DNA of 59,480 nucleotides, taken from assembly GCA_000708835.1 (NCBI GenBank), contig DF237318.1, positions 33,556-93,035 of the forward strand. The letters run 5' to 3'. Both the position numbers and the translations under genes were made by a program. This document shows, piece by piece, positions 1 through 59,480 of this stretch. The DNA is from Klebsormidium nitens. Lineage: Eukaryota; Plantae; Klebsormidiophyceae. Numbering within the stretch: the first letter of the stretch is position 1; each line of letters opens with the position of its first letter. The notes beneath the pieces are model-generated. The model was given only the letters and a program-made list of their open reading frames with translations. It had not been told where the DNA came from and searched no databases.

Positions 1-821
1 TAATTAGGGGGGGTACCACTTCAAAGTGACCTTCCCCTAACACGTATCATCAGTACGTGCACATGCAGGCGGCAGCAAATGTATTAATACAGAACCGCAA
101 ATAGAAATGCGCATATCCGTTGCGGTGTGGGCTAGCGCCGTCGGCAAGAAGATTACGTCGGATCTCCCGGCTGCATCGATTGAACACATGGAATTAATGA
201 AATGTGCGATCTGGCGTCAATATAGTGCGCAGCGCTCGCCGCATTGGCAGCAATCGGCCGCGGTATCCGTCGACGTACTAGGATGCGCTTTAGTATGCAT
301 ACAATTTAATCGTCGCGATGAGAATGCTATACATATCACCTTATTTCATTGAGCATGCCGCCTGCAGCTTCTGGCACATAATCATTGGGATAGAGCATCG
401 CTTACTAAACACAAGCTGCCGCAGCTTTAAACAGGGAAGACATGTTGGATGCCTGACCCACTGCTTAGCGCGTTGATGTCACAATCATTGAATGCATGCA
501 ATGCAGACTTAGTAATGGTATAAGCCCTCAAAGTTGATATGGAGTGTTCAATCTGGCCGGCCTCGAGCCTGGCCGCGAGATTTTAAGGCAGGTCTCTTAT
601 AAGCGCCCTTGAATTCTGCCATGGACAAGGGTGCCGGATCTGTTTTCTGCCCTGTTTGGCATCCCTCTTGTGAGTTCTGGTGATCGAACTCACAAGAGGG
701 ATACAAAGATCGCAACTCGATTGGAATGAAGTTCTCCGAGCAGAAGTCCATTGTCTATTAGCTAAGGTCCTTACACGATCCATACATTGAAAACTAGGCC
801 AAACGAACAGAATCCGATCTG

Positions 822-2745
822 TCAAATGTGCTTCTCGATGGCCTCTATCAATGCATCGTACTTGGCACCTTGTATCTCGTCAATTTGTTCCTTCTTTTTG
901 AACAACTTGAATGTAGGTACGGCCTTGATGCCTAAACTCTTTGCAAGAGGCTACAAACAGAAAGAGGAGTGTCTTTAGAGAATCCAGAATCGTAGTCAGT
1001 CCTAAAGTGCTTCGAAGGATTGGCACAGGCCACACAAACATCGTCGCAAGGTTGCTTTCATGTATGAAACTTCGTGTCTTCATTATTCTTCAGAGAAGGA
1101 CTTCTTCAATAGGGAATCCACGCCCTTTTTCCGAAACACTTTTGCATCGTGACCATCTCAGTAGCAAAGTGGTGACCCTCGGTGCTGTGCAAAGCAGAGT
1201 CTGCGGTCTGGACACCAAGGATGCAGCGTTTAATCAACTTACCTTGTTCTCTTGGTTGCAATCCAATTTGATGAAGACCGCTTGATTATATTTATCGGCA
1301 GCTTCCACCAGTTTTGGGTACATAAGCTTACAGGGTCCGCACCTAGGTGGCACAAAGAAACATCGGTTTTGATTATTACCTTCGGAAGCACATGAACGAA
1401 ACAAGACAAATCTCAGATTCTCCATGTTGAGATGGCTTTTGCAGCGTCAGGTCAACTTCAAGTGTCAGGACGAAGTCAAGTTGTTCTAATGACTGCCCTG
1501 CATTTGCCAATCTACAGAATCTCTAAGCCAACAAAGCTGCCCAAGCAGCGGGGCCCAAGACCCTAACTAAATGAGGGTTAAGGCCCTCAAAGGTTGGTTA
1601 TCATACAAGGTCAACACGTACACGCTTGTCACAGACTAAGTAGTTGGCAAAATCTCAAGGTTCTTCAATAGTAACTGAGGTTCTAAGTGGGGATGTCGTT
1701 GCAACTGAATGATGACTTGCGTGCCTCTCGAAGTGGCAACTCCAGATGCAGAGGTGCCGCAGTCCCTTATGATGGAGGGGGGCTGGATGCGGAATGTGGG
1801 ATGGCCTGGAACCAGCTGAGTCAATTAAGCAACCAAAGTACCTCCAACAAAAGGAACAGCGTTCAGGAGCTAAGTGAACGTGGAAATTTTGAAAAGCCGG
1901 CAGCTAGCGCCGCACAATCATGCATCAAAGCCATGCATCTGAGGGATCTCGAAGGGTAGCCCGAGCAATTGAAGAAAACCTGTGAGGCTTTAACATGGAG
2001 GCTTTTGATCCCGGAGTCGTGTTGTCTAATGCCTCTCTCCCCACTCCCCAACAGGCTTGCCTGCCTGCTTTTAAACCGGGTTCAAGGAGAAGCCATGAGC
2101 TCAACCGATGTCATGTTTTGAGTCCTCTAAATTCTGGGAAGCAGCCCCTAAACTCAAAGGCGTGTATGACAGACGCAAACTTAAGCTGCTGATTGATGCT
2201 CTCAAAGATTGAACAATGTACATACATCCAGAGCAGAACTATTCTTCTCGGGGGCCAGATTGTTCCATCCTGGCCACATTCCCCCCAAGCCTGGTTCAGC
2301 AGGAAAGTGCGCACCAGCAAACCAGTATCCTCATTTGTGATAGCTTAAGATGGTAGCAAAACCCTAAAACATCTTGGCAAGCTCACCACTGAGTGTACAT
2401 GTCCAGTACAACCAGCTTGTCCCCCGCTTCTTCCAAAAGGGCGTGGAACGTCTCATTCCCAACCTCCCTGATCTTGTCTACAGTACCAACCGCCTCAGCA
2501 CTGACTTGGACTCCCTGCCTCCGTTTCACCTTGGCTCCGCTGAAGCCGCCTGGTCTTCTCAATTCTTCTAGCTGCCGCTGTCTCCTCAAGCAAGCGCAAA
2601 TTCGACGTTGCCTCTGGGCAACGAAGGGGAGGCCATTTGAGCAAGCTGCAGCAGGGGCTGGCAAAGTTGACTTTTTACTGGTCTCCAATGCTGCAAGAGA
2701 AAACGTGCTGCTGGCTCCCACGCCAGCAAATGTGGTGCAAGCCAT
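822..2745 (-). CDS. TRXf: Thioredoxin f, plastid-targeted (3 exons, ~195 aa)
   Basis: Exons complement(2387..2745, 1243..1342, 822..950) have GT/AG ends and total 588 nt. The splice rebuilds VLDMYTQW|CGPCK (WCGPC active site). The C-terminus ENK|PLAKSLGIKAVPTFKLFK is f-type. The N-terminus is Ala/Ser/Arg-rich, like a transit peptide. Confidence 0.93.
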
Positions 2746-3293
2746 CCTATTCAGGCAACAAGTCCAATGAATTTCTTGGAGAGAGAGAAGGGACGCTGTT
2801 GTTCCTTGTCTGCTGTTCAACTTCAAGTTCAAGTACCTCTATGATACTACTTAAAGTCTATGGAAGCTGAGTTCCTTCTGGACAGCGATTTTCAGCTCAA
2901 CTGTTCATGGAAGGCTCAAGAAATAATGCCCTGTATCTTACAGGTTGCCCTGCCGGTTTGACCCAGACTTGGTTTGACCTGTCAAACCGGCTGAAGTATG
3001 ATGCGCCGTTAGTGTTATATTCTAGCGAATATGAGGACCCTTCTTGCTGATTTTGCAAGACATATGCCGTCTTTTTGCAGACCGCCGATAACGAGGCAAT
3101 TTCCAGCATGCCACACCTTATATGCAATATATACCTTCTAATATGCGAGGGGACAAATCCGATTATCTGCAATCTGCAAAGCAAAGCACATTGACCTGTC
3201 TCCTTGGGCTCTGGAGCTGGAGCCTGCTGAGGTCCGAGGAGAAGTTGGAAGAGGTTGAACAGCTCATTCAAAGGCTGTTGATGTGAGGAGGCA

Positions 3294-4664
3294 ATGGCCC
3301 CCAGTGTAGCCGCTGGATCCTTGCTGTGCATTGTTCTCTCCCTCATTGCGGCAGCTTACATCCGAGCGGTGGTTCGTACTCTCCCCAAAGGCCTCTGGCG
3401 CATCCTTGCATCAGCTCCAGTCTTTGCAGCCTTTGCTGTAGCTCCAGTCTGTCTCTTTGACAGGAGCACGAACGTGGTTGCCGTGTTGCTGACGTCAGCG
3501 TTTCTACTTTGGTGGGGAAACTCCAAGGTGGTCGCACTCTGCTGGGGGAAGGGCCCTTTAGCGAACCACTCCAGGAGCCAGCGGCCATGGCTGGAATTTC
3601 TGGGGTTTACTGCATTGCTCAGTCTCCCGGTAGTTGTAGTGACGAAGAAGGGTTCAGAGGCAGCCTCTCCTGGAAAATGCAAAGTCAAGGGCGCCAATGA
3701 GGGGGAAGAAAACAGGAACGGTGTATCAGTTCCATCTGAGCTGGGTCTACAAAGCAGGATTCGAAGTTGTGAAGCTGTTAAGCAGAATGGCTTTGTTAAG
3801 GAAGCCTTTGTAGCTAACGGCTTCTCTTTGAAACCAGATTTGATAGATGCTGAGAAGCCGAGAGTAAAACCTCCTGAGCACCAATGGCGTCTCCTTCTGA
3901 AGAGCAGTCTCTCCCATGGCGCCCTCTTTGTCTCGCTCATTTACCTGCTGGATATCCAAGAGCACCTGCCAGAGATCATAGTCAGGTTGATCTACGTCGG
4001 CATCATGTATTCATTCATGATGTTCAGCTTCCCACTGTGCGCAGTATTTGCGTCAGCCGCCCTGGGCGTGGAGCTGTTCCCCCACTTTGACCGCCCCTGG
4101 TTGTCGCAGTCCCTGGCCGATTTCTGGGGACACCGTTGGAATTTGACAGCAAACAGAGTGCTGAGAGATGCCGTCTACTTCCCCCTCAAAGAATATCTAG
4201 AAAGGGCCCTGATTCACAACGGACACTCCCACTCAAACAGGGCGAACGGTTTAGCTAAGAGTCATAGTAGCTTAGATATTGTGAAGCCCTGGTTTAGCCT
4301 GAGCTGGCTCTCTCAAGCACGGCGTAGTAGGATAGCAAAGGGTATTGCAGCACAGGCGACCTTCTTCGTGTCTGGCTTTATGCACGAGATCATTATATAT
4401 TATGCAACCGGCGAAGCAACGGGAGAGTGGACTGCCTTTTTCACGTTGCACGGCACCGCATTCCTTGTAGAGTCTGAAGTGGTAATTCCCCTTGCAAGGT
4501 ACATGAGAGTAGATCTGCCCCGTTGGATAAAAATAACTGTAACTTTAGTTTTCTTTATGGTTACAGCAGACATGCTTTTCTTTCCGCCTGTAGTAAGGTC
4601 TGGCCTCGACAGGGCAGGACTGAACGAGTTCAGAACTCTCTTAAGAACATTAACAGGAGTTTGA
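3294..4664 (+). CDS. MBOAT-family long-chain-alcohol/sterol O-acyltransferase (wax synthase/ASAT-like), intronless, 456 aa
   Basis: Single ORF with several hydrophobic helices. It carries the motifs PHFDRPWLSQSLADFWGHRWNL and FFVSGFMHEIIIYY (catalytic His), typical of the plant wax synthase/MBOAT_2 family. Confidence 0.9.
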   Translation: MAPSVAAGSLLCIVLSLIAAAYIRAVVRTLPKGLWRILASAPVFAAFAVAPVCLFDRSTNVVAVLLTSAFLLWWGNSKVVALCWGKGPLANHSRSQRPWLEFLGFTALLSLPVVVVTKKGSEAASPGKCKVKGANEGEENRNGVSVPSELGLQSRIRSCEAVKQNGFVKEAFVANGFSLKPDLIDAEKPRVKPPEHQWRLLLKSSLSHGALFVSLIYLLDIQEHLPEIIVRLIYVGIMYSFMMFSFPLCAVFASAALGVELFPHFDRPWLSQSLADFWGHRWNLTANRVLRDAVYFPLKEYLERALIHNGHSHSNRANGLAKSHSSLDIVKPWFSLSWLSQARRSRIAKGIAAQATFFVSGFMHEIIIYYATGEATGEWTAFFTLHGTAFLVESEVVIPLARYMRVDLPRWIKITVTLVFFMVTADMLFFPPVVRSGLDRAGLNEFRTLLRTLTGV

Positions 4665-5909
4665 AAGGTGGCTGGGGCACTGGATCGGCAACTTGCACAA
4701 TATAGGTACACAATGACTGCGCAGTTGTAACTGGTGCAACTTACCTAGGTTATCTGACTCGATTGTTATCGTCGTGACTGACTTTCAGAGGACATGCTTG
4801 CTGATAAATCAAATAGACGGGAATGGTACAATACCTCGCAATTGGTTTCATTGTAGAGCTGTAGAGCTCAATTGGTAAATTGAAAACTGCATGGATTTAA
4901 ACCCTTCCACTTTACGAATCTTGCAGTGCATGGAAAAGCTGCACTAAGCAGCTCCGAGTCGTGTGAATTGTTCGTCAAAATCGCGAGTATAATGGGAGCT
5001 GTGTGCCGTGGTTGTTTGCTGAGGCGTTGCAGATTAAGGTCTGCTGCACCACTTACCGAGTGTTTATATGCCCCAGTTGTTTAGTGCAACTTGTAGTAAA
5101 TATAACTTATAAGGCCAACAACTGAGGGTGGACCCCAATAATTCAATAACTATCTAGAAAGCTGCGGCAAATCATCATGGTCATATGTTTAAGGAATCAG
5201 TCGAATATGAAGTCTCAGGCTCGATCGGACCCGGTTCCTTGATTGCTTACAGTTCATGTATCGTTGGCCGGAAGCTCCATGTGCGGGACTTAGTCCGGAG
5301 TCCCAGCTTGCAAGTCGCTGACGGCATCAAGTGCTCGAATCTGTAATGGAAATCCACTTATGGTGGCGGCATATGGCACGAAAAGGAAATGCTGCAGGTG
5401 CGTAAAGTTCTCTGGCATTCTCTACCCTATTATATCAGCAAGTTCCTTCAGCAGATGTGACTGAAGCTTCGTTACAGAATCACGAACGCCATGGTACAAT
5501 GGCTCACCCTGAATGCTGTAATCAGAGAGTTGAGAATCCGTCATCCTTAACGATCCTCGTGAGAATCGACCGTCCGAAACCATCATCTTGCGCAAAACGT
5601 ATGTCACACGCCGTTCCCTCTGACACTTTAATTGTCGAGGTGCCTAAACAGTCATTCCATGCATTATTGCAACCGCTTCAAAGGGCAAGACGACGATACC
5701 GAAGCGCTAAATGAAGCATAAGATACGCTTTGCAAAAGTCGACTCGACGACGCCGTTGATAGTCACTGACATCGTTCGTGACCTTTTCAACGTTCTACAA
5801 CATGAGGAGGATGGATGTATCGTGGGTTGCGAAGTTTGAAATTGACAGGAGCTGTCGACACAAAAGGCCATTTTCGACCAGCTTCCGTGGTCATTTCCCC
5901 GTCTGATCG

Positions 5910-8900
5910 TTACGTCCACGTGTACTGGCTTGAGTGTTTGAACCGCCGCGTCTTCCGTGCTAGCTCTGCACAAGAGAAGACAAAAAGCCGGTCAGATCTG
6001 GACATAATTGTGCGACATGTAAGGATGTGGGCTTTCGATAGGGCTTGTGTGAGATTGCGCAAGATTCCTGTTTTGGCTTTTCCATGTCTCGAGTGGTTTG
6101 CAGGATCGCAACTACACAGAGTCTCCCTCCGGGCGAGTGGCGAAGCAGATCAGCCAGGAGTCTCAAACACACACGGTATTAGCATCACTGCCGCCGCGCT
6201 CAAGGACACTTGCACCTTGCATTTCTCGGTAACCGCGACCCCTGCAGACCCCGTCCAGCTAACCTTCCTGAATTCGACATTGAACGAATCCAGTACGGGC
6301 ACCATCGGACGGCACTGGAAAGCTTGTCCGAGCTGCCCAAACGCTTGTTCACCAATCATCATTCTGATCGATGGCGCGACTCAAATGTGTGTTTTGGCCT
6401 CCGGATCGAGCCTCATTCACTTTTTCAATTCATGAACCAGCGAGGTTTGGTCGCAGGCGTCCACTCCAGTCAATCGGACCAACACTTCGAAATCAAATGT
6501 TTAGCTCCATCTTCGTCTCGAAGCAGTGTGCCCGAGGCGACCAACAGCTTCACACCACTCCCGCACTTCAAAAGCAACAAAGTCCATCGTTCCTTTGAAA
6601 ACCTGGGACACCGCACCATGGGGCAGCATGCAGACTGCGTCTTTATCATGCTTAGAAAGAGTTTTCGAGATTAGCTGAAAACTTAACATAGATCCAACCA
6701 ATGAAAACTGAAACTCCTCACCCCGGAGCAGCATGTGGAAGGCGTCACCCTCGCGCGGCGGCCGCTGGTACGTGTACTTGAGCCACACCTTGTCCATCTC
6801 CAGCCGCCGCAGCTCGCGCTCTTCTTCGGGCATGCCGCGCATCAGCTCAACGAGGGTGTCGATCTGCGAGAAGGAGAGAGACGGGGACTCGCTTCGATCA
6901 TAGATGCAAGAACAGGGGGATAAAGGCTGGAGTACGAGCTAACCTGAAAGCATGCCAGGGAAGTAAGCGGGAAGACGGAGAACCATCGAGGAGTTTGCCG
7001 GTTTCGAGTGGTAATGAGAGATCAGATACGAAGGACCGAATATTTAGAATGATAATGGAAGCAACAAACAATGACAGGCCTGTATTAAATTTTGAACATC
7101 AGGAGTGACGAAGACCACATCCGTGAGGTCGTAGACGGGTAAGAGTCTGGCGGACCGGCGTGAGAGCGTCTCCTATCAAGCGGTCGTCTTCGTTTCGTCT
7201 AGGACAGGGACGAACAAAACTCCCACGATTACAGAACAAGAAAAGCCCCCATGAGACAAAAGCGGGAAAGCTTCTGAAAAGCGGCCCCACCTTGGCTTCC
7301 GGCACTTTGATCGCGAACCGCGAGTAGTCGATCTCGTTCTCCCAAGGAAACTCGATGTCGTCGGCGACTACCACCGGGATGCACCGGGTCATCACCGCCT
7401 GGTAGAAGCGCAGCGTCCAGGGCGTCCAACCGAGCGGGCACAGGCAGAAATTGGCGCGAGACATTTCCCGGTGGTAGCACTCCCGGTCGCAGTCGGAGCT
7501 CGCCTGCTTGAAGATGATGTCTGCAGAACGGGAGGAAGGGCGGGGAAATTTAGAGAATGCTCGGCGGAGATATGCGGTTTGCCATGAGGGGATGAAAAGG
7601 CACGAGGATGGACTCCAAAAAATCCGCGATTCTAAGACTCTCTCGAGACGTGGCCGAGTGATTTTAACTGGGAAGAAGTGGAAACGAGCAGTGATTGCAA
7701 AATAATAACGACGTGACCTGGCTAAACTTTTCACTCCTGAGTAGTAGGTGACCCAGCCGCAACCACCGGCGCGCTTCGAAGGACAAATTATATCGATAGT
7801 ATGCGCGGGGATCTTGTCGAATATTCACATCGCGAGGGCTGAATGGACTCACTTTCCATCATAACGGATGAAAGCGCTCGTGCGTAAGAAGCAAAATCAT
7901 CACGGTCCTGCCAAACTGTGCATCATTTGACCAAACAAAGTTTGTTCGCGGTTTTGATGGACCTTGCATACGTTGGCCAGCTTGTTCAACGCTCACCTCC
8001 CGCTGTTTTTGCTGAGTGCTCCAGGCTGCCGTATCGACAGTAGCAATTGCGCTTCTCGAAATTCGTAATTGCAGCTTGTTTATCCCAAAATCTAGGTTCA
8101 CAGTCTTGTCACCAACATCCTCTTTCAAGTGACCTTATTGCCATAATGGCCAAGTGGACTTGGCCGCAACATGGGTGCTCATAAGCGATGATCACGCAAC
8201 CGGTCTCGTTTTGCAGCAGGTCCCGTATCCGCGGCCGGATCCCCTTGCTATACGCGTTCCCCTCCCAGTGGTCGATCGTCCCCCGAAAGTACGCGAGCAG
8301 GTCCTTCTCCTTTGAGATCGCCGCGCGCGAGCTTGGGAGATAGAAGACAGGGTCCTGCAAGGGAAAACTCGCGCGCTGTAAGGACTCTGCTCGCGCACTG
8401 CTTGCGCACCCCGAAATATACCTGAAACTCGGAGCAGAAGAGCTCCGAGTTTGTAACGGCGCAACACGAGCCAAAGGAGCGCGATCGGCAGGCTGAGGAA
8501 GATCTAAAGTGACTAGAGCGCACAGAGTCAGAAGTTGCTCGCGCGGTGCGCTGTCGTTCTTGCTAGAGATGAGCAAGAGCAAGAGCAAGAGCAAGAGCAA
8601 GTGCAAGTGCAAGAGCAAGAGCAAGAGTTCTTGTTGGCCAACGTCAGCCGATTCGTTTCAACAAAAAGCCGGCGTTTTATGAAAGAGGACTCCGCTTTTG
8701 CCTTCGATGACTCTCCTCATTGAACATTCTGGACACCGCCAACTAACGTCATTATCGTCGCTCATGTTTATCGAGCAGGCGAGCCGTTTTTAGATCGTAA
8801 GGGCCACTAATCACCTACTGGAGTCGTCAAGCGTTTCCTTTTCGAGCATTTCACTTTCTCACGGCTCAACAACCGATACTCTCTTCGAAGTGGAGAGAGA

Positions 8901-11900
8901 TGCTGGCGTATCTTCACATCTCATTGTAGAGCCCCACCATTATCAATACAGAAGATACTATCCGAACGAACTCCAAGCCCAAACTCCTTTCCGTCCATAG
9001 CTTCGAGCAAAGCCTGCAAAGTGATGCTTCGCCAAATATTCTTTGATGCAATAGCAGTTTTTGGCCTCTTTGAATGTGAGCATGTCACATGAGCTAAGAT
9101 GGGTCCCTCACCGATTCCATTCCCGGAATGACAATATCTTTCCACGTATTGAAGTAGTCGATCGTCCGGTCCCCCTCGGGCGTCAGGAAAATGCTCTTGC
9201 CAATGTGCGTCCGCCAGTCCGAAAAGATCGTTGGGCCTCGAGCCTGCGAAAGGTTGTTCTTCAAGTTTCGCTCAAGCACTCGAAACAAGGATCGGCTGGG
9301 TTTTGTCGCCTCTCAAAACTGCGTGTCCTGGGGAGTCTTACCCATTTCCCCCACCAGACTTCGGCTCTTCTGCCCTGGTTCCATCAGGCGACTCTTAGGC
9401 AAAATAGGGAGTGCGTCAAAATCTAATCGAAAATCAAGGGTTCTCACGAATTCATCTTTGCTGAGTTGATCCGAGCTTTCCGACTCGGTATGGCTGACAT
9501 CGTGGAACACTACGGCCGGCTCCGTCAGGACACGTGGCAGCTAAAAAATGTAAGCCAACAGAGTTTCCACAAAAATAGAAGAGCAGCTCGCCACGATGCG
9601 TCAGACGATCACGGTTTTCAGAGGGTTTCGACGCGCGCGAACACGACCGCGCCAAAATCCTTGATAGACGCTAGGCTCTGTCCCTTTCTTCAACCTCAAC
9701 CAAAGGCGGTCGAGTGTCCAACATCTCAGGAACAGTCTTTGGAAGTCAGATGCTTGGAAAAAAACGCTCACCCCTGGGAACGAAAAGATATGGTCCCGCC
9801 CCTCGGTCCGGTTCCAGTACGGGTGCTCCTTTCGGACGATGTTTAGAGCCTGCAAAAGGACGTCCAAAGGTCACGAAAAGGGGTCGAGAAGTCTCAGAAC
9901 TCGCCGAAGCAACGAAGAGATCACGTTGTATGGAGCATGTAAAGGACAACACGGCACAGAGAGGTGGATTTAACGGGCCAAGCTGGGCAACAGACTTACA
10001 CGTGAGCTGCAACACAAGGGCTAGATCAACCCGACCTAAGTCTTGGGAGCTTCTATTGACGTGAATGATTCACTGCGGTAAAAGCTGAGGGCCGGAGAGT
10101 GGAAGGTCGATGAGCAGAGGGGACTCGCAAGCGCTTTCGGCACAATGTAGACGCGGTTTGCATTGAGCTGGTTGGGACTACCGGCTCTTTGTATGCAACT
10201 TCTTGGATGTAGTGTGTGAAAACTTCTTCTTGAGACTGAGAGGGTTGTCACGACATACCACTTTGAAGAGTTGGTTGGTGTAGTCAAACGACTTCTGGCG
10301 GCCCTCCTTTTTGTGCATCTCCCAGAACCAGAGGAAGCACTCGCCTGCAGATCGCACCGAGGAAAGTTTCGAGTCTTGATCGCTCTTGGTGAGAGGGCAG
10401 CTAATTCAGACAGGATGCAAAGACGAGTCTCTGATGCACAGGCATATAATCGGTCTCTAGCCAGAATTTGTCACGATCTGTGATTCATAAAGCTGCTTGC
10501 TTGCAAGAGATTAACTTGAAGCGCGTGAGATACCTACTCCTATGTTACTGATTGCTGCCGCCGACATCCTATTTTAATGCTCAAAGGGACAAGGTCTCGC
10601 AAACATACACGCTGCCTTTTAGCTGAGAACCTCTAAACTAGGTGATACCTAAACTAGGACAATGACAAACTTACCGTAAATGGGAACAAAGAAAAAGTCT
10701 GCTTCTTCAGGATCTGTGGTTCTGGCTGACGACTGTAAAAAAGAGGGGACTTTGCTGATGTCAGCAGATCATTGATGTCCGCACAGTGCGCTGGATGTCT
10801 GCCATGGCTTTGACACCGTCAGTAGGTGGTTATGATCAAATTACAGCATACAGGAACACGATTATCTTGCTCGTACAAACTGATTCTCATTACAAAGTTC
10901 TTCAAATGAAACCCAAAATAGTGATTGCATACATTCTGGGCAAGTCTTCAGGCGGTTGGTTGCTTGAAGCACATTGCTGCATTATGTACCCCTCCTATCG
11001 AAGGTGGTCTGAAGGCCTCCTTTGACCTAGACAATCGCATGACACATTACACAACACACAGCATTTGCAGCACTTCTGTGCTCGAACAACGTGTCCTAAC
11101 CTGGCCTAGCTATTTGCCAACGTGCGGGGGAAGTGTCGTCACATCTCTTTGGATAATCATAGGATATAGGAGCTCGCAAGTGCCTAGACCAACTCTGCTC
11201 CTTTGAACACTTTTAAATAGCAGCTGTGACATTACGAAAGACATCTACCTGAAAAGTAGAGTCGACAAGCCCTTAAGGTGTTCATCGACACAATCAAAAC
11301 TTTCAGCCGCTTGTGCAACAAAAGAGAAGATTGAAGGAAGTTCCACTCACCTGCAGGAATGCTTCGTGGAACCAGACCTCGGTGCCGTATTGGTCTGTGG
11401 AGCAGCGTGAAAATTTGCGTGCCATGTCCCTGTTGAACGTGCTCGGCAGGTTGTACACAAAAACCTTGGGCAGGTGCAACTCAGGAGGGTGGGGCTTCCT
11501 GAGGGCTGACTCATGAGCATCAATCTCACACCACTCGTTTGACTGCTCAAAACTCGACGGGGAACCCAGACCCTGTGTATTCTGAGCTCGACCCGACCTT
11601 CTGCAGCTGGAATTGCTGCCTAGCAGCTCAGCCCTCGCCTCTAGTTCCAGTCTAAGCTCTTGGATCTCCAGCAGCAGCTCTTTTCTCCTCTCAGCATAAC
11701 TTGGATTACCCGCTTCTGACTCGGCTAGGTGAGAATCAAATCTCACAAGTTGGCTTCGGAGACTGGAGAGAGTTGCTTCAAGGGAAGAATGAGGTATGGA
11801 GTCTTTGAGCACTTGGACGGTGGCGTATCCGTAGGTGGCTACGATAGCAGCAGATGCGATCAAAAGGAGACAGATCGACAGCCAGACTGTCGAGCTGCCG

Positions 11901-11920
11901 CATCCCTTTGAATTCTCCAT
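5910..11920 (-). CDS. GT47 exostosin-like glycosyltransferase (9 exons, ~500 aa, type II membrane protein)
   Basis: Exons complement(11351..11920, 10675..10732, 10259..10344, 9772..9849, 9112..9243, 8201..8354, 7291..7520, 6722..6863, 5910..5965) are phase-consistent. Motifs: KVFVYNLP, RTTDPEEADFFFVPIYG, YWNRTEGRDHIF, KDIVIPG, LAYFRG, FCLCPLGWTPWTLRFYQAVMTRCIPVVVADDIEFPW and DAFHMLLRELARK. There is an N-terminal TM helix. The start codon (MENSKG) is the best guess. Confidence 0.9.
8571..8627. repeat. Hexamer microsatellite (GAGCAA)5(GTGCAA)2(GAGCAA)2 in a GT47 intron
   Basis: Read directly; 57 bp. It produces the spurious poly-Leu and EQEQ ORFs in the ORF track. Confidence 0.95.
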
Positions 11921-12321
11921 TGCCTTTCTGCGACAACCCAGCTTAAAGTGTTTTATCAAGCCATCAAAGGACAAGCAGCTGGTGGTTCCTCCAGTTCAGA
12001 GCGGACGAAGATTGCTCTATAATCATGAGCATCTTCGCCTGGCAGCGATTCAATAGCCGTCACATTGACCCCCGCCATCGTCCTCACGAGGAGGCTCCAG
12101 CTAAAAATTTGAAGGGAGAAGTCGAGAGCAAATGGCAATGCTTCTGCGGGGGCTTCTTCTTGCTGCCATATGTGCAGGCCAGCGAGCTGGATTTTTAGGG
12201 TTTCCGCAGGGATTGCGTTGAAAGTTGGAAGGTTTCACCAGCAAGAAATACCGAACAACCAGATTGCTTCTAACTCAACAATAACCCAAACCACAACCCT
12301 ATGAGCGCAAAAGCGTTCTTA

Positions 12322-12421
12322 CAGCATTTTCGAGGCATCCGTTACGATTTTCGGTTTAGCTTAGCTAAAATCTGCTTGCTGCGTTTTAGCTAAATTCTTT
12401 GGCTAAATTCTTGACGTCATC
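12322..12421. mobile_element. Truncated, diverged sibling of the adjacent MITE (one TIR arm only)
   Basis: Begins TA|CAGCATTTTCGAGGCAT, like the MITE terminus. It has the same TTTAGCTAAA subterminal motifs and ends at the same TTGACGTCATC motif. Confidence 0.6.
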
Positions 12422-12446
12422 TTTGGGAAGTTGAAGCAACAGTTTA

Positions 12447-12777
12447 CAGCATTTTCAGGGCATGCTTCCCGGTTGCGTTCGATAGATAGGGTGTATTTAG
12501 CCTAAACTTAGGCTAAGTTTAGTGTAAGTTTAGTCACATCACCAGATTTATTGACGTCATCTCAGAGAGAGGCTGTGACACGTGGAAGAATCTAGCGCGT
12601 CGGATGGAACCTGTCCGGTGGTTCTACGGCCCGATGATCACCCCTGTTCTACCTTGGCGGCTACTACGGAAAGATGTTCGATGACGTCAAAGCAATAGCT
12701 AAAGTTTAGCTAAAATTTAGTATCTAAATAGACCCTATCTATCCATCGCAACCGGGAAGCATGCCCTGAAAATGCTG
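12447..12777. mobile_element. Non-autonomous MITE, Tc1/mariner (Stowaway-like) type, 331 bp, TA target-site duplication
   Basis: The TIR CAGCATTTTCAGGGCATGCTTCCCGGTTGCG is a perfect 31-bp inverted repeat, and 51 of 54 terminal bp match. Looser symmetry continues to ~100 bp. TA flanks both ends (12445-46, 12778-79), and there is no ORF. Confidence 0.85.
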
Positions 12778-14634
12778 TAGCTGACCTCAGCAAGTGAGAC
12801 ACGCGGCGCTATTTGAGTAAAGCCCTGCTTCATCTATGCTATCGCGTCCGTCCAAGTGGCTTTTTGTGCGATTGGGAGCCACGTGACCCGAACTTCGAAT
12901 GAGAACTTGACGTCAGCTACATGTCATTGAGTTTGCTCCGAACTTGCAAAACCCTAGCGAGGTAGTAGGCTAGTTAGGCTAGTTAGGAAATCGAACCGGA
13001 TGCCATGCATGCATGCACGTATGATTAATCTGCTGTAACACGCTCAGGGGCCAGGGCTGTCCAAAACCCATCCTAACCGCCTAGCTAACCCCACCCATCC
13101 TCTTCGAGTTCCTGCACCGCTGCAACTCAGTATGCATATTAACACTGGCGACAGCGCCACTTTACCCCGAGTGAATCCAATGATTGCTCGTTGCAAAATG
13201 TCAGACGTCCCCTCAGCCCTGCCACCTGGTGAGAATTTTTGCATATATTAGCTTACTGCAAATCAGGAGATCATGATTTATAGGCTGTTGTGGGCTGTTG
13301 CGCAGAGATAATACCTTCAAAAATGGACGAAAAATGAGAAGACGGGGATGTCCTCCGAGCAAGGCTGGCCCGAGGACAAGCTGGACTCTGGACTGCAAGC
13401 TCTTGGCTTATTCCCCGGGTAGGTGCTCCGACCTTCTACCGGTATACCATAACCATTGACCATTAGTATATGAGAAGGTCCTGTACAGATTCTGACCCCG
13501 TATGTGACTCTAATACGGCCGTGAGTCTTCGTCAATTCCACTGCAGAATCTACCGTAGTCACAGAAGTCGACTCGTGCATGCATGCCTGGGCCCTCGAGG
13601 CTGGGCCCTGGGGTACGGGGATCGGATTCGGCATATTCCTTGCCCTGTCACTGTGCCCCGGGACCATTTAAAATTCTGATTTGTAGCTTCCCGGCCTTCC
13701 GGCCGTCCCCCGGGCGGATGACCAACCAAAGATTCTATCCTGAGTTTCCAGGTGGCAGGTTCAGAATCAGAGTCTACCGTAGCTAGATCCTCGACGAAGG
13801 GACACTTCTCTCTCAAGATGTTGCTTCAAGAGTGCGACTCCCGACTGACGCGAACTTGGTGCATCATACAGACTTGCTTGGTAGTACTACCGGTACTAGG
13901 TGCATGATCCGAGATCGCTAGCGCTCCGAAAAAACAACTAATACAGTGATGGTGTGGGGGTGAGCATTGCAGCTCGTTGTCTGCCATTTCTGCATGGGGG
14001 GCAACACAGATCATCGGATGCTTCAAAACTGGTGGCAACTGTGCCTCGCAGAAACCACCAGTGTCCTCGCCCCACTTTCCTAAGCTTCTGTCTGACAAAC
14101 AGACATTCTGGAACAGACGACTTCCTTGAGAACCAAATACCAAATCCACTAGGCCGCATAACTGCATAAGACGAGTTTACTTGCACCTGAGTACAAAGGT
14201 TGCAGCAGCAGTCCGTAGCTGGAACGACAACGCGCCACAAGGGGGCTTACAGTGAAGGTGTCAAAAGGAAGAGCATAGACGTAAGGTTCCCGCCTTCTGT
14301 TCAGCAAACTATTTCTGGTGGGGAGGATCTGACTGCAAGTGAACACAGCTTATTAGAGAAAGGAACAGAAGGGCGCCACCAGACAAAGTCTCAGGCGCGC
14401 TAAAAGGCAGACACTATCATTTAGTTGCATGCTCACCTAAGATAGGTGGTGCAAAAGTTTTGTTCAGGCTGCAATTGGACTTTTCAGAAAAAGGTGGCAG
14501 GAGAAGGAGGAATGAGAGGGGGGAAGCTAAGCATGGGCTGGTTTGAACTAGAGACTGGCAGCTAACCAACTAATCTTGTAACCAGAGATGGGGAAATAAC
14601 CACCCGTCCCTTCAGGAGCAACTTGTTCTCAGGC

Positions 14635-17600
14635 ATGGGAGAGGTGCCAGTGACAGAGGTCCAGCACAAGGCGCCACGTGGCAAGCTGCAATGGCGCCAC
14701 CTGTCAGTGGACGCCAAGGAGGCCTTGCTGCGAGGGGGGCGGGTCAGCAACCTGCAGCTGGCCATCTTAATGATGATTCTTCTCTGCGGAGTGGACATCC
14801 TTATGCGGGGAACGCTCCAATGTTCGAGGGGACCAGACGTTTCACAACGTTCTGGGGGCTTGGCCCTTGCTGGGTTTGCTGGGGGGGGAGCGCTCGGGTC
14901 GTCGCGGGTGCGGTCAACCCACATGGCGTGCCCGCTGCATTGCGTAACTAGGGATGGGGAGGGGAGGAATGCGGTGCCCATTCAGCTGCCATGCCAGCCT
15001 GTTGCGTGCACAGAACTAGATATGGGTGGGAAACTAGACGGGAGAAAACTAGAGGGAAAAAAGGTAGAGACGGGAAGTGTATTGGGGGCAAGAGAAGAAG
15101 CAGGGGTCGGGGTCAGAAGAAATGCAGAAGCAGGAGGAATTGGAGGAGCAGGACAAGAACTAGAGCGGGCGGAAAGTAAGGGGGGCAGCTTGTTAGCATC
15201 AGGCAAATTGCCAGAAAGAATGCTTCCCAGGAGAATAGAGGAGCCAAGTCTGTCAGACACTCCGATCTTCTTCCTGGCGACGGATCCAGACCCGTACTCG
15301 ATCGTGTGCATGAAACTGGCCCGCATCTACAGCCCGAAGGCGCCGTTGTATGTAATTACAACGAGGTGAGCTGGCGCCTCATGTGTCAGGCAGCAGCATC
15401 AAGGTGATCAACTAGACGTGTGGAAAACTTTGCGGGACGTTTATGTTTACCTGCTCTGCAGAGCACAACTCGGGCGCTTGGCAGTCACTGAATCCAGGTT
15501 GACACCCTACTCTACAGTCCCTTTCCACTGGAGCGTTTAGAAAGTCCAGAAAGTCCAGAAAGTTTTGTCATAAATTGGCCTTCCCACCTGGGTAATCCAA
15601 CTTTCGAAGAACGGTGGGTGGGGCCCATACGCACTTGTTCAAGTGTATGCATTCGCTTATGGTCCACTTCAAGGTGCTGGGAAACAGAGACCCTGAAGCC
15701 TAAAGCCAAACATTCCCTTTAAATAGAACGTTGCCAGTTAGAAATTGCACCTTACCAGACTCACGAAGTTGCTTTCTGAATATGCTGTTCCGGTCCTCGT
15801 TCCTCTGCTCCTCCCAAATGTGCCTGATCAGATGCATGATTAATACCCGGCAAAAACTGAATGATATGAGACAAATGCAACCTAGATTATCCACTGACTT
15901 CCTAACGTGAGCTGCTTCAATTTGCCCCTCAGGTACGCAGTCGCGCACGCACGGTTCCATGAATTGCTGCACCTGCCAAACGTGCGGTTCAAGATGCTGG
16001 AACACTACGTCGAGGACGGCTCCGACTCAAGCGAATTCTACAAGGACTACATCCACCAGAGCGTGACGCAGGTGCTCGGAACTCTCACTAACCAAACAAT
16101 ACCTCTTAACTCTCACTATTAACTCAAAAATACCTCGTAACTGTCACTAACCGAACAATACCTCTTAACTCTCACTATCCAAACAATACCTCTTAACTCT
16201 CACCAACCAAACAATACCTCTTAAGTCTCACCAAAGAAAAAATACCTCTTCACTCTCACTAATCAAACAATACCTCGTAACTCTCACTAACCAAAGAATC
16301 CTTCTTAACTCTTACTAATCAAACAATACCTCTTGAAGTTCCTCAACCCAGCTCCTGAAAGATGCTTTGAGACTGATCCGGCTATGCCAGTCAGCGTTAA
16401 AGCTGCGGCCTTTTCTACACCCTCTCGCTGCTTCGTCCGAAAGTCGACTTCCAAAAGCTCCTCGAATGAAAAGTCGCTGTTTGTTTTCACAGACTAGAGT
16501 CCGAAGCCTCCGATGAAGCGCTTCCGTTATGCAAGTCGAGAGGGTAACGGGGCATGGACTTGGACTTTTGTTTGTGGAGGAAAGGGAATGAAAGATCGTT
16601 TCTTTCCCCGCAGATCAGGTTTGAGCGGCCGTCCGTTTGTGAAGAAAAGAGAATGGAAGATCGATTCTTTCCCCGCAGATCAAGTTTGAGCGGCTGTGCT
16701 TCTTTCGCTATTTCGTCATCCGGGAAATCTGCCGCGAGGAGGCCATCCAGCGCTTCCTCTACATGGACGGTGACGTGGCGCTCTTCTCTGACGTCAGCAA
16801 GTTCGCCGCGCATGACGTGGACCTGCTCGCGCTGACCACGCACTCGGGCTTCTTCTCGCTCTGGCGGCTGTCGCCGTTTGAAAGATTCTGCGAATACATG
16901 GCGGGCTTTTACAAGCGGGATCGGGAGCTCGTATACGAGGTGAGATCAAGCGTACTTGATTTGATTCGGCAATAGTCTGTGGGTTCTTCCGAGATACGAT
17001 GGGTCTGAAAATTTCCTGCGCATTTGCAGTTAGCATTTGGATCACTCAATGTATAAGACCTGTGAGAAGTCAGCGTAATCGTCTAAGATTACTTGGCTTT
17101 TATCGTTTTGAGTGTCATTGAATAAGCGTTCTCTAACCCGCTTACGTTCAAGAACTCTGCACTCACGTGGCTCGCTTTTGTAGAAAACACCCGTAGCTAG
17201 TCCACAAGCTTAGCGTTTCCCGTTGCCGGACAGTAGGCTCTGAGGTTCCGGGTATTACGAAAGCCATTTCAGGAACGAAGGAGAAGAAGAAGACCATTTG
17301 GAATAGTGCCTTTCGACGCTTGAGCCCACTCAGTCCTGACCGTTGGACCTGAAGGGGTATCGTATCGCCTGAGATGATGATCAAAGCCCCCAATCCTTTC
17401 CCGATGTCTCAGAAAGCTGCAAAGCTGCACTCATGCGCTCGAATCCACGACCTTATTTCGTTACCGGTTCCGCTTCCCTTTCCGTGCAGGACATCAACCG
17501 GTACGGCATGAAGATGAAGGAGACGTCCGTGCAGTTCAGCGACTCATTCACTTGCTTCTTTCGCCATTATTTCAAGAGTCGCAAGTCGCACTCTGACGCT

Positions 17601-19320
17601 CGAACCCACACGCTCATTCCGTTTCCGTCTCCGCTTCCGTTTCCGCGCAGGACATCAACCGGAACGGCATGAAGATGAACGAGACGTTCGTGCAGTTCAG
17701 CGACATGTTCACTTGCTGCTTTCCCCGCCGGTACAGAAGTGCCCTCTTCACGCAGAAATCATCATCCCATTCCTTTTCCGGTTCCGTTTCCGCGCAGGAC
17801 ATCAACCGGAACGGCATGAAGATGAACGAGACGTTCGTGCAGTTCAGCGACATGTTCATGATGTTCTCCTGGTGGCAGCAGCACCAGGCCGACTTCTCCT
17901 GGAAGTTCCTCGTGCACGACTCCAAAAAGTTCCAGGTCAGGCCCTAAACCCTTTTCCTTAACCCTCGTACATTTCTGAGCTTAACCCAGTGGCTAGCAGT
18001 GACCTGTTTTGCTCCTGGTGGCAGCAGCACCGAGCCGACTTCTCCTGGAAGTTCCTCGTGCACGACTCCAAAAAGTTCCAGGTCAGCTTTTTGAAATTAA
18101 CCCCAACCCGTGTGCTTAAACCTCGATTTCCTCTCTGTGTATCCGGTCTTTAGGAAGGACCTCTTCTCCACAGATTTTTCTGTGCACGATCTTTGTGTCG
18201 AGCTCAGCGTTTGCTTCTTGACAAACTTCCCACGACATTCCGTATGCTCAAATTCAGAGGCACTGAAGTGAGAGACGGGTATAGCGGGTGAAATGCTGAT
18301 AATGGAGCGCATTGTATTCTCAAGAATGACAGAGCATTTCGGAGAGATCGACAAAGCTATGATCCCGGGGTTTTCCTCAACTCGTGAGGACATGCTAGGC
18401 TATGGCAATTGTGGGATCTTAAGTGCCTCTCCTCTGCGGTCCTTGCAGGACGGCTTCTTCGAGTATTGGCCCATGATGAACCTGCAGAACATCATCGGGT
18501 GGGACTGCCTCGAAGAGGACTACCGGCAGAAGATGGAGTGGCGGGAAGACGAGCAGGTACGGCCACGTGGTCGCTCGCACTTTTGGACACGTGTCATTCA
18601 CGTCGACAGCTCTGCTACTGTTGCTGGGCAGCGACGGTTTTCAAAATGTTGCTTGTTCGGGATGCGGTTGCCGTGCTCTTCTGCTCTGTCAACTGTTCCG
18701 ACTGCTGATCGAAGGCCAGATTCTCGCAATGGACCTAGGACGTCTGCCTGTCTTGGGCCTCTTCGTTCTTGTAGAGAACTGTAGAAGCTGATTTGCTGTT
18801 CCCTTCCTCTGGTTCTCTGGAAGCCCACGCGCAGTTCGCGTGGATTGTAAGTGGTCGTATAGAACGGTTGATCGGCTCTTGGACGGCTCAGAGTCTGTCT
18901 CTGTGTTCTTTCGTCTTCGTTCGTTTTGAGCGCCGATTCATCAAAGTCAAGAGCATTTCACGGCGCGCATGGCCGTGGCCTCGTAAGAGGATGCGAAAGA
19001 GAACTGTCGGCTAAACCGTTCAAACTCCACATATACGCGACGGAATGCATTGCTAAAGAGTGTAAGGATTCCGGTGTTGAAGCAATATGATGCGTCTTTT
19101 GCAGGGCAAGCCGATGCCGCATTTCAACGGCACCACGTTTCCGGGCCTCCATTTCCAGGGCTTTTACTGTAAGAATCTGTCGCGTTTCATATTGGATCCC
19201 ATCATAGACAAGTGGCTACCGGTCAGAACGCACTCCTCGGATCCGGGCCTGAAGATTGCGTCACCCCTCCAGAGATACGACCTTAACCCCGGGTTACCGC
19301 CCAGTAACGGGCGACGGTAA
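14635..19320 (+). CDS. Putative GT-A-fold glycosyltransferase-like type II membrane protein, family unassigned (6 exons, ~530 aa)
   Basis: Exons 14635..15365, 15933..16071, 16679..16939, 17798..17935, 18449..18556 and 19105..19320 are phase-consistent (1593 nt). The protein has a TM helix (LQLAILMMILLCGVDILM), a low-complexity stem, then YIHQS..KFERLCFFRYF, FLYMDGDV (DxD), FSDM and GLHFQG. The gene model is firm; the function is inferred. Confidence 0.75.
16081..16336 (+). repeat. 28-bp intronic minisatellite, ~9 units, consensus ACTCTCACTAACCAAACAATACCTCTTA
   Basis: Read directly. It starts 9 nt after the donor of exon 2 of the GT-like gene, and the units are head-to-tail without spacers. 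Confidence 0.95.
16585..16700 (+). repeat. Duplicated acceptor plus exon start (GT-like exon 3), period 65 bp
   Basis: GATCG-TTCTTTCCCCGCAG|ATCA(G/A)GTTTGAGCGGC occurs at 16614 (decoy) and 16679 (functional). Confidence 0.85.
17455..18090 (+). repeat. Junction-spanning tandem copies on both sides of GT-like exon 4
   Basis: Acceptor plus GACATCAACCGG..CAGTTCAGCGAC occurs at 17490, 17651 and 17798 (functional). Exon end plus donor (..AAAAAGTTCCAG|GTCAG) occurs at 17935 (functional) and 18081. Confidence 0.93.
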
Positions 19321-20604
19321 AGTACCGAAGCGGAAGTTTTGTTAGTTTGAAGAGTTTGTGACATAAGCCTCGGAGATGTAGGCGGATGTAGGCTCGTATT
19401 CCTGCAGTCTAGCACTTTTAAGAGGGGCAACGGTATGGTATGGCGGGATAGGCCGCCGCTACATCGAGTAGATGTCGAGAAGAAAAATGGTCTCGAACGG
19501 AACGGGCCTTTTACGGACGATTCAGAAACAAAGCGAAAACGATTCTGGGTCACGTGCTATAGCTTTGGTCCTTGCAGAACAAGGAAGTTTCGATGAAAGA
19601 TCGAAGAAACATGTGTAGGTCAGAGCAAGAATCAAGTCAGACCGGCCAAGGGTGGCATATCAATGAAACCTAGCACCTCTACCCATCAGTGTACACGGCA
19701 TACATGCCACCGTCGATATCAGGCTATCTAACTTAATTGCTGAACAAAACGAGCAGTGTCTCTCATGTGCCGGGGCTAGCTAGCTAGGCTAGCTCATGCA
19801 ACCGTTGAACTTATCAGTAACGAACGGAAGAAGTAAGCGCATGCATGATATATACACAAATTTTCCAAGTGGCTATAGCCTAGCTGCTTTTAGTAATGAC
19901 GTCTTATATATGTATTTGAATAACTTGAGAGCTAGTGCCTATGCTCAGCAATGATATGCATGCATATTATACCAGATTGATCGCGAAATGGGCTAGCTCT
20001 CAGTGTGTACTACTACGTGCCTACTAGCCGGGCTTTGCCATGCAAGTTCATTTGCAAAGCTTGTAACTCTTCTGCCGCGGGATCGCGTTATACATGCATG
20101 CGCACGCAGCCGCGGTCGGACCGGCCGCAATTACTAGCTAGTGCATGTATGACGGTCGGGTTCTGATTGGTAACTCAGTGGCATGTTGCGGGGCAGCCAT
20201 GCCGCAGTATATCTTCGTGCATCCTGCCCGTACTTCACTGATCATGTGTTGTTGCGCATAAACATTGAAAAATAGTGCAAGTCCATCGATTGGTAGCGAT
20301 CCGGACATCGGACCCGCGCCCATAGCTGGTATTTCCTGCGCAACGACCGTTTTGGGTCACCCAGCCTCAAGGCCGGGCAGATTGAGAGTTCGAGATAGTG
20401 CATCAAAGGTACGATCAATCGTCCTTTGTGCGGTATCACACTGACACCCGTCAATACTTTTGACTAGGCAGGAGCCTTCAGCGCAGAAGAAGAGCCTCAG
20501 CTGCAATGCCCACCTGTACACTTGCCTCGTTCTGACGTAGCCGCTGTAGCTAAGTTATCGCTCTGTTCTACTTTTGACCTCAGCTAACGCGTGCTCAAGC
20601 TCAG

Positions 20605-23600
20605 CTAGCCCGGCTTCTGGGCGCTCGCTTCGGGCCGGGGGGGCAAAAAGTTCCTAAATCCGCGGTGGACAACCTCCCCCTCGCTGCTCTCATCCTCGTC
20701 CAAATCTCGCCCGGGGGGCTTCACCTTGGGTACTTCCTCTCTCATTGACTCGCTCGCGTCGTCCGGGGCAGCCGCGGCTCGCCTCTCCCGGTGGACCGGC
20801 TCGGTGTCCTCGACATTCCGCTCCGCTTGGTTTCCGCCCAGGGGCTTGAACGCCCGGAACGCACCAAACGCTGACCCCTCTTTGACTTCGGCTTTCAGAA
20901 ACCCCCCCTGGTTTTGCCCTCCCTCCTCTCCACTCCCGGACACGCCTAGGTCCATCTCCGTGCTGCTCGCCGACGGCCGGTGCCGTCCCGCGAGGAGCCC
21001 CGACGCAACCTGGAAAAACGGGAACGCCCCCGGCGGGATCCCCCGGGCCTCGTCCAAAGAATGGAAGGCTCCCGGGGGGATCCCCCGGGCTTCGTCCAGC
21101 GAGGGGGCGTGCCCGGCCTGGGACGGCGCCGACGCGGCCGCGGTCGCGGCGTCGTAAAGCGCGGCCGCCGACGAGGCCGCAGCGTTGTACTCGGGGGGAA
21201 CCCAGATGCTCCCGAGGACCACCACCTGGCCGGGACCGGGGCTCGCACCGCTTGTCGGGATGGGGCTCGGCCGCCGCGTGTGCAACCGGTACTTCTGCAC
21301 GGATATAGATGCGCACTTCAATCAGCCGAGAGCCTCCCAAGGCTTACGGTATCACCTATTTGCGATGCGGGTGCGATTTCTGAGGGGCCGCATTCGCCGG
21401 CGGGCCACTCTAGTCGTTCAGTTTGATTCCCTGCGATGCGCGAATTCGCAGAGATTCAGATACCCCTCCCCTCCGCAGATCAGGTTGGTTCTTATGGAAA
21501 AGTGGCAGCCTCTGCTTTGGTTGGCGGTGCTGTTTCCATCGCCGCTCAGATACCGTCGGCTCCTAACTAGATCTTGCGAGTCGTAAGATCCTATCTGGTT
21601 CCGACTAGAACCTTTCGACTTCTGCCTGTGTGGAACCTGATACTGACATATATTCTTCACCCGGACTTTATCTGGAGTTCGCTCAATCAACGTCAATCAA
21701 AACCCATGATGAGTAAGAAAGCTGACTAAGAAAGCTCCCGGAGGACGCATTAAATTGCTCTACAACTTATGATGGGTGCGCAGCATGTCAGCTGAGATCG
21801 AATTTCTTAGTGGCCCGTTCACAATCCTTAGTCGTCATGCTTTTGATCAACCTGAAATCGAGGAGTATCTCACCTGGAGGTGGCTCTTGACTTCGTCGTT
21901 GGTCAGTCCGTCCACTTTCATGAGCTCCCGGATCTGCTTCGGCGTCGCCACCTGCGACCCCCCCAGCTGGTTCAGCGCGTTCACAAACCGCCGGTGCAGC
22001 TCGGGGCTCCAGCATCGGCGCTGCTTGCGCGACATCGCCCCGGTGCTGCCACGCAAACGAAAGGGGGGGTCAGCAAACTTCCAAGAAAGAGGAGGGGTTG
22101 TTTTCAGGTTTTCGGCTCCGCATGTTTTGAGTCATGATGGAAGGGCTAGTACCGCCGCTGCTTGCACGACATCGCCCCCGTGCTGTCACGCAGAAGAAAG
22201 GGGGGGTCACCAAAATCCGAATGCAAAAAGAGGGGTAACTTCGACTTGGTGATTTGCGCAGTATTTTCATCAAAAATCAAGGGGCTCCAGCACCGCCGCT
22301 GCTTGCGAGACATCGCCCCCGTGCTGCCACGCAAACGAAAGTGGGGGTCAGGAAAAAAAACGAGGAAAGGGGTACTTTTGGATTTGTTTCTGGTGCAGCA
22401 TGTCTGATTGCAGATCAAGGGGTTCCGCACTGCCGCTGCTTACGCAACATCGCCCCCGTGCTGCCATGCGAACGAGCCGGGGGGCAAGTAGATAAACAGT
22501 GGGAAAAGAGAGGTAATTTTGACGTTCCTGGCGCAGCATGTTCGAAGGAGAAATCCAGGAGGCCCAGAACTGTGCCACACAAATGTAAGAGGTTTTTTGT
22601 CGAATCACGCTAAGTTGAGGCAGATCACTTTCAGGGGAAGAGGGGGGAAAGAAGCGGAGTGGGGTGGGTTGGCTGCAGTATGTTGACACCGGGTTTCGGG
22701 TTTTGCTTTGCGTGAGCCCACGAAAGCGACGCACCTCAACGTAAGCCCAACTCAAATGCAAAATTGAGATCTCTCGAAGCGAGGGGTTAGTCAAAGGAGC
22801 GGGAGAAAGGTGGGTGCTTCTCTGCTTTCATCTCACGTCAGCTTCTTATTCATGATCTCGAAGGATAGCAGATGGGTACTACGACATGGCCCGGCGATGT
22901 CTCTGACCAGTCGCAGACTTTGATCTCGCTTCGCTATCATCGCTCAATTGACAGCTCTCAAAATGAATTCTTACACCCCGACCGTCAATCTGAAGGGTCA
23001 ATCAGTGGGGTCAAACCGTAGATCAAGCGTCCACGTCATCCATTCTCTGTCACCAGTGCACCGCACAATTCTTGAACCCCGTGCGTGCTTTGAGGGGTTA
23101 ATCAGGACATAGTGCTTGCACCTGTCTCTCCACACGGATGGCCCTATCTTCACAATTTCAGGAGTGTCCGCCTCACTTAACTTTCTATTGAACTTCACCC
23201 TTTCTGCCGGCTACTGCTTTCGATGAATTGGTTCTATTTTGCAATGCTCAAATAAGAGTCGAGCGGCCAGATTTGCCACAGCGTGCAGTTACGAGTAAGA
23301 ATAAGTGGAGGCGGTCCTGAGAGAAAGCTCCAATTGTATGAATAGTGCGCCGTGAAGGATAGCGCCAAGCGCAGGGGACGGGTGTGGTTAGCTTTCGGGT
23401 TAGGGTGGGTTTGGGTGCGGAGCGCATGAGTACTTTGATTTGTGTTTCAAGTTACTTCTTACCCTTCAGGACGACTTTAGCAGTCGTGTAGCTTAATCCT
23501 TCACAGAATCGAGACTATGTCCCAAAGAGCCTACCTTCCGGTTCCGTCGGTGGCCATGGCGGTTCCCTCCCCGGAGTGCCCGCCTTCGGTGTCTGAGGGG

Positions 23601-26226
23601 CCTGCGGGAGCCGTCTGAGACCTGGACGCAGAGCGCGGGGCGTCAGCCCAAAGGCAATTCAGCCATGGGCCTACATACTCGAGACTGGCAACCTTTGCTG
23701 AGTCTGCGTTCCGCTGAATTCAGATGCTTGCCCTCCTTACCAGGTCCCTATTTGAACGGTTCACGTTCTGCACTCAATCGGACCGGATCGTTGGCGAGGC
23801 AGGCAGGTCTCACGCAGCGTTTCACTAACCGTTCAAGTGACTCTGGTGTCAGTGTTTGCAGGACACGTTCTGGTCACGACGCGAGGTCCTTCTCGAAACA
23901 GGCGGGCTGATGAGTGGTCGTCGCGACTAGAAAAGAGAGGTTTCCTGCTGCCCTTGGCCCAGATAATCACAGCACCCTCGGATTGTAGAAGCAGCAGGTT
24001 GGCAACGTTCAGAGGCGGGCTGCCATCGAGCGCTTACCTTCGAGCCATTCAGGACTCCTGCTAATCGCAAAGCCCGAAGAGTGCTGCGACAAAACACCCC
24101 TGAACCCTCGGACATGAAAAAGGCGAAACCCAAGAACTGGTTGGCAACCATTGAGGAACGCACACGCACCTCCTTTCCTCGAGCACTGACGCTGGACTGC
24201 CGTCGTGGTCTTGTCCCGAGCCGGCGGCGAGGCCACCGGGCGTAAGATGGACGGCGAGGGGATAGGTTATGGCGCGGGGGGACGAGGGCCGGGCGACGTG
24301 CGGGCTGTGCTGCTCCCTGGAAGGACAAGGAAAGTGTTCTGCTTATGAGATGCTGTTACTGACGTTTCAGATAATCTTTTGCTTACGACGTTCACATCAA
24401 GTATGGGTTCTGACCACTCCCCTTGGATTTTGGACTTGGAGAGACTTGAAGTTTACCGTAAATGTTAACGAATCAAAGGGAGTTATGCAGGACGTGAGGC
24501 TGTGCTGCTCTCTTGGGTGAAGCGGAAGCTGTTGCCTTCACCACAAGGAAAGGATGATCGAATGGAGAGCTTAAGCAGCAACGGGGAAATCTGCTCTGTT
24601 GAATAGGGGGACGGTGTAGAAGGGGAATGCCAAACTAGGAACACCAATCAAATTGCTGTTCCGGGAGGGCTTCTTTGGAGTTAGAAATGTGGCAGAAATA
24701 CAGCAAACCTGGGCTTGAATGGGGCTGGTTTGAAATAATTGGATGTAAGCCATGGGCGACCCGTACATAGCTCTGAAGTGAAAAGCATAACCGAAGACCT
24801 GTGCCGTCAGAAATAAAAGCTTCACAAGAATGTAAAACGGGGAACCGTACAGACTCCATGAGATCTCCACGAATTCAGTGGGTCAAAGATAAAACTGCAG
24901 GTGCAGCACGCCACACTTGAAGCGAAGGCAGTAAGATTCAGGAACTTGCGGAGCAGAAACGAGACTTCGGAACATGGGAGGAAAGCAGACAAAAGGCCTT
25001 CACCTCGAGACGGGCGAAAGCAACCCCGGCAAGCAATGCAGGACAAGCGAAGCACAGAAACACACTGACTTATCCACCTTGAAAACGGCAGAAAAGCGCC
25101 CGGCGTGCGAAACAACTGTGGCCCGGCACGCTCCTCCCCGCCATCCCGCAACGGCCGCCCCGGCGCCCTCTCGCCGCGCGGAGGCCCCAACCCCTCCATC
25201 CTCTGCTCCAAAGCTCTCTGCTCCACTCCCGTCTGCTGCGCCGCTCTCACCGAAATAGCCTCCGACAGCCAGGCGGGACTTCCCCGAAATGGGGGGGGAA
25301 ACGGGAGGTGAGCAGGGTGGGGGGGGATGGTGGGGATGGGGCGGTGGGAGTGGTGGGAGCGGTCGCGTGGGCGCTCGGGCTCGCTGACGTCATCCGAGTC
25401 CATGGGCTCGTCATCGGCCTTGAGTTGCGCCTGAGTGGACTGGATCGCTGCAGTTGGGGTGGGAGGACGGGTTATGAAGGTTAAGGCTCTGGTTGTGGAG
25501 AATAAGGCTCGGATTATGTGAAACCACGTGGGCTGATGATTGCGAGCGCAGACTGCCTAAAAGGACAGGCGCACTCACTGGTGGGCTATTGGCGCTGGTA
25601 CTCAATCAAGAGAACACCAAGTCGAAGTTTACTCATCGGTCCCGCTTGAGTCACGGTCGAGGGGAGCTACACTTGTGCCGAGAGCCGGACCTTCAGCCTT
25701 CAACCTTTGACAAAGACTTCCTTGAGCCGTTGCAAAGCAAATGGAAACGCTGGTTGAATGGCATGTGACTGGGGGGTACCGAGGTGGTTTAACGGGGCAC
25801 ATTGATGAAAGTAATCTTGAAGACGTAGACCCTCGCCACCATGGAATTACAATACCACCAAGCTCTGAACACGTTTGATTTAAGTGTTCCGTTTGGGCAG
25901 CTCCTCTAGGCACAACATCGTCTACAAAGCACCACTTGAAGGACCTTGGCAAGCCAGGTTTGCAAGCCAAACCCGTCGCCCACCCGGCAGCCGGCTCCTT
26001 GCCTCTCCCCCATCTACAACTCCCGTGACATTCTGACCTTTTGTAGCCAATTTGCATTTCTGGAGACTGTTCTTTCCATAGTCAGTTGATTTCCCAACCA
26101 CGCACCGTCCGTGAGCAGTTGCATGCACAGCGGCAACTCCCGCTTGAAGGCCTCCACTTTTCGCCGCTCCTCCTCGAGCCCCCGCAGATACTCCTGCAGC
26201 TCCTGCCGGTCTGCATCGTCGCTCAT
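20605..26226 (-). CDS. HHO: GARP/G2-like MYB-related transcription factor of the NIGT1/HRS1/HHO subfamily (6 exons, ~528 aa)
   Basis: Exons complement(26106..26226, 25078..25447, 24170..24316, 23535..23621, 21874..22045, 20605..21294) total 1587 nt. Motifs: N-terminal [26 protein letters not shown] domain [44 protein letters not shown]|KYRLH, and the post-domain [12 protein letters not shown]. The symbol is family-level. Confidence 0.93.
21995..22480 (-). repeat. Tandem copies of the HHO exon 5 acceptor plus the first ~35-55 nt of the GARP exon
   Basis: CAG|CAC(C/G)GGGGCGATGTC.. starts at 22045 (functional), 22182, 22323 and 22460. Periods are 137, 141 and 137 bp. Confidence 0.93.
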
Positions 26227-29200
26227 CGCACCAGTGGGGGGTTGCGTCTGCCAGGAAATTGAGGGGGGGGGGATGGTGAGCTAGGGGAAGAAGGCCACAT
26301 CCACCAAAGAGGATTTTAGAGGAAGGCACTCGCCAGAGGAGTGAGGGTGCCTTTAAACCCCCACCTGCATCTCATTGAAGATCACTTGACCTACGAACGG
26401 CCATACAAGGCTTTGTATGAGTCGGGGCCAAATCGCCGAAGGAAAGGATGACCTAAGGAAAAAGGGGGCAGCTGCCAAAGATAAGATAAGATAGCCGAGC
26501 GCAGCATTATAGATAGGGCCACACCTAGTTGAAAGAATACAGCAGATGAAAGAAACAGTCTCTCAGCACATAGGTGACGCTATGTCTGGAAAGTATTGCA
26601 CATGCCAGTGCCTCCACAAGAGGCACACAAGACAATGAAAGAAAATGAAGAGAGTCAGAATTCCATCCTCCAGCAGCTTATGCAGTACTTTCCTGCACTT
26701 TATTCTGCCATTGTGCGGGCACTTTCTACCTGCATGTTGTTGGTCTGAGTAAGCATCAGGCCGTGCTCAAGAGGGGATGATCAAGTTGAAGTAGACTAAA
26801 CCAACACTAGCATACTGTACTTTCCGTCAAGACCTCCCGAAAGAAACAATCTTTCACCGGACCTTATGGATATTACCTGCATGCAATTGTGTGTCCTCAC
26901 AACAGCTTCCAGCAAGGGTTCTGAGAAGACGAATGGTGGTCTTGTAATCCATCAGCATTGCTCAGCTTTGATCCCGACTTAGTATGGTCCAATGCAAAGA
27001 CTTTTCAGTTGATATATGAGCTCCATGTTTGGGAGCTTGTGACCAAAATGAGCGACTGTGCTTCAATAGCACCTAAGGAAGTACAATATCCAAAGTGATG
27101 CTATGCAAGCAGCATTGGTGAAGAACGGATTTCGCCATATTGACCATCTCATGACCTGACAATCTGAATGCAAATTGGGACAATGAAGTGCAAAAGATTC
27201 AATGCGTCAAATGTTGGGTTGTGTTTTTGGTGAAGCTTCTGCTATTTGTGAAACCCTTGCATTCTTGACCGCTTTTTCTGATTTAGGGTGCAGCCTTGAG
27301 AACGATGTTGATGAAAGAAAGTCGGGTATCAACGTCGGATGCCAAGCTGGATATATCGGTTGAGGCAGCTAACGGAAGGCAAGCCAATGGCACTGAAAGC
27401 AAGGATAAGCAATGCATTGCCTATCAAGTCAATGTTCACGTCTATCAAGACAAGTTTTGCCCAATTCTGGGTTGCATGACCTGGTGCCTTTGACATCTTG
27501 CCAGCTCTCATACTTCGCCTCTGTACAGAGAATGGAGTCAGAAATTGCAGAAAGGCTATCTGGATGCAGCACTAAAAGGAAATAAAACATCAGCATGACT
27601 CAATGAGCTCAAATTCGAAGTCAACTTCTCTATGTGGTCAGTGAGACACAAAATATGCCTGCAACAAACGAGCAGAGACTGGATTCATGGGAGACTGGAG
27701 ACACGGGGCGGTGTAGTGGGTCAACGGGGAAGAGCCAACTCCAAGTCGAGCTTGGACAGTCTAATAGGAGTCGCCAATAAAAATCTGCTAAGTGCAATAA
27801 GAGCAACTGGTGCAGCTCGGCAGTCAAGCAGAGAAGTACGACATAAAATGAAGGCATTTGAGACTCGAAGCTGACAATCTGAGCCGTCCAAGTATTGAGG
27901 AAGAAGCTAATGAAAGGAACTTCATTCAAGCATCCCTTGAAAAAAGAGCCGACAAGAAGGCTTGCAGCACGGTGTTGTGCAACAGAGGCTGCTTCCAACG
28001 TATTTCGACATGCATATCTTCAATAACACAACATACGGTCGAAGAACCCTTTGCCTTCTGCTACCATGGCGACACCCTCACCTACAAAAATGCTTGAATA
28101 GGTGCCTCTTCAGCAGCACCTTTGGCCTTCCCCGCCGACCATCTTTGCTCAAGCCCTTACTTTCATCACCAGCACAACGTGCATTTGTAACCCTCTTAGC
28201 GTTCTTCACTGAGGCAATTCCCCTTCTGCCACCTACGCAACTGTCAAAGGAAAAGCCTTACACTACTATTGAAAACATGTCTTAATATTCAACTCTGCCT
28301 TTGCTGACAGAATACATCCTTTCTTCTAGGTAACATGTCAAAACTGGCTTCAGCACTTTCACAAAGGGTATAAGTGGTCAAAGAATCCACAGAGGGAACC
28401 CGGATTAGCAAACTGCAGCCTGCAAGCGTGCACCTTTCGCTAGCACTTCGAATCAATTCCTAAAGGAAGCTTTCTAAAGACTCAGAGCATGCGAAGCGGG
28501 TCGTTCTGTCTAGATAGATAACGAACACCTCCCTAGGCTCATTCGCACACATGATTGGCCTTCTTCTTCCATGCAAGATGCAATGGCAACATTCGCACTA
28601 GATATATTTGCTGTGTGCATATTGCAGTTGCTCCTGAAGATGCTTGCCCGGTATATGGGAAGATAGCGGAGTCCGGTCCAGTGGCCGACCGGAACTGAGA
28701 GTCCTCTTGCTAAGTCAGTCGGTCACAGTATTCCGGTCTCGAGGAGGCGTCAAGCGGAATAGATAACGTTCTGAACCGGTTGAATGAAACCGTCCGAATT
28801 TATGCAGATTGTCAAGAAAGGATTCTCCAATCTTGGATGGCGCAGCAGCTGAGCAGATTCCGACCCGATTCAAATAATCCAACACGACTGAGATTCCGGG
28901 GAAAGATGCGAGATTCTGCGTGAAAGGAGCGCCGTCCGAATCTGCCATGTGATTCAATGCACCGTTCGATGTTCCGCTTTGTGACGTCAGACGACGTAGC
29001 TGCTTGCAAGCGGTTGCCAGGCAACTTAGCCGCGGGCCGGCCGCCAAACGGTCGAACCGTGACACGGCGGCCGCGGCGCGCGGACCGCTGCTGAGCTAGT
29101 GCGCGGCCTCCCGGTATCCCGGGCCCTGTCCCTGCATTGAACGCCTTGCGAGGCTAGCTGCCCGAGTCTGTCCATACTTACCACAGCCTGTCCTCCGCCA

Positions 29201-30254
29201 GGTTAAGCTGCGCTACGCTCATGCAGCTCAGGCCGCTGGAGCCATTGTGACCGCTGCCGCCGCTGCGCTACGCTTATACGCTAAGCATTAGATTATATGT
29301 ACGTTCACATGGGCCGTTCGGATTCTCGATTTGGCTTGTTGAGAATCGAGTGAACGAGTGGCCTCAAAGAATGTACAAATGTTCATGTATAGCGCTGCTC
29401 TTCTCGCCGGCCTCAGCACAGGGGGCTTGACTCTGAAGTTGTCGCAGCTGAGCTCTACATCCAACATTTGACAGCGATCAAGGCGTATTCGACTCGTTGC
29501 AAAGGCTTTTAATAACTGGCAATCTGAAATTTTCAAAGCTCCATATAGCACGAAGTTTTCAGACCATTCAATAATAACCAGTAAGGCGAGTCAGTTTACA
29601 TGATACGCCGGTGAGCTTCAGAGCTTGTATAGCAGACCAGCATTCAAATGTTTTTTCATAAGTTTCCACTCGTTTGCTCCAGCATTTGCAGCCGGCACGG
29701 AAATATTTAAAACTACGACTTGAGTACTTGTGCTTCGAGATAATCTTATTGCGACGGGACTGGACGTGAAAATTGCCCTCGAGATGATATTGTTGTGATG
29801 GGAATGGACGTGAAAATTGCCCATGTCGATGCCTATTTAGAAAAAGAAAACGACCCAGGTGTCTGAATAGTGACGGCTCAAGCCGGAGTTTTCAACCGTC
29901 ACCAAACGAAGGTACATATCAAAGGACCAATTGTTCTCCGAGACTCAAGTCACGTTGAGGTCCACTGCTCGCCTAAATGATTTCTGACCACTATACAGGC
30001 CGCTCGAGCTCCAACCTGATTTTACCAAGGCTTCGACTCTTTTTACCCCCGCTTAGTGAAAACAGGAGTTTTAAAACAGGGGCAGTGCGCGCTAGGATCC
30101 TAGTCTTTCCGAAGACCGACCTTCCGGGCCCACCTCTACATTTTCCAAGCTAAGCCGCGCTAAACCGCGTTGAGGTCCCCTCAACATCCGCTGAGCGCAG
30201 AGAATATGCAAGTACTTTAGCTCAACATCGTTATTTGTCTCATTTGGTCCCAGT

Positions 30255-33200
30255 TTACCAGGCGTTCCGCGCCCCTCCTGGCACATTTGGAGCGGACGCC
30301 ACCATTTGTGGACCGCCCATCATCGCCTGAGTTGGGGGGGCCGTCATTTGAACGGCCCCGTTTTGCAGGAAAGCTGCACATGAGAACGAAACCCGAAGCG
30401 AAATTAGCTTCGGCAGTCGCAGCATACTGCGTGTTCAAAGTCGAAGCAGCCGGATGAGCAGGACACGCGTACGAGTTCCATGTGGTACTAACCGCTGCAG
30501 ACCGAGTAATGCTTGATCCTATCGTTGATCCTCCTCGCTTCGATTGTGTACAGCACAAATGGGTCGTTTGATGCAGAGAAGAAGCTTGGGCAGCGGGGAG
30601 CGCGGGTCAAGAACATCTCCGTTTCACGACACACTTAACTGCCACTTGACTCTATTTCCGGCTTCGTTGTCAAGAAAGGCGCATAAGCAACTCCGAATCT
30701 CCGAAGTTTTCTATCCTTTCGACCTTTCTTGACGAAGACGGCTTGTTCTTGAACCTTAGTACATGATATCCTTTTCTTCACAGAAGCTTTTGAATCACTG
30801 GTCATTTGTCGTTGATCACCTTGGGCCCCGAAGGCCAATTTTTACACTGCTCCAAGAATGTCCACTCCAACAAGATCGCTGTGCAAGTCGAGCTTTGCTG
30901 GGGGTTTTATTCACCTGTGGGCCGCAGATTGGTGTCGTTGGCCAATCTGCCCGCTTCCCACTGGGACTTTGCCGTCTTGGCCGCGCGCGCAAAGCGCTCC
31001 GAGTCCGCGAGCCCCGGGACGTAGTGCAGCAGGCAGCAGCACAGGAAGCAATTGACCGCGTCGCACGGCGCGAAGGACACGACCTCGCCAAAACACTGCA
31101 ACGCAACGGGTTTTCTCGATAAAGAGTCTTACGCGTCCATCGCTTGCGTGTGCGATTCACGATCTCGGGCCCCCCCTGAAACTTGAAACTCTCAAAGTGC
31201 TTGGAAGCCTTCTTTCATCGTTCGACTTGTGGGCTCGTATTGACCCTTGGACGTGTTCTCTCGACTTTTCAACGAAAAAAGCTCGCAGATAAGCGCACGT
31301 GCTATCTTACGCGGAGTTCTATTCTTCGTGGCCAACTTCAGGTTGAAGTACGGAGACTTTCGCGAAGACGTCGCGCGCGGAAGAGCAAACGACGTAGAAG
31401 TGCATATATTGCCCGACTTTGGAAAACAGTCGATCCTGATCTTGCGACAAACCAAGTGGTTTTCAACCCCAGCCGCGACAATAAAGAGAAGGGCAAGGTA
31501 CTTTTGAGGGCCGTCCTCCGTACATACCCAAAGCGCGCCGCACTTACAACCATTCTCAGAGGAGGGGGATCAGGAGCTGGTTAAAGAATAAAGACGGACT
31601 TCGTTTAGGGCTGCAAAATAGGAGACGCGTTTGGAGGTTCTTGCACAGTTGTTTCATCGAGCGTTGAGGCGCAAAGTGGTGCGGTTCTGGCTGGAGCACT
31701 GACCGCGATGCAGCAGCAGCAGTGGTAGGGCGTGCAGCACCTCGCGGGTTTGACGGATCCGGCGACGCAGCTGTGGAAGAAGACCTTGCGGTGCGTGCAC
31801 GTGTTGTACTGGAAAAGAAACACGAAGTGAGAAATCCTCTTTTTCAAGAAGCTAGCTAAGTCTAACATCTCATTTGGTACATCAGTGTGCGTGTAAAATT
31901 TTACAGGGTGCAGGCTCGCCATGACCATGAACGCTTCCGGATCTTCCACAATAGTGTAGAAACTCCATTTGATCTTCCTTAGTCTGCCCCTACGAACATA
32001 CATGTAAGCTAAAGGATTCTCGAGAAGGCCGTATCGGTTGAGTCTCATAAGGTCGACGTGCTTACCTGGCATACACAGCACTCTGTGCAACAGAACGGCG
32101 CACAGACGAACGGGTACTCCGCCTCGACACTGTCTTCCAGGACCCGCACGTACGTCCGTTTCTTCAGCTGCAGCGTCCGAAGCGTCGGCAGTTTTGAAAA
32201 TTCCCCGTAAGGTAATCACAGGATTCAATACCGAAAACGAGTGAATCATCATCTGAGGAAAAGAAAAGTGGTGCAAGTTGTGTTCGAAGTTGTGTTCGAA
32301 GTTGGCAGATGGACAATGGGCCAAGGAGGGAGCGTGTCAATACTGAAAGCAATCCTCTTACTTATACTTTTTCCCTGCGCTGAAGCAGTGAGGTCGCAGA
32401 TTGAGAAGACTGCTAAGGGATACGCAAATCCATCGTGCAGCAAATCCTGAATCAGCTGCTTGAGGTGTTCAGAGAGAGCATCAAGGAGCTGTCAAAGTTT
32501 ATTGGAAGAAGATGTATGCTGATTTGACTTACCCAAAGCCAGCACCAGCAGTTAGGGCCGAGGAAGTAACAGGGCCAAAACTTCCAGGAGTCGCTGATGG
32601 GCGCGTCGTGCAGGACGCCAATGGCGTTAGGGCTCTTCAGCCGGACGGTGTAGTCCAGCTGAGAGGGGTCTTGCCTGGGGACCACGAATGCATCATCTTG
32701 AACCTGCAAGAGGTTCATAAGAGCTGATTGTGTCAAGTAAAGTCCAATTATGGCAGCTTTTATGACTGCAGAAGGGCGCATGGAAGGAAGCTACGTGTTG
32801 TTGCTGAGCTCTCAGAAAGCTAGAGCGAGGCACCCCTTGGACATTCTGGTGTCCTTTGATGAACTCCGGATCTCGGGTTGAGCTTGTTGCAGGGCCACGT
32901 GCTATGTGCAAAGAGATTAGGTGAGCTGACTGGCTGAGGGGCCACATGATGCTGGATACCCCAAAAGCAACCAGATGTGAGCAGTCCTGAGTATCACGCG
33001 CTGACCTTCTCTGTCTTTAAAATGCTGACAACTCCATTGACAGCTTGAAGAACCAAACCTGATCATGAGCTAGGCATTTAATGTCCGTTTCCCTGGCAGT
33101 TGAGGCACCGGCAATCCACAGCACCCTTCCATGACAGACTCGAAGGCTGCAAGGCACTGGATAACATCTCACTCGCAAGACTGAGCAGAACGAAATGGTT

Positions 33201-33442
33201 GTTTGGAAACTGGATGGTACACGCTGAAGCCGGTAAACATCTCCCAACAAAAATCTGCTGGGATTTAAGCAGAGGACAAAACAGGAACCAGCCGTTCTGA
33301 CTGATCTGGCAAAAGCGGAGAATTGGCGAGCTCCTCAAATAGCCGCAAAGCTCACCACATAGACCACCTGCTGAGGACTGCCCGGAGCCACCTGAGTCAT
33401 GCCTGCTCCCACTGGATAGTTGTCGTACCCTTGCTGCCCCAT
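30255..33442 (-). CDS. Uncharacterised cysteine-rich protein (6 exons, ~254 aa)
   Basis: Exons complement(33356..33442, 32533..32703, 32066..32167, 31704..31808, 30915..31095, 30255..30373) all have GT/AG ends and consistent phase (765 nt). Translation: MGQQGYDNYPV..FWPCYFLGPNCWCWLW|LKKRTYVRVLEDSVEAEYPFVCAPFCCTECCVCQ|..CCTPYHCCCCIA|CFGEVVSFAPCDAVNCFLCCCLL..ARNAW. No family was recognised with confidence. Confidence 0.8.
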
Positions 33443-34642
33443 CTTCTACCGACTAATCGAAGGCAGATCAGCTGAACTAGTCAATCGAGCTCGGACTTAG
33501 CAGCTTTGGGACTGGAAAAGTCGAGCTTTCTGTCTAGCTGGTTGGCTTATCTGCCTTGGAGTTTGCAGGGCGGCTTGGAAGGAGTCGGACTGGCACTCAT
33601 GATAACTTGAAGCCGCTTGTCAAGCTACAGACTGTGCGTACAGCTCGTCTGACTCTCAGTTTGCAATGGCAGCTTGCAAGTTGCGAGACGCCCCCAGAAG
33701 CCCGTGTCAAAAGTCGGAACCAGAGAATTCTTCCAATCTTCTGGACTTCTGGGACTTCGAGCTAGCAGATCTTGATGATTTAAAACGTGAGAATTTGAAA
33801 GGGCGCACGTACGTACAATCTTTTTTATGCTTCTACAGTATTTCTTCTCATGAATCACAAGCGCCACTTCACTACTTCACACTTAACCCTCGTCACCGTA
33901 AGGTAGGTAAGGCTAAGTAAATAAGTAGGTAGGTCGTATTATGGTTCTAGCCGATTCTAGCGCGGACTTTGAAGTTCGAAATTAAAGCCGAGCTAATTAC
34001 ATAATATGATATTCCGTCCGCCATACAAATCAAGAGCCTCAGCCAGCCAGGTCTCCCGGGTCTTCGGCAGGTGTTGAAGACACCGGCACTCGATAAATTC
34101 GGTGTAATTGTAGCTACAGCCGCGTAACGACTCGCTGATACAAAATCAAAAGATACATCCAGATCGACGGCAGAGCTGCCACGCCGCCGAATCATCGGAT
34201 TCAATCGACGGTTTTGCTACCTGCGGCTAGCGCTGCATGAGCCGACAAGATGCTCGCGTCCGATCGCGATCCCAACGGAGGATGTGACGGTATGTCGGGT
34301 GCATGCTTGTATATGGGCATGCTGTTCATGAACAGCTGAACGTACTCATGGAAATTCAACACATGGTCGCACCTCGAACATGCATGGCAAGAGAATTCGG
34401 CCGGGCTTTCAAAGCATTGAAGGTGGACATGTTGCGCAACCGCCATTCTTGCGCACATGGCCGGCCTTGGGGCCGACTCGAAGCCGTGCTGCCTAGCAAA
34501 AGCGTCCAATCTGCCTAGCACCCAAAGCAGCCTGAGTCTCAAACCGTTTTAATAAGTACGTTCAAGCATCTGGTGTGGTGTGCACATGCGATGATCGAAA
34601 AGCTTTGGCGGTAATAATGGAGAGTAAAGCCGGGTCGGCAGA

Positions 34643-37600
34643 TCAAAAATGTAGGTTTTCTCTTGGTGTTCGAAAAGGTTCCAGAAGTGCCGTAGCTTCG
34701 TCCACAGGCTGCTCTAAGAAATGCAACGTGTCCAGATCGAGGACCTTTCTCCCAGACCTCAGTTGGAGAAAAAGATTTTCCAGCTTCCTCGGTGTCTCCG
34801 CCTCCGAAAGCAACGGGTGCAGAATCTGGGGTGAAAGTGCACAAGGACAGGTCAGCTTGATCAATAAATGAGGGCGAAAGAAAAGGTCGTCACAGAGGCG
34901 CACGCAATAGTTTTGGTCTTGGCATACTATCATTCGCAACTAGCAACCTGTAAGCAGACTCAACACATGATGCACTTGTTGAGAGAAATTGTTGCATGTC
35001 GCAAAATTGGAGTAATCCCAAGCTACGATGCTTCTTTCCTTTAAGATTGCAGCTTGCAATGAAGACAACGGAAAAGCCAGCGGTAACGTAATGGTTTCAC
35101 AGAAAGGTGGCCACTGCCCTCTGAAGCAGGGGAAACGGAGCGAACACTTTTTGGTCAAGTCATCTAGAAGACAACAAGAAGAGAAGACAATAGCAATATT
35201 CGAGCTCACCTTCCGGGCATACCCACCAAAAGCCACGCCAGCGACTTTTCCAAAAACCCCAGCACGCTGCATACTGGTTGCGGTGTGGCCATTTGTTCCC
35301 CCTGCCAGCTGCAGGAAACCTGCGGAAAAAGACTGGCTGTTTAGTAAACGAACGAGAGCAGTAGTGACAAAATTGAATCGCTACCGTTACAAACGCTCAA
35401 GCCAAAGATTGGGCAAGCTTTTAGCACCTTGGGCTTTTCGTTCCGCTTTCTACATGCTCGCTTTCGAGTTTAAGAAGAGCAAAAACATGTGTGCGGCACT
35501 GCAGTGACAGAAGCTTCTCCAGCTTCCGTTACGAAAACGTCGCCATCATCACCCCCGCTTAGATCCCGTTAGACTTGGTCCGTCCGGATTCCCAACAAAA
35601 GCATGCATACCATGGCCAGGACCCTGAAACTGTCTCCCACGACTTTTCACAGTTTGGCAGCCCTCGAGTCGTTGATGTCTCGATCCATTTGCGGCCCACC
35701 ATGCTTGTACTTGCTTTTGGAAATAGATATATATGACGGCCAAAAGGATTGAATGACATCGCAACGCTCCTCGTAAGACGACACGTGTCCTTACCTGGCG
35801 GCCTGGTCTCGTCCTGCAGCACCTTTTCTGCGAGTCGGCACGCCGCCCGTGTTGCGCCGGCGCCAATGTCGCCGCTCATTGGCCGCCCGTCGAGCTGCAA
35901 CGCAAAACTTAAACCTCTGTGTTTTCTTTGAATGGACACTTTATCTGTCTTGTCTGCGACAGAGATGATGGGACTAAGATGGGAATCTTTAGATACATGA
36001 GATATGTATTTTCAAGAAGTAAGAAGGACGGGAAGAACACGCGGCGCCTGCGCCGATGCCGTCGCTCATTGGCTGCCCGTCGAAGCGCGAGAAAAGTGTG
36101 TGCTTTGCAGAACCCTCAACTTAACCAGATTTCTAGGAGCGACCGCCGAGCTTTTGCTTAAAAAAGGCCTGTTGCCGTACTTGCGATACAAAATTCAACG
36201 GGACCCTGATTCAAGAGTTGACTTTCTCTGCATGCTTAACCGGCAAGGCTCACCTTTTGTTCTGAAGTTCAAGCGCACAAACGCTATCGATAATCGACGC
36301 TGATTCTTCCTAAGAGAGCGGCCATTGAAGGCACAATACGCGTGAAGCAACACTAATTTCTAATGAACGGAGTGTATTTTCAAGACGAATCTTCAAGTGT
36401 TGAAACCCCGCAAAGCGAGATGACGTCAAAAATCTTCGTGAGCAACTCACCTGCCAGACAAGCACCGGCCCCCCTTGCTGAAGTAACCACGGGGCCATGA
36501 CGTCATACATGGGCTGCATCTGAGGAAGGGCCGGCTCCGGGAGGCTCACCTGTTGACGGGGTAAATCAAAATCACCACAAAGTAGGAAAAATCAGAATGG
36601 ATTGACCTCCCTAGGACAGTTGGCATTAGTCTGGGGGTTTGGAGTGGGCATGTGTACAGAGCGGGTAGGTATCTGGGTTAACATCGTGGTTTCGGCTTCA
36701 TTCTTACTATGAATTGAGCTTATAGAGATTCAAAATGGAGGCGGTTGAAAAGGGTGCGCCAAAATAATCCAGACGAGGCCCAGAAAAGCAGCAATGCATC
36801 AAGATAGTTTAACGGCACTTTGAAACAGTCTGCTGTGAGGCACGTCGCACGCCGCACTCCGCGTTTCGTGTAGTCTTAACCACAATCGCCTGACTCCCGA
36901 AAGCCACCTCTAGTAGAATATCTTCTTCTTGGTCACTGTCCTCCGAGATTCTTGCGCATCGGCCCAGCCTAAAGGTCCGTAGAGGGGTGCGACTAAACGG
37001 CCGAACAAGTGCCGGGTAAATCTGAAGCGTTCTTCTTTTTGCAAGCAATGAACTTAAAAGACCGCACATTGATGGCCCCTCTCTTACCGCGACTAGTTTG
37101 AGCTGCTGAAATGCGGGGCCCAGCTTTTTCCAGAGCTGCCGGAACGCGGCAGGATCCCGTCCCTGAGTGTGGACTTCGACGGCGTCCACCCTCCCCTCAC
37201 GCAAAAGCGCCGCAACAGCTTCCGGGGGACGAACGTAATTTCGGGCCTCTGCGTCAAGAGGGCGTTACAGCGGGCTTGGCAAGGGCTTTCTGTACAGAAT
37301 CTGGGTTCTTAGAATGCGAAGGCAGCGAGAGATGACTTCAACGACATGAGAGGCGCGGTTGTCACCCCCGCAGATGCGCTGAATTTCCGACCTCAATCAG
37401 GAAACGGGTTATTCAAGAAGAGACTCTGGCATGCTCTCAAGGGGAGGAGAAGAAGACACTCAGGGGGAGTCTCGGGCTTAAGGACCTGTAAGCACCATTC
37501 AGGACCGTTTGGACTGAGCGGCAGAGCTTCTGGCAGTCACCTTCGTTACTTGTCCAGATTGAGAAGGAAGCAAGCCTGACAAGGATGCAGTTATTCTGCT

Positions 37601-39978
37601 CTCAAGCAGGAGTCTCCTGGCTAATGGGGGGATTAGCGCGTAACTGACCTATCAAACCCAAGGGACAAACGTTGATGCATCGACCGCAGCCGTAGCACCT
37701 CTCCTCAATGACGCCTCCCTCCTGACGACAAGACACGTGGACCGGATTTCTTGAAGGGAAGCATCGTGATCGTCAGATAAAAGGTGAGAGTAGACGAGGA
37801 AGTCAAGAAAAGAAGGAGGACGTGCAAAGCTGAACGGGCTTCACGCATGTATTTGGCAGATACTTTTGAGAGATACTCTGAGAGCGTCTGACGAAGAAGC
37901 ATACGAAGACCGGTTCAAGATGGGCCAATATTGACAGTCTCAAGATGCGGCTTTTATTGGAATCCAACCAGCAAACCCCGCGATTGCCCAACACATCGTT
38001 CAAAATTCTGGAAAAGGCACTGATTGCACTTTTTGGTTCCCATTCCCAACCCAATCGATACTAGATAAGAAGCGGCCGACAGCTCAAGATTGCGGATTAC
38101 AACTCGAATTCAGTAGTCGAGGGTGGCACGTTCGGCTGTATAAGGCTGGAGAGATATGCCAAAACCTCCTGAAGCGACCAACATACAACAGTTCTGCGCA
38201 GAAGAGAGAAACAACCACGATCATGAACGACAGCGGGAAACAGCCTCACCAGCTTCGTCTTTTCGGGCCCTGTTTGCAGCCCGTCTCCGTTCCCCGCCAG
38301 CTTCAGATCTATGGCCGCTGCCGGACAGATCGTCTCACAGGGCCTCGGACAGTCCGAAGGGCAGAGCTCCGCGTCAAAGACGGCCTTCCGAAAGTGGGGG
38401 TCTTGGTCGTCGTTTAGACTAACCATAACCAGCGGTCGGCGGAGCTTTGGGGTTTTGGGGTCTTGAGAGGTGCGGAGAAAGGCAGCGAAGAGGCGGAGCG
38501 CTGCAGAGATGCCCTCCTCGACGGCGGTGACGATTGCGGAGTCGCAGGCACAGTCGATGCAATCGACTAGGAAGGAAAAAATGACTGTCTTTAAATACCC
38601 CTTCCACCTTGAGTCTAGGAAGTTTATACCCCCTGGATCGGGATGAAGGAAGGTGACAGCAAGTTGGAGAGGCCCTCACGGCAGCTGACTATCCAAGCGA
38701 GAAGGACAGAGGTAAGTCTGACGGAAAATCTGCTCAAGCGCGAGCTAGACTCCAGATTTGACACGTCCAAACAGAAGAGAAATTCCGACCCTTGAGATCA
38801 TCCCCAGCAGAGCGCATGAAGTGTAAGTCAAAACAATCGAAAAAAACCACGTTTACAGGTGGAACCAGCCAGATGTGCGTGGAAGTGCTGAAATGGCGCC
38901 AAAAGAAAGGAGACTGGTCATGATAAAGTCAAGACTCGAGTGCAGAAAAGTGGTACTGTCAAATGAGTTGTATACCCAGAGGACAAAGAACTAGAGACCT
39001 GCTTTGGATAAAGAAGCTGTTGGAAAGACGGGACACGTCACCATTCAGGGATTGATGAGGTGCCTGAGAAATTCTATCATACCTCCTGCCAGAGTGTAGA
39101 TAAGCGCCAGGCTCCGGACTTCGATAGCGTCCTGCAATGATTCTGTATCTGAGTAAGGGTGCTAGAATACAAGCCACAAGCTAAGAAAGATCAACTTTCC
39201 TACAGGTGGGGGAATTCAATACTCCATGTCAATCTCTTCCCATGGGGCCGCTATTCAAACATTCCTGCCTGCACTTTCGTTGCAGTGTGAAACTGATCTT
39301 GCAATGCGTACGATCGCACAGGTGGCTTGGTGAATAATAAAAGCATCCTGGAGACCAGACGCAACTTTTGATCGGTAGTAGGAATCTAGCATGAAACTTT
39401 TTCTTTCCAAAAGAGGTGGTCACGTAGGGTGCTGAGGCTTGATATCACAGGGATTATCCTGGAAAGCACAAGAAGCTCACACAAACTGACTTTCCAGCCG
39501 TCACGTAATGCCAGGAGAGACTAACCCGCCAACTACGAACCAGCAGAGGAATCTAAGCGGTCCCTCTACCAGAGTCGAGTTCCCTTCTCTGGCGTGCGAT
39601 GGCGGTGATGGTGCTTATTCTCACCTCAAAGCTGGCCCCGCAAATCAGCTTGACCCAGCTCCCCTGCTTGAGCGCCTCCAAAGGGCTCACCCCTGCAACT
39701 GCCGCTGCAGAGTCCGCCACCATTTCTGCCAATCCTCGAGTTGCAAGAGTGGTCCTTCTGTTCGGCTTCTCGCTTGCAAGCTCTCTTTCCACACTGAGGC
39801 AATTCGTCAAGCTGCTCCTGCATCTGAAAGGTCGGCGAAATGTCCTCTTTTTTCGGTGGGGAAACTGCAGATGAGGAGAGCAGGATTGCATTTGCGTGTT
39901 GCTGGCACAGCCGTTGGGGGTGACTTGTTGGGGAGCAAATGAGTACGGCGACCTGATGAAGCGCTGAGACGTCGCCAT
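34643..39978 (-). CDS. ldpA: LdpA-like iron-sulfur protein (light-dependent period), organelle-targeted (9 exons, ~481 aa)
   Basis: Exons complement(39625..39978, 39083..39131, 38250..38566, 37649..37721, 37088..37248, 36451..36549, 35795..35894, 35210..35319, 34643..34825) total 1446 nt. Motifs: WVKLICGASFE, LIYTLAGVDCIDCA, VMVSLNDDQDPHFRKA, the Fe-S motifs CPSDCPRPCETICP and CYGCGRCINVCP, DAVEVHT, WQLDGRPMSGDIGAG and LQLAGGTN. Confidence 0.92.
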
Positions 39979-40200
39979 CCTCACATTGTTGATCAGAAGG
40001 CACAGCTCTGACTTTCTTTGGAAGAACTGCCATTCAGCTGCCCAGGGCGGAAAAGGAGAACGCAGCGAAACATGGGACCCACCGTCATGCCGTCACATAT
40101 ATGCACAGAGAAACGGTCGCTTATGGAATTAGCATCGAAGTTTACACGCAGGCCAGGCAGAGAGATAGAGCCCGGGGCGTCAATCGACCGTGGTTCGAAA

Positions 40201-40210
40201 GGCCCACGTG
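40201..40210. promoter_or_regulatory. Overlapping site-II (GGCCCA) and G-box (CACGTG) motif in the ~510-bp divergent ldpA/DUF538 promoter
   Basis: The sequence GGCCCACGTG lies roughly midway between the two divergent ATGs (39978 and 40489). This is a motif match only. Confidence 0.3.
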
Positions 40211-40488
40211 AGATGCAGGCGGTACAGCGTCCCGGGAGGCTCCTTACAGATTCCATTTCGACGACAAAACTCCGTGCCGATTCCCTGGAAAAACCGGCCG
40301 TCAATTCACGTCAATTCTCCCGAGGGCACAGCTTTGAGTTTCGAAGGCGAGGTTCTTGCAAGCTGCAACGGGTGGTGCTTCATTCAAGTCCATCAAATCG
40401 AAGGTGTCAGAAGATAGTGATATTGTGGACCTTGCCTGGGGGGATTTGTAAAGCATCGCCAGTTGATTGTCTTGATCGATTTGACGTG

Positions 40489-42267
40489 ATGAAGCCTTCC
40501 CAGCTTAGATTTGTTCTCCTCCTCACTCTAACTTTTGCAGCTTGCAAATCACAAGCGTCCCGAACAGAGCCGGAGTCACCGGCTTTGCAACCAAGCGCTT
40601 ATGAGCGGCTGACTGAGTATCATCTTCCCCCGGGGCTCCTCCCAGACAACGTGCTGAACTACACTCTCAAGGCGGACGGCGAATTCACACTCACCCTGAA
40701 GTCCAAATGCAGCATCGTCTACTCCATACCTGACGATGAGGTGCTTCCTTTCTCCAGATAAATTAGTGTGACCAGATCAACCAATTCAATGTCATTGGAA
40801 AGGGCTTGAGCAACCACTAGCGAAGCTGAGAAGGCACATTGTCCATCTGACAGGCCCGTCAGTTCACCCTATTGTGCCTGATGATGAGGTGGTCTCCTTG
40901 CTCTTAGTATCCTTGGTTGGCGGTCTCTAGCCAGGTCTTTGGAAGTCTAAGCTGGAAGAGGGGCGGGGACTCATTAAATCCTTCTTGTAAAGTGTGCCAG
41001 ACTATTGATCCTTTGCAGCCACCGATTTGAGCCATTGGGAGCTTAAACTTGATACTTTCAGGCCAGATGTACTGTCTCACAGGAAGAAGTGGCCCACGGC
41101 ATCATTTTTTAATGCGTTGTTACTTGTTTGTCTCAGCACGCATAGTGTTTATTCTTTTCATACAGAGAGAGGTTGGGAATGCGGTGGCTGCTACTCATTC
41201 AATTACAGTAAATGTCCAGGAGCTCATTGTTGCAACTGAGTGGTGTATGAAATAAAGTACAGAAATCTACATCAAAGGAATTGTGAGGCAAGATTTTGAG
41301 AGTTGACGCGCTCCTCCTGCTTTCAGGTGTTGGTGCATTATGACAAGCACATCACTGGCACCTTGAAGAATCTTGCCATCTCAGACCTGACGGGAGTGTC
41401 CACCAAGGAGTTCTTCTGGCTGGCGGTCACGCTGATTCATAAAGACAAGATCGACGATGACGTGGTGTATTTCAATGCAGGGTACCTGTACAGGCAAGCG
41501 AAAGCAATCTTGAAACCTGAGGATTTGGTAGCCAGTGAAGTTATTCCCTTTTTGAGAGAGCGGTCGCTGCACTTGTGGGGGTTGATGATTTCTTCTGAAT
41601 TGTTCCTCACGTATTCTGCATACCATTCTTTTCAATATCTCGGCGCTCATCAGATTCGGGGAAGTGTACGATCAACGAGTTGCTAGGGCGCCATGTTTGA
41701 TTGTTCGTTCTATCAAAGAGAATTGGGTGAGAAGCAATCAGACGGGGCTCTTGATCCGTAGCAGCTTTGAAGACAGTGTAGCAATCGGTGAAGAGTAAGA
41801 GTGTACCAAAGAGTCCAGTTCACGAAAAGCGATCCTGGTGATACTGCAGGTCTTTTAGCTGATGTGGTCTGTACGTTGATTCTTGAAGCAGAACTCTCTT
41901 CTTTGACAGTAGCAACGCAACGAATCTCTCAAGAGTTAACAATGTAAACACGCATGGGTAACCTGTTCCAACGTGTTCCCTCCATCGAGCAAGCAGGCCG
42001 CAAGCCACCGGATCTGATGCTTTGTTTATATGCGCAGGAGTTTCCCCGAGAGCGTGTTTGCATCCCCGAGGGTGAGTAAAACGCAAGCATTCCCGCGCTG
42101 ACCATTGGGTTACCCGTTTTCAAGTGCCCAACCTTCATGAGGCACTGGCTTATTTTTGACAAAAGAAACTGAAAAGTCTAACTTCGGACCTGGTATTTCA
42201 TCAGGAGTGGTCCTGCAGCAAAAGTTGCAAGCTGTTCTTGTTGCGGAGTTTGGTATCTGAAGAATAA
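40489..42267 (+). CDS. DUF538 family protein with signal peptide (4 exons, ~171 aa; intron 2 is GC-AG)
   Basis: Exons 40489..40740, 41327..41493, 42038..42071 and 42205..42267. Motifs: SAYERLTEYHLPPGLLPDNVLNY, VHYDKHITGTL, ISDLTGVSTKEFFW and YFNAGYLYR|SFPESVFASPR. The last exon is less certain. Confidence 0.82.
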
Positions 42268-44299
42268 CTGAAGGCTGCATCAAGCTCTTTTCAAGTTCAC
42301 TACATGGGACAACAAGCCTAGTATCTGTGATGGGTGACGGCCAACAAGTATGCTGGCGGTCAGAGATATCTCCTGTAGCCTTTGGGGCGACATGGTCTCC
42401 TCTGGAAAGTGAGCCAGGTATGCCTGTAGATTGAGTATTATCTCGTGTCATCTCGTGATCCTGACGCAGACGGTCGGTTGTCGTGTTTCAGCACTACTGA
42501 AGAGACCGATAAATTTTGTTTCGCATTTACCTTTCCAAATGCTAAGTGATCCGCTTTGTGTCCTTGTGCAGTCGTGCAGCGCAAACTTGAGTCCCGAAGT
42601 ATGAGGCAATTCCCGAGGTTACGTAAGAGAGCAGGTTGTGCACCCTGGAAAGCTTCAGGGCGCCACTGTAGAGTCAGGCTGGCCAAGGTGATCTGCAGTA
42701 TAATTGCATGTTCTTGACACATGCGCAAGTAATGAAAGTCTGTAGGCTACGATTACATTGCAACAGTTGGCAAGGGCCTAGTATAGCACGGATGTTCTTC
42801 TTGTTCGACAGGTGCTCCATGCTTCAGAGTACTCGCTCGATCGTTTTTGTGAGTCGCAGGGGGACCTTGAAATTGGAGAGTCCCTTTTGGTTTTTGCTGA
42901 GCTAGTTATGACAACAAAGGGGCGTTCATGTGCTCATCCCGTTCTGCATTCAGTGCAGAAAGGTGCTTGCAGATCATTCTTGTAGATGCTGCAGTGGTCA
43001 TGCGCATCGTATTGGCCTTTCAAACGGTACAAAAGGTAGCCCAGGATGTCAGTGAGATCTGACGCATGCATTTATGGTGTCTGTGCTGTCGGCCGAATCT
43101 GCCAGCTGGTACTAAACATTGAATGCAAGCTGCGATGCAGTTCAATCAGGCATGCTGCGCAACGCACTTCGTTGATTGGGTCATGTGAGACGTGTTTGGC
43201 CACTGACCTGTATTTGACATACAGGCCTTGTTTGAGATTTAGTTTGACTCAACATGTTATAGTCATGGACTGCAACTTCAAGTACGTGTGAGTATCTCAA
43301 TGTTTGTTAACTCGGCCCGCCTCGCATCATGGCACCGCATCATATCGGATAGCTGCTGGATGCTTGAAAATATAAGCGGCCGGGCGGACGAAACAGAATA
43401 GCTAAGTTGATGCTCGCAGCCGCCCCCGGCGCGCTAGATACATCTATACTACAAGCTAGTATCATGGCTGAAGTTTAGTACTGTATAAATTGTACTGTAT
43501 ATGGTACCGGGCCGTAGTTACAACATTCATCGCCGGCACATGTCAGCTAGAGGCCTTTTTATTTCTAAATGACTGCATGGTATGTGCGATCTGCATATGG
43601 TTCCCGCCCCGCAGTCACTGAGTGCGGGCCAAGTTCAATGATGATCATCGGATGCGCAAGCTGCAATCATGTTGCGAATATCGAATCCTTATATGTGCAA
43701 GCGTACACATGGGTATCCGATCAATCCATGCCAGGGGAGTCGAATTGCCACTTTGTACATGGCCTACAACATTGGAGGCCCCAAGATTGCGCTGGTTTCA
43801 TACAACCTCGCAGACATATCTGAACATTCAAGTCGAACTTCTTGATTACTCATCATTCATAACAAGGCCTTGTAAACACATGGGGTATTGATCGAAGCCA
43901 GCTGGTGCCATTATGGTTCGATATTTTGATTGTTGCTTCCGGTATATGTGTGGCAGTTCCATTGATTGAGTAGCGATTTGCGAACGGGGCTATCCAAGAG
44001 TTGCCTGACTGTAGCCTGTTCTGGTGTAGTAAGCTACCAGATTTTGCAGATTTTGGGTGTAAATTGACGGTTTAAGTTCGTTTCAATGAGGTGATGAGAG
44101 GCGATGAGATTCGGTCCACCTAGTTCCCCTTCCACGCACCTGCCTCTATCGGAGCAACGAAATACATATCTTCTATACAGGTTCACATCGAACCACCAAA
44201 ACGTCGATACGTTTTACCCAACTTGAAGATGAACATGCGCTGCTTATTGTTCTACCGATTAAAGACATGATGAAGTTCATGAAGCGCTTATAATCCAGT

Positions 44300-47200
44300 C
44301 TATGACGAGGCAATCGCCTTTTGCACCACTTCCTTCTGTTCCTTTGCGTGAAGGGACCCGAACCCGGTGGCTGTCGCGGCGGATGGCGGCCTGCCCACAT
44401 ACGCGATGTCTTCAAAAGCTCCACGGTTCACCTTATGAAGTGCGGTCGCCATACGCGGGGCCACGTATGTGTACGCGCCCATGTTCTGGGGCTCTTCTTG
44501 TGCCCATACGATCTCCGCATCTGCAAATTGGCGGGACGTCTGTCAGCAATGACGTGAATCCAAGCCACTTGTTTGGATTCGACAAAATCAAGAAAGCGTC
44601 TGGTGGCCGGTCGGACGAGAAGAGCCCTGGTTCAAATCGTTGGGCTGTTATCAACGAAGCGGCGACAAGAATGCCTGCCTGGAAAAGAGTCTGGGCAGTA
44701 GAATTGCCCACCATCTGTTCCTTTCCCCAAGCACACTTGAAAAGCGCCTAGCCTACCATACTCTCCAACTCAAGTCGAAAGGTTCAGCCTCGAACTGATC
44801 AGCTAAGCTTGAGGCGACAAGCGAATCCAAGAGGGAAGGGGGGGAAGTGCCTTTCGGTCGTTTTCAAAGTACGTCGAGGATCGACCGTTCAAAGCCGTCA
44901 AGCCCAGTAGAAGTCGACGACAAATGCCGATGCGTGTGATCGACAGATGCCTTGCTCGTCGGGAAAATGACAAGGCACAAGCAGCTTTGTCAAAGACAAG
45001 GGCGCGCAATGGCGAAACGGTGAAGACATCGCTGAATGATCAGGTCGCAGAGCAGACCCTCTTCCCTTCCAATCTTTAACATGGGTCCCAAGCCTTTCGA
45101 AAGGGTGAAACGGAAGCGGTTTGGCGAAATAATCGAGTTTCTGTGAAGGCCCGCTACATCCCGACTTTGGCGGAAAGGTGGTCAAGACTCACTGGGGTAG
45201 CAATGAATAAGGACAGGTGAGAATTACTTAGAAGGGGTTATGGCATATATTGTTAAAGCTCACTGCAATAACATTTAAGCGAAAAATGGGCAGAACTTAC
45301 TGGGGTAGCGGTTGAGCTTGCATAGGACGGGGTCAGAACACAAGAATCTACGAAGACGAAGTCACCTGGAACCCAAACTCCTGTGGAAGGCCCCGGACGC
45401 CACGACCCCAGCATTGACTTCAGAAAAAGTTGGTTAAGCCTTACTGGGGTAGCGGTTGAGCGAGAGATGATTTTACTTCAGTTAAGCGAAAGATGGTTAA
45501 AAGCTTACTACAGTGAAGGTGAAGCGAAAGGTGGTTAAGCCTTACTGGGGTAGCGGTTGAGCTCGCGCAGGAAGAGGTCGTAGGGGAAGGGGCACAGCTG
45601 CTCGACGCGCACCAGCGCCACGTCCTGCGCGCCCACGCGCTCGCGCTCCTCCTCGAGCTCGTAGTACAGCTGCGGGAATTAAGCAAAGGATCAGTGCTTG
45701 GAATTTATCATACAGCAATCACGGTGCTTCTCTGCAAATTTGTCACACATTTGCAAAAGACAGTGGCAGAAATCAACAACCACTCTTCCGAAAACCGCTC
45801 CAACGAGCACCCAGTTTCAGGGACTATCTCATTCTGAAAGAAATAAACATATAAACAGCAAAAAAAACGGAAAAGTACCCACCTTGCCGCTGACGAGGAC
45901 GAGCCGCTTGACGCCCTCTTCCCGAGTACAAGCATCTCTAGGATACACTCTGGAAAACCCAAGCCCATGTGTAGGGACAGTCTCCTGCTCAAAGTACCTA
46001 AACGCATATCCAGCAAAACTGGAACACAACGCACCTTGCCGCTGGCAAGGATGAGCCGCTTGACGCCCTCTTCCCACCTGGCAGCATCTCAGATATATAC
46101 TCTGGAAACACCCAACCCAAAATCAGATGATAGTCCCAATCTACAAAAAAGGAAAACGCCTATCCAGCAAAGAAGACGGAAAAGTGCCCACCTTGCCGCT
46201 GACGAGGACGAGCCGCTTGACGCCCTCTTCCCGGTCGCCGTGCGCGCGCACGTCCTTGATGAGGCGCTTGAAGCGCGTGCCCTGGCGGTCGGACCCGGGA
46301 TGGCCCTGGATGTCGTCGAAGTCGCCCAAAGTGGACCGGCACTTGGCGTGGCGCAGCAGGTTCTTGGGCGCCATGATGATCAGCGGCTTGCGGAAGTCGC
46401 GGTGGATCTGCGGGAGGAGCATCAGAACCTTAACTCTTATGGTTCTCAGGGCCTAATTTTCAGGCGTATTTGCACTTTCCAGGGCGCCATGATGGTCAGC
46501 GGCCCGTGAAAGCTGTCGGAAATCAGCGCACATCAGAGCCGGATGTTTCATGAAAAGCTCCCTAGGTTGAAAGCCAGAAGCGACGAGGGGATCGGTGGTT
46601 GCCCTGTGACGCCAGTGGGTTGAGCGGTAGGCAAAGTTTTGAGCGGACGGGTCCGGAGGCAGTATATGCTTGTCCGTCATCGTGAATTGAATGAGCGAAA
46701 GTAGGGTGTTCTGAGCAATGATCTGCGCAAGGATTTTGCTAGTGAGACTATCCCCGGAGAAAGGTCAACACGACTGATCCCCTTCACGACGTAAAAGAAT
46801 CGTTTTCGAAAGCAGGTCTACGAGACCGGCGGTTGATATGCTGGAGGCCCGCAAATTTAGCTCTAATTCTGATAGCGGATGCAGTAGCGGGAGACCGTGG
46901 CGTCTCTGGTTTCCTCCAGACGTTGTTCAGATTCAGGACGTCATGTACAAGACGTTGCATGATTTAGCAGACAGTGTGACACCACAGACCGTCAGCTTCT
47001 GCAAAGGTCTAGAACGAAGGAAAGCCGCAGGATCAACTCCCTAGCTGCTTTTGTGTCGGCGAAGGACGTGAAGGTGACAGGCGGGCAACGTCATGCCGCA
47101 GACCTGCCAAGTGATCGCAACCTTCCAAGAGCCAGATGACAGCAAACCCACAAAAGCCAAACCCAAAACTTCCAAAACGTTTCCTTATCTGGCACCGCAG

Positions 47201-50200
47201 GACGTGGAAGTACTTAGAAGAAAAGGTTACGTTGCAAACCTGCCAGTTGACCACGATTCACAAAGCTCGCAATCCTAAGCGCCAACGACCAAGCCGCTCA
47301 GATCCTTACCCCAAAATTCAAAAACCAACTTCAAACCCCCAAAACTTTTTCTTACCTGTCGCCGCAGGAGGTGGAAGCAATAGGCGGGCGTGGTAACGTT
47401 GCAGAGCTATCGGTTGACTGCGGAATTACAAGCCTCACAACACTTTGAATAGCAGGTACACTCCATCACCCGGAATCCTATCCTTATTGTTAACCCCGAA
47501 ACGTTGCCTTACCTGGCGCCGCAGGACGTGGAAGTAGTTGGCGGGCGTGGTCACGTTGCAAACCTGCCAGTTGACCTGCTGCAGCTGGCGGCGGAGCGAG
47601 GGGTCCATCTCGGGAATGACGTTCGGGTTGTCGTCACTCATCTGGAGATACCGCTCCAGCCGCGCGCTGCTGTGCTCGGGGCCCTGCCCGTCGTACCTGG
47701 CAGCCGGCGCGAGGATGAGTAAAAGACGAAGAAAGTTGCGAAGTAAAACATGAAGGGTTTAGATAGGGTTTTGTCGTAATGGGACCGATTCTTTGTCAGC
47801 CTCGGGCCCTGCCCGTCGTACCTGGCAGCGGGCGCGAGGATGAGTCAAACGACTAGCGAACGAACATAGCGAACCAGAACATCAAGGGTTACGTCGAGTT
47901 TTGTGGTTATTATGAGCGACTCCCTGTTACGCTCGAGGCCCTGCCTGTCCTACCTGGCAGCGACAATCGAAAAGTCGCAAAACCATAAAGAAGAATTCTG
48001 GGCTAAGTCGATGTGAGGAATTCGGCGACAAGGACATTCACACTTTGTTGTGATCTGGGCGATTGCTCGGCTCGGGGCCGACCCTCGTGTCTTAGCAAGG
48101 GTGGGTTTTGGAATGCTTGTCAGGATTCCAACAGAGAGGATGTATCTACGCAATCAAGATGAACACGAACAGCGTTTTCCGGTGCAATGTTTCAAGACTT
48201 GCATCGACAGTATTCGGTTGCACGACTCCCAGATCTGGCCACGAAGTCGGAAGAGCGCAGCGTTTAATTCTAGATTCATTACATGGTGGTCACACATGGC
48301 AATCACATCACGAAGTGGGAGAAGAAGTGAGCCGAGCATTGCTAAAGCAGAACGACAAAACCTGGGTAAAATCGAGGTTAGAGCCTAACCCGTGGGGCAG
48401 CAGGCAGACGAGCCCTGTCTGGCGCAGCCACTTGGCCTCCCCACTGCTGATGAACTGGTCAAAGATAACCTGCGCGCCGTTTGCAAAGTCCCCGAACTGC
48501 GCCTCCCAGATCACCAGCGAGTTAGGGTTCTCCATGGAGTAACCCAGCTCGTAACCCAGCACGCCGAACTCGGAGAGGCTCGAGTTGGTGACAGTGAAGC
48601 GCTCGGGGTCGCCCTCCTGGGACGGGGTCACGTGGTCCAGCGGGCAGTACTGCCGCCCGTTCTCCTGCGGGTAGCATTCGCTTATTTAACATTTGTTTTT
48701 ATTCTTGTTTCTGTTTTCCTGCAGGTACGAAACTCGAAAGACATTATGAACTCTTCAAAACCCCTCGTTGAGTGCAGTTAGTGAACACCGCTAAGTCCCT
48801 CGTTCTGCGAGGCTTGGACGGAACAGCAAGCAGCACACTGCAGCTGTGGGTTCCCAAGATTGCGGAATTGCCTTTGGACATGATTAAAACACGAAAATAC
48901 AGGTCAAATTTCAAAAAAAGATCTGGGAAGCTTTACCTGGTCGAGCAAAACGATTTCCCTGTGGCGGCAAAAGGAAGAAGAAGGAAACATAGGAAACCGC
49001 ACAGCTTGCGACGCCTTAGAGGGCGGCACTCCTCGTCCAGTTGACAGCCAGAAAGTGTTCTTGGAGACATTTCCATAAGGAGTCCAGTGCGCACTTTGAT
49101 TTAATTATAAACACGATGACTCCACTCTGCAGAGCTCAGCTCGGGAATCCCCAACTCCGGCTGGATGGGTTTGAAACTGCCTTCTGAAAGACCGATACGA
49201 ATCCAAGAGCGTCTATCTGTTGCCAACAGAAGCTGACCGTGACGTTGCCCAGCCGAGTCGTCCCCCAGCCGAACTTGCATCAGTGCCCCGCCTGTATAAC
49301 TTTTTGAGTTCTTAACATCAAAGCCATCTGAAACTCTCTGATGCCAGTGGGTTGCGACCGAAGCTCGGCTTTTCAGAACCTCTACCACGGTGTGGTAATT
49401 CCGAGAAGAGCAGATCGCGTGGAGACCCATTCTATAGTCAGTAGTTCGGTTTCGTAAATTCACAACCAGAAAAGCCATCAGTATCTTGAGAGTTTACTTG
49501 TATGAATGAGACCAATCTCCTGGAACCCTCGCCTGGTTGCGCACCCATCAAACAGTGGAGAGCCGAAAGAAGGTTCTAATCCTCAGAAGGTCTGAAGCTT
49601 TGCAGCCGTGAAAGCCGAAAAAGGACTTCAGACGGTTCAGTGTGATCTAAACAAGGTTTCTTGAACCCCAACCTGGTCGTGCAGCACGGCGTGCCTATGA
49701 CTGAACGTCCCCCGCTCCACGTCTTGCCCGCTCAACCGCACGTGGTTGCCCTCCACGATGAGCGTCCCGAACGCAAGTGCCTCTGCGGTCGCCCAGTCCA
49801 CCCCCTGCAGAACGTAGACCAAATTCAGGACGCTAAGAGATGGCGTGACAGAGTGCCATCGGTTGCTGCGCCGGAACCATCTTCAGGACGCCAATGTATG
49901 TCTGTCTGCTTCGACCTGACCCCTTCCAATTGGGTCGTGATGAAAGAAACGTTTTGTCGAGCGCTTGAAGCCGTATGCTCGTCTGATCATCTCATTGTGT
50001 TCTTGAAAGCGAGGCTTTCCATCCTAAGAGCTCCGATTACTCTTCAAGCTTGCTCTCAATCGGGACCCCCAACTCACGTGCTTATAAGAATGGGCGGACG
50101 TCACAAGTTAACACTCGGCGTCGCTCCACCCAGGGTGACATCAAAACAAACAGAAAGCACTGATAGGTCTTCTGCAAGCCAGAGTGTGAACAGCCTTCCA

Positions 50201-53200
50201 CGTGGCATCTTGAGGATTGCACACGTGGCCAGCACATTGGGTGAGAAAGGATGCAGCCCGCACCTCGCCGGTCTCGATCATCTTCTGGCGCTGCTCGTAC
50301 ACCCTCCGGATGCCCCGGTGGGGGTTGAAGCCCTCGGGGAATGTCGTCACGGCCTGGCCCACCTGCTTCAGGACCTCGGGGTTGACCCCCGTGTTCTTGA
50401 TCTTGGAGATCTGCTCCGGGCCCTTGAAGCCTGGGGAAAACAAGGAGACCAATGCTTACATGACGAACGAAGCTGTAACATTGTGTTCATTATTTTGGAG
50501 GTCTTTGCCAGGCACGTTAAGCCTGGGGTGAAGTTAAACCGACATAAGTTGACCCCCATGTTCTTGATCTTGGAGATCTGCTCCGGGCCCTTGAAACTGG
50601 GGGGAAAAGGAGAGATGAAGAATGCTTAACGAACGAACGAAACTCCGTCATGGCATTCATTTTGGACGTGTACTCCAGGCCCGTTAGCCTGGGGGAAAGT
50701 CAAACCGACATAACTTGACCCCCGTATTCTTGATCTTGACACCTGGGGGAAACAAAGAGACCAATGGTTTGGAAAACGAACGACACCTCACCTGTGTTCA
50801 TATTAATAGAGTTCTGCTCAAGGCCCTTCAAGCCAGGGGGGGAAGTCAGATCAACAAAAAATCAAAAACCAACAGAAGACCCCTGAAACCTGGGGGAAGC
50901 GAAGAGACGAGTGTTTGATTGGACAAGGAAAGGTTCACCTCCGTGTTCTTGATCTTAGAGCTTGGCTCCGGGCCCTGAAGAATTGATTCTTCCGTGTCTA
51001 CAAGTATGTTGTTCGAGCTTCCAGGAAGGGGGCAGCCAAGGTTGCGACAGTAAAGCGGTCTGCCGAAACAAGTCGTTTTCGACAAAGAATGAAATCTTGA
51101 ACTGGTTTCTAGATTGAAGTGGGGAAAGTAGAGAGAACGACCTCGCCTTGAAGGAAGGCCATCAAGCGACAGCTGTAGAAAACAAGAGCAACTTCAAGTT
51201 TTGGAGCAAGACCAGCCAAAAGCTGGGGGTCGGGAGCAAAAACCGTTTGCAAAGCACACTGCACAAACCCCTTGCAACCACTAGTTGCAGAAAAGAGTCA
51301 GAGAAAGTGACTGATCAGTAAGGAAGAAAAGCGGAAGCAGGTCGTTAATTCTGTTCATGCCCACCTGCCCAGCGGAAGCCACGCGCGCATCTTTACTGGC
51401 CAAATTGACTCAAAAGATGACACTTCGTGCGCTGCACATAACAGGCCGTTACAACGACTTTCACCAAGTCCAGTTTATCGTGTTCTCACGCATTTCGTAC
51501 CTGACCAGTAAGATGTGAGCCAGTCGCGCGTCTCGGGCTTGTAGCTCTTGGAGGCCTCGAACTGTTCGTTCAGGATGGCTAGCACGCGGTCCTGCGTTTT
51601 CTTGATCTCCTCGTCCGTCAGCTGTCCGCCGCGCTTCAGCTTCTCTTGGTACAGTTGGAGCGCCGGCGGGTGGCTTTTGATCACCTGGCAAAGGGAGCGA
51701 GAACATCAACAACAGTCTCTTAAGGCTAGATAAGGTATGGAAAAGGGTGAGCGAGCTTTCAAAGTAAGCTGCCCGCCGCTTAGCTCAGCTTCTCTTGGTA
51801 CAGTTGGAGCGCCGGCGGGTGGCTCTTGATCACCTGGCAAAGGGAGCGAAAAGATAAGAACAGGTTTTTGGTCAAAGAGAAGCGAAAAAGCATGAATGAG
51901 TTTCTCTAAGCTGCCCGCCGCGCTTCAGCTTCTCCTGGTGCAGTTGGAGCGCCGGCGGGTGGCTCTTGATCACCTGGCGACGAAAGCGAAAAGATCATGA
52001 ACAGGTTTTTAATGCTCAAAAAGGGGCGAAAAAGCATGAACGAGTTTCTATAAGCTGCCCGCCGCGCTTCAGCTTGTCTTGGTACAGTTGGAGCGCCGGC
52101 GGGTGGCCATCGATCACCTGGCGACGAAAGCGAAAAGATCAAGAAACAGGTTTTGGGAGGTCAAATAAGGCGTGGACAAACATGACGGAGTTCTTTGATA
52201 AGCTGCCCGCCTCGCTTCAGCTTCTCCTGGTACAGATGCAGCGCGTGCGGATGCCTTTTGACGACCTGGCAAAGGGAGCGAGATTATCAAAAACACTTTT
52301 TGAAAGGTCGATGTGGGGTGGCAAAGCAATTTCTGAAGGTAGATATGGGGTTGGAAAAGCATAAGTGGGTTCTTTGATAAGCTGCCCGTCGAGCTTCAGC
52401 TTTTCTGATGCAGCTGCTTTGTTGATAAGATGCCCGTCGAGCTTCAGCTTTTCTGATACAGCTGCAGCGCCCCGGTGGGCTGTTGATTCCCAGTGGCAAG
52501 TGCACCATAAAAGTTGGGAAGAAATCCGGGATGCCTTTCTCAACGTTATGAACTCGTGTTGGGATCGAAAAGTACGGAACTTCCAGCACGTTCAAAGGAA
52601 CGAGCTTCGTGACGACCAGAAACCACCAAAAAGCTTCCACAATACCTATTTATAGCTTCTTCTGCAATTCCTGAAACTCAAAACAGCCCCAGACGACAAA
52701 CCCACGGCACACAAGCTGAGTGCAACTCATGGTGCAACTTCAGAGTCCACAAGTTCGCTTGCTTCAAACGCAAGCCCACAGTCCGTAACCATGCAAATCA
52801 AAGATCCTACAAACAAAGCAGAATGCAGAACCGATTCCGGACCCGGACCAATGTTCGGACGCTGCGACTCACGCTGTACATCTTGGGCTGCGTGAAGGAC
52901 GGCTCGTCCAGCTCGTTGTGCCCAAAGCGCCGGTAGCACACGATGTCAATGACGACGTCATCGCCCCACTTTTGGCGCCACTCCACCGCCAGCTCAAACA
53001 CGTGCACCACCGCCTCCACGTCATCGCCGTTGACGTGGAAGATGGGGGCGTTCAGCGCTTTTGCGACGTCCGTGCAGTAGGGGGACGAGCGGCTATGCTT
53101 GGGGTCGGTCGTAAACGCAACCTAGGAATCGACGAAAACCTTGTGTAAGTTAGTAGGACATAGGATCGGGGGATTGAGCACCTTGGCCTGAGAGACGGAT

Positions 53201-56200
53201 TCAAGTTCCATTGGATTACTTAAGGAATGGTTGCATCCAGTACTTTGCAGATCTGGAGATTGACCACCACCTGGAGAGCACCCTCGCCTGGAGTTTAAAA
53301 AGAATCCTTAGACAGAGTAATCTACCCCTATCAGAGGAACCGAGGACGCTGCCAAACAATGATTGACGAACAATCTCCTGCGAACGGCCTCACAGAAGGC
53401 AGATAGACACCTGTGGGCACGAGATGTTGGATGCGCGGACCCCTGTTGCAGCGCATTACTTTGGTCACCCCTACAATCACCACGCGCACTGATCTGGTTG
53501 TTTACCACCATGTGAATCATTCCCGCCGACGTGTGGTTAAGCGAAACTAATTGTCTTGCAAACCACTTTCTATGACCAGAAAACGTTTGACTTACCTGCT
53601 TGATGACCACCACATAATCATCCCCCACGTCGTGTAGCTGGGCAGATCGCACAATCCAAACGTCTCCTTGATCAGCAGCCTCTGTAATCAGAACCAAAGC
53701 GACTAACCTGGTTGTTGACCACCATATAGATCATCCCCCCGGTCGTGTAGTTCGGCAGAACCCTAAAATGTAACGCCACGTATAAGCAGAGTCAAACCCA
53801 CTAACCTGGTTGTTGACCACCACGTGGATCATCCCCCCCGTCGTGTAGTTGGGCAGATCGCTCAGATGGAACGTCTCGTAAACCACGCCCTGCCCCGCGA
53901 AGCTGCCGTCCCCGTGCATCAGAACGCCCATGTTGCGCTTGCGCTTGGTGTCTCCGGTGTAGTACTGCTTCGCGCGGGTCTTGCCCATGACAACCGGGTC
54001 GACGGCTTCCAGGTGGCTGGGGTTGGCAACTAGAGAGAGGTGGATGTGCTTGCCGCCGAGGGTGGGCCGGTCGTAGGACGTGCCCAGGTGGTACTTGACG
54101 TCACCAGAGCCGGTGTAGAGGTCCTGGGGGAAGAAAGGGGGTCACGGATACATGTGTGCACTCGGAGAAGACGATGAAGATGCAATCGAAAGAGTGACAG
54201 GCGCGCGGCTCAGCCTGCTGCTAGGAATAATAACACTTTGTGCCAGTGGCGCTGGACTCCGCTAAACGAGGTCCAGGCGTCCTGGAAAAGGACAGAAAAA
54301 GTATATTGGACAGAGGCATCCAAAAGAAACCTGAAATCCAAAAAGGGCAAGCGAAGAATGCGGGCAAAGTTGCTCCAGAGAACTGCGGGTGACATAAGAC
54401 CTCACATGAAGGCCAATGACAAGAAGGAAAAACGACCGGGTCATTCTCAAAAGCCAGCTGGGTGAACAGGGGCACCAAAGTTGGAGAATGCTAAATTGAC
54501 ACGTTGCAGTCAAGAACTCATTCTCTCAACAAGCAGATTTTTGTTGGTGAGCCCGCCACTAGCTCGATGGTCGCTGCTTAAATGTCCGGCTTTCGAAACG
54601 TTCTGGAAAGACATTTTGAGGCCTTGGAGGCACTTGGAAGCTTGCACGTTTGATCTCAGTAAGTTTACGAAAACCTGCCTTTTGGATGCGTCGCTGTCCC
54701 TGCGGCCACCTGAGGCGCTCACATCCCTGACCATGTCTGGCGGGGACCATTCATGAAACAGACACAAGCTTAGAGAGACGACGAGAAACAAGTCGTTTTC
54801 GGAACAAAGTGGGAAACCCCGGAAGAATCCAGTCAATACAGTATGTGGCACCGGCTCGGAGCCCCACTGACTCCCTCGGCAAAACAACTCCTTTAGCTAA
54901 GCACTCTTTACCGAACACTTGACGTTCGCTTCAAGGAAGCAAACAGACACTCACCCCTTCGTCCGCAATGGGCTTGAGCCCCCCGCTGAACTCGCTGAAG
55001 ATCTGCGCGAGCGGCTTGCGCACCACGTTGCCCAGGACGTTCAACCGGCCCCTGTGCGGCATCCCAATCACGATGCTCTCCACCCCTAGATCCGCCGCCC
55101 GGTCAATCATTTCCTTCAGCCCGGGAATTAGGGTTTCGCAGCCCTCGAGCCCGAAGCGCTTGGCGGCGGTCCACTTTTGCGACAGGAAGGCTTCGAAGAG
55201 GTGGCCCCACATGAGTCGGTCCAGAATGACGGCCTTGCGGTCTTTGGAGTAGGGTGTCATGTGGGGTGCCTCGATCTTCTCGCGCAGCCAATTGCAGCGG
55301 TCGCGGTCGGGTATGTGCATGTACTCGTAGCCAACGGTGCCGCTATACGTTTGCCTGACGGGAAGGTGTGCGAAGCTTTAGAACACAATATTCTCAACGA
55401 TCATTTTGCAGAGGGTCTTACTATGATACACAAGAGGATCTTATTATGAGACACACAACGGTCGTCTACATGAACTTGTAGCCGATGGGGGCCGCAGTGG
55501 GTGTGCCTGACAGGGGGAAAGGCCTCTGCAGCAATGATTTTCTGCACTTTCGCAAATCTATGTCGAGCTAGGAGTGCGGGAAATAAAATCGATGGGCAGG
55601 TACTCGTAGTGGCCGGTTCCACAGATTTGCTTGACCAAAACCCAGTGCAGAGCTTCGGCTTTCCAATATCGGGATAGTTATTTGGAGAGAAGAGCGCAGA
55701 ACGAAATACATCGTAACCCAAGTTGCTCGAGTAGGAGCTAAGAAACCAAGGTTTCCCTATCTTACTCTTCGAAAGACCTGAGAAGAAGCGCAAAGGTTAC
55801 CATCTGCTCATCCTCGGGAACTCGTAGCCAAACATGTGGGCAAGTAACCTCGTCTAGGAGAGAAGCCGAGAGGAGCTCGGAACCGAGAGAAGCATTCGTC
55901 TAAATCCTACGACAGCCTTCCAAAAGCCACGCATCGATTGACGGATTCTGAGCCTTGCGAGTGGATGACACCAGCGTAGGCTTCCTCGTGTACCAGGAAG
56001 ACACCCAGTTCTGCAAGAACCACATAACGGCGTCTCCTGAACCCGTTCTCTTATGCAACAAACACGGTCTCTCTGAAGGATCTAAAGCAAAAATGCGCCC
56101 ACTTACTCAAGCCTGGTCAGGATGGCCCTCAGCGTCTGTCGGGGCCTGTCCTCCGACAGGAAGCCCTTCATCCGCCACGTCCCCAGAAAGAACTCCCGGT

Positions 56201-59025
56201 CCAGGTCCGCGTCCGTGAAGCCGTACAGAGCCGGGTCGAGCTCGATCGGCAGCGCGCGGTCGTCGAGACCCAGGGGGTCCAACTTGGCAGCATAGTGGCC
56301 GCTCACCTGTACGGAGTATCAGGCTTCAGGACTTCATGTTTCTCGGGTTTCGGGTTCCGGGTTCCGAATTGCGGGTTTTGGAGATCGGCGTTCGAAATCA
56401 CGATTTTAGGGTCTTAGGATTTTGAGGGTTTCGGGGATCCGAGATCGTGCTCAATCACGATGAGTTGCTGGGGTCCCCCGAGATGCTGGCACCGCTTTTT
56501 GAAGAGCTCAGACACGGATAATACCTTGCATACGATGGTGTTTCCCAGGACCATGAGTGGAAAGTACCTTTCAAACAAGACCAACAGCTGCTCAAACTTG
56601 ATGCAATTCCCTAAGATCGTTGAACTTTAGTCAGACTCTTGGATGTTTCTGGATGGGCAAGCCTGAAACTGCTCCCATCAACAGCTGAAATAGAAGAGTC
56701 AAACGGTCGGAAGTGGGACTTCACCTGATAAGCGCGGATCAGGAGCAGCAGACGCATGCTCTCCTGGATCGTTTGACCGGACACGGCTGCCTCCGAAGCC
56801 GACCCCGTGAAGTTCCTGCGCCAAATAAATCTTGATGAGATAGGAATCCCAAGGAAAGCCAGACCGACTTAACCAACAGTTGAGCTGGCACTGAAGATTG
56901 CAAAACACCGTCTGACTTTTGCCAACCTTCAGTGTAAAGTTCTCTCGATCTCCATCCTAACGCAAGCATCAGGCTCTCGCAAACGTCCTTTCCCCTACGA
57001 AAGTAATTTTCAGTGTAAACTTCTCTCGATCTCCATCCCAACGCAAGCATCAGGCTCTCGCAAAACTTCCTTTCCCATACAAAGGTGGACATCTTTGACA
57101 CCGGTCCGAATCCGTCTTCCTTCTCTGGCCCGGTTGCCGCAACTGCAAGGCCTTTCCTTCCGAAAACAATTCCAAACATGTGCAAGAAAAACATGGTCTA
57201 CCCTTGTACCAGCGTTGATGCAGCCTCTCTGAAGTTTTTCGACTCCCCTTATATAAAAACCCTTGTGCACAATAACTTGATGGATTGTCAACCCTGGCTT
57301 TGGTCCAACCCGGTCCAAGCAATTGTACAGAGCTCACTTTGACGATACCCTGGACGACTTTGCAACGAGAAGAAAGGACTCACTGGAAGAAGATGTCCCA
57401 CGAGGGGTCCACGCTCTTCGGGTCCGCCTCCCATGCGCGCTGGAGAGCCTCCAGCCACACGCTGCTAGTGCCATCCAGGAAATTGTCCGAGAGCTTGGAC
57501 AGCGGCACAGACACCGGCTCGGCAGCCTTGAGCGCGGCGCTCGCGGTATGGAAGGTGCGGGCAAAGCGGAACCGGCGGGCGTCAATGCCTGCTAAGTACG
57601 AGCGGGCATTAGTATACGTGCGACGGACGTTGAGTGTGAGTGGGCGCAGAGAGTATAGGAGACCGGCTGAGTGTTGAGGCAGGCCACCGAAGCGCATAGA
57701 CGGGCAGAGGAGAGCAGGCATCGGGGAATGTAAGAGGGCTTGGCAAGTAAGGGGCGCATCTCAGTTTGTGAACGAGCGTCAGAAACCACAAGGTGGCCTC
57801 AGAGCCTGCTGGCAATTCACTTGAGATGAGGCTCAGGGCCTGCTTAAAATGGTGATGCTGATTGCCACCAGTATTCCTTTCACTTATACAGGTCTTAAAC
57901 TTTGTAAGGCAATTATTTTTGAAAGGAAACAGATTCCACTTAACGCGCAATTGCACACTGACTTTGATTCTCGAAGCCCCCTCGACAGGCCAAGTCCAGT
58001 AACCCTCTTTGGGGATGTCGAGTGCGCATCTTTTTATAAGTCTACACCAAAGTATAAAACCAAGGCAGGGTTGGATAGTCTGAATTTTACTTCTGTCTGA
58101 AAGAGCAAGCAAATGATCACAAATTTGCAAGGGATATGTCAACAAGGAATGGGGGGTAAGAGCGGCTTGAAGCGGAGCCACCTCCAGAAAAAGAAATCCC
58201 AGACAAAGCATGTGAAATGCTGAATGCTCTCATGGAAAAGGGCATCAGCATCAACAGACAGCATCGGCAATAGGAACAGAGTGGGTGTTATTTCCAAAAA
58301 GTTGCAAAACCGAAGTGCATGACAAAATACAAGAGAGCATGACACGATGACAAATTGCGTGGCCACGTTTACAAACCCTTGTCCCTGAAGAGCCTAGACT
58401 CCAATCTCCAGATTTCACTGTCCTCAGTGTGCAATCAAAGACACACTCAGCTTGCCTATTTATCCTTGACAACCTAAACACTGATACGTCCTACCTATAA
58501 ACAGCAAATGCAAATTCCGATCGATATGAGCCAATGTTGAGATGTAAGTTGCATACATGGGTGCTTAAAGTATGGGTAAAAAGGGAGCTGATTGGATTGA
58601 AGCTCTCAAATTGCAATTGATATTGACAGAAGTTAAAAGTTGTCGATCAACCGCTGCATGAAGGGAGTTATCATTTTTTGACCGCCATAAGCCTTGCAAA
58701 CGCTGCAAATAACAGTGATAACACGCCTTCGATCTAGCCAGATGTTGGTTGGAATGAGGAATCGGTGATCATACAATTGACCCGATGTCCTTATGCAGCA
58801 TTCAAAGGTGAACCGAAACCACGCAAGTACCGGTAATCCAACAACGCACATACCAGTAGAAGGTTTCCCGGTCAGTCTTGCCCCAGAAGCATCGCATGCA
58901 GTGGACAAGCGCCGCCTCGCTCCAATCAGCGCAGCAGCATCCTCTTCCAGGACATTGCGACCAAGATTACACCCAGTCCTTGTGAGTCGAGCTGCATGTG
59001 CAGCCAATCCTCGCAACTTCAACAT
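44300..59025 (-). CDS. OGDH: 2-oxoglutarate dehydrogenase E1 component, mitochondrial (15 exons, ~1046 aa)
   Basis: Exons complement(58854..59025, 57384..57591, 56725..56815, 56107..56306, 54955..55354, 53806..54123, 52873..53121, 51501..51684, 50264..50430, 49673..49804, 48390..48664, 47513..47696, 46192..46407, 45546..45669, 44300..44520) total 3141 nt with consistent phase. Motifs: [101 protein letters not shown] and QEEPQNMG. Exon 1 encodes an Arg/Ala-rich presequence. Confidence 0.96.
45290..47965 (-). repeat. Junction-spanning tandem copies around OGDH exons 12, 13 and 14
   Basis: Exon 14 donor copies at 45546, 45445 and 45301. Exon 13 donor copies at 46192, 46035 and 45883, with an acceptor-side copy at ~46522. 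Exon 12 donor copies at 47513, 47356, 47189 and ~47053, with acceptor copies at 47696, 47821 and 47953. Confidence 0.9.
50380..52470 (-). repeat. Junction-spanning tandem copies upstream of OGDH exons 8 and 9
   Basis: Exon 8 acceptor plus ~60 nt of exon occurs at 51684 (functional), 51833, 51973, 52117 and 52265, with fragments to ~52470. Exon 9 acceptor occurs at 50430 (functional), 50596 and ~50742, with fragments to ~50985. Confidence 0.93.
53490..53860 (-). repeat. Tandem copies of the OGDH exon 6 3' end plus donor
   Basis: ..GTGGTCAACAACCAG|GT(T/A)AGT occurs at 53806 (functional), 53708 and 53596, with a decayed copy at ~53494. Confidence 0.9.
55315..55850 (-). repeat. Decayed copies of the OGDH exon 5 acceptor plus exon start
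   Basis: The + strand text (C)ATGTACTCGTAGCCAACGG..TGCCTGAC recurs in degenerate form, aligning with the exon start at ~55506 and ~55630, plus a fragment at ~55820. Confidence 0.65.
56930..57085. repeat. 81-bp tandem duplication, purely intronic (OGDH intron 2)
   Basis: CAGTGTAAA(G/C)TTCTCTCGATCTCCATCC(T/C)AACGCAAGCATCAGGCTCTCGCAAA occurs at 56930 and 57011. Confidence 0.9.
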
Positions 59026-59480
59026 TGCTGAGATCCTCAATTGTCTTGAAACGATTGCATGAAGCAGCCGCAGCAATTTTGACCCTATACATACAACGGC
59101 AACCAAGCGTCCCTGTCTGCGCCTCCAGAAAATCTCATGTGGCTTTGGCGAAGCTTTGGCGATTGCTAGCTGCGGCGCTCATCTACCTTTGCTCAGCCTA
59201 GCACTTTAAGTTTAATGGAAGCCTCATGACGGAGAAGGGAAGAACTTGGCCGGGTAAAGGGGGGTAAACCGCGTTGCCGCCATCTGCGGCTGCGAACTTT
59301 GACTCAGAAGTTTGAGATTGGAGTCAGGACTGGACCCATGAAAGCAGCTACTGAGAAAGCAGCTTCGCGCGCGCGTCTTCGCGCGCGGCATAAACAATGA
59401 TTGATACATCTAGATCGGATGCAAATTGATGTCAGATGTCTTTGACGAACTACCAACTTTCCTCAAGCTGTCCACGTGGA

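Follow-up and report, generated by a model that had tools for sequence, protein, structure and literature searches.

Tandem copies of splice junctions occupy flanking introns of several genes in a 59-kb window of Klebsormidium nitens

Results

The window (i.e., the whole stretch of DNA that was analysed, 59,480 nt of K. nitens contig DF237318.1) holds five unrelated genes with tandem copies of exon ends in their introns: the GT-like gene A, the HHO/GARP-like gene B, ldpA, a DUF538 gene and OGDH. At the places listed in a preliminary description of this DNA, the copies were recovered in three ways, i.e., by TRF, by blastn self-comparison and by a sliding local-alignment scan (with the reversed sequence as control, of which 0 of 2967 tiles reached a score of 19). 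About one third of the checked exon–intron borders carry one to six diverged head-to-tail copies of ~100–170 bases each in the neighbouring intron. The unit comprises exon sequence, splice site and intron flank of the working junction, as judged from RNA contigs, homology and an orthologue. These direct copies adjoin their source, with TRF and blastn offsets equal to the unit length and all matches within 1500 bp.

Exon borders of genes A and B were derived from RNA contigs, with loose ends placed separately, and those of OGDH from tblastn with homologues, splice-site reading and an ag–exon–gt arrangement exactly conserved in the locus of a relative. Exon ends of 80 nt were aligned to the adjacent intron at 38 junctions, and the same ends were aligned to non-adjacent introns as controls (n = 684, maximum score 18). 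Twelve of the 38 junctions scored above all 684 controls, and the sliding scan added the OGDH acceptor 55354 (score 20), yielding 13 statistically clear junctions next to three with weak copies. All 13 strong arrays begin at the working junction, the later units being splice-site copies (hereafter decoys). This within-window alignment, a check that the preliminary description had proposed, agrees with its count of about 16 junctions in five genes, down to the split per gene: nine in OGDH, three in gene A, one plus one borderline in gene B, one in ldpA and one borderline in the DUF538 gene. The sample is small, comprising one window with three genes (A, B and OGDH) annotated in full.

Three arrays lie on the forward strand in gene A. 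At the acceptor of exon 16676–16939, whose start was placed from an RNA contig loose end, two 65-bp units span 16570–16697 (TRF period 65, 90%; blastn 89%; exon-end score 20 vs. the control maximum of 18), the upstream one being a decoy acceptor at ~16609–16634 with its AG kept. The acceptor of exon 17798–17935 (array 17422–17858; TRF, blastn and RNA) is preceded by two decoy acceptors with exon-head copies at 17651–17713 and 17490–17552 (periods 147 and 161; AG in both), and RNA uses the true acceptor (joint 16937>17796). Here, the exon head is identical to the nearest decoy at 61/61 positions, next to diverged intron parts (alignment A2). At the donor of the same exon (17935; array 17866–18086; blastn, score 64), the exon tail and its GT (17866–17940) are re-copied at 18012–18086 (97%, offset 146, decoy GT kept), and the true donor is used in RNA from four runs (joint 17932>18446).

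On the reverse strand, the acceptor of gene B exon 21874–22045 (array 21995–22570; TRF, blastn and RNA) is preceded by three decoy acceptors at 22143–22184, 22281–22325 and 22409–22462 (periods 137–141, all with AG); RNA contigs join the exon border at 22045 to the next exon at ~23535, and unspliced RNA contigs of low depth agree with the decoy region at every position (e.g., 22316–22476 and 22372–22549). A probable second acceptor of gene B near 24316 (24295–24533), whose exon border was set from sequence context rather than RNA, has a weak copy at 24491–24533 (offset 196) and is borderline, with a score of 18.5 vs. the control maximum of 18. In ldpA, also on the reverse strand, acceptor 35897 of exon ~35796–35897 (array 35854–36083; blastn E = 1e-5; Pfam LdpA_C on the exon) has a 40-nt exon-head copy at 36044–36083 (87.5%, offset 190) that lost its AG. 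The putative forward-strand donor at ~40740 of the DUF538 gene (40729–40903; Pfam DUF538 match on ORF 40018–40758) has a weak copy at 40877–40903 (offset 148, GT kept) and is likewise borderline (score 17.5).

The nine OGDH junctions, all on the reverse strand, comprise four donors (45546, 46192, 47513 and 53806) and five acceptors (46407, 47696, 50430, 51684 and 55354). The exon 13 donor (45546; array 45173–45579; blastn; exon-end score 24) has decoy donors at 45445–45461 and 45301–45334 (offsets 101 and 144), both with GT. The exon 12 donor (46192; 45810–46233; TRF period 152) has decoys at 46035–46075 and 45883–45924 (periods 157 and 152) in mosaic units, the exon tail of the far decoy being identical to the exon at 42/42 positions and the working unit being closest to unit 2 over its first 70 columns and to unit 1 over its last 45 (alignment A1). 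A single decoy at ~46472–46523 (offset 116, AG kept, 11-nt gap) accompanies the exon 12 acceptor (46407; 46356–46523; score 23). The exon 11 donor (47513; 47054–47577; blastn) has decoys at 47356–47421, 47189–47252 and 47054–47114 (periods 157, 167 and 134), with GT only in the first, and tblastn picked up the decoy translations. The exon 11 acceptor (47696; 47674–47962; score 19) survives exon masking and has decoys at 47801–47821 and 47915–47953 (periods 125 and 132; AG kept).

The OGDH exon 8 acceptor (50430; 50380–50981; main TRF period 167) has four to five decoys (50548–50597, 50715–50745, 50791–50833, 50932–50981 and a weak one at 50483–50522). At the exon 7 acceptor (51684; 51617–52499; TRF period 144, 4.7 copies), four full decoy acceptors and two fragments (periods 140–149) show identities to the exon of 96, 94, 92, 85, 81 and 80% with growing distance. 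The exon 5 donor (53806; 53253–53885; blastn, with tblastn matches to decoys) has decoys at 53708–53788, 53596–53666 and 53494–53538 and a possible fourth at 53253–53295 (periods 98–112), two of which have GT. The exon 4 acceptor (55354; 55304–55511; score 20 vs. the control maximum of 18) has one decoy at 55459–55511 (offset 155, AG kept). As a comparison, OGDH intron 1 holds a repeat that touches no junction (56928–57086, reverse strand; 2 × 81 bp, 91%; distance to the donor 298 nt, to the acceptor 112 nt); among clear tandem duplications with units of at least 60 bp, it stands alone in this respect.

The first periods of the 16 arrays (65, 98, 101, 116, 125, 137, 146, 147, 148, 149, 155, 157, 157, 167, 190 and 196 bp) have a median of 147 bp and a mean of 141 bp (range 65–196), with 11 of the 16 at 116–167 bp, and thereby match the periods previously counted by hand. 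Two further impressions from that count also held: most copies keep GT or AG (roughly 23 of 31 decoys), and similarity often falls with distance, a fair wording given that in seven of nine arrays with several copies, the nearest decoy exceeds the farthest in similarity (one-sided sign test, P = 0.09). The dinucleotide retention is about what neutral decay at 85–90% identity predicts. Mismatches between decoy and exon amount to 9.7% at the first, 9.8% at the second and 18.7% at the third codon position, and the decoys carry 114 non-synonymous changes and four stops. Since changes are about equal at the first two codon positions and stops are present, the decoys are unconstrained; they are relics decaying neutrally. 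Arrays of alternative or mutually exclusive exons were rejected as a candidate, since the copies are exon ends of 17–80 nt with a single splice site, contain four stops and show no alternative joints in the RNA contigs of genes A and B.

No sequence common to different arrays emerged: in the blastn self-comparison, direct matches at E ≤ 0.2 were confined to offsets of up to 1500 bp, and the opposite strand gave nothing beyond a few palindromes and a single 46-nt match, in line with the earlier statement that the repeats share no sequence between genes. The same result led us to reject an introner or transposon family.

Within the three annotated genes, 12–13 tandem repeats with units of at least 60 bp straddle a working junction and one is purely intronic. 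Junction-spanning repeats (12 of 13 vs. 29% expected at random) are thus in ~3-fold excess (P about 3e-6 to 1e-5), and masking of every base derived from exons left seven of the 12 junction arrays detectable vs. one purely intronic repeat (P ~1e-3). The link to junctions proposed in the preliminary description is thereby supported, and equal frequency of repeats off junctions, which it had named as contrary evidence, is not what these genes display. For several matches of the masked scan, which adjoin the junction directly, an origin as conversion tracts is possible.

The OGDH locus of the relative has exon borders identical to those found here, and none of its 18 junctions carries junction copies (scores 7.5–15). 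The introns at the exon 5 donor, exon 7 acceptor and exon 8 acceptor measure 419, 585 and 219 nt in the relative vs. 684, 1188 and 1070 nt here, and the decoy spans, summed from coordinates, account for ~64% of the excess. Given that the orthologous introns can no longer be aligned between the two species and that 38% of third codon positions differ, the arrays are younger than the split. The locus without copies and with shorter introns in the relative indicates that the arrays represent lineage-specific intron growth; they make up ~30% of intron sequence across the three annotated genes. An interspecies comparison of orthologous introns had been suggested beforehand, and the anticipated intron lengthening was borne out by it for OGDH, whereas the accompanying idea of a source of new exons found no evidence: RNA contigs join the expected exons with no extras, OGDH borders equal those of the relative, and only intron length differs. 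With copies at 0/18 junctions of the relative, the process also varies within the group.

At four junctions of genes A and B, only true sites are joined in RNA contigs from four runs in four studies, and none of the seven decoys there is used in these assembled contigs, which drop rare isoforms. In the assembled contigs of these two genes, decoys are passed over, as the preliminary description had expected of the spliceosome.

Discussion

We consider it probable that the arrays arose by lineage-specific local tandem duplications at the DNA level, with units mostly of 100–170 bp that each straddled a working splice junction, followed by exchange, conversion and decay. After such a duplication, normal mRNA would come only from the copy that still adjoins the remainder of the exon, and the other copy would become an intronic decoy splice site with an attached exon-end fragment. 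Arrays would grow and reshuffle through unequal exchange between units. Short-tract gene conversion would keep the exon-derived patches, and roughly 10–30 nt beside the splice site, like the selected exon, and outside the converted patches the decoys would decay neutrally. The net result would be longer introns, with main transcripts splicing past the decoys. That copies are always laid into the adjacent intron, as observed from the outset, holds as an observation and loses its value as a clue to mechanism: it follows from selection, since only the exon-contiguous copy can give normal mRNA and all others are intronic by definition. The exon-derived parts look much younger than the intron-derived parts, with near-identical patches inside diverged units, which together with the mosaic units suggests that gene conversion may act among the tandem copies.

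No published description of junction copies at this scale was found in the literature. In the minisatellite of the F7 IVS7 type, the first of the 37-bp units holds the working donor, later identical pseudo-sites are silent, and copy number is polymorphic between individuals (VNTR; PMC1557585). The arrays described here likewise have a boundary-spanning first unit, an authentic site contiguous with the exon and silent intronic splice-site copies (seven decoys at four junctions of genes A and B being unused in contigs). In contrast to that single locus with 37-bp identical units, 13–16 junctions within 59 kb are involved here, at donors and acceptors, with diverged units of ~100–170 bp. Internal tandem duplication across intron–exon structure is treated in the Rogers model, the survey of Gao and Lynch (2009), both as cited in Ma et al. 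(2016), and the potato RdRp case (PMC4974935), and resembles the present arrays in the DNA-level tandem copying of part of an intron with part of an exon and in splice signals inherited from the parent junction. However, those cases concern the creation of introns or exons, whereas here the transcript is unchanged and an existing intron lengthened; the account given there includes neither arrays of many copies nor a narrow unit size.

A significant excess of intronic tandem repeats near intron–exon junctions has been reported, above all for Chlamydomonas and Volvox (Zhao et al. 2014, PMC3887541), but those are mainly short motifs inside introns (e.g., GT/AC) from a survey that does not cover Klebsormidium, and units of ~150 bp containing the junction and exon end are not described there. 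Introner elements and transposon-derived introns (PMC9860276) are also a lineage-specific source of intron growth, but form dispersed families with sequence common to loci, whereas each of the present arrays derives from the junction of its own gene and has no sequence in common with the others.

The junction bias may be mutational. It is rather unlikely that duplications of ~150 bp arise uniformly and that those at junctions merely stay recognisable for longer, one copy being under purifying selection and repeatedly converting adjacent copies, whereas duplicates that lie wholly within introns soon fade. Consistent with such an effect of survival or detection, similarity is far higher in exon-derived parts than on the intron sides (0.55–0.61 vs. 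a baseline of 0.50 beyond 20–40 nt from the junction), five of the 12 arrays are lost once exon-derived bases are masked, and mosaic units point to exchange between copies. However, random placement favours intronic positions ~2.4:1, and yet seven junction arrays were found from intron-derived sequence alone vs. one intronic repeat. Moreover, whole-unit alignments of 70–81% over 160–560 nt are easily detected, so that equally old arrays within introns should show, and no purely intronic array with a unit above 100 bp was seen. The junction excess may nonetheless be inflated, as conversion from the constrained exon could keep junction arrays detectable longer than intronic ones.

As to what sets the unit size of the proposed duplications, chromatin-phased repair or slippage at exon-positioned nucleosomes could duplicate the DNA of one nucleosome at junctions, as the preliminary description proposed. 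The median first period of 147 bp, with most arrays (11/16) within 116–167 bp, the shorter units of non-junction tandem repeats (6, 28, 42, 44 and 81 bp) and a GC content ~15 points higher in exons than at intron ends are compatible with this; an architecture of high exon and low intron-end GC goes with exon-positioned nucleosomes in other organisms (PMC3638135). Nevertheless, we find the idea doubtful, since its argument is a coincidence of unit size within a wide spread (65–196 bp), a junction-straddling unit differs from an exon-centred nucleosome, and array-bearing and array-free junctions are alike in GC step and exon length.

That the decoys are a selected device for regulated unproductive splicing or splice-site competition is very improbable. 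About three quarters of them keep AG or GT and their exon-derived patches remain very similar to the working exon, but this retention equals the neutral expectation, codon positions 1 and 2 change equally and include stops, the orthologous introns of the relative lack decoys, no examined RNA contig joins one (genes A and B, four junctions), and housekeeping and unrelated genes carry them alike. Judged from sequence, neutral decay argues against a maintained regulatory role. We give hardly any credence to an artefact of assembly or to the insertion of a mobile element or introner family close to junctions: nothing but the repetitive look of the arrays favours either, while the copies are mutually diverged (70–97%), unspliced RNA contigs of independent studies match decoy regions without difference, and the arrays share no sequence on either strand, each unit stemming from its own gene's exon and intron.

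Beyond these loci, we tentatively raise the possibility that Klebsormidium has a junction-linked mutational process that repeatedly duplicates about one nucleosome length across splice sites and is a main driver of intron growth in the lineage. Its cause could lie in chromatin-phased repair, or in damage or stalled forks linked to transcription or splicing. If this were true, the process would supply thousands of natural decoy splice sites in which to study how true sites are chosen.

Exon maps of the array-bearing genes

The window is eukaryotic and intron-rich, with a GC content of ~63% at exon ends and ~48% at intron ends, and its gene set (i.e., a GARP/HHO-type factor, DUF538, ldpA, GT47 and OGDH) fits that of a streptophyte alga. 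An Rfam search of the window gave no match. The exon borders of gene A (GT-like) and gene B (HHO/GARP-like) were taken from RNA contigs (four runs of four studies) over 16.5–22.5 kb, which placed the exons of gene A at 16676–16939, 17798–17935, 18449–18556 and 19105 onward (+ strand; a preceding exon ends at ~16071), and those of gene B at 20274–21294 and 21874–22045 (– strand; the next exon starts at ~23535). The OGDH map (– strand) was built by tblastn with full-length homologues, after which the splice sites were read and compared with the orthologue of a relative on metagenome contig L001. The exons of both loci were 80–90% identical, and each of the 10 shared exons was bounded by ag and gt at the exact inferred positions. 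The exon bearing the ldpA array was confirmed by a Pfam LdpA_C match.

Several repeats of other make-up were also observed. A 28-bp minisatellite (~9 copies, 82%) at 16080–16334 (+) starts 8 nt past the gene A donor that follows the exon ending at ~16071, and is of another kind than the junction arrays, since it lacks exon sequence. The large coding exon of gene B holds a 42-bp (14-codon) in-frame tandem repeat at 21021–21098 (–), which is not a junction copy. Elsewhere, an imperfect palindrome of 335 bp (12445–12779; 67% self-complementary, E = 7e-23) adjoins a weak 125-bp direct repeat (12319/12444), a 44-bp tandem repeat is present in two copies (86%) at 29735–29822, and a (GAGCAA)x9.5 microsatellite lies at 8571–8627.

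Tandem copies of exon ends lie in the adjacent introns

Tandem Repeats Finder, a blastn comparison of the window with itself and a sliding local-alignment scan with reversed sequence as control (0 of 2967 control tiles reached a score of 19) agreed on one set of local direct repeats. All 49 same-strand blastn matches at E ≤ 0.2 in the window were within 1500 bp of each other, with none farther apart, and the opposite strand yielded a few palindromes only. The repeats are therefore local duplications rather than a dispersed family, in agreement with the earlier claim that no repeat family is shared between genes.

The self-alignment of exon ends proposed in the preliminary description was carried out for this window by aligning 80 nt from either end of each exon with the adjacent intron, with the same ends against non-adjacent introns as 684 controls. 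Twelve of the 38 junctions scored above the control maximum of 18, and the OGDH acceptor at 55354 was added by the sliding scan (score 20). The final tally comprised nine arrays in OGDH, three in gene A, one clear and one borderline array in gene B, one in ldpA (blastn E = 1e-5) and a borderline one in DUF538, so that the gene split reported earlier (9/3/2/1/1 for OGDH, GT-like, HHO, ldpA and DUF538) was recovered, two borderline cases (gene B and DUF538) included. The junction arrays are a real, statistically supported structural feature, and are best classed as boundary-spanning tandem duplications.

The clear arrays involve six donors and seven acceptors, and each copy combines the splice site with 17–80 nt of exon end and 35–117 nt of intron, with a median first period of 147 bp per array (range 65–196). 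Around three quarters of the decoys (i.e., the extra splice-site copies) keep their AG or GT, as had been claimed, a proportion close to that predicted for neutral decay at 85–90% identity per site. The described fall of similarity with distance likewise held, in that 7 of 9 multi-copy arrays had their most distant decoy less similar to the working copy than their nearest one; the array of OGDH exon 7, for example, shows identities of 96, 94, 92, 85, 81 and 80%. At about one third of the checked junctions, spare sites look intact, have a polypyrimidine tract of their own as well as 20–80 nt of genuine exon sequence, and are situated 100–170 nt from the real site.

Beyond the range covered by the preliminary description, a probable extra junction copy was seen at 6596–6745 (–), where the source is an exon tail with donor GTGAGG at ~6722, downstream of the GT47/exostosin exon; the copy is positioned 106 nt deeper in the intron, has kept its GT and scored 19.5 (vs. 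the control maximum of 18).

Three intron-only RNA contigs of low depth (18143–18303, 22316–22476 and 22372–22549), probably derived from unspliced pre-mRNA, match the assembly exactly, and two of them overlie gene B decoy units and thus independently confirm decoy sequence. Decoy exon ends also appeared as extra weak protein matches in tblastn searches with OGDH homologues (53455–53785 and 47186–47445, –), and false exons are to be expected from them in gene predictors and protein-to-genome aligners.

Duplications are concentrated at exon–intron junctions

As a null expectation, units of the observed lengths were placed randomly within the 18.7 kb for which exon borders were firmly mapped (i.e., genes A, B and OGDH). 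Such units fell wholly within introns in 60%, crossed one junction in 24% and fell wholly within exons in 15% of placements, corresponding to an expected junction-straddling share of 29% among gene-viable outcomes. Observed were 12 junction arrays (13 with the later addition) against a single purely intronic tandem duplication (56928–57086, 2 × 81 bp; P ~ 3e-6). Across the whole window, moreover, all placeable repeats with a unit of >100 bp were located on junctions, except for a borderline intronic one at 22966–23105.

Part of this enrichment could stem from survival bias, in that arrays at junctions may be easier to see because one of their copies is under selection. When every exon and every exon-derived decoy segment was masked and the window rescanned, so that detection relied on the intron-derived part of each unit only, 7 of the 12 junction arrays on the mask list were nevertheless recovered, against the same single intronic array (P ~ 1e-3). 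Survival bias is accordingly a rather unlikely contributor, but still a live partial explanation, since several of the matches that survived masking lie directly at the junction and could represent conversion tracts. The junction focus put forward in the preliminary description was thus supported for the annotated genes of this one window, before and after exon masking.

Array units are mosaics of similar and diverged parts

The exon-derived part of the decoys, together with 8–27 nt beside the splice site, resembles the working copy far more than does the remainder of the unit, a contrast that is absent from the preliminary description. In gene A, the nearest decoy and the working exon share all 61 exon-head bases, and identity in the intron parts of these units is ~0.62 (vs. 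a random baseline of 0.44). For OGDH exon 12, the far decoy is identical over 42/42 exon-tail bases and 66/69 over the patch, with whole units being ~73% identical. Pooling of the junction-anchored arrays gave identities of 0.76–0.92 on the exon side, and of 0.65–0.78 in the first 20 nt and 0.55–0.61 past 40 nt on the intron side (baseline 0.50). Stricter alignment scoring with measured baselines was adopted here, column identity under cheap gaps being 0.71 for unrelated sequence.

Selection acting on the working copy alone would reduce divergence by no more than half, and for the intron parts an identity of ~80% would be expected from a neutral divergence of ~0.10 per lineage (taken from codon positions 1 and 2). 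Furthermore, the working unit of OGDH exon 12 is itself a mosaic, with 70 initial columns that are nearest to the far decoy and 45 final columns nearest to the near one. From the similarity of the exon patches and these mosaic units, we infer that array units may have undergone unequal exchange, and that short-tract gene conversion may have carried sequence from the selected exon into the decoys.

Decoys are passed over in assembled transcripts at four junctions

Mismatches between decoy and working exon amounted to 9.7%, 9.8% and 18.7% at codon positions 1, 2 and 3, respectively (n = 483, 482 and 482), with 114 non-synonymous and 70 synonymous changes and 4 stop codons among the decoys. Such a pattern is expected from freely drifting decoys and a working exon in which most changes are silent. 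That copies are always intronic follows from selection, as a normal message can be produced only by the copy that adjoins the rest of the exon.

At the four junctions of genes A and B covered by RNA contigs, the true sites alone were joined and seven decoys were passed over. The earlier proposal that the spliceosome must ignore the decoys is supported to this extent, but such contigs hide rare isoforms and could miss low-level mis-splicing, and this view of RNA is confined to genes A and B. A maintained regulatory role of the decoys is unproven, neither their decay pattern nor the RNA contigs at the four junctions providing a pointer to such a device, and the functional importance of the junction arrays is low.

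Arrays represent lineage-specific intron growth

The OGDH locus of a close relative (L001:1–6266, from ENA metagenome assembly ERZ26273096) provided a usable outgroup for dating; two further loci (L002 and L003) were dropped as comparators, as they belong to distant organisms with a nearly intron-less OGDH. None of the 18 junctions of the relative's nine orthologous introns had a junction copy (scores of 7.5–15, i.e., at control level). These introns measure 419, 292, 475, 424, 419, 585, 219, 456 and 728 nt, compared to 568, 418, 752, 831, 684, 1188, 1070, 459 and 1008 nt, in the same order, for those of the window, which upholds the suggestion that the copies lengthen introns. Summed from their coordinates, the OGDH decoy spans (~1900 nt) amount to ~64% of the excess intron length over the relative, and decoy arrays constitute ~30% of all intron sequence across the three annotated genes.

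Otherwise, no alignment is possible between the orthologous OGDH introns, and the two species differ at 38% of third codon positions, whereas copies within arrays are 70–97% identical, indicating that the arrays arose after the split. The junction arrays are thus lineage-specific intron growth.

Origin and relation to known systems

The data show local duplication at the DNA level that is recurrent at junctions, of both donor and acceptor type, with units of ~100–170 bp. Candidate mechanisms, which we leave unranked, are the repair of staggered nicks and fork stalling where the polymerase pauses close to splice sites. The earlier reading of unit size in terms of the nucleosome fits the median period of 147 bp and is unproven; GC content, GC step and exon length did not differ between junctions with and without arrays. 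An RNA-templated origin from spliced mRNA was rejected, as the copied patches include 8–27 nt of intron beyond the splice site.

Among single loci, the nearest precedent is the minisatellite in intron 7 of human F7, whose first unit spans the exon boundary and whose pseudo-donor sites are silent (PMC1557585). It is accepted that new introns can arise by tandem duplication of intron–exon structure (PMC4974935), and in two green algae tandem repeats, mostly of short motifs, are in excess near intron ends (PMC3887541). In contrast to the arrays described here, none of these involves many junctions per gene with multi-copy, junction-built units of ~150 bp, and no description of junction-straddling arrays of that size was found in the literature searched; neither introns nor repeats are mentioned in the main text of the Klebsormidium genome paper.

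How introns gain length and how the correct splice site is chosen among look-alikes are both open questions, and the junction arrays are of real interest for both. The spare sites outside the assembled transcripts constitute a natural experiment on splice-site choice. Should the junction bias prove mutational, a particular type of structural mutation would thereby be tied to splicing or chromatin. Finally, since about two thirds of the extra OGDH intron length comes from arrays, junction-straddling tandem duplication may be a quantitatively important way for introns to expand that has been overlooked so far.
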